Positions 1-46,599 of a DNA stretch of 46,599 bases are shown here, in pieces. Every line of letters starts with the position of its first letter. Within the stretch, counting starts at the first letter, position 1. The notes under the pieces are model-generated. The model did not search any database, had not been told where the DNA came from, and saw only the letters and a list, made by a program, of their open reading frames with translations. Source of the DNA: an uncultured Treponema sp. (lineage in GTDB: Bacteria; Spirochaetota; Spirochaetia; Treponematales; Treponemataceae); the NCBI GenBank assembly GCA_937892225.1, contig CALAUH010000082.1, positions 1-46,599 of the forward strand. Direction: 5' to 3'. Made by a program: the position numbers and the translations under genes.

Positions 1-89
1 TCAAATCTATAGTTGCTACAATTTTCTGCTTTCTGCTTTCTGCTTTCTGCTTTCTGCTTTCTGCTTTCTGCTTTCTTGTTAACCATCAT
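1..89 (-). CDS. 5' part of a further methyltransferase-locus ORF containing the repeat tract (runs off the window)
   Basis: ATGATG at 89-84 overlaps the end of the upstream ORF; frame MMVNKKAESRKQKAESRKQKAENCSNYRF is open to the edge. Confidence 0.4.
   Translation of the reverse strand, partial: MMVNKKAESRKQKAESRKQKAENCSNYRF
23..76. repeat. Heptamer tandem repeat (TTTCTGC)x7 plus a partial copy, in the methyltransferase locus
   Basis: Seven perfect copies read directly; on the minus strand they translate as KAESRKQ repeats. Confidence 0.95.
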
Positions 90-255
90 ATTCCACCAAA
101 ATATCAGCAATTCCACCAATAGAAGCTGTAATTGTTTTACATAAACCATTGATACTGAAAACAGATCCATCATAACCATCATGCAAACCATAGATGTTAC
201 CTAAATAAATCGAAGTTTTATAATTTACTTCTATTTTTTTACTATTCTGCATCAT
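79..255 (-). CDS. 58-aa C5-MTase variable-region (TRD-like) module, not in the ORF track
   Basis: Manual translation MMQNSKKIEVNYKTSIYLGNIYGLHDGYDGSVFSINGLCKTITASIGGIADILVEYDG*; pattern resembles phage C5-MTase variable-region repeats; overlaps the end of 242-736. Confidence 0.55.
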   Translation of the reverse strand: MMQNSKKIEVNYKTSIYLGNIYGLHDGYDGSVFSINGLCKTITASIGGIADILVEYDG

Positions 256-736
256 TCAAATCCGGTATTTTCTTTTCTATAATTAATTTTTTTATCAAAT
301 TATCAGCACGTTCAGAATTTAAAAAGAATTTATCATCAACTTCTTTTTCTAAAACGTCTGCCATAACAAATTTCAACGGTATATTTTCAGGAAAGTCATA
401 ATTATAATTTCCTAAAATTGACACCATGAAAGTTCTTTCTCTATTTTGTGGAATACCGTAATCTTTAGCGTTTAAGTCTTGATAATAAGATGTATAACCT
501 AAAGAATTAAGAAAATTAATCCATTTCTGAAAATCAGGCATATTTTTTTCTGAATGAACCTGTGTTACATTTTCCATAAGTAAAATCTGTGGAAGTCCAT
601 AAGATGAATCTTTATCAGACAATTCTTTACATTCTTTCAAAAGTCTTGATACTTGCCACAACAATGAAGATCTTGTGTTTGAATCTTTTGACATACCAGC
701 TTGTTTTCCAGCCAATGATAAATCGGTACACGCCAT
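242..736 (-). CDS. C5 cytosine DNA methyltransferase, second fragment (catalytic Cys to motif VIII)
   Basis: CTDLSLAG (motif IV), ENV (VI), LNAKDYGIPQNRER (VIII). Confidence 0.9.
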   Translation of the reverse strand: MACTDLSLAGKQAGMSKDSNTRSSLLWQVSRLLKECKELSDKDSSYGLPQILLMENVTQVHSEKNMPDFQKWINFLNSLGYTSYYQDLNAKDYGIPQNRERTFMVSILGNYNYDFPENIPLKFVMADVLEKEVDDKFFLNSERADNLIKKLIIEKKIPDLNDAE

Positions 737-1033
737 TTACGGAAAAGAATATGTAAGCATATAACAATACTTATCACATTCTTTTACCGATAAATCACCT
801 CCTTTTACATTATTAATATCAATTTCAGGATAATTAGTTTTATGAATTGCGTTATAAACTGAAATAGCATATTTATCAAATTCACAAACAAAATGAGTAG
901 TAACATCTGCTCCAATTCTTTTTAATGCCTGAATTTGTGTTCCCATACCAGCAAATAATTCAATTAATCTTATAGGTTTATTAATTGAAATATCTGGATA
1001 ATCGTCATCAAATAAACTACTTTGTAATTTCAT
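737..1033 (-). CDS. C5 cytosine DNA methyltransferase, N-terminal fragment
   Basis: ELFAGMG (motif I), CEFDKYA (II), DI (III); ends TYSFP* immediately before the catalytic Cys. Confidence 0.9.
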   Translation of the reverse strand: MKLQSSLFDDDYPDISINKPIRLIELFAGMGTQIQALKRIGADVTTHFVCEFDKYAISVYNAIHKTNYPEIDINNVKGGDLSVKECDKYCYMLTYSFP

Positions 1034-1034
1034 A

Positions 1035-1253
1035 TTATTTCAAACTCCATACAGTATTTAATACATCTTTAACAATCTGCATCGGTGAATCACCTTTGAC
1101 ATTTATTTTAATAATTCCACCGCCTGAAATGTAAATAGTAATTTCTTCTAAATCACCATGTCCGCTTGTACCAGTAAGAACGTTAAGAATAGAATCGTCT
1201 ACAGTCATTAAAAGTTCTTTTATTTTTTCAACAGTTTTATATTTCTGTTCCAA
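1035..1253 (-). CDS. Hypothetical protein, first gene of the leftward early operon
   Basis: TTG start preceded by AAGGAG; abuts the MTase gene. Confidence 0.65.
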   Translation of the reverse strand: MEQKYKTVEKIKELLMTVDDSILNVLTGTSGHGDLEEITIYISGGGIIKINVKGDSPMQIVKDVLNTVWSLK

Positions 1254-1263
1254 AATAACTCCT

Positions 1264-1341
1264 TACAAGATAAATCTTGTACTTAAATAAATTATAAAGA
1301 TAAAATAGTATTTGTCAATTAAAATTCAAGAATTTTCTTGA
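1264..1341. promoter_or_regulatory. Divergent switch region: two palindromic operators CAAGA-N4-TCTTG and a leftward sigma70-type promoter
   Basis: TACAAGATAAATCTTGTA 1264-1281; TCAAGAATTTTCTTGA 1326-1341; minus-strand TTGACA (1318-1313)-16 nt-TATAAT. Confidence 0.7.
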
Positions 1342-1387
1342 TATTTTTAACAAAATTGTCGATAATTTCTTTGGTAGGTGGTATGAA

Positions 1388-1729
1388 ATGATAAATATTA
1401 ATGGTAAAGACATTGTTAACAGAATTGAAAACTTACTTAAACTCAGAAAAGAATCAAGGGATGAACTTGCAACTGTTATTGGCAAAAATAAACAGGTTTT
1501 CACAGATTGGAAAACTCGCAATATTATTCCTACAGCAAAAGATTTATTTTTGATGGCAAAACACTTAGGTACAACTTATGATTATTTATTATTAGGTGAA
1601 CATGACGTTATGCCTGATGATATTGCTGCAATTTTTTCAAAATTAATGCTTCTTAATGAAGAAGAAAGAAAACCTATTATAGTATCAATAAATTCTCAAA
1701 TAGATTATTATTTATCACTTAAAAAATAA
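1388..1729 (+). CDS. XRE/CI-like HTH repressor
   Basis: HTH pattern ELATVIGKNKQVFTDWK...LFLMAKHLGTTYDYLLLG; divergent from the early operon. Confidence 0.85.
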   Translation: MININGKDIVNRIENLLKLRKESRDELATVIGKNKQVFTDWKTRNIIPTAKDLFLMAKHLGTTYDYLLLGEHDVMPDDIAAIFSKLMLLNEEERKPIIVSINSQIDYYLSLKK

Positions 1730-1730
1730 T

Positions 1731-1842
1731 TGAAAAAAAAATAATATTGATTTATAATTAAAACAGTTAGTACATATTTTCTTTCATAAGGTGATATAAA
1801 TATATGCCGATGCTTTTATTCAAGTGTCGGCATATTTTTTTT
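1731..1842 (+). promoter_or_regulatory. Promoter-leader-intrinsic terminator upstream of the lysis cassette
   Basis: TTGAAA-16-TATAAT (1731-1758); 14-bp stem 1802-1815/1822-1835 followed by a T-run; overlapping small hairpin 1790-1808. Confidence 0.7.
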
Positions 1843-1866
1843 AACCTTATAAAAATGAGGTGATAA

Positions 1867-2499
1867 ATGCAGCAAATTGATTTTTCAAAAATTCCTACAA
1901 TTGCATGGATAATTTTTTTATTTATTGCATTATTATTAATATTAGTTGTTATTGCTATTTTAGTTGGTATTTTTTATTTATTAAATAAAAAAAATATTAA
2001 AACAAAAATTTTTGAATTGAATCAACCTATAAAACCAGAGATTAAAGAAAAGTATATAGCCGAAGGTAAAGATTTAATTGATAATCAATCTCAGGTTGCT
2101 AAATTAATGCTAAAAACCGGTAGAATTAAAGTATATGAAGAAGGATTAAAACTTTTTAATATTAAAAATTCAAAAGATAAAATAATACTTGAAATGATAA
2201 CATATCGAATAAACGATAGACTTAATTATGAATTAAAAAATGATTTTACTAGAAATCATATTGTTAATAAAACCAATTACGAACTTGAACAATATGCCGA
2301 TGCAAAAAGTAAAGGTTATTATAGATTAATAACTGAAAAACTTTATATGTTTAATGAAAAATTACCTGAATATAATTTACCTAAAATAATGGATAATATT
2401 CCTTTTGAAGAAGTAAAAAAAATATTTACAGATATATATTTTTCAGCTCGTGGAATTGCTGGAGTAAATGGAGGAAATCAAAATGAACAACACAATTAA
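1867..2499 (+). CDS. Membrane-anchored protein of the lysis cassette
   Basis: GAGGTG RBS; long N-terminal hydrophobic segment followed by a soluble domain. Confidence 0.7.
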   Translation: MQQIDFSKIPTIAWIIFLFIALLLILVVIAILVGIFYLLNKKNIKTKIFELNQPIKPEIKEKYIAEGKDLIDNQSQVAKLMLKTGRIKVYEEGLKLFNIKNSKDKIILEMITYRINDRLNYELKNDFTRNHIVNKTNYELEQYADAKSKGYYRLITEKLYMFNEKLPEYNLPKIMDNIPFEEVKKIFTDIYFSARGIAGVNGGNQNEQHN

Positions 2500-2803
2500 T
2501 TTTAGTGATTTAATTTTGAAAATCTTGTTAGCAAGTTTTTCTACAGTTGGATTAATAGAATGGATTAAAAATTTTATTAAAACTCAAAAAACGTGGATTT
2601 ATTCAATAATTATGCCATTTTTTGCCATTGGATGCTACTTAGCTTGTGAATTTTTACCTATTTATTTAATCGGTTCAATTATTACAGTTGGAGCTGTTCA
2701 AATAAATTATCAGATTATTATTGAAGGTTTTAAAAAATATTTTAACAATAAAATTTCCAGTAATAACAATAAAGAAACAGAAAATAATGAATCAGGAGAG
2801 TAA
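2483..2803 (+). CDS. Putative holin
   Basis: GGAGG RBS before ATG 2483; three hydrophobic segments, GLIEWIK motif, charged C-terminal tail. Confidence 0.65.
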   Translation: MNNTINFSDLILKILLASFSTVGLIEWIKNFIKTQKTWIYSIIMPFFAIGCYLACEFLPIYLIGSIITVGAVQINYQIIIEGFKKYFNNKISSNNNKETENNESGE

Positions 2804-2807
2804 AAAT

Positions 2808-3269
2808 ATGGAAGCACTTTTTTCTAACATTCAAAATTTTTGTGGTGAAGTTCATGAATCTGCCTGTTATTCTTTTTGCCTTTTGAAAGTTGGTGATACT
2901 TATAATAAAGAACATAAGATTAATACAGAAATAAATGTTTTATCAGTTTTACGCCAGGCGTGTGAAAATACATCTAAAAATTCAATCATTTATTTTAATG
3001 ATAAAAACTATAATGATAATGATAACTTTTATGTGCAGCATCCTGATTTACTTTTGACAAAAATTACAGGTAAAAAATGGATTGTTACTAAAAGTTATGA
3101 TTTATCTTATAAACCAAAGAAAAATGAATATGTAATATCTTATTATGAAAGAGTTAAAACAGGTTCAGTTGTAGGGCATTTTGATATTAATAATTTTCCA
3201 ATTACTGATAGCCAGACTAAAAAATATGGCAAATTACACAGTATTCGTATATGTAAGGTGATTGATTAA
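2808..3269 (+). CDS. Putative Cys/His peptidase-like protein in the endolysin position
   Basis: AGGAG RBS before ATG 2808; ACYSFC and GHF motifs; lies between holin-like and spanin-like genes. Confidence 0.45.
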   Translation: MEALFSNIQNFCGEVHESACYSFCLLKVGDTYNKEHKINTEINVLSVLRQACENTSKNSIIYFNDKNYNDNDNFYVQHPDLLLTKITGKKWIVTKSYDLSYKPKKNEYVISYYERVKTGSVVGHFDINNFPITDSQTKKYGKLHSIRICKVID

Positions 3270-3541
3270 TGAATAAAATGACTTTAATTATTTTTATTAT
3301 TATTGTTGTTGTTAGTTTTATAATTGGATTTTTTGTTTCAAAACTTTTCTCAAAAAAAGAAACAAAAAAAGATATTGATAAAGAAAAAAAGAAGGTTGAA
3401 GATGAAATTAAAAAAACTGATGCCGATGTTATTATTTCTAACAGTCCTAATCAATCCGATATTCAATCAGGAATCGACAACGAAAAAAAAGACTTTAGAG
3501 AAAGAATTAGGAATAGATTTAAGCAAAAATTACAGCGGTGA
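3269..3541 (+). CDS. Type II membrane coiled-coil protein (i-spanin-like)
   Basis: N-terminal TM segment then a charged helical region; TAATG coupling. Confidence 0.5.
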   Translation: MNKMTLIIFIIIVVVSFIIGFFVSKLFSKKETKKDIDKEKKKVEDEIKKTDADVIISNSPNQSDIQSGIDNEKKDFRERIRNRFKQKLQR

Positions 3542-3785
3542 TGAAGTATTTGAATTATTATCCATTGTAATTGAAGAAGCCGATTCTAGTATTGAATCTG
3601 CATATCAGGAAGGATATAAACAAGCAACTTTAGAATTACAGCCTATAATTGTTGAATTACAATTACAACTTGATGCTAATAAAACAAAATCTTTTGATTT
3701 TAATATAACTCTTTTTTCAATTTCTTTTGGTGTAGGATTAATTACCGGATTAATTCCTTTTACAATTAATTCCATACTGAATTAA
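3402..3785 (+). CDS. Exported protein with C-terminal hydrophobic segment, overlapping the previous gene (spanin-like partner)
   Basis: MKLKKLMPMLLFLTVLINPIF signal-peptide-like start in another frame inside 3269-3541; no lipobox Cys. Confidence 0.45.
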   Translation: MKLKKLMPMLLFLTVLINPIFNQESTTKKKTLEKELGIDLSKNYSGDEVFELLSIVIEEADSSIESAYQEGYKQATLELQPIIVELQLQLDANKTKSFDFNITLFSISFGVGLITGLIPFTINSILN

Positions 3786-4944
3786 TCCTATCTTTATTTT
3801 GTATCAAGCCAGGTAAATTATCTAATACTTTACTTACATCGTAATAATCAGTCATTCTTCCTGATACATGACCTAACATTAATTGTAAGTCTTTATCGCT
3901 AATTTCTCGCCTCATTATTGTATTATACGTAAATCTTAATGAATGAATTGTAATATTACGCTTATCACAGTCTATGCCATTTTGTTTTAATACAGCCTTA
4001 AAATGATTTAATAAATGAAAAGTTGTAACAGGATTATTTTTTCTTTCAAATACAAACTCATTACTTAATTGTAATTTTTTAAGATATAAAATTAATTCTG
4101 CTGTTTTGGATGGTAAAACAACTAATCGCCATTTTTTATTTTCTTTATCACCTTTTTTAAGATGATCTACCCTTTTATCCTGAGAATCAATCATAGCATT
4201 TATTATTATTACATCATCTTTTATAAATTGATTCCATTGTAAAGCTCTTACTTCTGAACTTCTCATACCAGTAGATAAAATCGTAAATATCATTATTGCA
4301 AAAATTAAATCATCATAATAAGTATTAGCACTTCCTGACAATTTCCATATTTCAACCATTTTATTAATATCATCTGGAAATAATCTTTTTATTTCTGCAA
4401 CTGTAAGAATTCCTTTTTCTTTTGTATCATGTCTTTTATATCGCTGTATATACGGAATTGATTTAATTAAATGATATGAATATAACTCAGTTTCAATTTC
4501 ATTTACAATTGTTAATAAATGATTTTTTACTGAACTACAATATGGTAAACCTGAAATAAAATTATCAAAATCATTACCATCTACTTTATCAACTTCCATT
4601 TCTCCGAATTTATCAAGTAATATTTTTAGATAATGATTTTTTTGGTAAATAGAATCTTCACTCAGGATTTTTCCTTTTGTTTCTAACTTATTCAGAAACG
4701 GTGATCCTTTTTTATAAATATCTTTACAGAATTGATTAAAAGTTATTTTATCCTTTTGGATTAATTCATCATCATTTAAATTTGCTATAAATATTTCTGC
4801 TTCTCTTTTTGTTAGACATGGACCATGTACGCCGCAAGATTTTCTTATTTGTTTACCGGATTTGTCATAATACCAGTAATACCATGCTTTAATTTTTTTT
4901 CCTTTACTCGTTATTGTTCTTTGATACAGATGCTTAATTATCAT
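3766..4944 (-). CDS. int: Tyrosine integrase
   Basis: TGMRSSE, HSLR, LGH and catalytic Y; likely start ATG 4944 after AAAGGA. Confidence 0.92.
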   Translation of the reverse strand: MIIKHLYQRTITSKGKKIKAWYYWYYDKSGKQIRKSCGVHGPCLTKREAEIFIANLNDDELIQKDKITFNQFCKDIYKKGSPFLNKLETKGKILSEDSIYQKNHYLKILLDKFGEMEVDKVDGNDFDNFISGLPYCSSVKNHLLTIVNEIETELYSYHLIKSIPYIQRYKRHDTKEKGILTVAEIKRLFPDDINKMVEIWKLSGSANTYYDDLIFAIMIFTILSTGMRSSEVRALQWNQFIKDDVIIINAMIDSQDKRVDHLKKGDKENKKWRLVVLPSKTAELILYLKKLQLSNEFVFERKNNPVTTFHLLNHFKAVLKQNGIDCDKRNITIHSLRFTYNTIMRREISDKDLQLMLGHVSGRMTDYYDVSKVLDNLPGLIQNKDRINSVWN

Positions 4945-4955
4945 ACATTTCCTTT

Positions 4956-5196
4956 TTATGCACAATTTATGCACACAAATACTCATTTTACGTATAAAAC
5001 ACATATATAGTGTTATTTTAAGTTGTTTTTAACCTAAAATAACACTATATAATCATACTCAATGAGTTGTATAGACATAAATTATATCATTATACCTAGT
5101 TTTAGTGCGTTATAATGACATTTTATACCGTTTTATAAGGTAATTCAAGTTATTTTTAGTTATACATTTTTTATTTTATGCACAATTTTATGCACA
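4956..5196. other. Probable attP region with four arm-type direct repeats TTATGCACA and a 16-bp inverted repeat
   Basis: TTATGCACA at 4956, 4967, 5176, 5188; ATATAGTGTTATTTTA 5005-5020 / TAAAATAACACTATAT 5035-5050; adjacent to the integrase start. Confidence 0.6.
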
Positions 5197-5787
5197 GTGC
5201 CAACGCTTTAATGATTCATTAAGTGTGTACCAGGAAACATTTAATTCTGTAGCAATTGAATTTTTACTTCTGCCATTCATTAGTTCCTGATTGATAAAAT
5301 TTTTATAAGAATCTAATTTATAAACTTTTGATTTTTGCCCTTTTTTTCTACCGATATGTTTACCCGATTTTCTTACCCTTTCAAGTCCACTTTTAGTTCT
5401 TTCAGAAATTAATTGTCTTTCAATTTCTGCTGATAATCCAAAAGCAAAAGCTAAGACTTTAGATTGAATATTATCGCCTAATTCATACCCTTCTTTTATT
5501 GCATAAACTTTTACTTTCTTTTCTAACAGTTCTTGTAAAATATTCAGTATCATAATCATACTTCTACCTAATCTTGAAATTTCAGTAATTATAATTATGT
5601 CATTTTCCTGAACCTGATTTAATAAGTTTCCTAATTGTCTTTGATTGACTGATTTTGTACCGCTTATTGTTTCACTAATCCAATTAATATTATGCAGCCT
5701 TTTTTGTCTACAAAAATTCTTAATTGCCATCATTTGATTTTCTGTTGTTTGTTTGTCTGTACTAACTCTTATATATCCATAAATCAT
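5188..5787 (-). CDS. Serine recombinase (Pin/Gin/Min-type DNA invertase)
   Basis: YGYIRVST catalytic motif, SRLGR, AEIERQLISERTKSGL, C-terminal HTH; GGAGGT RBS before ATG 5787. Confidence 0.92.
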   Translation of the reverse strand: MIYGYIRVSTDKQTTENQMMAIKNFCRQKRLHNINWISETISGTKSVNQRQLGNLLNQVQENDIIIITEISRLGRSMIMILNILQELLEKKVKVYAIKEGYELGDNIQSKVLAFAFGLSAEIERQLISERTKSGLERVRKSGKHIGRKKGQKSKVYKLDSYKNFINQELMNGRSKNSIATELNVSWYTLNESLKRWHCA

Positions 5788-5830
5788 AGTTATTACCTCC
5801 ATTTATATTATAAAATAATTTATAAAAAAA

Positions 5831-6082
5831 ACGAACGGTAAAATTGAACAGAAAGGTTTAGTTGATATAACAACAGATCATACGGTTTATTTACCAATAC
5901 CTTATAAGAATAATAATTATATTATTGATATAACTAAAAGGACAACATCCGGTACATCTGATACTAATTTTTTATATGTTTCAGGAATACCTACTGATAG
6001 AAGTTTTAGCATTATTAGAAGTAATCCTCATAGCACTTATAATGTTCTTAAAGGTTATTATTTATCAACTGAGGGATATTAA
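5831..6082 (+). other. Silent tail-fibre tip cassette 1 (no start codon)
   Basis: Open frame TNGKIEQKGLVDITTDHTVYLPIPYKNNNYII...YYLSTEGY*, homologous to the C-terminus of 6657-9026; begins with GAACGGTAAAATTGAACA. Confidence 0.85.
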
Positions 6083-6088
6083 AATTTT

Positions 6089-6346
6089 ACGAACGCTTTA
6101 ATTAAACAAAATGGAACTTATAATGGAAGTGAGGGTAGAGATATTTCGGCAAATATTTATACACCAGTTCCATTTAATAATGCAAATTATACAATTACTA
6201 TTGCTCCAAGAGTTAAATCTAATTTTGAATCTGTTTCTAATATATGCTGTAGGATTAATGGAGAAAACACTTTTTATGCACGTGTATACGGTTTAAACTC
6301 AGGTGATAATCATAATATTGGTATATATTGGTCCGCTTTTAATTAA
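6089..6346 (+). other. Silent tail-fibre tip cassette 2 (no start codon)
   Basis: Open frame TNALIKQNGTYNG...IYTPVPFNNANYTITI...IYWSAFN*; begins with GAACGCTTTAATTAAACA. Confidence 0.85.
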
Positions 6347-6349
6347 AAT

Positions 6350-6607
6350 TTGAACGGTTTAATTGAACAATATTTTAAACCAACTTTAACAGCAACTCAT
6401 GATATAATAATATATAATGATATATATTTATTTGTACCATTCAATAATAACAATTCTAATTATTATATTACTTTTGCATCATGGGAAGCTTTAGATAATC
6501 CAGATAAATCAGGTATGTTTCAAAATGGTAAACAAGGTAACTATTTTGAATTCAGATATTTGTATACAAAAAATAAAAAAGCTGATATTTTTGTAACAGG
6601 TTATTAA
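6350..6607 (+). other. Silent tail-fibre tip cassette 3
   Basis: NGLIEQ...IYLFVPFNNNNSNYYIT...IFVTGY*; 6352-6370 is a perfect 19-bp inverted copy of 6900-6918. Confidence 0.88.
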
Positions 6608-6614
6608 ATTAAAA

Positions 6615-6651
6615 GTCATCTGTATAAATACTTATATTATATACAGATGAC
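6615..6651. terminator. Hairpin between the convergent stops of the tail fibre and cassette 3
   Basis: GTCATCTGTATA / TATACAGATGAC 12-bp perfect stem. Confidence 0.6.
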
Positions 6652-6656
6652 ATGTT

Positions 6657-9026
6657 TTATTTACCTTTCGTAAACCAAAAATATTCTTCACTAGCTTCTC
6701 CACCACCATAACTTGTTGTATACTTTTCAAAACAATAAAAATAATGTACATTTTCTGGTTTAACTAAACAAGTAACTGTAGAATTATCTGGTGTAACTTT
6801 TTGTGTAATAATTGTTGTATATATTTTATATTTAGTATCATAATAAGGTACTGGAAAATAAACAGGACCATAAGTTGTATTACCAGTTTTTCTACCATCT
6901 TGTTCAATTAAACCGTTCCTATTTTTTGAGATATGACATTCGCCTGAACTACCGCAATCTAATTCATATATTATACTTCCTGTTATATCATAGAAACATG
7001 AATATTGATCAGGAACACCTGCTATACTTCTTTCATCCTGATAATATAAAAATTGATGAACTTCACCAGGTTTTATAAAATTTGCACCAGCATATTCACC
7101 ACCAACTTTTATTGGAGCTGACCATAAAGGAGATTGATAACCATAATATAAACTTAAAACTGGAGCTTTATCCCAAGTAATAGTATTACTAGTTGCTTTA
7201 TCACTACTTGAAGTCATTGAAGATGTTGGATCAAGTCCATCTGGTAAACCCCAGTTATTAGTTCCATGAGATTGATGTCTATATGAAGAACCCTCTGTAA
7301 ATAAAACACTAATAATACATCCAGAATGAAAATTACCATTCCAATTAGAAAATGAACAAGCTTTATTTTGCTCTTTTGCATCAGTTTCACAAGTCATAAA
7401 AACAATTGGTACAGTAGCATCATATAAATCTATAAGTCTTGCACACTCATTATTATGATACGGAGCATTTGTTTCAAGATTTCCATTTTCATTTCTAATA
7501 GGTACTGTATATGCTTTATTTCTAAAACTAAAATAAGTTTCTAAAAATTCAATGTTATCTGTACCAACAGTAAAAGTGTCTTTTTTAGTAATAAATACTT
7601 TACCGCCATTAGTTGTTCCTTCCTGAATACTTAAAAACTTTTTAGCAAAATATATATCTTCTTCCCACTGTTCATTTCCTCTGGTCCAGTTACCACTAGA
7701 GGCGATATAAATTCCATTTTGTGTTTTATCTGTTTGATTTTTTACTAAAACTATATTGTCTGCCTGAACACTTATACCGTCAATTGTTTGTAAGCCTGAT
7801 AATTCTATTTCCTGAGTTGTTGCAACTCTTATTTTTTTTGTATCATTAAATTTACTAAAAGCCGTATTAATTGCTACTGTTGGATCAATTTCTGCTTCAA
7901 GTTGTGATACTCTTGTAGTTAAATTATTAATTAAAGTATTAAGATTATCTGTAATTGATTTTGTTACTAAATCTAAACTATTTGATGCTGTATAACCGTT
8001 AGACATTCTAATTGTACCATTAGAAGTAATTGTAAAAATTGTATTATTTCCTATTTTACAATATGCTGTACCATCACCACTTGCACCAATTTTAATTGCA
8101 TTTGTTAATACATTAGATTCTACTATATCGCTAATAGCGATTTCTCCATTAAAATTAAATGCACCGTTTTTCAAATAATTATTAAACAAATCTGTAACTT
8201 TAGCAGCAATAGTATTTACCATATCTTTAATTGATGCTGTACTAGGATATGATGTACCATTAAGAGAAATTGCTGCACCAATTGAAATTCCTGAACCTGT
8301 AAGACTGTTTGCACCAGACAAAATAATATTATTAGCACCAATTGTATTTGCTCGGTGTTTTCCTGATCCATCATGTTGAGCCAAAAATCTGCCATTAATT
8401 CCTGAAATATATCCGATATTATATACAGATGTAGAATCTGCTGTCCATCCGGTATTTGTTTCTCCAATTGTTAAAGCCGATATGTTATAGATTGTACATT
8501 CACTTGCATCTGTACTTGTTGCACCTGCCGATACTACAATTTCTGCAATTTTTACCCAGCCTTCTTCTACAGATGGAGCAATTGGATTACCTTCTGTACC
8601 CTCAATTACTTTAACTTCAAAATTTAATTCTTTACGTGTATAAACATTTTGTAATGTTTTTTCTTTAGTATCAAAATCAATAAAAGCTCTCTGTTCCTGA
8701 GTTGTATCTAAAAAATTACCTCTTACTTCAATAATATCAATTCTAGTGTCATCACCACCATTAGATAAAGAAACGTTTTCAGTTTTATCGGTATTTAAAA
8801 ACATTGTGCCTGTATTTTTGTTTACGCCTAAAATTGCACCTATATCAACAGTCATACCGCTTGAGCCTGGTGTTACAACGCCATTAATAACAAAGTTATT
8901 ATTTGCGTCAAGCAACCCTTTCATTAAACTTGCAACATTATCAATTTGTGAATCAAATCCAAAAGTTATATCATTAGCTTTAACAACTTCATTAGGTTGT
9001 ACTTTAGATGATGTTAATTTTGCCAT
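6657..9026 (-). CDS. Tail fibre protein with an exchangeable C-terminal tip
   Basis: VATT..I.LSGLQTIDG...VLVKNQT...NGIY fibre motif; follows baseplate genes; C-terminal NGLIEQ..VYFPVPY..YFWFTKG domain. Confidence 0.88.
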   Translation of the reverse strand: MAKLTSSKVQPNEVVKANDITFGFDSQIDNVASLMKGLLDANNNFVINGVVTPGSSGMTVDIGAILGVNKNTGTMFLNTDKTENVSLSNGGDDTRIDIIEVRGNFLDTTQEQRAFIDFDTKEKTLQNVYTRKELNFEVKVIEGTEGNPIAPSVEEGWVKIAEIVVSAGATSTDASECTIYNISALTIGETNTGWTADSTSVYNIGYISGINGRFLAQHDGSGKHRANTIGANNIILSGANSLTGSGISIGAAISLNGTSYPSTASIKDMVNTIAAKVTDLFNNYLKNGAFNFNGEIAISDIVESNVLTNAIKIGASGDGTAYCKIGNNTIFTITSNGTIRMSNGYTASNSLDLVTKSITDNLNTLINNLTTRVSQLEAEIDPTVAINTAFSKFNDTKKIRVATTQEIELSGLQTIDGISVQADNIVLVKNQTDKTQNGIYIASSGNWTRGNEQWEEDIYFAKKFLSIQEGTTNGGKVFITKKDTFTVGTDNIEFLETYFSFRNKAYTVPIRNENGNLETNAPYHNNECARLIDLYDATVPIVFMTCETDAKEQNKACSFSNWNGNFHSGCIISVLFTEGSSYRHQSHGTNNWGLPDGLDPTSSMTSSSDKATSNTITWDKAPVLSLYYGYQSPLWSAPIKVGGEYAGANFIKPGEVHQFLYYQDERSIAGVPDQYSCFYDITGSIIYELDCGSSGECHISKNRNGLIEQDGRKTGNTTYGPVYFPVPYYDTKYKIYTTIITQKVTPDNSTVTCLVKPENVHYFYCFEKYTTSYGGGEASEEYFWFTKGK
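6900..6918 (-). repeat. Invertase crossover site inside the tail-fibre gene
   Basis: Minus-strand GAACGGTTTAATTGAACAA, inverted relative to the three cassette sites. Confidence 0.8.
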
Positions 9027-9040
9027 ATTAAGCCTCCCTT

Positions 9041-10333
9041 TTATTCATCTCTATTTACGATCTCTAAAAATGTTTGAACACCGCTAGATTTTACATATTC
9101 AAGTAAATCATCGTATAAATCCTGAGCAAATCCAGATGTAGCACCGGTTATATAAACATTTTCGTAATAACCAAAATTATCAAATTTTTCCGGTCCGTCA
9201 ATTACAATTTTTTCATCTTCTGTATGAGTTTCTGCATCTATATCAGCACCACCTGTAGCAAGTGCAAGAGCCGATTCGGATGTATTACCCTCAAATTGAC
9301 ATAACATTGAAAAAGAAGGATTATCCTGTTTCTTGAATAATCTTATATAATCAACATAACCGCCGCTATTTCCGATAAAAGTAAGTTGAATATTCTGAAC
9401 AGAATAATAAGTATCTTCTTCTTTATATCCATTCAACGTAAACAAATTTATATCGGTCCATTCATTTGTTTTACTAGTAAAAGTATTCGTTATACTTGCA
9501 TTTTGCCATTTCTTTTCTATATTATTCCAATATTTATTATTATCTGAATCTTTAATTATTACACCGCAACTCCCCTTCAAAAAGAAATGTAAGAAATATA
9601 CATTCCTTTTAGGAATTTTTATTTCTTCTTCTACAACTAAAGTATCAGGATTATCTGAATATTCTTTTATATAATCTGCTAAAGTTTCATTTCCGTAAAA
9701 CATTTTTGCAATAGAAGTATAAGTATCATCTGCCCTAACTTCGTAATCATCATATAAACTTGTATCAACTTCTATATCCTGTTTAGCAAAATCTGAACTT
9801 GATTCAAGTAATAATCCGTAACTTCGACTAAACCTTGCAACCGGATCAATAATTGAATTATTTGATAATTCCCATAATTCTGATTCATTTTGAAAATCAC
9901 CATCTACAACTAAAGACTTATTTCTACTTCCGTAATCTTCATCTAAAGTAAATATATCGGTATTTTCAATAAGGAAAATTTTTCCTGACTTAAAATATTG
10001 TCTGAATACATTTTTAACGTTATGAGGATTTCCCCATTTTTCATCATTATTTCTAACAAAAATTGCAGCAATTCTATTTTTTAATGCTTCATCATATTCA
10101 TCTGTAAAACGTTCTAGGAAAGTAAAGAAATCTGTTGTTTTATCAAGCATTTCTCCAATTTCATCATATATATCTTTAGTTTTAGAATATTCATTTGCGT
10201 ATTTTTCTAAGTCATCAATAACAGTTTCCAATGCTCCAGTACGTGTAGAATTTGCAACTAAAGCTGAAAAAATTTTAGAATCTTTCCTTATTGTAGATGG
10301 AAAATTATTAATTAATCTTTCTCCATTAGTCAT
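9041..10333 (-). CDS. Baseplate wedge-type protein with an inserted LysM-like domain
   Basis: Position after baseplate J; YEVRADDTYTSIAKMFYG LysM-like motif; ends VKSSGV. Confidence 0.6.
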   Translation of the reverse strand: MTNGERLINNFPSTIRKDSKIFSALVANSTRTGALETVIDDLEKYANEYSKTKDIYDEIGEMLDKTTDFFTFLERFTDEYDEALKNRIAAIFVRNNDEKWGNPHNVKNVFRQYFKSGKIFLIENTDIFTLDEDYGSRNKSLVVDGDFQNESELWELSNNSIIDPVARFSRSYGLLLESSSDFAKQDIEVDTSLYDDYEVRADDTYTSIAKMFYGNETLADYIKEYSDNPDTLVVEEEIKIPKRNVYFLHFFLKGSCGVIIKDSDNNKYWNNIEKKWQNASITNTFTSKTNEWTDINLFTLNGYKEEDTYYSVQNIQLTFIGNSGGYVDYIRLFKKQDNPSFSMLCQFEGNTSESALALATGGADIDAETHTEDEKIVIDGPEKFDNFGYYENVYITGATSGFAQDLYDDLLEYVKSSGVQTFLEIVNRDE

Positions 10334-10344
10334 TAGTTACACCT

Positions 10345-11430
10345 CTATAAATCTGTATAAGTAACATTAATTGTATTGCAACGTGCAATTGAATGTGTAT
10401 TAATAACAACATTGGCTGCACTTCCATTAAGTGTTAAATTAGATACATCTTTGACATAACTAATTCTTCTAAGTCTTAAAATTACATTTGTCAATAAAAC
10501 ACTTTCACCAATACCTAAATTATTAATTTCTTCCTGTAAAGCATTTTCAATGTCAAAATCTGCTGTTGTATGGTCCGTTCTTAAAATTGAACAGTTTACA
10601 GAAATATTAATAGGAATAATTGTTGCTGCCTGAACTTTATAATTTAATCCAGCACTTCTACATCCTGGTTCATCACTTGAATCATTACCATTGATTTTTA
10701 ACATTACTTCTTCTTTTAGTGCATCTGGTAAATTACCTGTACCATCATCAACATAAACAACAGCATTATAAATATGGTCTAAAGGTGGAAATTGCTCCTC
10801 TATCGACACACTTCTTACATCAGGTAATTCCAATAATACAGATTTAATTCCATAATAATTACTACCCTGTAAGCCGTTTATATACATCTTGAATCGTGCA
10901 AGAGTTTCATCTTCTGTTTCTGCATTTAATCCACCGGATGCCTGATTAGAATTTTTAACAGTAGCAACGTCATCCGATACCTGAGATATAATAATATTAA
11001 TTGTTTCTGCCTTAACGTTATATTCTGTTCCTACATTTTCAGCCTGAACTATAACCTCATTTGAATTTACTTGATTATTTGCAATTGTACCAACATTTGT
11101 TGTAATAAAAATATAAGAGCCACTACTAACCTTAGTTCCTACTGGAATTGTAGTAGTTTTATCAATTGCGTTAGTACGTGAAAAAATAACTCTTGCCGTT
11201 GCTTTTTGACCTTCTTTAGCCTTAAATCCAAAAAGAGAATAAGCAATTGCTTTAAGATTATTTGTATAACCATTTCTAACGTCAATATATTCTTTTTCTA
11301 ATACTCTTGCCGTTGATTCAAAAATAGTAGAAATAATAGAACCTTCATTAAGGTCGGTTATTTTATTCTGATTCGCAATAAATCTATTTTTTAATCTATT
11401 GTATATATCGCTAAAACTTTGAACATTCAT
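10345..11430 (-). CDS. Baseplate J-like protein
   Basis: IPVGT, VQAENVGTEYNV, GGLNAETEDETLAR motifs. Confidence 0.9.
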   Translation of the reverse strand: MNVQSFSDIYNRLKNRFIANQNKITDLNEGSIISTIFESTARVLEKEYIDVRNGYTNNLKAIAYSLFGFKAKEGQKATARVIFSRTNAIDKTTTIPVGTKVSSGSYIFITTNVGTIANNQVNSNEVIVQAENVGTEYNVKAETINIIISQVSDDVATVKNSNQASGGLNAETEDETLARFKMYINGLQGSNYYGIKSVLLELPDVRSVSIEEQFPPLDHIYNAVVYVDDGTGNLPDALKEEVMLKINGNDSSDEPGCRSAGLNYKVQAATIIPINISVNCSILRTDHTTADFDIENALQEEINNLGIGESVLLTNVILRLRRISYVKDVSNLTLNGSAANVVINTHSIARCNTINVTYTDL

Positions 11431-13067
11431 TAAATTGTACCTCCGTAAAACTGATCAATATTATTAATATCTCTGTATTGAACATTTATATTTAATTTAT
11501 CACCCTTACCATTAAAAGATATTTTTTCAATACTTTTAATTCTAGGTTCACTCAACATTGTTTCTTTAATTGATGCAATAATATAATTTTCTGCCGTTAA
11601 AGGATTGCCTAATAAATTTTTAATTCCGTAAGTAACAAGATGAATTCTTGAATCCAAGCCTGTTTGTAAACGAGAACTAATTGCCTGAGATAAATTATCT
11701 ACACCTGTAACGGTTGAAAAATCACCACTTGTACTAACATCTAAATCACCATCTTCATTAATCATTAAATCACTACCGTAATTATCAGTCTTATCAGGTG
11801 AAGTATATATTTTATTGTTTTCATCTACTGAATTTGTTTTATTGATAATTGGTATTCTAATTGTTTTACCAGGTTTTAAAATATCATCTTCACTGTTATA
11901 AACGGCAATTAATGAACCTAAAGAACTATCACCATAATAATTATAAGCCAATGAATCCCATGTATCAGAATCAGTTACCCTTTTTTGAGTATATCCGTAA
12001 CAAATAATTGCTTTATCATCTTCTTTATTTGAACCAGGAATAATTGCAACCGTAAGAATATTATTCAAATTTTTTACATCTGCAAAAGCTTCTGTAGATT
12101 TATCTTCCATTTCATTAGATACACTTATCCAAGTTTCTTTAATATCACTTGTTACAAGTTTATATCTTTCAACTAATTCTGAATAAATATTTTTTTCTGG
12201 AAAATCTGTAACATATTCAACTATTTTATGGACCTTTTTATTCATATCTGCTATATCATTATATAAAGTTAAACCGACACCTAAAGTAAGCCTTAAAGAT
12301 GATGAAACAACATTATCTAATAAACCAGTTGTTTCTGTAATATAAGAAGTTGTAGAAGTTACATAACCACTTATAATATTTTCATAAAGTAATAATGAAG
12401 TTTCAACTTTATCAATAGCGTTATTACATTCCTGAATTAAATCTAACCCTGTTCTATAAACTTCCAAACCATCACTTAAACAGTTAAGACCTTTTCTTAT
12501 ATCATTACAGCAATTATTAACTGAATTTCTAAAGCCGTCAAAAAATTTACCAGCCTTTTCTCTTTTATATTTTGAAAATTTATTAGTTGGTAAACCTGTC
12601 ATACTAAGTGTATATGAATAAGATAATGGACTATCTTTACTTCTATTAATCTGAAAATCATTAATGATAACACGCCAGTATTTATTTTCTTTACTTGATA
12701 AGCAATATAAATTAACTACTTTATTATCAAGATTATTTTTTTCACCAAATTTATTAATAATTTTCTGTAACTTAAATATTTCTTCTTCACCATTAAGGTA
12801 TTCTTTACCCTGAGTAAATTTATCTATAATTCTTATTTCTTCGTTAACAGTTGAGCCACGTAAAGTAATTTTTACAACATCATTTCCATAATCTTCAAAA
12901 ACAGATCCACCAAAAGTTTTAGTTTCGCCGATACGCTGAGCATAAATAAATTCTTCACTCTGTGGAGGTAAACTGAAAGTAAAATATTCTGTATTATCAG
13001 GATTATTACCCTGCATGAATTCTAAGAGATAACTATTTTTATAAAAGTTTTCATTAAAGTATTTCAA
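11430..13067 (-). CDS. Tail tube initiator / LysM / gp25-like baseplate fusion
   Basis: TWDSLAYNYYGD LysM-like motif; C-terminal VTGVDNLSQAI..RL...YG...EPRI gp25/W-like motif; TTG start after AGGAGG. Confidence 0.7.
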   Translation of the reverse strand: MKYFNENFYKNSYLLEFMQGNNPDNTEYFTFSLPPQSEEFIYAQRIGETKTFGGSVFEDYGNDVVKITLRGSTVNEEIRIIDKFTQGKEYLNGEEEIFKLQKIINKFGEKNNLDNKVVNLYCLSSKENKYWRVIINDFQINRSKDSPLSYSYTLSMTGLPTNKFSKYKREKAGKFFDGFRNSVNNCCNDIRKGLNCLSDGLEVYRTGLDLIQECNNAIDKVETSLLLYENIISGYVTSTTSYITETTGLLDNVVSSSLRLTLGVGLTLYNDIADMNKKVHKIVEYVTDFPEKNIYSELVERYKLVTSDIKETWISVSNEMEDKSTEAFADVKNLNNILTVAIIPGSNKEDDKAIICYGYTQKRVTDSDTWDSLAYNYYGDSSLGSLIAVYNSEDDILKPGKTIRIPIINKTNSVDENNKIYTSPDKTDNYGSDLMINEDGDLDVSTSGDFSTVTGVDNLSQAISSRLQTGLDSRIHLVTYGIKNLLGNPLTAENYIIASIKETMLSEPRIKSIEKISFNGKGDKLNINVQYRDINNIDQFYGGTI

Positions 13068-13080
13068 TTTTTACCTCCTT

Positions 13081-13884
13081 TTATGACGTTTTTACTCTAG
13101 TAGCTTCTGCATTTGATATATCAATAGAAGTAGGAAAATCTAGCCAAGTCTCCTGTGAAGTTCCATTTCCAGCAATAGGCGTAATAGTCATAGACGTTGT
13201 TAATTGAGTTAAAAATTCAGTTAATGCTGTATTTAAAGCAGCATAAGTTACAAGAGATTTTGAATCTCCATTGAGATTAATATTTTTTCCTGACTTAGAA
13301 TTAATTGTAATTCCATCACTATTAATTTTTATTTCATTATCAAAAGCCGTTATATTAATTCCTTGATTTAATGATTTTTGAGTATCATTTTCTTCTATTA
13401 ATTCTATTTTAATATTTTCATCATTAGATATTATTGTTTTATTGCCATTCTTATTAAAATTCTTAAACTTCCATCCACCGCAATCAATCTTTTCTTTTAT
13501 ATCATTAAATTCCTGAATCTGAGTTTTATTATTTTCATCTGCAAGTAATTCCTGTAATTCCGGTTCACCTAAAGGAATTCCTGAGCCTATTACAATTGCA
13601 CCTGAAATAGAATGTGTTGGTGTTAAAACAAATACAATTGAATTTACAGGTGGTAAATCTCTTTCACTTGATACATAATTTTTATCTTCGTTTTTACAAA
13701 CCCATTCTCTACTTAATACTTTAATTTCACCGTATTTCATACCGTTTAATGATTTTACACTTACAGTATTAAGAGAAGAATTTACTTCATAAACAATGCC
13801 CCAGAATCCTATAGCACCATCATAATAAGTGTTATTAGACAATTTATTCATTTCTGCTTTTGTACTAACTTTGCGTAATAACAT
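13081..13884 (-). CDS. Baseplate central spike-like protein
   Basis: N-terminal OB-fold-like region (LPPVNSIVFV), beta-rich C-terminus; position after the hub gene. Confidence 0.6.
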   Translation of the reverse strand: MLLRKVSTKAEMNKLSNNTYYDGAIGFWGIVYEVNSSLNTVSVKSLNGMKYGEIKVLSREWVCKNEDKNYVSSERDLPPVNSIVFVLTPTHSISGAIVIGSGIPLGEPELQELLADENNKTQIQEFNDIKEKIDCGGWKFKNFNKNGNKTIISNDENIKIELIEENDTQKSLNQGINITAFDNEIKINSDGITINSKSGKNINLNGDSKSLVTYAALNTALTEFLTQLTTSMTITPIAGNGTSQETWLDFPTSIDISNAEATRVKTS

Positions 13885-13885
13885 T

Positions 13886-15262
13886 CTACATCACTCCATT
13901 TATTCCGTTTTCAGTTTTCTCTAATTCATTAAGCGGTTTAGTAATGTTTTTAAGCATTGAGAATTTACCGTTTTTATATTCACCACCTCTTTCAACATGA
14001 TAGATTATTCTAGGTGATGAGCCATAATTCCATTGGTGATCTTCTCCAGTTATATAGAATTCACCACCAATAAAAGATAATTTATTTCCAATTGTTATTG
14101 CATCTTCATCTTTTAAATTAATAACAGTAATTGTACCTGAATACATTTCATCAAGATTTTCATACCAGTTTCTTAATTTCTTATTAAGTTCTTTAAATTT
14201 AATACCTAAATCTTTGTTTTGATTAGGTTGATAACCGCTAAATGTTGCCCTTAAAGGTTTATATCCATATAAAGCAAGTTTATTATTATTCTGCTCTAAA
14301 AAGTTTTTATCGTTTGCACGTACATAATATTCTGCTGAATATTCGCTGCCTTCGATTGATGAATAAAATGTAGTATATACCTGATCTATGCTTTTACTGA
14401 AAGTATATGATACCAATTCAATTGCTTTTATTTCTTTTGTTTTAAGGTTATTCCAATCTGTAAAATCAAAAGGTTTTAATCTTAAAGTAATATTCTGTTT
14501 ACCATTTTCAATGTTTTCAAATAATTCATATATATTTGAATCAAAATAACCTTGAATATACTGAGGATAAGTAACAACAGAATTATTAAAAAAGGTACTT
14601 ACTAACGGTAAAACAAATTCTAAATTATCAGGAACAACTTTTACTATATTATTAGTATTAAAACATAATGATATAAAATCTACTAATCCTGAATTACTTA
14701 CATTTGTTGCTTTCTTTTTTACAATTTCAATAAATTTGTTATAAACTTCTTGTAATGCTGTTTTTACACTATCTGTATAATTTTGAGCCGTCAATAAAAT
14801 ATCTTCCATTTCGGACTGAATACCTGTTTCAGATATTGCCATAGCTGTAACATCCATACAGATATTAAGAGAATCAAGCAAATAAATAGCACTTTTACCC
14901 TGAATAGAAATATATTTTGACAAACTTGAAGCATCTGCATTATAACTAACTGACGTAATTATTCCCATAAAATCTAACTTCTGTTCGTTTTTTTCGTATA
15001 TTTCAACTAAATCAAAAGTAGATACTTTGTTCATAAAATAATCATCTTCTTTTAATACTTTTACATCTTCTTTAACTGTAAGAGAAAAACTACCTGTTAG
15101 AGTATTGGTTGAACGCTGAAAAGAATAATTTTGTAAATTTTGACCAGAAGAATATAAATTATTTTTATCACTTGCTGAAAAAATATGATAGAGATCTTTT
15201 TTATTGTTTGTAAAATGATATAACTTAATAACCGGACTTGCCGATTGAATTTTGTATTCCAT
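13886..15262 (-). CDS. Baseplate hub-like protein
   Basis: Position after the tape measure; C-terminal IGNKL..FYITG..H.W..G....VERG; real start MEYKIQ at 15262 (the longer ORF runs through a leader hairpin). Confidence 0.65.
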   Translation of the reverse strand: MEYKIQSASPVIKLYHFTNNKKDLYHIFSASDKNNLYSSGQNLQNYSFQRSTNTLTGSFSLTVKEDVKVLKEDDYFMNKVSTFDLVEIYEKNEQKLDFMGIITSVSYNADASSLSKYISIQGKSAIYLLDSLNICMDVTAMAISETGIQSEMEDILLTAQNYTDSVKTALQEVYNKFIEIVKKKATNVSNSGLVDFISLCFNTNNIVKVVPDNLEFVLPLVSTFFNNSVVTYPQYIQGYFDSNIYELFENIENGKQNITLRLKPFDFTDWNNLKTKEIKAIELVSYTFSKSIDQVYTTFYSSIEGSEYSAEYYVRANDKNFLEQNNNKLALYGYKPLRATFSGYQPNQNKDLGIKFKELNKKLRNWYENLDEMYSGTITVINLKDEDAITIGNKLSFIGGEFYITGEDHQWNYGSSPRIIYHVERGGEYKNGKFSMLKNITKPLNELEKTENGINGVM

Positions 15263-15280
15263 ATTTTTTCCCTTTAAAAC

Positions 15281-15370
15281 AAAAAAAAGACAGCCACTAT
15301 TCCTAGAAATAATGACTGTCTTTAACACATCAATTATATATATTTTATTATACTATTTTTTTAATGTCAA
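15281..15370 (-). promoter_or_regulatory. Conserved late leader, copy 1 (promoter, bulged hairpin, terminator)
   Basis: TTGACA-17-TAAAAT, then GATGTGTTAAAGACAGTCATTATTTCTAGGAATAGTGGCTGTC-T8. Confidence 0.85.
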
Positions 15371-15373
15371 TTA

Positions 15374-17350
15374 TTAATTAGTAACAAGTTGAACTGTTAC
15401 TCCTTGCATGGCTTTAGTAATTATTTCTTCCAATTTTGTTTCATTAAAAACAAAACCACCTTCTTTATCTACATCAGTAACCACACTTGCAACAGCATCA
15501 TAATAACTCTGTAACTTTTGATTATTACCTGTTCTTTTAGCTTCTTTTTCTAACTGAACTGCTGTAATATAAGCCTGAGCCTGTATAGATGTAGATGAAC
15601 CGTTAGTAGCTTCAAAAGCTAATTCTTTTAAACTTATTCCTACTGGATTATCTTTAACATTTCCAAAAACGCCTGAATCATATAAATCATCATTAACATC
15701 TGATACTTTCCAAACAATTTCATTTTGTAATCGTCTTAAATTATCAACATTAAAAGCTTCTTTTCTAGTAAGTTCATTTTCTAAATCTTGTGCTTTCGTA
15801 CCTGCTGTTTCGTTTGCATTAATTATAGTTCCATCATTTAATTTTATGCTACCATTTTGTATACCTGAAATTTTACCTCTCATATTATAATATTGACGTG
15901 CTAAGGTTGTAGAAAATCCCATTTTTTCTAACGCAGCAACCCATGAATTTTCATCGTTACCATAATATTTTGTAAGTTGAGAATTTAAATTTTGTAAATA
16001 TTTTTCATCAAAATTACCTTGTTCAAGATATTGTCTAACATCCTGAATACCATTTTTATCTTTACCTAAAACTTCACTTGCTGCCCGATACATTATAACA
16101 TCTTCAACAGAATTTAATCCTTTTGCTCCACCCATAGCATTGGCAAAAGTTTCTATTCTTTTCTGTCCTTCAGAACCAGACCAAAATGCACTGAATTTCT
16201 CTCCTTCAGATGCTACTTTTAATGCTTCCTGACTTTTCAACATATTATTAGTATTTACTACAAAACCCTTTGAAATACCTTTTTCCATAGCATTAGTTAT
16301 ACCCTGTATTAATTCATCAAATTGTACATCTGTAAATCCACCTTTACCTTTATTAGCAAATAAACTATTTAAAGTGTTTAAACCATTATTACCGTATTTT
16401 TGATATAATCCTACAAGATTTTCTATAGAATCTTTATCTGCATTTGTCCAATTAGCAGCATAAGCGGATCTCTGTACAACTTGCTCTATATCTGTTTTGT
16501 TAAATCCATATCTTGCTAATTTGTTTACATCATCAATAAAATCTGCATCTGACAAACCAGTTGCTATATTACGGGCTTTAACCATTTGTAATGTTGCAGT
16601 TGCCGCCGCCTTTGATTGTTCATCATACGTTTTGTATTTTATTGTTCCATCAGAATTTTTTTCATAAATATTACTTTTTCCATAAGCAATATTAAATTTA
16701 TCAAATCTATCAAAGTTTTCAGAGTACATTCTATATGCTTCGTTTTCAGTTTCTTTTTTAGCCGATACACCTTTTACAACCTGAGAGCCTAAACTTAATA
16801 AACCGCCAACTAAAGCAAGAGGAATTCCTAACGGTGTACCCATAAGAGCCGTACCAGCTCCCATCATAGAACTACCAAAACCTGATAATACACCTGATGC
16901 CGTATTTAATCCGGTAACTCCAGCATCTAGCCAGTTACCTCTCATCATCTGCCTTTGATATGCCTGATAACCTTGATAAGCACCTAAACCGATTCCAGTT
17001 ATTCCTAAAGTTGTAGATATACCGCTTTTTACATTACCGCCAAATCTTTTAAATATATTATTTTCACCTGAAACGTCATCTGTAGAACCTGGTGTTGTAC
17101 TTTGATTTATTGCTTTATTATTTTTAAGTTGATCATTGAAAACCTTGAAATTTGACATAACCTGATTAAGAACATCATTCAAACCTTGCAAATTAAAAGC
17201 AAGATTATTCATGAGTTTATCGCCCTGAACACCACCTATGCCATCAAGACCACTATTTTTAAGATTATCAGTAACGTTCTTAATATCATTAATACCTTGC
17301 TGAGTATTAAAACGTAAATTACCGGTTACATCAAATTCCATTGTTTCCAT
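15374..17350 (-). CDS. Tail tape measure protein
   Basis: Helical, G/A-rich hydrophobic stretch; position after tube and chaperone genes. Confidence 0.7.
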   Translation of the reverse strand: METMEFDVTGNLRFNTQQGINDIKNVTDNLKNSGLDGIGGVQGDKLMNNLAFNLQGLNDVLNQVMSNFKVFNDQLKNNKAINQSTTPGSTDDVSGENNIFKRFGGNVKSGISTTLGITGIGLGAYQGYQAYQRQMMRGNWLDAGVTGLNTASGVLSGFGSSMMGAGTALMGTPLGIPLALVGGLLSLGSQVVKGVSAKKETENEAYRMYSENFDRFDKFNIAYGKSNIYEKNSDGTIKYKTYDEQSKAAATATLQMVKARNIATGLSDADFIDDVNKLARYGFNKTDIEQVVQRSAYAANWTNADKDSIENLVGLYQKYGNNGLNTLNSLFANKGKGGFTDVQFDELIQGITNAMEKGISKGFVVNTNNMLKSQEALKVASEGEKFSAFWSGSEGQKRIETFANAMGGAKGLNSVEDVIMYRAASEVLGKDKNGIQDVRQYLEQGNFDEKYLQNLNSQLTKYYGNDENSWVAALEKMGFSTTLARQYYNMRGKISGIQNGSIKLNDGTIINANETAGTKAQDLENELTRKEAFNVDNLRRLQNEIVWKVSDVNDDLYDSGVFGNVKDNPVGISLKELAFEATNGSSTSIQAQAYITAVQLEKEAKRTGNNQKLQSYYDAVASVVTDVDKEGGFVFNETKLEEIITKAMQGVTVQLVTN

Positions 17351-17362
17351 ATATTACCTCTT

Positions 17363-17539
17363 TTAAGTCAAGTCATGTTTATTCAAAATATCGCTATCTG
17401 AATATCCTAACTCCCTTAAAATATCATCATTATCGTTTTCTTTTAATTTTTTCTTTGATTCATAATAAGATTTTCTTAATGAATCAATTGAAAAATTCAT
17501 ATTAAATTCAAAAACTATATATTGATAGTCATTATCCAT
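17363..17539 (-). CDS. Small tail assembly chaperone-associated ORF
   Basis: MDNDYQYIVFEF... start overlaps the end of 17532-18047; position equivalent to lambda T. Confidence 0.5.
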   Translation of the reverse strand: MDNDYQYIVFEFNMNFSIDSLRKSYYESKKKLKENDNDDILRELGYSDSDILNKHDLT

Positions 17540-18047
17540 CAATTCTTTGTTCACCGGAGAATTCATCAAACAAACCTGGTTCATCAGGATTATTGCTACT
17601 TCTATCGGCATCCACTTTGTTATTTCCTGGTCCTTTATTTGATTTAATCTTTTCCGTAACTTTCTGGCGAAAGGAATATGCCTTAGCATAAACCTCCTCT
17701 ATAAATTCCACATCTGGAATATCTCTAAAAGAAAAATTACTTTTCTTTTTAGCAAGTTCATACCAATCTGGACCACTTAAAACAACTACATCCAAATATG
17801 CAATCATCTGCATCATATTGTAAGTAATGTTATCAAAACATTGAACAGGAATTCCCATTAATCTACTAGCACAAACCCTAGAAATTGCTTCTAAATCTCT
17901 TGCACGAGGAAATTTAATTTTAAATTCACCTCTACTAGTATCAATAGTTTCTGTTACATCTTCACCCATAACAATACTTCTGAATAAATCTCTATTCTGA
18001 ATATCTGTTAATTCTTCTTCTTTTGTTTCTAATTTTTCTAATTCCAT
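17532..18047 (-). CDS. Tail assembly chaperone
   Basis: Acidic protein between tube and tape measure; GAGG RBS before ATG 18047. Confidence 0.7.
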   Translation of the reverse strand: MELEKLETKEEELTDIQNRDLFRSIVMGEDVTETIDTSRGEFKIKFPRARDLEAISRVCASRLMGIPVQCFDNITYNMMQMIAYLDVVVLSGPDWYELAKKKSNFSFRDIPDVEFIEEVYAKAYSFRQKVTEKIKSNKGPGNNKVDADRSSNNPDEPGLFDEFSGEQRIDG

Positions 18048-18085
18048 AATTTTTTTCCTCATTAAAATATATAAAAATATATAGA

Positions 18086-18120
18086 TTGTCTTTACAAAAT
18101 ATATAATTCTGTAAAGACAA
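18086..18120 (-). terminator. Hairpin after the tail tube gene
   Basis: TTGTCTTTACA / TGTAAAGACAA 11-bp stem. Confidence 0.5.
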
Positions 18121-18130
18121 CCTAATTGAA

Positions 18131-18640
18131 TTAAATAATAGTAGTTGTATAATCTTTACCGCTAGACATTTTGATTGCTCTCATAGAAATATCTGATTTA
18201 ATATAAGAACCACCGTTAGCAGCAACGTTATACTGTTCAGGAATTACAGTTGAAAAACTTGCAATAATAGCTTTAGTTTTTTTATCATAAAAATCCATAT
18301 ATGGAAATTTAGTAATAACTTCTTCCAAAATGAAAGCATCATCATCAGGATTAAAACTTGCCAATGATACTTTACCACCACCATTAAATACCTGAGTTCC
18401 GTTGTAAACATCTTTGTTAGCAAGAAAGCCACTCATTGATACAGTACATCGAATACCCTGTGGATCAATTGATGCTGGTACAATTGAACCGCAAACGGCT
18501 GCTTCCTGTAATTGAATAGATTTACTTGCTCTAAAAGAATCGACAAATCCAACTTCCTGAGCATCAGAAGCTGTTGAGCCAACTCTTACCCAACATGAAG
18601 TACCACGTACTAACAAATCTTGTGCAATATTGTATTCCAT
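18131..18640 (-). CDS. Tail tube protein
   Basis: 169 aa, beta-rich, directly after the sheath gene. Confidence 0.8.
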   Translation of the reverse strand: MEYNIAQDLLVRGTSCWVRVGSTASDAQEVGFVDSFRASKSIQLQEAAVCGSIVPASIDPQGIRCTVSMSGFLANKDVYNGTQVFNGGGKVSLASFNPDDDAFILEEVITKFPYMDFYDKKTKAIIASFSTVIPEQYNVAANGGSYIKSDISMRAIKMSSGKDYTTTII

Positions 18641-18652
18641 TTCTTTACCTCA

Positions 18653-20404
18653 CTATAATTCAATTGTAGTTTCGTATACATGATTTACAGCCGTAATAAA
18701 TACAAAATTTCTTGGAGCTGTTAAGTATCTTGCATACTGTAAATATACTTTATCACCGCTAAATCTTACAGAAATATTCCAAACGTTATCAGTTCCTTTT
18801 GGAATAATTAAACCTGAGATTTTCCATTCATTAGCCTTATCTTTTAAAGTCTGGATAATTGCTGATTCAGAAGTGTTATTAGTTCCACCAATTCCGGTTG
18901 CAAAAGCATTACGTAAATCTCTATCCATAAATAAAGCTTCACGTGTCATACTTCTTTCAACTGAAATTAAATCACCGTTACCCTGGAATGTTGTGATTGA
19001 ACGAATACAAATAAATTCGTTTACATTTTCAGGATTAGGATTACAGCAAGTAACACCATTTTTAATAAGGTTTTCAATATTTGAAATTGTACGTTTTTTT
19101 GTAAAACTTAAAACATTGATTGTTTTATAAGTTAAAGGTTCAGCAACACTCATAGCACTTTCCATACCAGCCAACATACAAGCAATAATAGAACCGCCGA
19201 TATTTTCAGAAGTGTTATTAATTGGATTAAGTGCAACGCCTGAATCAATTACAAGTGATGCAAATTTAGAATTAAGTGATTTTGCGTAATTAATACCGTC
19301 ATCATCTGAGATATTATAATTAGTTCCTAAGAAACAAGTTCTTTCTTTTCTGTTATTTACATTACTCATTTCTATACAATGAGCAACAATCTGAGCATGA
19401 ACTAAATTATCTGTTGATGGTGTTGCAATAATCTGAATATCCTCTGTTTCAAGTTTTTCGAGTGCCAACGCCCAGCTGTTAGTTCCACTTGATCCACCAG
19501 TAAAATATGTAAATACATCACCTGTAGTATCAGGAACTAATCTTGCAATTGATAAGATTTCAACATCATCAAATAATGGAATAGATTTAATTGCGTCTAT
19601 AAATGCCTGTAAATTAGAATAGAATGTTGCACCATCTGTAAGAGGTTCATCATCAACATATTCTGAAATAACAGTAGAAGTACAACTGTCTAATTCATTT
19701 GATTTTGCCTGAGAATCTGCATCTAAAAGATTAGCCGAATATATACCGCTATCGTTGATTTTAGTAACAACGTCTTGTAAATTTGGATAATCTTCAAAAG
19801 AAATTTCTAATTTATCTTCTGTAATTTCTACATTATCTTCAAAAGCCTGTAAAGTCATTCCTTCTGTAGTAATTGTACAAGTTGCTTTATCACCTTCACC
19901 ACCATAATTGATGAAAATTGACTGTTTACCAATGTTATCAATTACTGTGTTATAATCTTTGTAACCAGCTTCAATTTTACGATAATTTGCTCCTAAACTA
20001 CCGTTAGATACCATAATTTTAATCTGATTACAATGTGAGCCATAATCAGATGATTTAATTTTGAGTACATCAGTTTCAGAGTTTTTAAGTGTTACAGTTG
20101 ACTGTAAACCGTTATTAACTCTCATAGCGTATACTTTCTGTGGAATGTATACATTAGAACCTTTGAAAGCATAACCGATTCCTTTTAATAATTCACCGTC
20201 AATAAGTGTATCTTTAGCTTCTGAAAGTGAATTAAACTGTAAAAGTTCAAGCGGTTTTCCTCCCATTGAATTACCTAAAATTACAAGGTTTCCAGATGAT
20301 ACACCAGATGGACTTGTAATATTAGAACTTCTTGAATATACGCCAGGTACATAATGCTGAGAAATTTGACCTGCCGATTCAAATATTGCTGGACTTACTC
20401 CCAT
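18653..20404 (-). CDS. Tail sheath protein
   Basis: VPGVYS N-terminal motif, EPLTYK, IRSITT; 583 aa. Confidence 0.92.
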   Translation of the reverse strand: MGVSPAIFESAGQISQHYVPGVYSRSSNITSPSGVSSGNLVILGNSMGGKPLELLQFNSLSEAKDTLIDGELLKGIGYAFKGSNVYIPQKVYAMRVNNGLQSTVTLKNSETDVLKIKSSDYGSHCNQIKIMVSNGSLGANYRKIEAGYKDYNTVIDNIGKQSIFINYGGEGDKATCTITTEGMTLQAFEDNVEITEDKLEISFEDYPNLQDVVTKINDSGIYSANLLDADSQAKSNELDSCTSTVISEYVDDEPLTDGATFYSNLQAFIDAIKSIPLFDDVEILSIARLVPDTTGDVFTYFTGGSSGTNSWALALEKLETEDIQIIATPSTDNLVHAQIVAHCIEMSNVNNRKERTCFLGTNYNISDDDGINYAKSLNSKFASLVIDSGVALNPINNTSENIGGSIIACMLAGMESAMSVAEPLTYKTINVLSFTKKRTISNIENLIKNGVTCCNPNPENVNEFICIRSITTFQGNGDLISVERSMTREALFMDRDLRNAFATGIGGTNNTSESAIIQTLKDKANEWKISGLIIPKGTDNVWNISVRFSGDKVYLQYARYLTAPRNFVFITAVNHVYETTIEL

Positions 20405-20421
20405 TTTTTTGCCTCCTTAAT

Positions 20422-20709
20422 TTAATTAGTTATTCCTAATCGTTTTTTAATATTTGCTACAATTTTATCCCAATCAGCAATTGTATGTTGTTCTTTTGAA
20501 TATTGTGATTTCAATGCTGCTTCAACATACTTATTCTGTGGATAACGCTGTAAATAATAAGTTAATCCATAAGTCTTTGTTTTAGCCATTAAACTTACAT
20601 CCTCCACTTTTTTTATTGATTTTTCAGGTTGTTTTATTTCCTGAACCACTTTTTTTTCATCAGTAGAAAAATTAATTTCTTCCTGAATTATCTCTTTACT
20701 CTTTGACAT
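20422..20709 (-). CDS. Hypothetical protein upstream of the sheath gene
   Basis: GGAGGT RBS; in-operon position. Confidence 0.7.
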   Translation of the reverse strand: MSKSKEIIQEEINFSTDEKKVVQEIKQPEKSIKKVEDVSLMAKTKTYGLTYYLQRYPQNKYVEAALKSQYSKEQHTIADWDKIVANIKKRLGITN

Positions 20710-21517
20710 GATTAATTACCTCCACGATAATATCCTTATTTAATTCTGTAATTTCTGTATCAAATATATATTGAGCAACGTTATAATCAACATCAAAAGA
20801 AATATGACTTCCATAAAGCAAAGTATCAAAATCAAAATTATAATTTGAACCTCTTTCACCTGATACTGAATTATCAAAAATACTACAATCAAAACAACTA
20901 TATTGTTCCTGTAAAACTTTTTCTAAACTACTGGTACATAAAAGTCTTAAATGTTCATATAATTCATTTTTTAGTTGATTGTTTTCACACCAAATTTCTA
21001 TTGATACTTTATCACGCCTTCTTGAATTAACCTGTATTCCGTAAACTTTACCTGGTATATCCTGAGAAGTTCTTGAATCTGCTATTTCTTTTAATTTTGC
21101 AACTCTTGACGGATCACTTATTAAAATAAATCCTGGAATTCTCTCTCTTTGAATTACACCGCCTTTTTTAATTACTTCAACTTCTCCATTAGAATTTATT
21201 TTTGTTTTATCTCTCATTCCTAAATTGATAAAATTATCTAATTCTGTAGAAGTCATACCGATTCCAAAAGTCTGATTAGGTACATTTGCTAAATCACCAG
21301 GTTTAGAATCAGATTGAGTTGATACTACTATTGCTGGAAATGTATCACTTGCCCTGATATGTTCATCTACAATCATGTGTGCAAAAGGATGATCATTGAC
21401 TACAGATATATGAAAATTACCGTAAACTTCGTCTAAATGAAGTCTATCAATATATCGTTTCATAACATCTGCGAGTGCCTGTTCTAATACAAAACCAAAA
21501 TTTATATAATATACCAT
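20696..21517 (-). CDS. Tail terminator/completion-like protein
   Basis: FPAIVV motif, position before the sheath; start MVYYIN after GAGG. Confidence 0.55.
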   Translation of the reverse strand: MVYYINFGFVLEQALADVMKRYIDRLHLDEVYGNFHISVVNDHPFAHMIVDEHIRASDTFPAIVVSTQSDSKPGDLANVPNQTFGIGMTSTELDNFINLGMRDKTKINSNGEVEVIKKGGVIQRERIPGFILISDPSRVAKLKEIADSRTSQDIPGKVYGIQVNSRRRDKVSIEIWCENNQLKNELYEHLRLLCTSSLEKVLQEQYSCFDCSIFDNSVSGERGSNYNFDFDTLLYGSHISFDVDYNVAQYIFDTEITELNKDIIVEVINHVKE

Positions 21518-21532
21518 AAAACCTCTCAGGTT

Positions 21533-21630
21533 AAAAAAAAAGACAGCCATAAATTTACTAGAAATTTATAGCTGCCTTTAAGACACACTTAATCTATAAA
21601 TATTATAAATTAATAATCGTTATACGTCAA
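21533..21630 (-). promoter_or_regulatory. Conserved late leader, copy 2
   Basis: TTGACG-17-TATAAT, then AGTGTGTCTTAAAGGCAGCTATAAATTTCTAGTAAATTTATGGCTGTC-T9. Confidence 0.85.
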
Positions 21631-21633
21631 TTA

Positions 21634-22464
21634 TTAAAACATATTACCTATATCTGCTCTAATTCCTGATTCAATAATCTTTTCAACATTATCTTTAACA
21701 GTTCTTCTCAAAGCTCCTAACATATCAACGGCATCTGTTCCATCACGCCAGTATAACCATGTTCCCTGAGGTGATTTTGCCGAAATAACTCTAAATGTAA
21801 AATATGTACTTCCTCTTACATCTTTCATTCTAACCATACCGACACTTCTATCATCAAAAGCATCATCAGGTTTTAATCTGTCTTTCCAGGTATAAGAAGC
21901 ACGTTCAATAAGTTCTCCACTTGCATTTTTTTCAAGCCTAGGTTTACTTCCTTTAGGCATAACTTCACTCATTAACATACCTTTTATTACAGTTTCATAA
22001 TTTTTCTGTGGAATTACATTATTCCATCTTCTTTTAGTTCCTTTTCCATTAGGACTTGCCCACCTGAAAGGAATAATTAAATAAGGAATTCCTTTTTTAC
22101 TTACCCTGCTTTTTTTTCCGTATGGATGCGTTTGTTTCATATCATAATATACAGGATTTTTACCGTTTTGAATTTCATTAAGTCTATCAGATGTTGCCGA
22201 TACAGATGAATGAAAATCATCTTTATCTGTAATTCTAAAATTTACATCTTTAGGTTTTAACGGTTTTTCAAGTGCATCAATACCGTCTAATTTATCGTTT
22301 CCGTATAAATAATTTGACCATACATTTTGAATATACTGAGCCGATTGATGAAAAGCATTAGAAGTATTAGGTAAAACTTCTTTATTTGCAGCACCGATTT
22401 TAGTTATATAATTATTAAGAGTATTAAGACTATCTAAATCAAAATCAAGACTTATTTTATCCAT
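21634..22464 (-). CDS. Neck/tail completion protein
   Basis: YDMK, YLIIPFR, YFTFRVIS.KS...W motifs typical of myovirus neck-region proteins. Confidence 0.65.
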   Translation of the reverse strand: MDKISLDFDLDSLNTLNNYITKIGAANKEVLPNTSNAFHQSAQYIQNVWSNYLYGNDKLDGIDALEKPLKPKDVNFRITDKDDFHSSVSATSDRLNEIQNGKNPVYYDMKQTHPYGKKSRVSKKGIPYLIIPFRWASPNGKGTKRRWNNVIPQKNYETVIKGMLMSEVMPKGSKPRLEKNASGELIERASYTWKDRLKPDDAFDDRSVGMVRMKDVRGSTYFTFRVISAKSPQGTWLYWRDGTDAVDMLGALRRTVKDNVEKIIESGIRADIGNMF

Positions 22465-22466
22465 AA

Positions 22467-23720
22467 CTAATAACTTCCATCGTAACCATTTCTACCGATA
22501 GCCTGAATATTTGCTCCGAGTTTTTCACTATATGTAGTAAATAATTTTACAACCGCTTTTTTAGGAAAACGTTGATTTTCACTTGTTCTTAACTGAGGAA
22601 TTTGTTTTACAACTTTATATGTTGGTAAAACATGATAAGAAATAGAATAAGTATCTGATACATCAGGATAATTACTATTTTCTGTTTCAAGCCATTTGAT
22701 TTTATTATTTGCTACAATTACAAAATCTATACCTTCTTTATATTCTACAATCTGACCATTTTGAATTCCAGTACAACTAATTATATCGTAAACGAAATAA
22801 ACGCCTAAAACATCAAATTCACAATCTTGTCTTATCATTACTTCTTTATTTGTATAACTTCCAGATAAAACTGTCAAAACATCGTCATTAGAAACATCAC
22901 ACTCATAAGGAAATGTTAAAACAGCATCACCCTGAAAATCTGCAACAGCCTGAATATCTGCTTGACTTAAATTCTGATTTAATAAAGCAAAAATAAAAGG
23001 TGGTATATATTTTATTCCTTGACAAGTAATAGGTTCTGCAATAGGAATTTCAGTTATTATTTTTTCTCCGGTTTCATCATCAATTGTTTCTTCAATATGA
23101 TTCTCAATCCTAAACTGATTTAATCGGAATTCTTTAGGTTCATATTCTAAACCATTTGCATCTGTAATTTTATCTATATGTAAAATATCACCAACTGAAT
23201 TATGATATAAACCATCAATATTAGTTTTACCTACTTTTAATTCTTCTATTATATAATAACCTAAATTATTTTTAATCGGTTGAACTTGCTCTAATTCCTG
23301 TTCAATTTTTTTTCTTAAAACTACAGTATAATAAGTTCCTTTTACTAAATTATGAGATTCATTAAGTGTTACAAATAAACCATTTTTTTCAGCATTTTCT
23401 AATCTGTTTCCATTAAAATCATAAACTTCTATTAATTCACAATCTTCTTTATCTGAATTTAATGTTAATATCTGTTTTGCTGCATCTTGTAAAATTGTAT
23501 TTTCATAAACTATTTGAGATTTTTGATATTTATATGTATATCCTCGACCAGAACAGAAAGGACATCTAATATCAGGTTGCATATTTCCTGATTGAACACA
23601 ACTACATTTTGAAGCCGACCTCCATCTAATCCATTGACCATGACGTTCAATCAGTGCTTCATAATTATCTTTACCCAGTGTTAATACTACAGGTGTATTT
23701 CTGCCTAAGCCTTGACCCAT
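22467..23720 (-). CDS. Head-tail connector/closure protein with a Cys cluster
   Basis: CSC...CPFCSGRG motif as in SPO1/K-like neck proteins; position. Confidence 0.65.
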   Translation of the reverse strand: MGQGLGRNTPVVLTLGKDNYEALIERHGQWIRWRSASKCSCVQSGNMQPDIRCPFCSGRGYTYKYQKSQIVYENTILQDAAKQILTLNSDKEDCELIEVYDFNGNRLENAEKNGLFVTLNESHNLVKGTYYTVVLRKKIEQELEQVQPIKNNLGYYIIEELKVGKTNIDGLYHNSVGDILHIDKITDANGLEYEPKEFRLNQFRIENHIEETIDDETGEKIITEIPIAEPITCQGIKYIPPFIFALLNQNLSQADIQAVADFQGDAVLTFPYECDVSNDDVLTVLSGSYTNKEVMIRQDCEFDVLGVYFVYDIISCTGIQNGQIVEYKEGIDFVIVANNKIKWLETENSNYPDVSDTYSISYHVLPTYKVVKQIPQLRTSENQRFPKKAVVKLFTTYSEKLGANIQAIGRNGYDGSY

Positions 23721-23737
23721 GATATTACCTCTTAACT

Positions 23738-23771
23738 AAAAAAAAATCCGGTTTTTTGGAAAGGACCGGAA
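23738..23771 (-). terminator. Intrinsic terminator after the head genes
   Basis: Minus strand TCCGGT-loop-ACCGGA followed by T9. Confidence 0.65.
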
Positions 23772-23811
23772 AAACCTTATTGTAAACCCGATGAAAAAAT
23801 TATGAAAAACA

Positions 23812-24009
23812 TCAGGTTGCAACTTTCACGTTACCGTCTGATCCAATAACCAATGCCTTTCCACTCTGAGAAGCTGTAGCCGATAATACACCTGCTAATT
23901 TTGTTTCAAGTGCATCAACGCTATCTACTAATTTTGTAAGAGTTTCTGCTGTCATTGAACCAACAGGACAAGCCTTTTCAATTTTTCTAGGATTAAATAA
24001 TCTTTTCAT
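23812..24009 (-). CDS. Small head-associated protein with an IEKA motif
   Basis: AGGAGG RBS before ATG 24009; MKRLFNPRKIEKA... Confidence 0.65.
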   Translation of the reverse strand: MKRLFNPRKIEKACPVGSMTAETLTKLVDSVDALETKLAGVLSATASQSGKALVIGSDGNVKVAT

Positions 24010-24022
24010 TTTTAAGAGCCTC

Positions 24023-25171
24023 CTATAAACATCCGATTTTGTAAAAACCGAATTTAAATTTATTTTCTTCAAAATAAGATTCTAAATCTTTTTTATATTC
24101 TGCAATTCTAGCTCCAAAGTAAGCACTAGTAGCTGACTGAGTAGAACTGAATGATTCACTAATTCCATCCATACTTAAAGAAGAACTACTAAAACCTGAC
24201 ATAAGACCATCACCGATTACGTTTAGTAATGATACGGCAGCGACCTTTCCTATAATTTGTCTTAAATCGTTAGGTATTTCATCGCTATTTCTATAACCTG
24301 CCGAATAATTAATAGAATAAAATAAATGCGGTTGTAATGTTTCAGTACCCCATCGACTTATTGCTGTCTGAATATTTTTAGTTGTGTCATTAGGCATAAA
24401 TGCCCTATCTAAAAATTTAATTATTCCATTTTTTCTATCAATTGTAGTTGAATTTAATAAATCCTTATCTTCACCACGATTGATTAAAGTACATCTAGTT
24501 AAATCTAAAACAGGTCTATGTTTAGTCTGTATCATTCCGTATCTACTTATTTTTCTTGTTGAATAATCATATAATGCTTCTTCTTCATCATAATCTATAT
24601 TTTTTTCAAATTTCTTTGCCTGATCTTCACAATAATATACTCTTTTTATTAAATTAATATTTAATTTTCTTTCAACTTCTTTTGTAGCGGCATCAATAAA
24701 CCATTGTATTTGTTCATCTGTAAAAAAAGTGCCGTTAGTTGCCTTAAAATCTGTTCCCCAGAGAAAAGTATAACGTTCATCATCTGGAGTAATTGCTGTT
24801 CCCCAAGAACCTTCTGGAGCATGATAATTATTGAAAGAATACCCGATATTATCAGGTGTTCCAAATTTTACCCATTTTGAAAATACAAAATCATTCCATT
24901 CTGGTGTTTCCTTATCAGATGGATAATATCTGTATTGATATAACCCATCTGTTAAGTTATCAGAATCAAGAAAATCACCTAAAGAAATAGGTAAAGGTTC
25001 TAAAGGTTCTTCTCTTTCTATAGATAAATCGGCAAAACCGTTAATTGTCCAGGTTAACCATATTCTTTGAGAATCATTCTTTTCCCTTTGTAATATAAAT
25101 GTACTGAATCTTGTATCATTTGATATACTAACGAGAATTTTGTTACTTAAACTTTCAACGGTTATTGCCAT
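24023..25171 (-). CDS. Head-tail adaptor protein
   Basis: YSAGY...IPNDL, SSSLSMDGISES motifs; directly after the capsid gene. Confidence 0.7.
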   Translation of the reverse strand: MAITVESLSNKILVSISNDTRFSTFILQREKNDSQRIWLTWTINGFADLSIEREEPLEPLPISLGDFLDSDNLTDGLYQYRYYPSDKETPEWNDFVFSKWVKFGTPDNIGYSFNNYHAPEGSWGTAITPDDERYTFLWGTDFKATNGTFFTDEQIQWFIDAATKEVERKLNINLIKRVYYCEDQAKKFEKNIDYDEEEALYDYSTRKISRYGMIQTKHRPVLDLTRCTLINRGEDKDLLNSTTIDRKNGIIKFLDRAFMPNDTTKNIQTAISRWGTETLQPHLFYSINYSAGYRNSDEIPNDLRQIIGKVAAVSLLNVIGDGLMSGFSSSSLSMDGISESFSSTQSATSAYFGARIAEYKKDLESYFEENKFKFGFYKIGCL

Positions 25172-25189
25172 AAATTACCTCAATATCTA

Positions 25190-26650
25190 TTAATAAAGAC
25201 CGTTTTTATAACCAACGTTCTTAATCATAGCATTAAATTCTGGAGCTCTTACTTCTAAGTTACCGTAAAGAGCAACTACACCATGATGAGTAAGTGCTGA
25301 ATTTGTAGGTAAATCGAAGTTAGATAATCCCATCAACTGAGCAAAAGAAGTATTAGGCATCATTTCTTCTGTGTTAGGTGTAAGAAGTACAATCTGTGCT
25401 GTTCCTGGTAAATCTTCGTTGTAATCAACATAAGTTGTAGTAGAATCAGAACCCTTCTTAATTCTAACCATTTCCATAAGTGTAGAACCACCAGCACTAG
25501 TACGAGTAATAATAAATCCAGTTGCAGCCTGTCCGTTTGTATCAGGTGTAATTGTTAATGTTACTTTCTGTCCAGTAGATACGGATGTTGAACTTGTAGT
25601 TGCGGCTGCCGAAATTCCATACTGATTAATTGCATGAACACCCCAAATATAATTACCAGCAAAAGAAGCTGTAAAACTTCCTGGAGCCGAATCACCAGCA
25701 CTAGCTGCGGTTGCTGTAATAGAAGTTGGTGTATTAGGTCTTTTAGCTGAATCACCTGCTGCTACAATAGGACCTTTAACTTTGAACATCTTATCTGCAC
25801 CACAATCATCTGTAATACGAATTGTAGAACCGATTGCTGTAACTAAATCAGGTAATTTATTCAATGCAAATTTATTATCCTGAGTTGTTAAGCGAAGTCT
25901 ATCAGAATAAAGTTCCTTAAACTGTGCTGCCAAAACTGGTGGGAAATATGCTTCCTGTAAATCACCACCTTTGTTATATACAATTTCAGAAATTTCATCA
26001 AAAGTAGATTCATCAAAAGACATATCAATATCACTTGCTGAACTTGTTTCACCAATTTCCAAACCACGTGCATCAAATACTGTTGATCTGAGTTTTTCAG
26101 ATACATCTGTATTTTTAGCCGAATCTTCAATAATTTTTAACAAACCATCAAACTGTTTAGGTGATGCTGCTGAGTTACCATGGAAAATAGCTCTTTCTGC
26201 TGCTTTAGAAACACGCATTGTAGCAGCAAGTTTCTGCTGATTGATTGGATTAGTTGCATTATTTGTCATTGTTAATGGATGAGATACCTGCCATTCACTA
26301 GACAAATATTTTGTTTCATAAACTTTTCTCTGGAATTCTGCGTCATCAATAGATGCCATTTCATTTTCACCATTGAAAAGGAATTCTTCACTACCAACAG
26401 AAGTCTGACGATTAATCTGGTGAACAGTAGAAGATACTGGCTGTTTATGAAGTTTATGGAATACTTTTAAATCTGCCTGTTTTACATCAAGAACAGAAAC
26501 GAGAGTTGCTTCCAAATCTTCTCTCTGTAATGCTCTACCACCTTCATAAGATGCTGCATCTGTACCGTAACCAGCTTCAAGTGCTTTTTCAAGGTCCATA
26601 TTCTGTGAACCTACTTCAAATTCGTTATCAGAATCAAAAATGTTTCCCAT
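25190..26650 (-). CDS. Major capsid protein (SPO1/A511/K-like)
   Basis: KAL.AGYG...GGRALQREDLE N-terminus, FHG...QFDGL, ends IKNVG. Confidence 0.92.
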   Translation of the reverse strand: MGNIFDSDNEFEVGSQNMDLEKALEAGYGTDAASYEGGRALQREDLEATLVSVLDVKQADLKVFHKLHKQPVSSTVHQINRQTSVGSEEFLFNGENEMASIDDAEFQRKVYETKYLSSEWQVSHPLTMTNNATNPINQQKLAATMRVSKAAERAIFHGNSAASPKQFDGLLKIIEDSAKNTDVSEKLRSTVFDARGLEIGETSSASDIDMSFDESTFDEISEIVYNKGGDLQEAYFPPVLAAQFKELYSDRLRLTTQDNKFALNKLPDLVTAIGSTIRITDDCGADKMFKVKGPIVAAGDSAKRPNTPTSITATAASAGDSAPGSFTASFAGNYIWGVHAINQYGISAAATTSSTSVSTGQKVTLTITPDTNGQAATGFIITRTSAGGSTLMEMVRIKKGSDSTTTYVDYNEDLPGTAQIVLLTPNTEEMMPNTSFAQLMGLSNFDLPTNSALTHHGVVALYGNLEVRAPEFNAMIKNVGYKNGLY

Positions 26651-26662
26651 TTTTCTATCCTC

Positions 26663-27283
26663 CTAGTTATTGTTTTTAACAATAGTTTTAATTTTTGCCC
26701 AAACATTTGAGCTAATTTTGTTGCCTTTCATAGCTTTCTGGAATTCAGTATTGTAGAATCCAACTTCTTCAAGACCAATTTCACCTTTTTTAGCACTAGC
26801 TACTAAAGCGGATTTAAGAATTTCAAAATCTTCATTAGTAGGTTTAATTAAAATAGGTGTATTTCCTACAGCATTATCCTTACCAATAGATTTTTCAACA
26901 ACAGTCTGACGTGATACTGGAGTTTTAAGATAATCACCAAAACTCTTTGTTACATCAATCATGTTGTTCTGCAATTCTTCAATTGATTTTTTCAAACAAG
27001 AAATTTCTTCTTTCTGAGAATCAATTGTTTCTGCCATTGATTTCATCAATTCAGTTGCATCAAGATAATCAGATTCTTCATCATTCATTGATTTTTTTAC
27101 GCCACATTTTTCAATCTTTTCATCTTCAGAAACATAATCTGTTTCTTCATCATCAAATAATGTATCATCTGTTACTTCTTCATCTTCTGAATCCATTTTT
27201 TTCTTCTTTTTATCTTCTTCAGGATTTTCCTTAAAAGATTTAAGAAGTTCATCAATTGTAGAACTAAAATTTCCTTTAGCCAT
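26663..27283 (-). CDS. Nested in-frame scaffold protein
   Basis: GGAGG RBS upstream of internal ATG 27283 (MAKGNFSS...). Confidence 0.6.
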   Translation of the reverse strand: MAKGNFSSTIDELLKSFKENPEEDKKKKKMDSEDEEVTDDTLFDDEETDYVSEDEKIEKCGVKKSMNDEESDYLDATELMKSMAETIDSQKEEISCLKKSIEELQNNMIDVTKSFGDYLKTPVSRQTVVEKSIGKDNAVGNTPILIKPTNEDFEILKSALVASAKKGEIGLEEVGFYNTEFQKAMKGNKISSNVWAKIKTIVKNNN

Positions 27284-28150
27284 TTTAATTCCTCCCTGTA
27301 ATATTATTTCAGAAAGAATTTCACTTGCTTTTGCATCGTCAAATCCATTTCTGATTAAATACTCTTTAATTTCAGATTCAGTTTCTAATATCCCTGAATC
27401 TATTGCTTTTACTGTTTTTTTAATTATTTCAGATTCCATATCTGTAGACTTTTCAAAATCATCTTCTTTTGTATCTGCATTTTTAATATCACCATCTGTA
27501 ATATCTAAAAGTTTTACAGTCTTTTCTTCTAAATCTTCATTTTGTAATGCTCTACCGCCTGAATAACTTTCTGCATCTGTTCCACTACCAGCAACTAAAG
27601 ACTTACAAAAATCTACAACGCCAATAGATTTTGCAAATTTTGCACTTCCTACTGTCCAATTCACCGGACTACAAGTAAGTGCTAAATCATTCCACATAAA
27701 TTCTGTTACAGTTTCAGAACCATCTTTATTTTTCTTAATTTTTGGCATAATACCGCCAATACTTGCTTTTACTAACTTTGACTTATTTTTAAGTAAATCA
27801 ATATAAGGTTTAGCAGCATCAATTCCTGAATATAAAATTCCTTTTACAAAAGTTTTTTTACTTATTGGATCAAACTTTACTGAAATAGGTTCACCGATAA
27901 TTTTTTCTTTATGAGATTCTACACTTCCATCAGGATTTCTTGTTTTATGCTGGTGATCATCTGAAATTACACCGTTTGTAATAAAATATTCTTTAGATTT
28001 CTGTAATGCACTTTGTAAAGTTATCTGATTCTGTAAATCTAAATTTTCATTACTTGCTTCTACTTCAAATTTATAATTTCCGTTTTCATCTTCTTCACCT
28101 GAAATAGATTTACATATATCCTGGATAATTACATCATTATCTAATTCCAT
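26663..28150 (-). CDS. Prohead protease-scaffold fusion
   Basis: ASNENLDLQ, DH, IGEP, ASIGG, LALT..PVN protease motifs; acidic coiled-coil C-half with many KS motifs. Confidence 0.85.
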   Translation of the reverse strand: MELDNDVIIQDICKSISGEEDENGNYKFEVEASNENLDLQNQITLQSALQKSKEYFITNGVISDDHQHKTRNPDGSVESHKEKIIGEPISVKFDPISKKTFVKGILYSGIDAAKPYIDLLKNKSKLVKASIGGIMPKIKKNKDGSETVTEFMWNDLALTCSPVNWTVGSAKFAKSIGVVDFCKSLVAGSGTDAESYSGGRALQNEDLEEKTVKLLDITDGDIKNADTKEDDFEKSTDMESEIIKKTVKAIDSGILETESEIKEYLIRNGFDDAKASEILSEIILQGGIKMAKGNFSSTIDELLKSFKENPEEDKKKKKMDSEDEEVTDDTLFDDEETDYVSEDEKIEKCGVKKSMNDEESDYLDATELMKSMAETIDSQKEEISCLKKSIEELQNNMIDVTKSFGDYLKTPVSRQTVVEKSIGKDNAVGNTPILIKPTNEDFEILKSALVASAKKGEIGLEEVGFYNTEFQKAMKGNKISSNVWAKIKTIVKNNN

Positions 28151-28175
28151 TATTTTACCTCAAAATAAAAAAGTT

Positions 28176-28292
28176 AAAAAAAAAAGACAGCCACAACTTT
28201 TTAAGTCATGACTGTCTTTTGACACATCTAAAAAATAAATATCTTAATTATAATCTATTAATATTATAAGACTAAACTTTTTATTTTGTCAA
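28176..28292 (-). promoter_or_regulatory. Conserved late leader, copy 3
   Basis: TTGACA-18-TATAAT, then GATGTGTCAAAAGACAGTCATGACTTAAAAAGTTGTGGCTGTC-T10. Confidence 0.85.
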
Positions 28293-28296
28293 GTTA

Positions 28297-28536
28297 TTAA
28301 TTATCTTCATTTTTTGGATTACCAAACATTTTTCTTCTTTGTTCAAGCATATCTTCAACATGTTCTTTTGCAAGTCCACCCCATGTAATATCAATTTCAG
28401 CAGGTAATAAATATTTACCATCAAGACTAATCTGAAATTCACCATCACGATTACGAACATACACGCCATCATTAAATGATAGATAAAATTTATTTGTAGG
28501 TTCATTTATATCAAATTCAATTTTTTCTTCTTTCAT
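28297..28536 (-). CDS. Small acidic protein downstream of the RelA/SpoT-domain gene (possible antitoxin)
   Basis: AGGAGG RBS; has its own promoter. Confidence 0.7.
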   Translation of the reverse strand: MKEEKIEFDINEPTNKFYLSFNDGVYVRNRDGEFQISLDGKYLLPAEIDITWGGLAKEHVEDMLEQRRKMFGNPKNEDN

Positions 28537-28554
28537 TTCAAACCTCCTTTTAAA

Positions 28555-28584
28555 AGTATAAACTAATTAGTTTACTATTGTCAA
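28555..28584 (-). promoter_or_regulatory. Promoter containing a palindromic operator
   Basis: TTGACA-18-TATACT; TAAACTAATTAGTTTA at 28559-28574. Confidence 0.7.
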
Positions 28585-28586
28585 GT

Positions 28587-30233
28587 TTATTTAATGTATT
28601 CAATTAAGTTTCTAAAGTGTTCAACAGTCTTATCATTTAACACGCCTTCTTTTCTTGCCTTTTCAAAATCTGGAATTGCTTTTGCAACACTATCTCTAAT
28701 TGCATCTGCATAAGGTTTATGTTTAAAATCTTTTGCATAAACCTGATCTTTTTGTATTTTTGGAAATGTTCCGTTTTTTGAATCTTTATTTGATAATCCA
28801 TATAATTTTTTTTGTGCATCTGCCATAGTATCAGCAAGATTCTTATATTTTGGATTGCTTTTTATACTTCTCCATACTTCATATAAAGAATGTCCATAAC
28901 GTTCTTTTGCAACAATATTTGCTGTAGTATTTAATTGAATTTCTGCTATAGAACCATTAGATAATCTGATATTCATATTAATATCTGAATATCCAACATC
29001 ACTAGGATTAGCAAAATTATTTTTCATTCTTATAATATCAGGTTGATTTTTGAAATAAGAAAATAATCTTGATACTTCTTCAATAGAATTACAAGTAAAT
29101 GTATGTCCGTCTGTATCTCGAATAGTTCTACAATGGTATGTATCTGTATCAACATCATAAATCTGTTTTCTAACAGCTTCTTCTTTTTCTGCCATAGCAT
29201 CTTCTTTTAATTTTTCTTGAATTCTTGCGACACTCTTTAATTCAGGTCTTTTCAGTAATAAAGTATCAATGCCTAATTCTGATTTAAAAAAGTCCTGACG
29301 TTTATCACTTAATTTGCTAAATTCTTTTTGAACATCTGCTGCATTTTTTAATAAGCCTTCAATTGTATCGCTTGATTCCGGTTGTAAACCGTTAGTACCA
29401 TCTCTCCATGTAGGTTTTACTCCACTAGCATCATAAAAATTTCTAATTTCATCTTTATCATTTACTTTGGCTAAAACTTTAATATCTTCATGTTTTACAT
29501 CATAATTTACTTTAGTATTATTATCCATAATTGTAACATTTTCTTTACCTACCATCAAAACTTTTCCATTATGTTTTTTTCCCATACTATCCTTAAATTG
29601 TACTATATCACCTTCTGTATGAGTGCTTCCAGATATATTATTAGAAGAATTTGATAATACGCTTTTTACATCTACTGTATCTGATAAATCATTTATTTTA
29701 GAATCCATAGCGTTTTCAATTGCATCTTCTAAATCCGAACCTGATAATCCATTTTCCTGTAAATTCTGTTTTATTGCATTTTTTAATTTTTCTTGCTGCT
29801 CTGTAGATAATTGATTAACATAAACTGGAAGTTTATCAGATTTATTTTCTCCTGATCCATTATTTCCTGATTCATCTTTTTGAGATACATAATTAGTTGA
29901 AACATGATAAGATTCTTTTTTATCATTACTAACGTGTAATGAATTATCTTTATCAATTCCATTTATTGTAAAGTTTCCATTTTTACCTTTGATATTAACA
30001 GTTTCTCCAACCTTAAATTTTGATTCTGTAGGTTCTTCTACTTTTTTCTGTTTCATACCTTTTTCTTCAACTGTTCCACGTACATAAACAGTTTTTTGAT
30101 GACCATTTTTATCTGTAATTTTTTTAGGCATTAAACGTGATCTATCCCTTGCCTTTTCTATAGTTTCTGCATTAAGCATAAAACTTTTACTTAATTGATT
30201 AAAAACATCTTTTCTAACTAAAAATTTATCCAT
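28587..30233 (-). CDS. Polyvalent protein with a C-terminal RelA/SpoT-like nucleotidyltransferase domain
   Basis: LKS..RI.EK, IRD, GYSDIN, AEIQLNT, H.LYE motifs; N-terminal KS/IEKA leader. Confidence 0.75.
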   Translation of the reverse strand: MDKFLVRKDVFNQLSKSFMLNAETIEKARDRSRLMPKKITDKNGHQKTVYVRGTVEEKGMKQKKVEEPTESKFKVGETVNIKGKNGNFTINGIDKDNSLHVSNDKKESYHVSTNYVSQKDESGNNGSGENKSDKLPVYVNQLSTEQQEKLKNAIKQNLQENGLSGSDLEDAIENAMDSKINDLSDTVDVKSVLSNSSNNISGSTHTEGDIVQFKDSMGKKHNGKVLMVGKENVTIMDNNTKVNYDVKHEDIKVLAKVNDKDEIRNFYDASGVKPTWRDGTNGLQPESSDTIEGLLKNAADVQKEFSKLSDKRQDFFKSELGIDTLLLKRPELKSVARIQEKLKEDAMAEKEEAVRKQIYDVDTDTYHCRTIRDTDGHTFTCNSIEEVSRLFSYFKNQPDIIRMKNNFANPSDVGYSDINMNIRLSNGSIAEIQLNTTANIVAKERYGHSLYEVWRSIKSNPKYKNLADTMADAQKKLYGLSNKDSKNGTFPKIQKDQVYAKDFKHKPYADAIRDSVAKAIPDFEKARKEGVLNDKTVEHFRNLIEYIK

Positions 30234-30250
30234 TTTAATTTTCCTCCAGG

Positions 30251-33200
30251 TTATCTATTTTTACAACAGCATTTAATTGCTTCTGCAACTTTATAAGATA
30301 TAGTATTGAATAATTCAGGTTGTGTAGCATCATAATCCATATAATCATTATCTACAAATTCTTCTTCTTCAATATCATATATATCCATAAAATCAAATAA
30401 AGATTTACTAATATCTATTCCTTTTTCTTTAATAACATTTTCAAAATTTCTTTTAAATTCAGGATATTTCATTGAAAAAGCAAGTAATCTATGTCCGTAA
30501 TCATAACTATTTTTATAAATATTAGTTCCAGAACCATTTTTATAAGATTTTTCTGCTTTTAATAATTCTTTATATCCTTTACTTAAAGTTTCATCATCTG
30601 CATTATTTATTGAATTTTTTAATTTATCATAAGCTGATTCTGTTGCAATTCTTTCAGATAAATTATTCATATATTCTTCATATTGCTTAGTGTTTTTTTC
30701 TTCTTTTTTATTTTTTTCTTCTTTTTTAATATTAAAATTATTTTTATTATTTTCATAATAACCGGATAAATCTATATTAAACATAGGCATAACTATATTA
30801 ATACTTGAATCATCACTAATTGTAAATGAATGAGTTGATACATCTGAGAACAATAAATTTGATTCATTTCCTGAGAGTGCATCTAATAAATATTCATAGT
30901 TTACCATAATATAATCATCATAATCCTTATTTTTGAATTTAATTCCATCTGCTTCGCCGACTTTTACCCCATCAAGCATTACATCATCACCTTTAAATTC
31001 TAAACCAATAGCATTATGTTTTTTATTAATTGCACCTTCTTTTTTCATTGTTTTAATTTTATTTATTAATTCAATATTATTAAGTCTTACTTTTTGATTA
31101 TTATTTTCAGGTATAACTTTTTCATATTTAGGAAATTGTCCATCAACTTCTATTTTTTTAATTTTAATCTGATTGTTTTTTGTATCAATATTAACATAAG
31201 AATTTTCAGGAATTCCATCAAGTTTACCAACTTTAACTATCTTCATTCTTCTACCATCAGTTGCAATAAGAGAACCATCTTTATAATAAACGTGTGTCAT
31301 AAAATATCTATTTTCATCTTTTGAAGCATTATTAGTAAGTTTATTTAATTCAGTTTCAAGACTTTTAGAATATGGCATTTCTACTTCATTTTCACCTGAT
31401 TTTCTATTTTCTGCAATTATTTTTTTATCATCAATATTTACTGAATCTTTTTTAGCATTTTGATTACCTTTCATGGCATCACTACGATTCTGTTGTTTTT
31501 CAGAATCAGTTTCTTTATTTTCTATTTTCTTTTTATAATCTTCTATTGCATCATAATACACATCTGCACTTTCTTTGCCCCATTTTTCTACAAATTGTTC
31601 CTTAAATTCATCAAGTGATAAATTGTTATTAACAGAATCTTCAATAAAATTATTAACTAAAGTTTTTAAATCTTTTCCATGTTCTATATCATCAATTATT
31701 TCTTTTGCAGCAATTCCATTATAACTTCTTTCACCTTCACGTTTTATGAGTTTTTCCATAGCATTAATCTTTTCTGTATTATTCATAAATTCCATTTGTT
31801 GTAACAGTTTACCTTTTACTTCTTTTATATTTTTATCTTTATTCTGTGATCTATTAGATAAAACTTTATTAGATTCATTTTTTGAAACAGAATTAACATT
31901 TTCAATGTCTTTACCATAAATAAATGCTGTTCCTAAACCACCATTATCAGATAATGTAAATTTATCAGAGTTTTTTGCTGCAATTTCCTTTATTTTTGCC
32001 TGTTCCGTTTTAGACATATCCTGCAATCTAATATTTACATACTTTTTAGTAGATTCTTCATCATCAATATATGGAGTAATATCAATAAATGAACCATCAC
32101 GTGTATTAGTTGTTTGCTGCTTAACAAAGTTAATAAGATTTTCTGTTTTTATTCCACCTTTCCATGCGTTTTTATTGCCTTTCATAGCTTCTGAACGATT
32201 CTGGTGTTTTTCGGCTTCGGATTCCAATTGTTTTATTCTTTGAAAAATAGAAGCGGCTCTCCTTGCCATATCATTTGAAAGATCATATTTCTTTTCAGAA
32301 TGAAGTCGGTTATTTTCTTTTACTACTTTTTTCTGTAATTCTTTAAGATAATCAACATCTGTAATAGAATTAATTTCAGAATCAGAAATATTTAATTCAG
32401 ATTCTTTTTTATTCTCTTTATCATTTAATACTTTTTCAATATATTTCTGCCTTTCTGTTTCCATTTCATTACTATCATCAGGTTTTAATTTACTAATAAG
32501 ATTTTCAATATCATTTCCCAACATCCTTATATCTTTTTGAGCTGCAACTTTATCGGCTGTTTCCATTGAATCCATTTTAGAATGAATTTTATCCATTTCA
32601 TTAAGACTATTTAAAATTCTTTTCTTTGCTGATTCATTTGTAAGACGATTTCCTTTTGAATCCTGAATCCAATATGTTTCTTTTACAGATTCTTTTTTAT
32701 TTCCATCTGCATCAAAATCAGTTTCTTTAATATCTCCGTCTTTCATGGCTTCAAGCCATTTATTCCATCTCTCTAAATCTTTTTTATCCGTTTCAACATC
32801 AGCTTTAGCACCTTTTGTCCATTTATGATTTTCTCCTTTTTCTTTAAGAAAATCATTATATCTTCGTTCATCATCCTTTAAATCATCTTTCTTATCAGCA
32901 ATTTTTTGTTTAATATCTGATTCTGTCAAAACAGTTCCCATATCTGTAGTAAATGTATGTTCTTTATTTTTACCTCTTACAATATTTTCTTCATTACGAT
33001 TATTTAATTCTGACTGTAACTTTTTTATATATTCAGGATTATCCTTTACAATTTTTTTATCTACATAAGTTCCGTATTCATTTTTTATTTGATTTTCTGC
33101 TACACCTAATTGTTCTTGTAATTCAGTAATTGTGTCTTTAAGTTCTTTATCACTACTTTTTTCTGGATGATTAATAATGTCAATAATATTTTTAATAGGT

Positions 33201-33715
33201 TTAATTTCTTTTTTTGATATATTTCCATTAAAACCATTAGATTTATTATCAATAGCTGCTCTTAATTTATCCATAATTGGTAAATCTACACCGTTAGCAT
33301 CCTGGAATAATGAATGATTACTCATACAGAATTGATAGAGTTCTTCTTCTGTTTTACAGTTTTCAACTTTATGTATTAAACGTGTCATTGATGATTTTGC
33401 ACCACGATCCATTTTGTCAAAAACTCTTACCCATCTTGCAGGACTTGTACTAACTTTTTTATATTTTTTTCCTCGCCAAATTCTAACTGTTCCTACGCCG
33501 TAACCTGATTTTTCAATCCACTTTCCATCTAAAGATTTTTCAATGTGTGTATAATGTTTTTCTGTTTGATTAAAATATTCAATTGCTTTTTTATATTCCT
33601 GAGATTCTTTTTTCTTCAATATTTCAATGACTTCTTTTTTTAATTCATCTAAAGAAGGTTTTTTAAGTGATTTATTAATTTCTAAAAACGATGATTTTTT
33701 AATAACAAAATTCAT
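30251..33715 (-). CDS. Large polyvalent protein with a partial DnaN (beta-clamp)-like region
   Basis: ASKDENRY, IATDGRRM, DGQFPKYEKVIP, NYEYLLDAL, IVMPM motifs. Confidence 0.75.
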   Translation of the reverse strand: MNFVIKKSSFLEINKSLKKPSLDELKKEVIEILKKKESQEYKKAIEYFNQTEKHYTHIEKSLDGKWIEKSGYGVGTVRIWRGKKYKKVSTSPARWVRVFDKMDRGAKSSMTRLIHKVENCKTEEELYQFCMSNHSLFQDANGVDLPIMDKLRAAIDNKSNGFNGNISKKEIKPIKNIIDIINHPEKSSDKELKDTITELQEQLGVAENQIKNEYGTYVDKKIVKDNPEYIKKLQSELNNRNEENIVRGKNKEHTFTTDMGTVLTESDIKQKIADKKDDLKDDERRYNDFLKEKGENHKWTKGAKADVETDKKDLERWNKWLEAMKDGDIKETDFDADGNKKESVKETYWIQDSKGNRLTNESAKKRILNSLNEMDKIHSKMDSMETADKVAAQKDIRMLGNDIENLISKLKPDDSNEMETERQKYIEKVLNDKENKKESELNISDSEINSITDVDYLKELQKKVVKENNRLHSEKKYDLSNDMARRAASIFQRIKQLESEAEKHQNRSEAMKGNKNAWKGGIKTENLINFVKQQTTNTRDGSFIDITPYIDDEESTKKYVNIRLQDMSKTEQAKIKEIAAKNSDKFTLSDNGGLGTAFIYGKDIENVNSVSKNESNKVLSNRSQNKDKNIKEVKGKLLQQMEFMNNTEKINAMEKLIKREGERSYNGIAAKEIIDDIEHGKDLKTLVNNFIEDSVNNNLSLDEFKEQFVEKWGKESADVYYDAIEDYKKKIENKETDSEKQQNRSDAMKGNQNAKKDSVNIDDKKIIAENRKSGENEVEMPYSKSLETELNKLTNNASKDENRYFMTHVYYKDGSLIATDGRRMKIVKVGKLDGIPENSYVNIDTKNNQIKIKKIEVDGQFPKYEKVIPENNNQKVRLNNIELINKIKTMKKEGAINKKHNAIGLEFKGDDVMLDGVKVGEADGIKFKNKDYDDYIMVNYEYLLDALSGNESNLLFSDVSTHSFTISDDSSINIVMPMFNIDLSGYYENNKNNFNIKKEEKNKKEEKNTKQYEEYMNNLSERIATESAYDKLKNSINNADDETLSKGYKELLKAEKSYKNGSGTNIYKNSYDYGHRLLAFSMKYPEFKRNFENVIKEKGIDISKSLFDFMDIYDIEEEEFVDNDYMDYDATQPELFNTISYKVAEAIKCCCKNR

Positions 33716-33768
33716 AAAAATATATCCTCCATTTATTCAACTTGTTTTGTTGCAAAATTTAAAAAGTT

Positions 33769-33907
33769 AAAAAAAAACAGCCGACTTTCAAAAGAAAATC
33801 GACTGTCTTTTAAAACACATCTTCAAAAATGTTTTTTGAAACATCCGGTTGGGAATATTTCGATGTAGTAATAATTTATTATATACTCAACTTAATTGAT
33901 TTGTCAA
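33769..33907 (-). promoter_or_regulatory. Conserved late leader, copy 4
   Basis: TTGACA-18-TATAAT, then GATGTGTTTTAAAAGACAGTCGATTTTCTTTTGAAAGTCGGCTG-T9. Confidence 0.82.
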
Positions 33908-34192
33908 TTTATTATATATATATCTAATTTCAGACAACTTTAATTTTTCCATTTTTTTCGCTTTTTCAGGATCTATTTTACTTATTTCATTCAAATAATA
34001 AAGTTTATTTCCTTTTGGATTTGCAACCATTTTATCCCTATTCAATTGCAAGGATTCGTAAATATCATCAACTAAAGAATCAATTAATTCTTTATCACTA
34101 GCAGCATTAATTTCCATTAATCCTGATATAGTATTTAATTTGTCCATAAGATCAATGTCCGATGCAATAAAAATAAGTTCATTTTTAGTCAT
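33887..34192 (-). CDS. Hypothetical protein
   Basis: GGAG RBS; third gene of a small operon. Confidence 0.6.
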   Translation of the reverse strand: MTKNELIFIASDIDLMDKLNTISGLMEINAASDKELIDSLVDDIYESLQLNRDKMVANPKGNKLYYLNEISKIDPEKAKKMEKLKLSEIRYIYNKLTNQLS

Positions 34193-34195
34193 AAT

Positions 34196-34360
34196 TTAAT
34201 TCTCCAAAAATTCAACTTTAGTAACTTGTTTCAAGTTATCAGAAACAGTACCCATATTAAACCAATTACCCATGTAGTATTTTGCTATTTCTTCTCTGCT
34301 ACCATTGATTCTTGTTACCATTGAATCACCATCATTAAAAGTTACTTTTACAGTTTCCAT
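34196..34360 (-). CDS. Small hypothetical protein
   Basis: AGGAGG RBS before ATG 34360 (METVKVTFNDGD...). Confidence 0.7.
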   Translation of the reverse strand: METVKVTFNDGDSMVTRINGSREEIAKYYMGNWFNMGTVSDNLKQVTKVEFLEN

Positions 34361-34371
34361 ATAAAACCTCC

Positions 34372-34533
34372 TTAATACAAAATATCGTAACAATTATCAA
34401 CATAATTTTTGAGTTCATTTTCATTGTCAAAACTCAAATTTCCATCTTCTGAAACAATCAGGCATTTTCCATTACATCTTACGTAATAATGAAAACCTTT
34501 GTAATTTTCTGCTCTTTCAAATAAATCATCCAT
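34372..34533 (-). CDS. 53-aa hypothetical protein, not in the ORF track
   Basis: GGAGG RBS; MDDLFERAENYKGFHYYVRCNGKCLIVSEDGNLSFDNENELKNYVDNCYDILY*. Confidence 0.65.
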   Translation of the reverse strand: MDDLFERAENYKGFHYYVRCNGKCLIVSEDGNLSFDNENELKNYVDNCYDILY

Positions 34534-34547
34534 ACCTAGCCTCCAAC

Positions 34548-34650
34548 ATTATAATACACTTTTTAGTGTACTTTGTCAATTAAAAAATATATTATTTAGT
34601 TTATTTTTTATATAATTTAATTGACTTATTAAACTTTTAAGTTTATTATT
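34548..34650. promoter_or_regulatory. Divergent promoters, each containing a 16-bp palindromic operator
   Basis: TACACTTTTTAGTGTA 34555-34570 inside a minus-strand TTGACA promoter; TAAACTTTTAAGTTTA 34630-34645 inside a plus-strand TTGACT promoter. Confidence 0.75.
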
Positions 34651-34655
34651 ACACT

Positions 34656-34862
34656 ATGAATATTACAGATATTATTAAAATGGAATGTGTAAAGCAGCAT
34701 ATTTCCATTACAGAATTAGCAAATAAAATAAATACCTCAAAACAAAATTTGAATAATAAACTTACAAGAAATGATCTCAAATTTTCAGATATTGAAAAAA
34801 TATTTAAGGTATTAAACCTTGAAATAAAAATTATTAATCAATCAGGAATGGAATATAAATAA
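34656..34862 (+). CDS. Small XRE/Cro-type HTH regulator (possibly leaderless)
   Basis: ISITELANKINTSKQNLNNKL HTH; ATG a few nt after the -10 box, no RBS. Confidence 0.85.
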   Translation: MNITDIIKMECVKQHISITELANKINTSKQNLNNKLTRNDLKFSDIEKIFKVLNLEIKIINQSGMEYK

Positions 34863-34903
34863 AAAAAAAGACGTGTACAAAAATCTTTAATTCTTATACA
34901 CGT
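34861..34903 (-). terminator. Intrinsic terminator after the 243-aa gene
   Basis: ACGTGTA / TACACGT stem followed by a T-run on the minus strand. Confidence 0.6.
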
Positions 34904-34948
34904 TATCTGGTTTATGTTGAATTATTTGGATTTTTTCAACATTTCTAC

Positions 34949-35089
34949 TTGACAAAAAGTTTTTATGGGATTATAAAATAATTAATCAACTAAAGTTGAA
35001 AGTCATTATTCAGACGATTCTTGAAATCGCTGCGGATATTATGTTGATTGCCAGTAAAAGCATCCGTAGAATATGATTTAATCAACTTA
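34949..35089 (+). ncRNA. Putative structured antisense RNA with its own promoter
   Basis: TTGACA-17-TATAAA at 34949-34977; three-way-junction pairing 34994-35087 with G-U pairs that work only on the plus strand. Confidence 0.5.
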
Positions 35090-35721
35090 TCTCTTACTGT
35101 AAATAAACTAATACCTTTTATTTCTGAACTTCCCTTATTAGTATCAGCCATTATTATTGCAATCCCTACTTTTGTATAACTACCATCATTTTCTTTGATA
35201 TAAGCCTTACCTACTATTTCACGATAATCACCTTTTGAATCTTCCGTAAATTTTCCTTTTACACCTGTATCAGTAAGAATAGTCATTATATAAGGCAATA
35301 TTTTCGTTCGTTCAATTTGTTCACTTTGAGAATGTCTTTTTATATATAAATGAGTTTTTAATTTTGTAACATTTGCAATTTTCTTCCCTGTAGCCTTACA
35401 ATAATAATCAGTTTTCGCAAGTCTTTGATCTAATTTATCAATATATTTTTCACCTTTAGATCGATAATTTGTTGCATCAACATTCATTAATTGCTGATTT
35501 GTTTTTGTTATAGGTATTAATTTAGTTTTATTTGCTAGTCTAATTCGTCTTTGAGTTTCATTTTCTTTAGGATTACCGATAGGTTTATATTCCCAAATTA
35601 CTGGACTATCACAAGTTTTAACATAATTTCCATGTCTTGTATTTACCGGTAATCCAGCCTTTTCTATTCCTATTTGTATACAAATTGAATCATATACATC
35701 TTTTCTTACAACAACTTTCAT
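34990..35721 (-). CDS. Protein with an IEKA leader and a putative BECR-fold (PBECR-like) nuclease domain
   Basis: HL....H...R.KILPY...IL pattern followed by a beta-meander ending ISLF; GGAG RBS. Confidence 0.5.
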   Translation of the reverse strand: MKVVVRKDVYDSICIQIGIEKAGLPVNTRHGNYVKTCDSPVIWEYKPIGNPKENETQRRIRLANKTKLIPITKTNQQLMNVDATNYRSKGEKYIDKLDQRLAKTDYYCKATGKKIANVTKLKTHLYIKRHSQSEQIERTKILPYIMTILTDTGVKGKFTEDSKGDYREIVGKAYIKENDGSYTKVGIAIIMADTNKGSSEIKGISLFTVRDKLIKSYSTDAFTGNQHNIRSDFKNRLNNDFQL

Positions 35722-35737
35722 TTTTTATCTCCATTAG

Positions 35738-35773
35738 AAAACAGGCAACGCATCCACAATTGAACACGTTGCC
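35738..35773 (-). terminator. Hairpin terminator between the DarB-like gene and the nuclease-like gene
   Basis: Minus strand GGCAACGTGTTCA-ATTG-TGGATGCGTTGCC-TGTTTT. Confidence 0.65.
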
Positions 35774-35801
35774 AGGAATTGCTTGTACACTTGTACATCA
35801 A

Positions 35802-38800
35802 TTATTTTCTAATAAGGAATCTGCCTTCATGAATAAAGAATAAAGGTAAACTCTTTTTAAGATATGGGAATCTTTCCTCTAATTCTGCTCTTATTTCAGC
35901 ACGTAAAGAATCATCCATTAATCGTAAATTATCAGAAATTTCTTTAGTAGTCATATTAACAACTTGATCAACTGTATTATGCTTTTGTTTTGACTTTTCT
36001 TCTTCAAGTTGTTTACGAGCTTCTGCAATATATTCTTCACGTTTATTTTTAATGTCATTCAAATCAGATTCTATCTGCTGTCTTTTAGTTGATATTTCTT
36101 CTAATTTTGAATCTACATTATTATTTTCAACACCTTGTTTATCCCAGTATAATTTTATGCCTTCGATTTTTCCATTAAGTTCTTTGATGTTTCTTTCCTG
36201 GAATTTCAAGTTATCTTTTGCACGTGTAAGATTCATTTTAGCATTTTCAAATGTATTATTAGCGTTTTCAAGTTTAGTATTTGCCATTTCAATTAAATCT
36301 TTATCATTAGCTTTTTTTGCTGTAGCAACTGTTTTTTTACATTTTTCAATTTCTGCTTTAGCATCTTCTAAACTTGCCTGTTTAGAATTAACATTATCCT
36401 GAGCATTTTTCAAGTCATTATTATAACTTTCAATATGATTACTTAATCTATCATATTGCTGTTTTGTGTCATACAGATTGTCATATCTTGCATTTTCCAT
36501 ACGTAAATTTCTTTTAAGTTCTTTTTGTTCAAACATGATTTTCATATTTGCTCTTTTTTCAGGATCTTTAATTAACTCATATTTTACTTCTTCTGGGTTA
36601 TAATCTTCAACATTAAGAGAATCGCCTTTATAACTCCACAACGCATTAAGACGTGATGATTTTTCATCGTATTTCTGATACATCATAGCATCAATAGAAT
36701 CATTCATTAATGGATAAACAATATGAGTAATACCCTGTTTATTACCTTGTCGCCAGATACGACCTTCAACCTGGATTGTTTCAGTTGGATTCCAACCTAA
36801 CATTGTGTTATAAAGAGTTGTAGCATTTCCATTAAGTGATACACCTTCTTTTATTGTTTCTGAACCGATAATAACTTTAATTTTTCCATCAGGATTATTA
36901 AAATCGTCTTTAATCTGCTCTTTCATATCAAGAGAAGTATCGCTGTTCATAAATGCAATAGAATCTTCTGGCATACCTTTAGATACAAGATAATCTTTCA
37001 TAGCCTGAAATCCATTTACCTTATCACCGTAACTAACATCTTCATCATTTGCTTTTGCTTTTTTACCTACACCACGAGGCATATATATTACCTGAGATTC
37101 GCCAGGTCTTTCTTTCCATTGTTTTACAACAGAATCACAAACAAACTGTAATTTTGGTGATTCTTTAACAACGTCATCCGGTGATGGAGGTGTAAAATTA
37201 TCATATACACTCATATAATCAGCATAGAATTTTGGATCAATTAAAGATGGTGATAAAACAGCCATACGCATATTATTCATAGCAACTAATACATCACCTG
37301 AATTCTCTTTAGATGTTGAGAACATTCCATCCATACGCATTTTTTCAACTTCCATAATCTGCTTTTGTAATGGAGTTAAGTCTAGTTCAGGCATGTGTAA
37401 TTGTTTTCTAGGTCTAATTACACCAGCTTCCTCACCATCAACTTTATCAATAAATTCTGTAATAAGATTCTGTAAAGCACCTAAGTTCTTAAAGTTTTTC
37501 ATTGTCTGAGATTCTACAGCTTCACCTTTTGCATTGATTTTGAAATCAGGTTTTAATTCTGCAAACTCTCTTAAAAAGTCTTGTAAGTTATAAATATTCA
37601 AATCCTTTAATCTATTTCTAGCACATAGAGAAAGAATATTATAAATTTCTACAGGTGAATTATTAAACGGTGTAGCACTTAATCCGAAAAATCCTCTACC
37701 ATCATTTTGTCGCTGTATCAATTGAGAGATTGCAAACATTTTCATACCACGTGAAGAAGATGCACCACTTAATCCCTGGAATTCATTAGCAAGTCTACCA
37801 TCACCATCTTCCTTAACTGTGTGTCCCCAGTAATCAGTTTTACGTTCTTTTGTAAATCTATTAGACTTTCCAATAGTTGATGGAATTGAGAAAACATTTT
37901 TGAAATTATGAAGTTCATCTACAGTAATATGGTCTATTCCTAAATCTTCCCAATATACAGCACCATCTTTAGCCGATGCTGATTTACCTAATAATTTCAT
38001 TACCCTTTCTTTTTCTTTTGCCTTTTCTCTATCAGTTCTTGTATCTTCAACTAAATTTCCATTTTCGTCATAGTCATAAATGGATTGAGAATCAAGCATA
38101 TCATCTTTTAAATCACCTTCAAGAGTTTCATCCTTAAAAGTAACTTTTTGTAAAGCTTCATAAGTACAAACGTTGATTGAATTTTCAGGAAAGTTATAAG
38201 TTCCATCAGCATTTTTATATTGTCCTATATCCTTTTCTGAGAAGTTACCAAGTTCATTTACATTAATATTAGGAAAGTGTTGATGAATTTCTTTTATCCA
38301 CTTTTTATATACAGCTTTAGGGACCATGATTAATGGTTTCTTTGCTTTTCCTGTTTCAAGCTGATTTACAGTTGCGACAATACCACAGAAAGTTTTACCA
38401 ACACCAACATCATAAGCAAGAATTCCGTTACCTTTATTACACAATTCTGAAATACCTTTAATCTGCTGGTCTGTCGGATCAAATTCTTTTTTTCCTTTAT
38501 GGGTATTCAAACCTTCTACAAATAATGGTATTTTTTTGAAATCAGGATTAACAATTGCATTAAATTGTTTATTCCATGCACTTTCAACTTTTTCTTTTTC
38601 TTCTTTAGGTAATTTACGTAAGAAATCATTAAACAATCTTTCTGCTACTTCACGTCTACTAACTTTCTTTTGGTTAGCAATCATTTTGTTAGTTTCTGCT
38701 TCTGCTTCCTTATCTTCTTTATTCCATCCTCTTGCTCTTTCTGTTTGAACCGGTTTTTGATGGATATAATCCCAAATATCTGACCATTTAAGATTATCGT

Positions 38801-41800
38801 CAAGTTCATTTTTAGATATTTTAATTCCCCAGTCTGATCCATAAGAATTAAATCCTAAATAATCAAATAAGAATTTATCAACTAAATTTTTACCTTCTTC
38901 ATCTACAAAAGTTTTACTAAAATTAGATAATGGAGATACTGTAAACTGTTCAACGGTTTTTTTAACCGGTTTTGCTGCATTTAATAAAGATTTTTTATAA
39001 TCATATTCATCTTTTGAAATATTATCTTTATTTAATTCAAGTTCATTAAGTTTATCATAAATATTACCACTAGCATAGTTTACGATATTTTCATACCCAT
39101 TTTCTGTTTTAATAAAGTTTTTATTATTCTCAATTTCTTTTTTCTCATTTTCTGATAAATCATTAAATTCTACAATACCTTCCCAGTTAGTTTTCTTCCA
39201 GAATTTCAAATCCTGTTCAGGAACTTCTTTACCAAACCGTTTAGAAAATTCGTCTGCTGTCATATTATGACCAACTGATTCAGTATATACATCACCTTTT
39301 TTTGCTTTCTTTACAGTTTCTTTTTTAATTAATTTTTCAGCATTTTTATTTCCTTTCATAGCATTAGAACGATTTTCATGTTCTTCTGCATCTGTTTCTG
39401 CTGGTAAATCAATTATTTCATTATTATCTAATCTAACTTTATAACCTATTGTTTTACCGTCTTTTTTTCTGAATCCTGTAACAACTCCATTACCTTTATC
39501 TGTTTCAACAGTTTCACCGTAAGAATAATTAGTTTTAATTTTATTAGGAATTGTTATCTTAGTTTCAATATTTTGTGTAATTTCTGCAATCTGTTTATCA
39601 ACTTCCACAGATTTTGTATCAATCATTTCAATAGCTTCTGCAACTGTTTTACCCTCAGGCAAATTAATAACAGCACTACCCCAGTTACCGTCAAAAGATT
39701 CTGTTCCAATTACATGAGAAGGATTATCTGTAAAGTATTTATTATCATTAAAATCTTCAAGTTTTCCAGGTTCTTTTCTAAGTACAATAATATCTGTTCC
39801 TACATCTGTACTAGAGAATGTTCCTTTAGGTAAACGCCATGCTTCAATTAATTTACCTTTTTTTGCTATTTCTTCTTTTGCTTTAGAATTTGCATTTCTT
39901 AAAAATCCAGATGGTACTACAAACGCCATAATTCCATCATCTTTAAGAGTTTCAAGAGTTTTATCTATAAAATAAGTTTCATATCTTTTATGGATTTTTT
40001 CATTAGAAATACCTGAATATATATCGTTATAATCCATATATGGAGGGTTGCCAACAGCAACGTCAAATTTTTCACCTTTATATTCTTTTTGTACAGAATT
40101 ATTTTTAATGAATCCCATTGTTTGTTGGAAAGCACCTTGTTTTACTTCTGCATCAGGATGTAAAAGTTTAGCTATTCTTGCCGAGGTTTTATCAAGTTCA
40201 CATAAGGTGAATTTTTCAGGTCTACCCTCTGCAAATCTTCCAGTTGCTGCCGATGGTTCTAAAACTTTTTTATCTTTATTAGGATTATACTTGTCTACAA
40301 TTTCCCATATTTTTTTAATTACATCACGTGGAGTATAAAATTCTGATAAAACGGCTGCATCTGTTTGACTTCCTTCTTTAAGTCCTCCAGCACCTTCATA
40401 ATTTTTAAGAATTTCTTTATCTGCTTCTGTAATTTCTGAATCGGGTTTTTTAAGAATTTCAAGACACTTAGCACGTATTATTTTTGCTTCTTTAACACTT
40501 AATCTGCCTGTACTAGTTCCTGTTCCTCTACTATCCCTTCCTGATCCGTTTCCTCTAAGTCCGATTCCAGATTCGCTATCATTGTATACAGATTCGCCTG
40601 AGTTACTTCCATTTTCTGACGTACTAACATTGATACCGCCATCTGTTTGATTGTTTCCGGTGAGTATCTCTCCATTAGTATCGGATAATCTATTTCGTTC
40701 AATTCCAGAGTTATTTTCTCCATTTGCAATACCTCCATTTGCATTATGTACCTGATTATTAGTTTCTGTCAAGTTTTCAGTAATACCGTATTTTCTAGCA
40801 TTTTGATTTCCTAACATGGCAATTTTATTTCCATGTTCCTGGTATAATTCATTAATAACGTGTACAACCTCAGAAAAATTAACTTGATTTACTGGAATTC
40901 CTTTTTCTTTTGCAAGTCTTTCCATAATTTTTTTCTGTGCAAACACATATCTTTCATCTTGATATATATTATCACTTAATGAATTGTCTACGGTATATTC
41001 ATCAAATAAATTGTTTAATGCATCTTGTTCTTTTAAATTAAATTTAAATTCTTCTGTAGCACTTATATTTAATGATTCAGGAAGTTCAGTTAAAATTCTT
41101 TGTAATGCTTCAATATGTCCTTTTATCTGAGCCTGTGCCTTTAAGTAATTATTTTTAACATCTTCATCTTTAATAACATCAATCATATCCTGATAAGACA
41201 TATCATCTTTATTTAATTTATCAATTTCACGTATAATTGAATTTCTACTTGGAATTTCATTATCTTTTAATTTTTGAGATAAAGAAGAATAATAATTATT
41301 TTCTACATCATCCATTATCTCATCAAGAACAGAAACAGTTATTGCCTGATTATTACCTTCTAACTGATCTTCAACATAACCGGAATTATCATAATATAAA
41401 TCAACTTCTAACTGATTAAATGGTGATTTATGAGCATCTTTTAAATCTTGTAAATCAATATATCCCCATTCAGCCATTTCAGTATCACCATTAAGAATAG
41501 CATATCCAAAAGCTTCATTGTTACCATCCCATTCAGTAATATACCATTCGCTACCACTGGCATTAAAAAGTCTTAATCCTGCTTTATGTTTTTCTTTTTC
41601 TTCATCATAAGATTTATACCAATTATTTTTTATATCTATAATTGAATCTGCAATTTCTTTAATTTTATTTTTATAAAATTCTTTTTCTTCGCCTTTTTGA
41701 GAAAGTTCTGTAATAGTTTTAAGTTCACCAATACCCATAAACTTAGGAAATCCAACTTTAACAGCATTTTCCTGTTCAGGTGTTAATTTATTTGGATCAT

Positions 41801-42755
41801 CATCTTTTACAACATCTGTATTTTCTTTTGCATATTTTACTTCTTTTGGCAACTGTCTTTTTACATAAGATTCAATCTGTTTTCTTTCTTCTTCTGTTAA
41901 TCCATTATCTTTATTAGTATTCTTATCTTCATTTAATATTTTTTTAGCATCTTCATCATTTTTATCAAATTGTCCATCCCTAAATGCCTGTAAAATTTCT
42001 TTAGATTCACCTATTTTTTTATTAGCAATTCCTAAATCTTTCATAGCATCATCTGTAATCTGTTTCATATCGCTATGAGTTTTTCCGTATTCGTATGCTT
42101 TTTTCTTTAATTGGTCATCTGTATTTTCAATTACTTCTTCAACCTTTTCTACAGTTTTTTCATCTTTTGCAATATCTTTACCTGTATACATACTCCAGAT
42201 TTTTCTCATCAATGATGGATTAGCTTTCCATTTTTTTTCTTTTTCTACACTTGTTTTAATCTCAGGTACTTTTTCAACTGGAGTTTCCATATCAGGATTG
42301 TTAATTTTTTCTGCAACCTTTTGTTTAATTGGTTTCTTAAATTTTTCCTGATTGTCTTTATTTGCAAATCTTTTATCCCAAATATTTCTATGAGAAAAAT
42401 ATTCCATTACGTGCTGATACCATGTTTTTTTATCTGCTCCGTAATCATGTTCAATATTTTGTTTTGTATATGCTGCTTCAATTTTTTTAACTTCTTCTGG
42501 ATTACCCTTAAAAAAGAATTCACCGATATTTTTAAGAATTTTATCTGCTGTATCTTTCAAAAAGTCTTTAATATAATAATATCTATAACGTGTTACAACT
42601 TTCTGCCCTTTATTATTAGTTCTAGTTTTTTCTGTTATATTTTCTCGATAAATATAACTACCACCAACCTGTTCGCCTTTTTTAGCCTTTTCAATATAAT
42701 TATCAAAAAAACTAATACCTTTTAATTCATTTGCATTGAAATAAAGTTTAGACAT
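35802..42755 (-). CDS. DarB-like giant protein: DUF2958-like domain, N6-adenine methyltransferase, SNF2/SF2 helicase, coiled coil
   Basis: WYITEWD...FG...EWGYIDL; VLEPSAATGRF and NPPY; DVGVGKT, DELH, SATP, QVEGRIWRQGN. Confidence 0.88.
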   Translation of the reverse strand: MSKLYFNANELKGISFFDNYIEKAKKGEQVGGSYIYRENITEKTRTNNKGQKVVTRYRYYYIKDFLKDTADKILKNIGEFFFKGNPEEVKKIEAAYTKQNIEHDYGADKKTWYQHVMEYFSHRNIWDKRFANKDNQEKFKKPIKQKVAEKINNPDMETPVEKVPEIKTSVEKEKKWKANPSLMRKIWSMYTGKDIAKDEKTVEKVEEVIENTDDQLKKKAYEYGKTHSDMKQITDDAMKDLGIANKKIGESKEILQAFRDGQFDKNDEDAKKILNEDKNTNKDNGLTEEERKQIESYVKRQLPKEVKYAKENTDVVKDDDPNKLTPEQENAVKVGFPKFMGIGELKTITELSQKGEEKEFYKNKIKEIADSIIDIKNNWYKSYDEEKEKHKAGLRLFNASGSEWYITEWDGNNEAFGYAILNGDTEMAEWGYIDLQDLKDAHKSPFNQLEVDLYYDNSGYVEDQLEGNNQAITVSVLDEIMDDVENNYYSSLSQKLKDNEIPSRNSIIREIDKLNKDDMSYQDMIDVIKDEDVKNNYLKAQAQIKGHIEALQRILTELPESLNISATEEFKFNLKEQDALNNLFDEYTVDNSLSDNIYQDERYVFAQKKIMERLAKEKGIPVNQVNFSEVVHVINELYQEHGNKIAMLGNQNARKYGITENLTETNNQVHNANGGIANGENNSGIERNRLSDTNGEILTGNNQTDGGINVSTSENGSNSGESVYNDSESGIGLRGNGSGRDSRGTGTSTGRLSVKEAKIIRAKCLEILKKPDSEITEADKEILKNYEGAGGLKEGSQTDAAVLSEFYTPRDVIKKIWEIVDKYNPNKDKKVLEPSAATGRFAEGRPEKFTLCELDKTSARIAKLLHPDAEVKQGAFQQTMGFIKNNSVQKEYKGEKFDVAVGNPPYMDYNDIYSGISNEKIHKRYETYFIDKTLETLKDDGIMAFVVPSGFLRNANSKAKEEIAKKGKLIEAWRLPKGTFSSTDVGTDIIVLRKEPGKLEDFNDNKYFTDNPSHVIGTESFDGNWGSAVINLPEGKTVAEAIEMIDTKSVEVDKQIAEITQNIETKITIPNKIKTNYSYGETVETDKGNGVVTGFRKKDGKTIGYKVRLDNNEIIDLPAETDAEEHENRSNAMKGNKNAEKLIKKETVKKAKKGDVYTESVGHNMTADEFSKRFGKEVPEQDLKFWKKTNWEGIVEFNDLSENEKKEIENNKNFIKTENGYENIVNYASGNIYDKLNELELNKDNISKDEYDYKKSLLNAAKPVKKTVEQFTVSPLSNFSKTFVDEEGKNLVDKFLFDYLGFNSYGSDWGIKISKNELDDNLKWSDIWDYIHQKPVQTERARGWNKEDKEAEAETNKMIANQKKVSRREVAERLFNDFLRKLPKEEKEKVESAWNKQFNAIVNPDFKKIPLFVEGLNTHKGKKEFDPTDQQIKGISELCNKGNGILAYDVGVGKTFCGIVATVNQLETGKAKKPLIMVPKAVYKKWIKEIHQHFPNINVNELGNFSEKDIGQYKNADGTYNFPENSINVCTYEALQKVTFKDETLEGDLKDDMLDSQSIYDYDENGNLVEDTRTDREKAKEKERVMKLLGKSASAKDGAVYWEDLGIDHITVDELHNFKNVFSIPSTIGKSNRFTKERKTDYWGHTVKEDGDGRLANEFQGLSGASSSRGMKMFAISQLIQRQNDGRGFFGLSATPFNNSPVEIYNILSLCARNRLKDLNIYNLQDFLREFAELKPDFKINAKGEAVESQTMKNFKNLGALQNLITEFIDKVDGEEAGVIRPRKQLHMPELDLTPLQKQIMEVEKMRMDGMFSTSKENSGDVLVAMNNMRMAVLSPSLIDPKFYADYMSVYDNFTPPSPDDVVKESPKLQFVCDSVVKQWKERPGESQVIYMPRGVGKKAKANDEDVSYGDKVNGFQAMKDYLVSKGMPEDSIAFMNSDTSLDMKEQIKDDFNNPDGKIKVIIGSETIKEGVSLNGNATTLYNTMLGWNPTETIQVEGRIWRQGNKQGITHIVYPLMNDSIDAMMYQKYDEKSSRLNALWSYKGDSLNVEDYNPEEVKYELIKDPEKRANMKIMFEQKELKRNLRMENARYDNLYDTKQQYDRLSNHIESYNNDLKNAQDNVNSKQASLEDAKAEIEKCKKTVATAKKANDKDLIEMANTKLENANNTFENAKMNLTRAKDNLKFQERNIKELNGKIEGIKLYWDKQGVENNNVDSKLEEISTKRQQIESDLNDIKNKREEYIAEARKQLEEEKSKQKHNTVDQVVNMTTKEISDNLRLMDDSLRAEIRAELEERFPYLKKSLPLFFIHEGRFLIRK
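40499..40723 (-). CDS. Candidate overprinted 74-aa acidic protein nested in the DarB-like gene
   Basis: GGAGGT 7 nt before ATG 40723; helical-looking sequence while the host frame is a G/N/S/R-rich linker. Confidence 0.5.
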   Translation of the reverse strand: MEKITLELNEIDYPILMERYSPETIKQMAVSMLVRQKMEVTQANLYTMIANLESDLEETDQEGIVEEQELVQAD

Positions 42756-42775
42756 AAAAATAAACCTCCAGGAAT

Positions 42776-42839
42776 AAAAAAAAGACAGCCACTAACTGAA
42801 AAAAATCAGTAATGACTGTCTTTATTTTTTAGACACATC
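42776..42839 (-). promoter_or_regulatory. Conserved late leader, copy 5
   Basis: GATGTGTCTAAAAAATAAAGACAGTCATTACTGATTTTTTTCAGTTAGTGGCTGTC-T8; no clear -35 box upstream. Confidence 0.82.
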
Positions 42840-42932
42840 TATATAATTAATAAGTTTTATATTTTATTAATTTATTTTATAACATAATTAGTATTTTGAA
42901 AAGTATTTTTTTCTTTATACATTTTTAATAGT

Positions 42933-45900
42933 TTAGTCTTTATCTGCATCAGGATAATATCTATACCATGATCCTCGACAATTTCCACTCCATCCACATT
43001 TACCATTTCTTTTTACAAGTAAGAAATGCCACTTTTCAAGTTCTACATCATAAACCATACCCCTATAGTTTAATTTATATGGTAAATGAAATTCTGGATG
43101 CCCTGGATTAACTTGTTTTGAATAAACTTTGTTTTTTGATTTACATATATTTATTACATAACAATCTGTATTTAATTTATATGTTCCATTTCTAAACATA
43201 ACTTCTTTACCTTTCTGTTTAGTTATATATATAGAAGGCATCCATCCAGCTTTAATAATTAACTCACATAAATCATCAGCCATTTTCTTTGATGAAGTTC
43301 TAACAACAAAAACATGAGATTTTTTTATTCCTAATGAATTATTCTTAATGTTTTCTCTATTTCTTTTTGAACCATCACCTAAATTAAATGAATACAAAAA
43401 ATCTCTAATAACATCTGAATTTGAGTTTTTAATAAAATCAGGAATATATTTATCTGCTGCATAAATACCAAACATCTGTTCAAATTTTTTTGCAATTTCT
43501 CCAGTAAAATATAAAGCTTCTTTACCTATACAAACAACATCTTTAAATTCAGGAATATCATTAAGAATTTTATTTACATTTTTCTGAGCAAGTTTTATTT
43601 CATAAGCATTATTACTTTTTTTTCTTCCACTTCCTTCTGATAAATACCATGCCCATAATTTTATATATTGTTTATATGAATAATCTATATTACCAATTTT
43701 AATAGTTTCAGGGTTAGAAGCCTTCCAAATTCCTTGTGATCTAGGTATTTGAAAAACCATTTTATTTAATAAATCTTCTGCTTTAATACCATGCCATTTT
43801 TTACTTTTTCTTTCTTCAATTAACATATTATGATTAGGTGTTACTAATAAATCGAAATTTCTACCTGGAAAACTAATCATTTCACCATCATATTGATATG
43901 AAATTTTATTTATAAATGGTAAAAAGTCTACTTCATGTGTATCAGGATTTATTGACATAATTAAATCATCATCTAAAACATCTTTAAATAATTTCCAGCC
44001 ATTGTTAGTCATTACTTCTGTATCATCTGAATAACAATAAGGATGCATAACGCCGTTAGGTATATCGCCGCTATCTTTACCATCCCATATAGCATATTTT
44101 GCGTATTTATCATTTATCTTTTCGTCTGGTAATGGAATATCACTCCATAAGACAACTGTATCTTTGATTTTCTTACACTTTTTACAGGTATTATCATCAA
44201 GAATTTCAAACCTTTTGAAATATACCTTTTCACCTTCCTTTGCATTGTAAACTTCTTCTTTCAGATAAGCATTATTTACGCTATTTTGAATTTCTGTATC
44301 TGCAATTTTTTGAAAATCTCTGTTTAATCCGACACATTTATCGAATAAATTTTGAGATACTTTTGATTTACTTTCTTTATTTTTTATACCGTCAATAATT
44401 ATCTGCTGTATATCATTTCTCATATTATCAGTTACTTTAGTAACTTTTTGAGCAGCACTATCTACGGCAATCTGAATTCTTGCAGCACGTTCACGATTAA
44501 TTGTTTCTCCAAATACATCTTGCATATTTTTAATATCTTCACTTATCCAGTCTAAAGTTTTATTTTCTGTTTTAATTTCTGCAAGAGGTAATTTTGTTAA
44601 TTTTGCCATCGGCATTTTTTTAGACAACCTTTCAAGAATTCTACCTAAACTATCACCTTTTAAGACAATTTTTTTTCCAATTCCTTTATAATTACGATTC
44701 AAAAAATCTTCCAATGCTTTTACAAAATTATTCCAGTCTTTTTTATCTATAGGTTTTCCAGTTTCACTGTTATAAACAATTTTACCCTTATATGTTAAAT
44801 ATGCTTTACTTAATATTCTTATTTCAGGTAAATCAAAATAATTAATAACAAATTCATAAACACTATTAGTAATTTTAGTTATTTCGTTAACAATGTTATT
44901 TGTTAATTCTTCCTGAGCCTTATATTTGAAAGCTTCACCAAAATTAGAAGATTCTAAATCTGCATCAAGACTAAAAGCAAGTTTATGTACAGCCTTTTCA
45001 ATTTTGCTTTTATCAAAATCGGTTATTCTTAAAGTTATATCACCGTATTTTTTTGAACCGTCATTATCAGGAATATGTTTAATAACAAACGGTTTATTAA
45101 AATAAGTTGCATTTAATGATTTTTGCAACTGTTCAATTTTCTTATTTTTATTTGCTTCTGTAATATCTGTTATCTTTACGTCAAAAGATTTATGTATCTT
45201 TTTTCCTTGTTTAGAAAAAACAAAAGACTTAAATTCATCAATATTCATAGTTTCCATACTCCCAAAAAATCCAGGTCTATCGTATTGTTTCATATATGCT
45301 TTTTTAGCTTCGTTAGAATTTGAAAAACACAGCATACACTTATCTTCATCGTATTTATGAGTTACCGGATTATTTTGATGAATAATATAAACTTTAGTTG
45401 CTTTTTTATCTGGTCCGATATAACAATCAACGTGATCCGAATCAGTACCTATAGTTCCACGTATATATCCGTAATCATAGTGCATTAATGTTTTCCACTT
45501 ATGTCCATCTGAATCAACACCTTTTCTATAACTTCCTTTTTTGTTTTCAATGGAAATATCCATACCATAAAGTTTAGTTCTACCTTGTAATTTATATCCT
45601 GAAAAAGTTAGTGATTTATTAATTTTACTTGACATATTCTGTGAATATGATATTATTGAATTGCGGTTAGGAAACGGTTTTTCTGAATACGCCCTTTGTT
45701 CAGCCGAGAATTGAACATTTTTAGATGGATTCTTTAAGGAAACAGAGCCTTTGTTGTGAAGATACTCCCTTAAAACTTCCATCTTTTTTTTATCTTCATA
45801 CAACATTTCTTTTGAATCAATAAATGTTAAACAGTTTTCAATTCTTTTATCATGAAAACTTCTTAAAGAATTTACTGTAATACAATTGCCAATATTTTTA

Positions 45901-46586
45901 GATACTTCTATTGCACATATAACAGGTCTTTTTTTATAAAACTGTTCTGTTATAATAATAATATGATTGTTTTCTTTATTTTTTAATATTGATAATGGTT
46001 TTGTTAATTGAATAGGAATATCATTTACTAAACTTACAGGCATATTATGATTATGACTTTTTTTTGAATTAACTTTTGTTAAAATCTTTCTCAAAATTTT
46101 AGGCTCAATAACAATTTTATCGTTTCTCATTTTTGAATATTTCTGTAAAATCGCAGGTGTTGATGGTAATACAGTAATCATAGAATTTTGAGTATACCCT
46201 CTTTCGATAAACTGTTTTATAGCATTAGTAAAATTCTGTTTATATTTTAATAATTCTTCATCTGTTATTTTCATCCACCTATGTACAATTTTCCCATTTT
46301 TATCTGTTGTTATTTCCAATGAACATTTATTTGTATCAACAGCCTTTTCAATATCTTCCTGATGTTCTAGTAGTTCCTCATTTGTAATTTTATAATCATC
46401 AAAATCACCACGAGCAAAGATATTAGAATTAGAGGGAAATTCCTCTAATTTCCCATTATTTCCCTTGTTTATACCATTATTTTGTAGTTTTTCTACAAAT
46501 TCAAGACTTAAATCCTTGTTTTTATCTGCTTTTAATTTCTGAGTTATTTCTTCAACTACTTCTTTTTTTGCTTTATATTTCTGCAT
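42933..46586 (-). CDS. Polyvalent MuF-like minor head protein: nuclease-like domain, inorganic-pyrophosphatase-like domain, MuF domain with intein
   Basis: ISIEN..GS.R.G, YGYI.GT...D.DHVD, DEDK InPase-like motifs; TCKKC and HPY/CRG MuF motifs; GAGGT RBS. Confidence 0.8.
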   Translation of the reverse strand: MQKYKAKKEVVEEITQKLKADKNKDLSLEFVEKLQNNGINKGNNGKLEEFPSNSNIFARGDFDDYKITNEELLEHQEDIEKAVDTNKCSLEITTDKNGKIVHRWMKITDEELLKYKQNFTNAIKQFIERGYTQNSMITVLPSTPAILQKYSKMRNDKIVIEPKILRKILTKVNSKKSHNHNMPVSLVNDIPIQLTKPLSILKNKENNHIIIITEQFYKKRPVICAIEVSKNIGNCITVNSLRSFHDKRIENCLTFIDSKEMLYEDKKKMEVLREYLHNKGSVSLKNPSKNVQFSAEQRAYSEKPFPNRNSIISYSQNMSSKINKSLTFSGYKLQGRTKLYGMDISIENKKGSYRKGVDSDGHKWKTLMHYDYGYIRGTIGTDSDHVDCYIGPDKKATKVYIIHQNNPVTHKYDEDKCMLCFSNSNEAKKAYMKQYDRPGFFGSMETMNIDEFKSFVFSKQGKKIHKSFDVKITDITEANKNKKIEQLQKSLNATYFNKPFVIKHIPDNDGSKKYGDITLRITDFDKSKIEKAVHKLAFSLDADLESSNFGEAFKYKAQEELTNNIVNEITKITNSVYEFVINYFDLPEIRILSKAYLTYKGKIVYNSETGKPIDKKDWNNFVKALEDFLNRNYKGIGKKIVLKGDSLGRILERLSKKMPMAKLTKLPLAEIKTENKTLDWISEDIKNMQDVFGETINRERAARIQIAVDSAAQKVTKVTDNMRNDIQQIIIDGIKNKESKSKVSQNLFDKCVGLNRDFQKIADTEIQNSVNNAYLKEEVYNAKEGEKVYFKRFEILDDNTCKKCKKIKDTVVLWSDIPLPDEKINDKYAKYAIWDGKDSGDIPNGVMHPYCYSDDTEVMTNNGWKLFKDVLDDDLIMSINPDTHEVDFLPFINKISYQYDGEMISFPGRNFDLLVTPNHNMLIEERKSKKWHGIKAEDLLNKMVFQIPRSQGIWKASNPETIKIGNIDYSYKQYIKLWAWYLSEGSGRKKSNNAYEIKLAQKNVNKILNDIPEFKDVVCIGKEALYFTGEIAKKFEQMFGIYAADKYIPDFIKNSNSDVIRDFLYSFNLGDGSKRNRENIKNNSLGIKKSHVFVVRTSSKKMADDLCELIIKAGWMPSIYITKQKGKEVMFRNGTYKLNTDCYVINICKSKNKVYSKQVNPGHPEFHLPYKLNYRGMVYDVELEKWHFLLVKRNGKCGWSGNCRGSWYRYYPDADKD
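42981..44036 (-). mobile_element. Intein (352 aa) with LAGLIDADG-type homing endonuclease motifs
   Basis: Starts CYSDDTEVMT; VTPNH block B; WYLSEGS and FNLGDGS; VYDVE block F; ends SGN followed by Cys+1; splicing restores HPYCRG. Confidence 0.92.
45629..45791 (+). ncRNA. Putative ~130-nt antisense RNA with promoter and terminator inside the MuF-fusion ORF
   Basis: TTGACA-16-TATTAT with extended TG; stems 45683-45703 and 45723-45784 followed by a T-run. Confidence 0.5.
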
Positions 46587-46599
46587 CTTCTTTTACCTC

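Follow-up and report, generated by a model that had tools for sequence, protein, structure and literature searches.

The window (the whole 46,599-nt stretch analysed, contig C82) shares a 55-nt overlap at both ends with contig C114 of the same 3.0-Mb spirochaete bin, and the two join into a 78,654-bp circle. The bin is assigned to a spirochaete on account of its three FlaA genes. This circle is a temperate myovirus, which encodes an integrase, CI-like repressors, terminase, portal, capsid, sheath and baseplate as assigned by Pfam and PHROG profiles. A spirochaete host is supported by the presence of capsid relatives in 3 of 60 related genomes and of a tandem DUF2292-like protein, discussed below as a candidate regulator, in 19 of 400 genomes of the host family; the capsid is also found on three short contigs from bins labelled Anaerovoracaceae, Clostridiaceae and Lentisphaeraceae, which may reflect misbinning or a wider range. 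The same bin contains a second related phage (G000: C204, C215, C216, C218 and C259), with a capsid 54% identical and a rearranged gene order.

Several other features of the phage were recorded. A serine invertase-like gene adjoins the 789-aa tail-fibre gene (window 5188–9026), pointing to possible fibre switching, while a 548-aa late gene (window 28587–30233), also present in relatives, matches Pfam Gp_dh_C (GAPDH C-terminal) above the cut-off. The capsid N-terminus (residues 18–62) and the protease (179–223) have a 45-aa segment in common at 58% identity (window 26465–26599 and 27482–27616), as they do in relatives. The C5 DNA methylase gene lies in several pieces around an HNH gene (window 242–1033, C114 29872–32076), and a short tandem heptamer repeat is located at the contig junction (window 22–75).

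Seven operons, namely those of portal/MuF, DarB-like, 1154-aa, protease/capsid, tail, baseplate and presumed lysis genes, are each headed by a gate, which consists of a sigma70-type promoter, a weak hairpin with a one-base bulge and a strong terminator overlapping the hairpin, in this order (Table 1). The sequence-only reading had reported five such elements on the minus strand, and all five are real, each with the box, the terminator, the T-tract and the downstream start codon, but the total is seven, as two copies had been missed: copy 6 (contig C114 2604–2662, minus strand), outside the window and ahead of the portal gene, and copy 7 (window 1790–1842, plus strand). Copy 2 does lie at 21533–21588, where it had been placed, but its box begins at 21589. 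The hairpin of copy 7 recurs at the corresponding position of each of the five homologous genes inspected, its own included, and a lysis role may be inferred for the five-gene operon behind it.

Table 1. Gates, the genes behind them and the two candidate factor genes (window positions unless a contig is named; promoter scores out of 12).
Feature	Position	Strand	Remarks
Copy 7 promoter, sigma70-type	1730..1758	+	11/12, 17-nt spacer
Copy 7 bulged antiterminator hairpin	1790..1808	+	GGU/GCC lower stem, G bulge, AUAU/AUAU upper stem
Copy 7 intrinsic terminator	1802..1842	+	-19 kcal/mol
Five-gene operon behind copy 7	1867..3785	+	membrane-protein rich; weak Pfam/PHROG matches only
First gene behind copy 1	13886..15262	-	phrog_1015 tail protein, head of baseplate/tail-fibre operon
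Copy 1 terminator	15281..15323	-	
Copy 1 bulged hairpin	15314..15331	-	
Copy 1 promoter	15342..15370	-	11/12
First gene behind copy 2	20696..21517	-	upstream of sheath (18653-20404), tube and chaperone genes
Copy 2 terminator	21533..21579	-	
Copy 2 bulged hairpin	21570..21589	-	AGU/GCU lower stem
Copy 2 promoter	21602..21630	-	11/12
Head maturation protease, first gene behind copy 3	26663..28150	-	followed by major capsid gene (25190-26650)
Copy 3 terminator	28176..28220	-	
Copy 3 bulged hairpin	28210..28228	-	
Copy 3 promoter	28263..28292	-	12/12
1154-aa gene behind copy 4	30251..33715	-	
Copy 4 terminator	33769..33811	-	
Copy 4 bulged hairpin	33801..33821	-	
Copy 4 promoter	33878..33907	-	12/12
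DarB-like methylase/helicase gene behind copy 5	35802..42755	-	
Copy 5 terminator	42776..42822	-	
Copy 5 bulged hairpin	42814..42839	-	
Copy 5 candidate promoter	42874..42902	-	9/12, weak
MuF/InPase gene	42933..46586	-	downstream part of portal operon gated by copy 6
Tandem DUF2292-like gene (candidate factor)	contig C114 6313-6651	-	
Zinc finger gene (candidate factor)	contig C114 6164-6346		

The near-consensus sigma70 promoters claimed for four copies are found at copies 1–4 (11–12 of 12), while copy 5 reaches just 9/12. In DNA this AT-rich, promoter-like sites are no more numerous than chance predicts (88 vs 94; 84 vs 106), and the promoter signal thus lies in position and not in number; the circle holds 20 promoter matches scoring at least 11, with a gate behind 6 of them. 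Ungated strong promoters at window 1318, 28584 and 34579 (minus strand) precede small, moron-like ORFs of no assigned function. Four RNA runs from one study share 0.05–0.35 of the words of window 26000–30000, which is word sharing alone and is not counted as evidence.

All seven hairpins are 18–26 nt long with a single 1-nt bulge, and the 3′ strand of each is the 5′ arm of the terminator, so the two folds exclude each other. This mutual exclusion, already proposed from the window, is supported by homologue sequences and covariation, and the identification of each element as an intrinsic terminator agrees with the folding of the full leaders (−19 to −24.5 kcal/mol, z −4.6 to −6.9). The hairpin alone amounts to −3 to −5 kcal/mol and is not more stable than shuffles; the best fold with the hairpin enforced lies 11.2–16.6 kcal/mol above the terminator in 7 of 7 copies, and in truncated leaders the hairpin is the minimum-energy form in 5 of 6 cases. 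As the hairpin is 11–17 kcal/mol weaker than the terminator, termination would be the default and a ligand acting during transcription would be needed, as for LicT-RAT. The exact core pattern, which the divergent copy 2 escapes, has 4 matches vs 0.00 expected from 100 shuffles, and after shuffling of the 40 nt upstream a bulged hairpin arises with a probability of 0.003–0.03 per copy by a detector designed from these copies. A pattern search of viral contigs gave 20 matches, 7 of which are the gate element and the others seemingly unrelated.

Relatives were taken from capsid-based loci and whole records, and in the closer clade nine types of gene, examined at their heads, yielded 140 distinct positions. 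A terminator is present at 82 of these; the other 58 include genes inside operons and sites overlooked by the detector, one of which is copy 1 of the window itself. A strict bulged hairpin lies on 72 of the 82 terminators, a few of these hairpins being called in a shifted register, and the motif can be seen by eye or with one mismatch in several of the 10 others; in the host control, 38 of 235 terminator-like sites pass the hairpin detector (16%; 1.3 Mb, coding regions unmasked). Covariation was counted in the 79 of 82 copies anchorable on the terminator arm, which come from one phage lineage, so that the counts are neither independent nor probabilities. When the upper stem and the adjacent pair alone fix the bulge position, 70 of 79 copies pair at both outer positions of the lower stem, against a permuted mean of 35.3 (max 47) or, permuted within gene class, of 49.3 (max 59). 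When the lower stem fixes it instead, 61 of 79 pair at the first two positions of the upper stem (permuted mean 36.3, max 48). The pairing, whose covariation the sequence-only reading had made its own test, therefore covaries in homologues above all permutations. Lower-stem types in the 79 copies include GAU/GUC (28), GGU/GCC (20), CGU/GCG (8), AGU/GCU (7) and AAU/GUU (4), and upper-stem types include UG/CA, GU/AC, CC/GG, UU/AA, UC/GA and AU/AU, giving compensatory changes in at least five lower-stem and at least seven upper-stem types. In a sequence-only alignment of 13 copies, in which copy 7 is misaligned, pairing amounts to 93.6%, a value reached by 0 of 500 shuffles, with 11 two-sided changes; for both folds, no shuffle equals the percent paired or the covariation score, and the number of antiterminator pairs changed on both sides is matched or exceeded in 85 of the 500.

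The bulged base had been described as a G, which is true of 7 of 7 copies in this phage but not of the family (T 33, G 29, A 15 and C 2 among the 79 anchored copies); a conserved G bulge is thus rejected, T being the commonest base. The near-constant feature is a U-G pair under a single 5′ unpaired base; certain copies, GC-rich or divergent ones, have C-G there. The fold is retained, in different letters, by GC-rich relatives; one subclade adds a second bulge, and the divergent phage G073 has different internal loops. Hairpin loops vary in length and sequence, and this variability together with the G-U pair favours an RNA over a DNA site. In the second phage of the bin, the gates have A or T as the bulge; in the subclade of L069–L071, G585 and G615, both paralogues, the protease and tail copies, carry a U-C mismatch at the second upper pair; and the baseplate copy of G062 (near 72000) has the bulged hairpin with no T-tract behind the terminator stem. 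Taken together, the RNA switch is very probably real.

The sequence-only reading regarded the releasing RNA-binding protein as not identifiable in the window; a putative reader can be named on the adjoining contig C114, where a gene just before the terminase genes encodes a 112-aa tandem DUF2292/YezD-like protein. Among 97 ORFs of at most 300 aa, only this protein (by profile) and a zinc finger protein are found in 11 of 11 clade records, the screen being biased by incomplete records. The DUF2292-like repeat is visible by eye, and the halves of the protein repeat each other (hhalign 68%). In profile–profile comparison with canonical YezD/DUF2292, the C half reaches 83% (E 9e-6, score 26.5 vs shuffled max 10.3) and the N half 50% only. 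Pfam DUF2292 (PF10055) does not match the protein itself and matches 1 of 57 family members (E 2e-4), while no relevant NCBIfam model is matched by family members. About 55 full-length relatives are available, and the family has a median pI of 7.7, which is not strongly basic; its conserved residues include K22, E26 and R84. The predicted structure is a confident two-repeat model (pLDDT 88), for which the fold search gave at best a VIA Z of 5.2 (a designed protein) and Foldseek nothing at E 0.001, results with no bearing on novelty; the Atlas search matched only unnamed phage clusters, and word-index protein searches were weak. Homology to the YezD/OscA domain is moderately supported by these comparisons.

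From 19 genomes, 13 further prophage regions picked via this protein were drawn for contig extent, and 11 of them contain at least one gate; of the two ungated regions, one is 4 kb and the other, of 60 kb, has a single-domain protein. G071, G072 and G409 encode a short single-domain version and the zinc finger and have no gates, so the protein does not always travel with gates. G038 and G069, however, combine gates with single-domain versions. Neither the 112-aa protein nor the zinc finger was found in two outgroup phages, whose protease genes have no gate at their heads where examined. The candidate gene has an ungated promoter of its own (L033:6651–6686, C114, minus strand; 11/12) with 6 nt from the −10 element to the ATG, which suggests a leaderless mRNA, and this ungated promoter would require repression in the lysogen; a short palindrome is located directly upstream of its −35 element. 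In G063 (L050:5598–6225) the tandem gene is split, its second half carries a fused Xre-like helix-turn-helix segment, and the gates are kept. A conserved two-hairpin leader covers the ribosome site before the single-domain gene of two gateless phages (G071 17290–17430; G072 57975–58125, minus strand), possibly for autoregulation. It is likely that some phage protein reads the hairpin, and the tandem DUF2292-like protein is, on balance and judging from sequence, the best candidate.

The host bin has a single canonical DUF2292 gene (G000:C18:5708–6020, L276), behind which lie a hairpin (U-G under 5′ GG / 3′ A loop) overlapping a terminator and, further on, a gene for an ABC ATPase. The host bin is the only one of 301 genomes searched in the phylum to have canonical DUF2292, so that its contig C18 may be a recent acquisition or a binning error. 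Read by eye, 4 of 8 Bacillota records (two near-identical) also have such a hairpin overlapping a terminator behind canonical DUF2292; the pair under the 5′ G is U-G in three and C-G in one, and two of these four loci are annotated as preceding phosphoadenylyl-sulfate reductase. The canonical YezD hairpins have a purine mismatch above the bulge, where the phage gates usually have U-A, and no Rfam family covers them. For canonical DUF2292, no locus was confirmed in viral contigs and no match was obtained in named phages. The proposal that DUF2292/YezD/OscA is an RNA-binding antiterminator family, used in bacterial sulfur operons and co-opted as a fused pseudo-dimer to serve as the trans master switch of late operons in spirochaete myoviruses, a mode distinct from Q, activators and sigma factors, could about equally well be right or wrong.

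Were the elements ordinary duplicated terminators, the box would be a by-product, in keeping with the passing of the detector by 16% of host terminators and with a hairpin no more stable than shuffles; the compensatory changes in both stems argue against this, and a terminator right behind a strong promoter would be senseless without a bypass. Such a reading appears largely refuted already by hairpin enrichment and covariation and is hardly credible. Processive antitermination of the lambda Q/N type, with the box as a site on the DNA for loading or pausing, or else as a nut-like element in the RNA through which RNA polymerase is modified, is distinctly improbable: the order of promoter, short leader and terminator, with a gene for a regulator immediately ahead of the late genes, does recall pR′-tR′-Q, but the box covaries with the terminator arm and sits 10–56 nt from the −10 element, the seven promoters share only AT-rich 6-mers, the 108 phage ORFs include no Q, N or NusG-type match, and a processive factor would have no need of seven separate gates.

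The same switch might instead be read by the 60-aa CxxC...HxC zinc finger, alone or complexed with the DUF2292-like protein. Its gene, found in all 11 clade records, is always adjacent to the DUF gene, often overlapping it, and phage zinc fingers such as Mu Com bind RNA; yet it has no link to any family beside such hairpins (profile–profile to YezD 0.8%), in G038 and G069 one copy lies behind a gate, though a second lies before that gate, and it also occurs in gateless phages, which leaves this reading rather unlikely. A fold search with its model (pLDDT 79) gave a best Z of 2.1, with no bearing on novelty. It is unlikely as well, and a little more so, that the reader of a real hairpin is a host factor or an RNA acting in trans, or that the hairpin only sets a fixed terminator leak with timing from genome copy number. 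This reading accords with the DUF2292 gene and similar hairpin of the host bin and with the hairpin being the minimum-energy form of truncated leaders in 5 of 6 cases, but a DUF2292 gene present in 1 of 301 phylum genomes cannot serve the lineage, and the 11–17 kcal/mol gap and the conserved destabilising bulge make an unaided leak unlikely.

Distributed, non-processive antitermination of the late genes, with the tandem DUF2292-like protein as the most likely reader, thus appears fairly probable. Host RNA polymerase would initiate at the seven sigma70-type promoters and by default stop at the intrinsic terminator about 50–100 nt downstream. The short hairpin, comprising a lower stem of 3–5 bp, the U-G pair, one unpaired 5′ base and an upper stem of 3–6 bp, would form first in the nascent RNA. 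In the lytic cycle a phage protein, probably a fused pseudo-dimer of the small bacterial YezD/OscA domain, would bind this hairpin and block the terminator lower stem, so that the portal, DarB, head, tail, baseplate and probably lysis operons would open together. If true, late control by many local protein-gated RNA switches would be a new mode in phages, and the uncharacterised DUF2292/YezD/OscA family, found before bacterial sulfur genes, would gain a function and a minimal binding site; a 20-nt site with a protein of 55–112 aa is also a potential compact orthogonal switch. Next to nothing has been described of gene control in Treponema-type phages, and the main text of a survey of 38 prophages does not mention termination (PMC11144348).

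The regulatory logic itself is known and RAT/CAT-like, while the protein and the RNA family are uncharacterised; the window has no Rfam match at gathering score or at E up to 1, and a literature search covering few subscription journals and no supplements found no paper on the motif or on a DUF2292/YezD antiterminator. In lambda, the constitutive host promoter pR′ is held off by the early terminator tR′ until Q, loading at a DNA site, acts processively on one operon. The gates resemble this control in having a host promoter, a short leader and a terminator before late genes, with the regulator gene at the early/late border, but each of the seven operons has its own RNA gate. Pfam and PHROG matched no Q homologue in the phage ORFs, and the words shared by the promoters are AT-rich 6-mers.

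The sequence-only reading recognised the elements as neither BglG/SacY RAT nor ANTAR sites, which is borne out by their shape, the CAT domain and the loops. RAT elements are 29–33 nt long with two conserved internal loops and are bound by the CAT-domain proteins BglG, SacY and LicT (PMC5393181, as far as consulted). As in RAT, a short weak hairpin shares its 3′ strand (6–10 nt) with the terminator 5′ arm, and as in LicT-RAT a two-fold reader of an irregular stem would be expected to stabilise the hairpin during transcription. Unlike RAT, the gates are 18–26 nt with one 1-nt bulge (a second in one subclade) and control phage late operons instead of sugar operons; the CAT domain (PF03123) has 0 matches in the bin (89% complete, both phage contigs included), while the control matched 4 of 14 genomes. 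An ANTAR site consists of twin hairpins, which are recognised through their loop residues A1 and G4 (PMC3369936, as far as consulted). The arrangement resembles that of AmiR, NasR and EutV in that one RNA-binding protein would gate several terminators of one cluster, but the gate is a single hairpin with variable loops, its conserved part being the stem bulge. No ANTAR-domain protein was matched among the 108 phage ORFs.

A further comparison is with DUF2292/YezD/OscA (PF10055). In the part of the source consulted, oscA is co-transcribed with cysP and linked to chromate resistance (PMC3596284), and no regulatory mechanism for OscA/YezD was found in the literature searched. The phage protein has in common with this family the unit of a helix and a beta-hairpin with the (F/Y)G..G pattern, and the gates have in common with its loci a terminator overlapped by a hairpin in which the pair below a 5′ unpaired base is U-G or C-G; unlike YezD/OscA, two units are fused in the phage protein, which is proposed to act in trans on seven sites.
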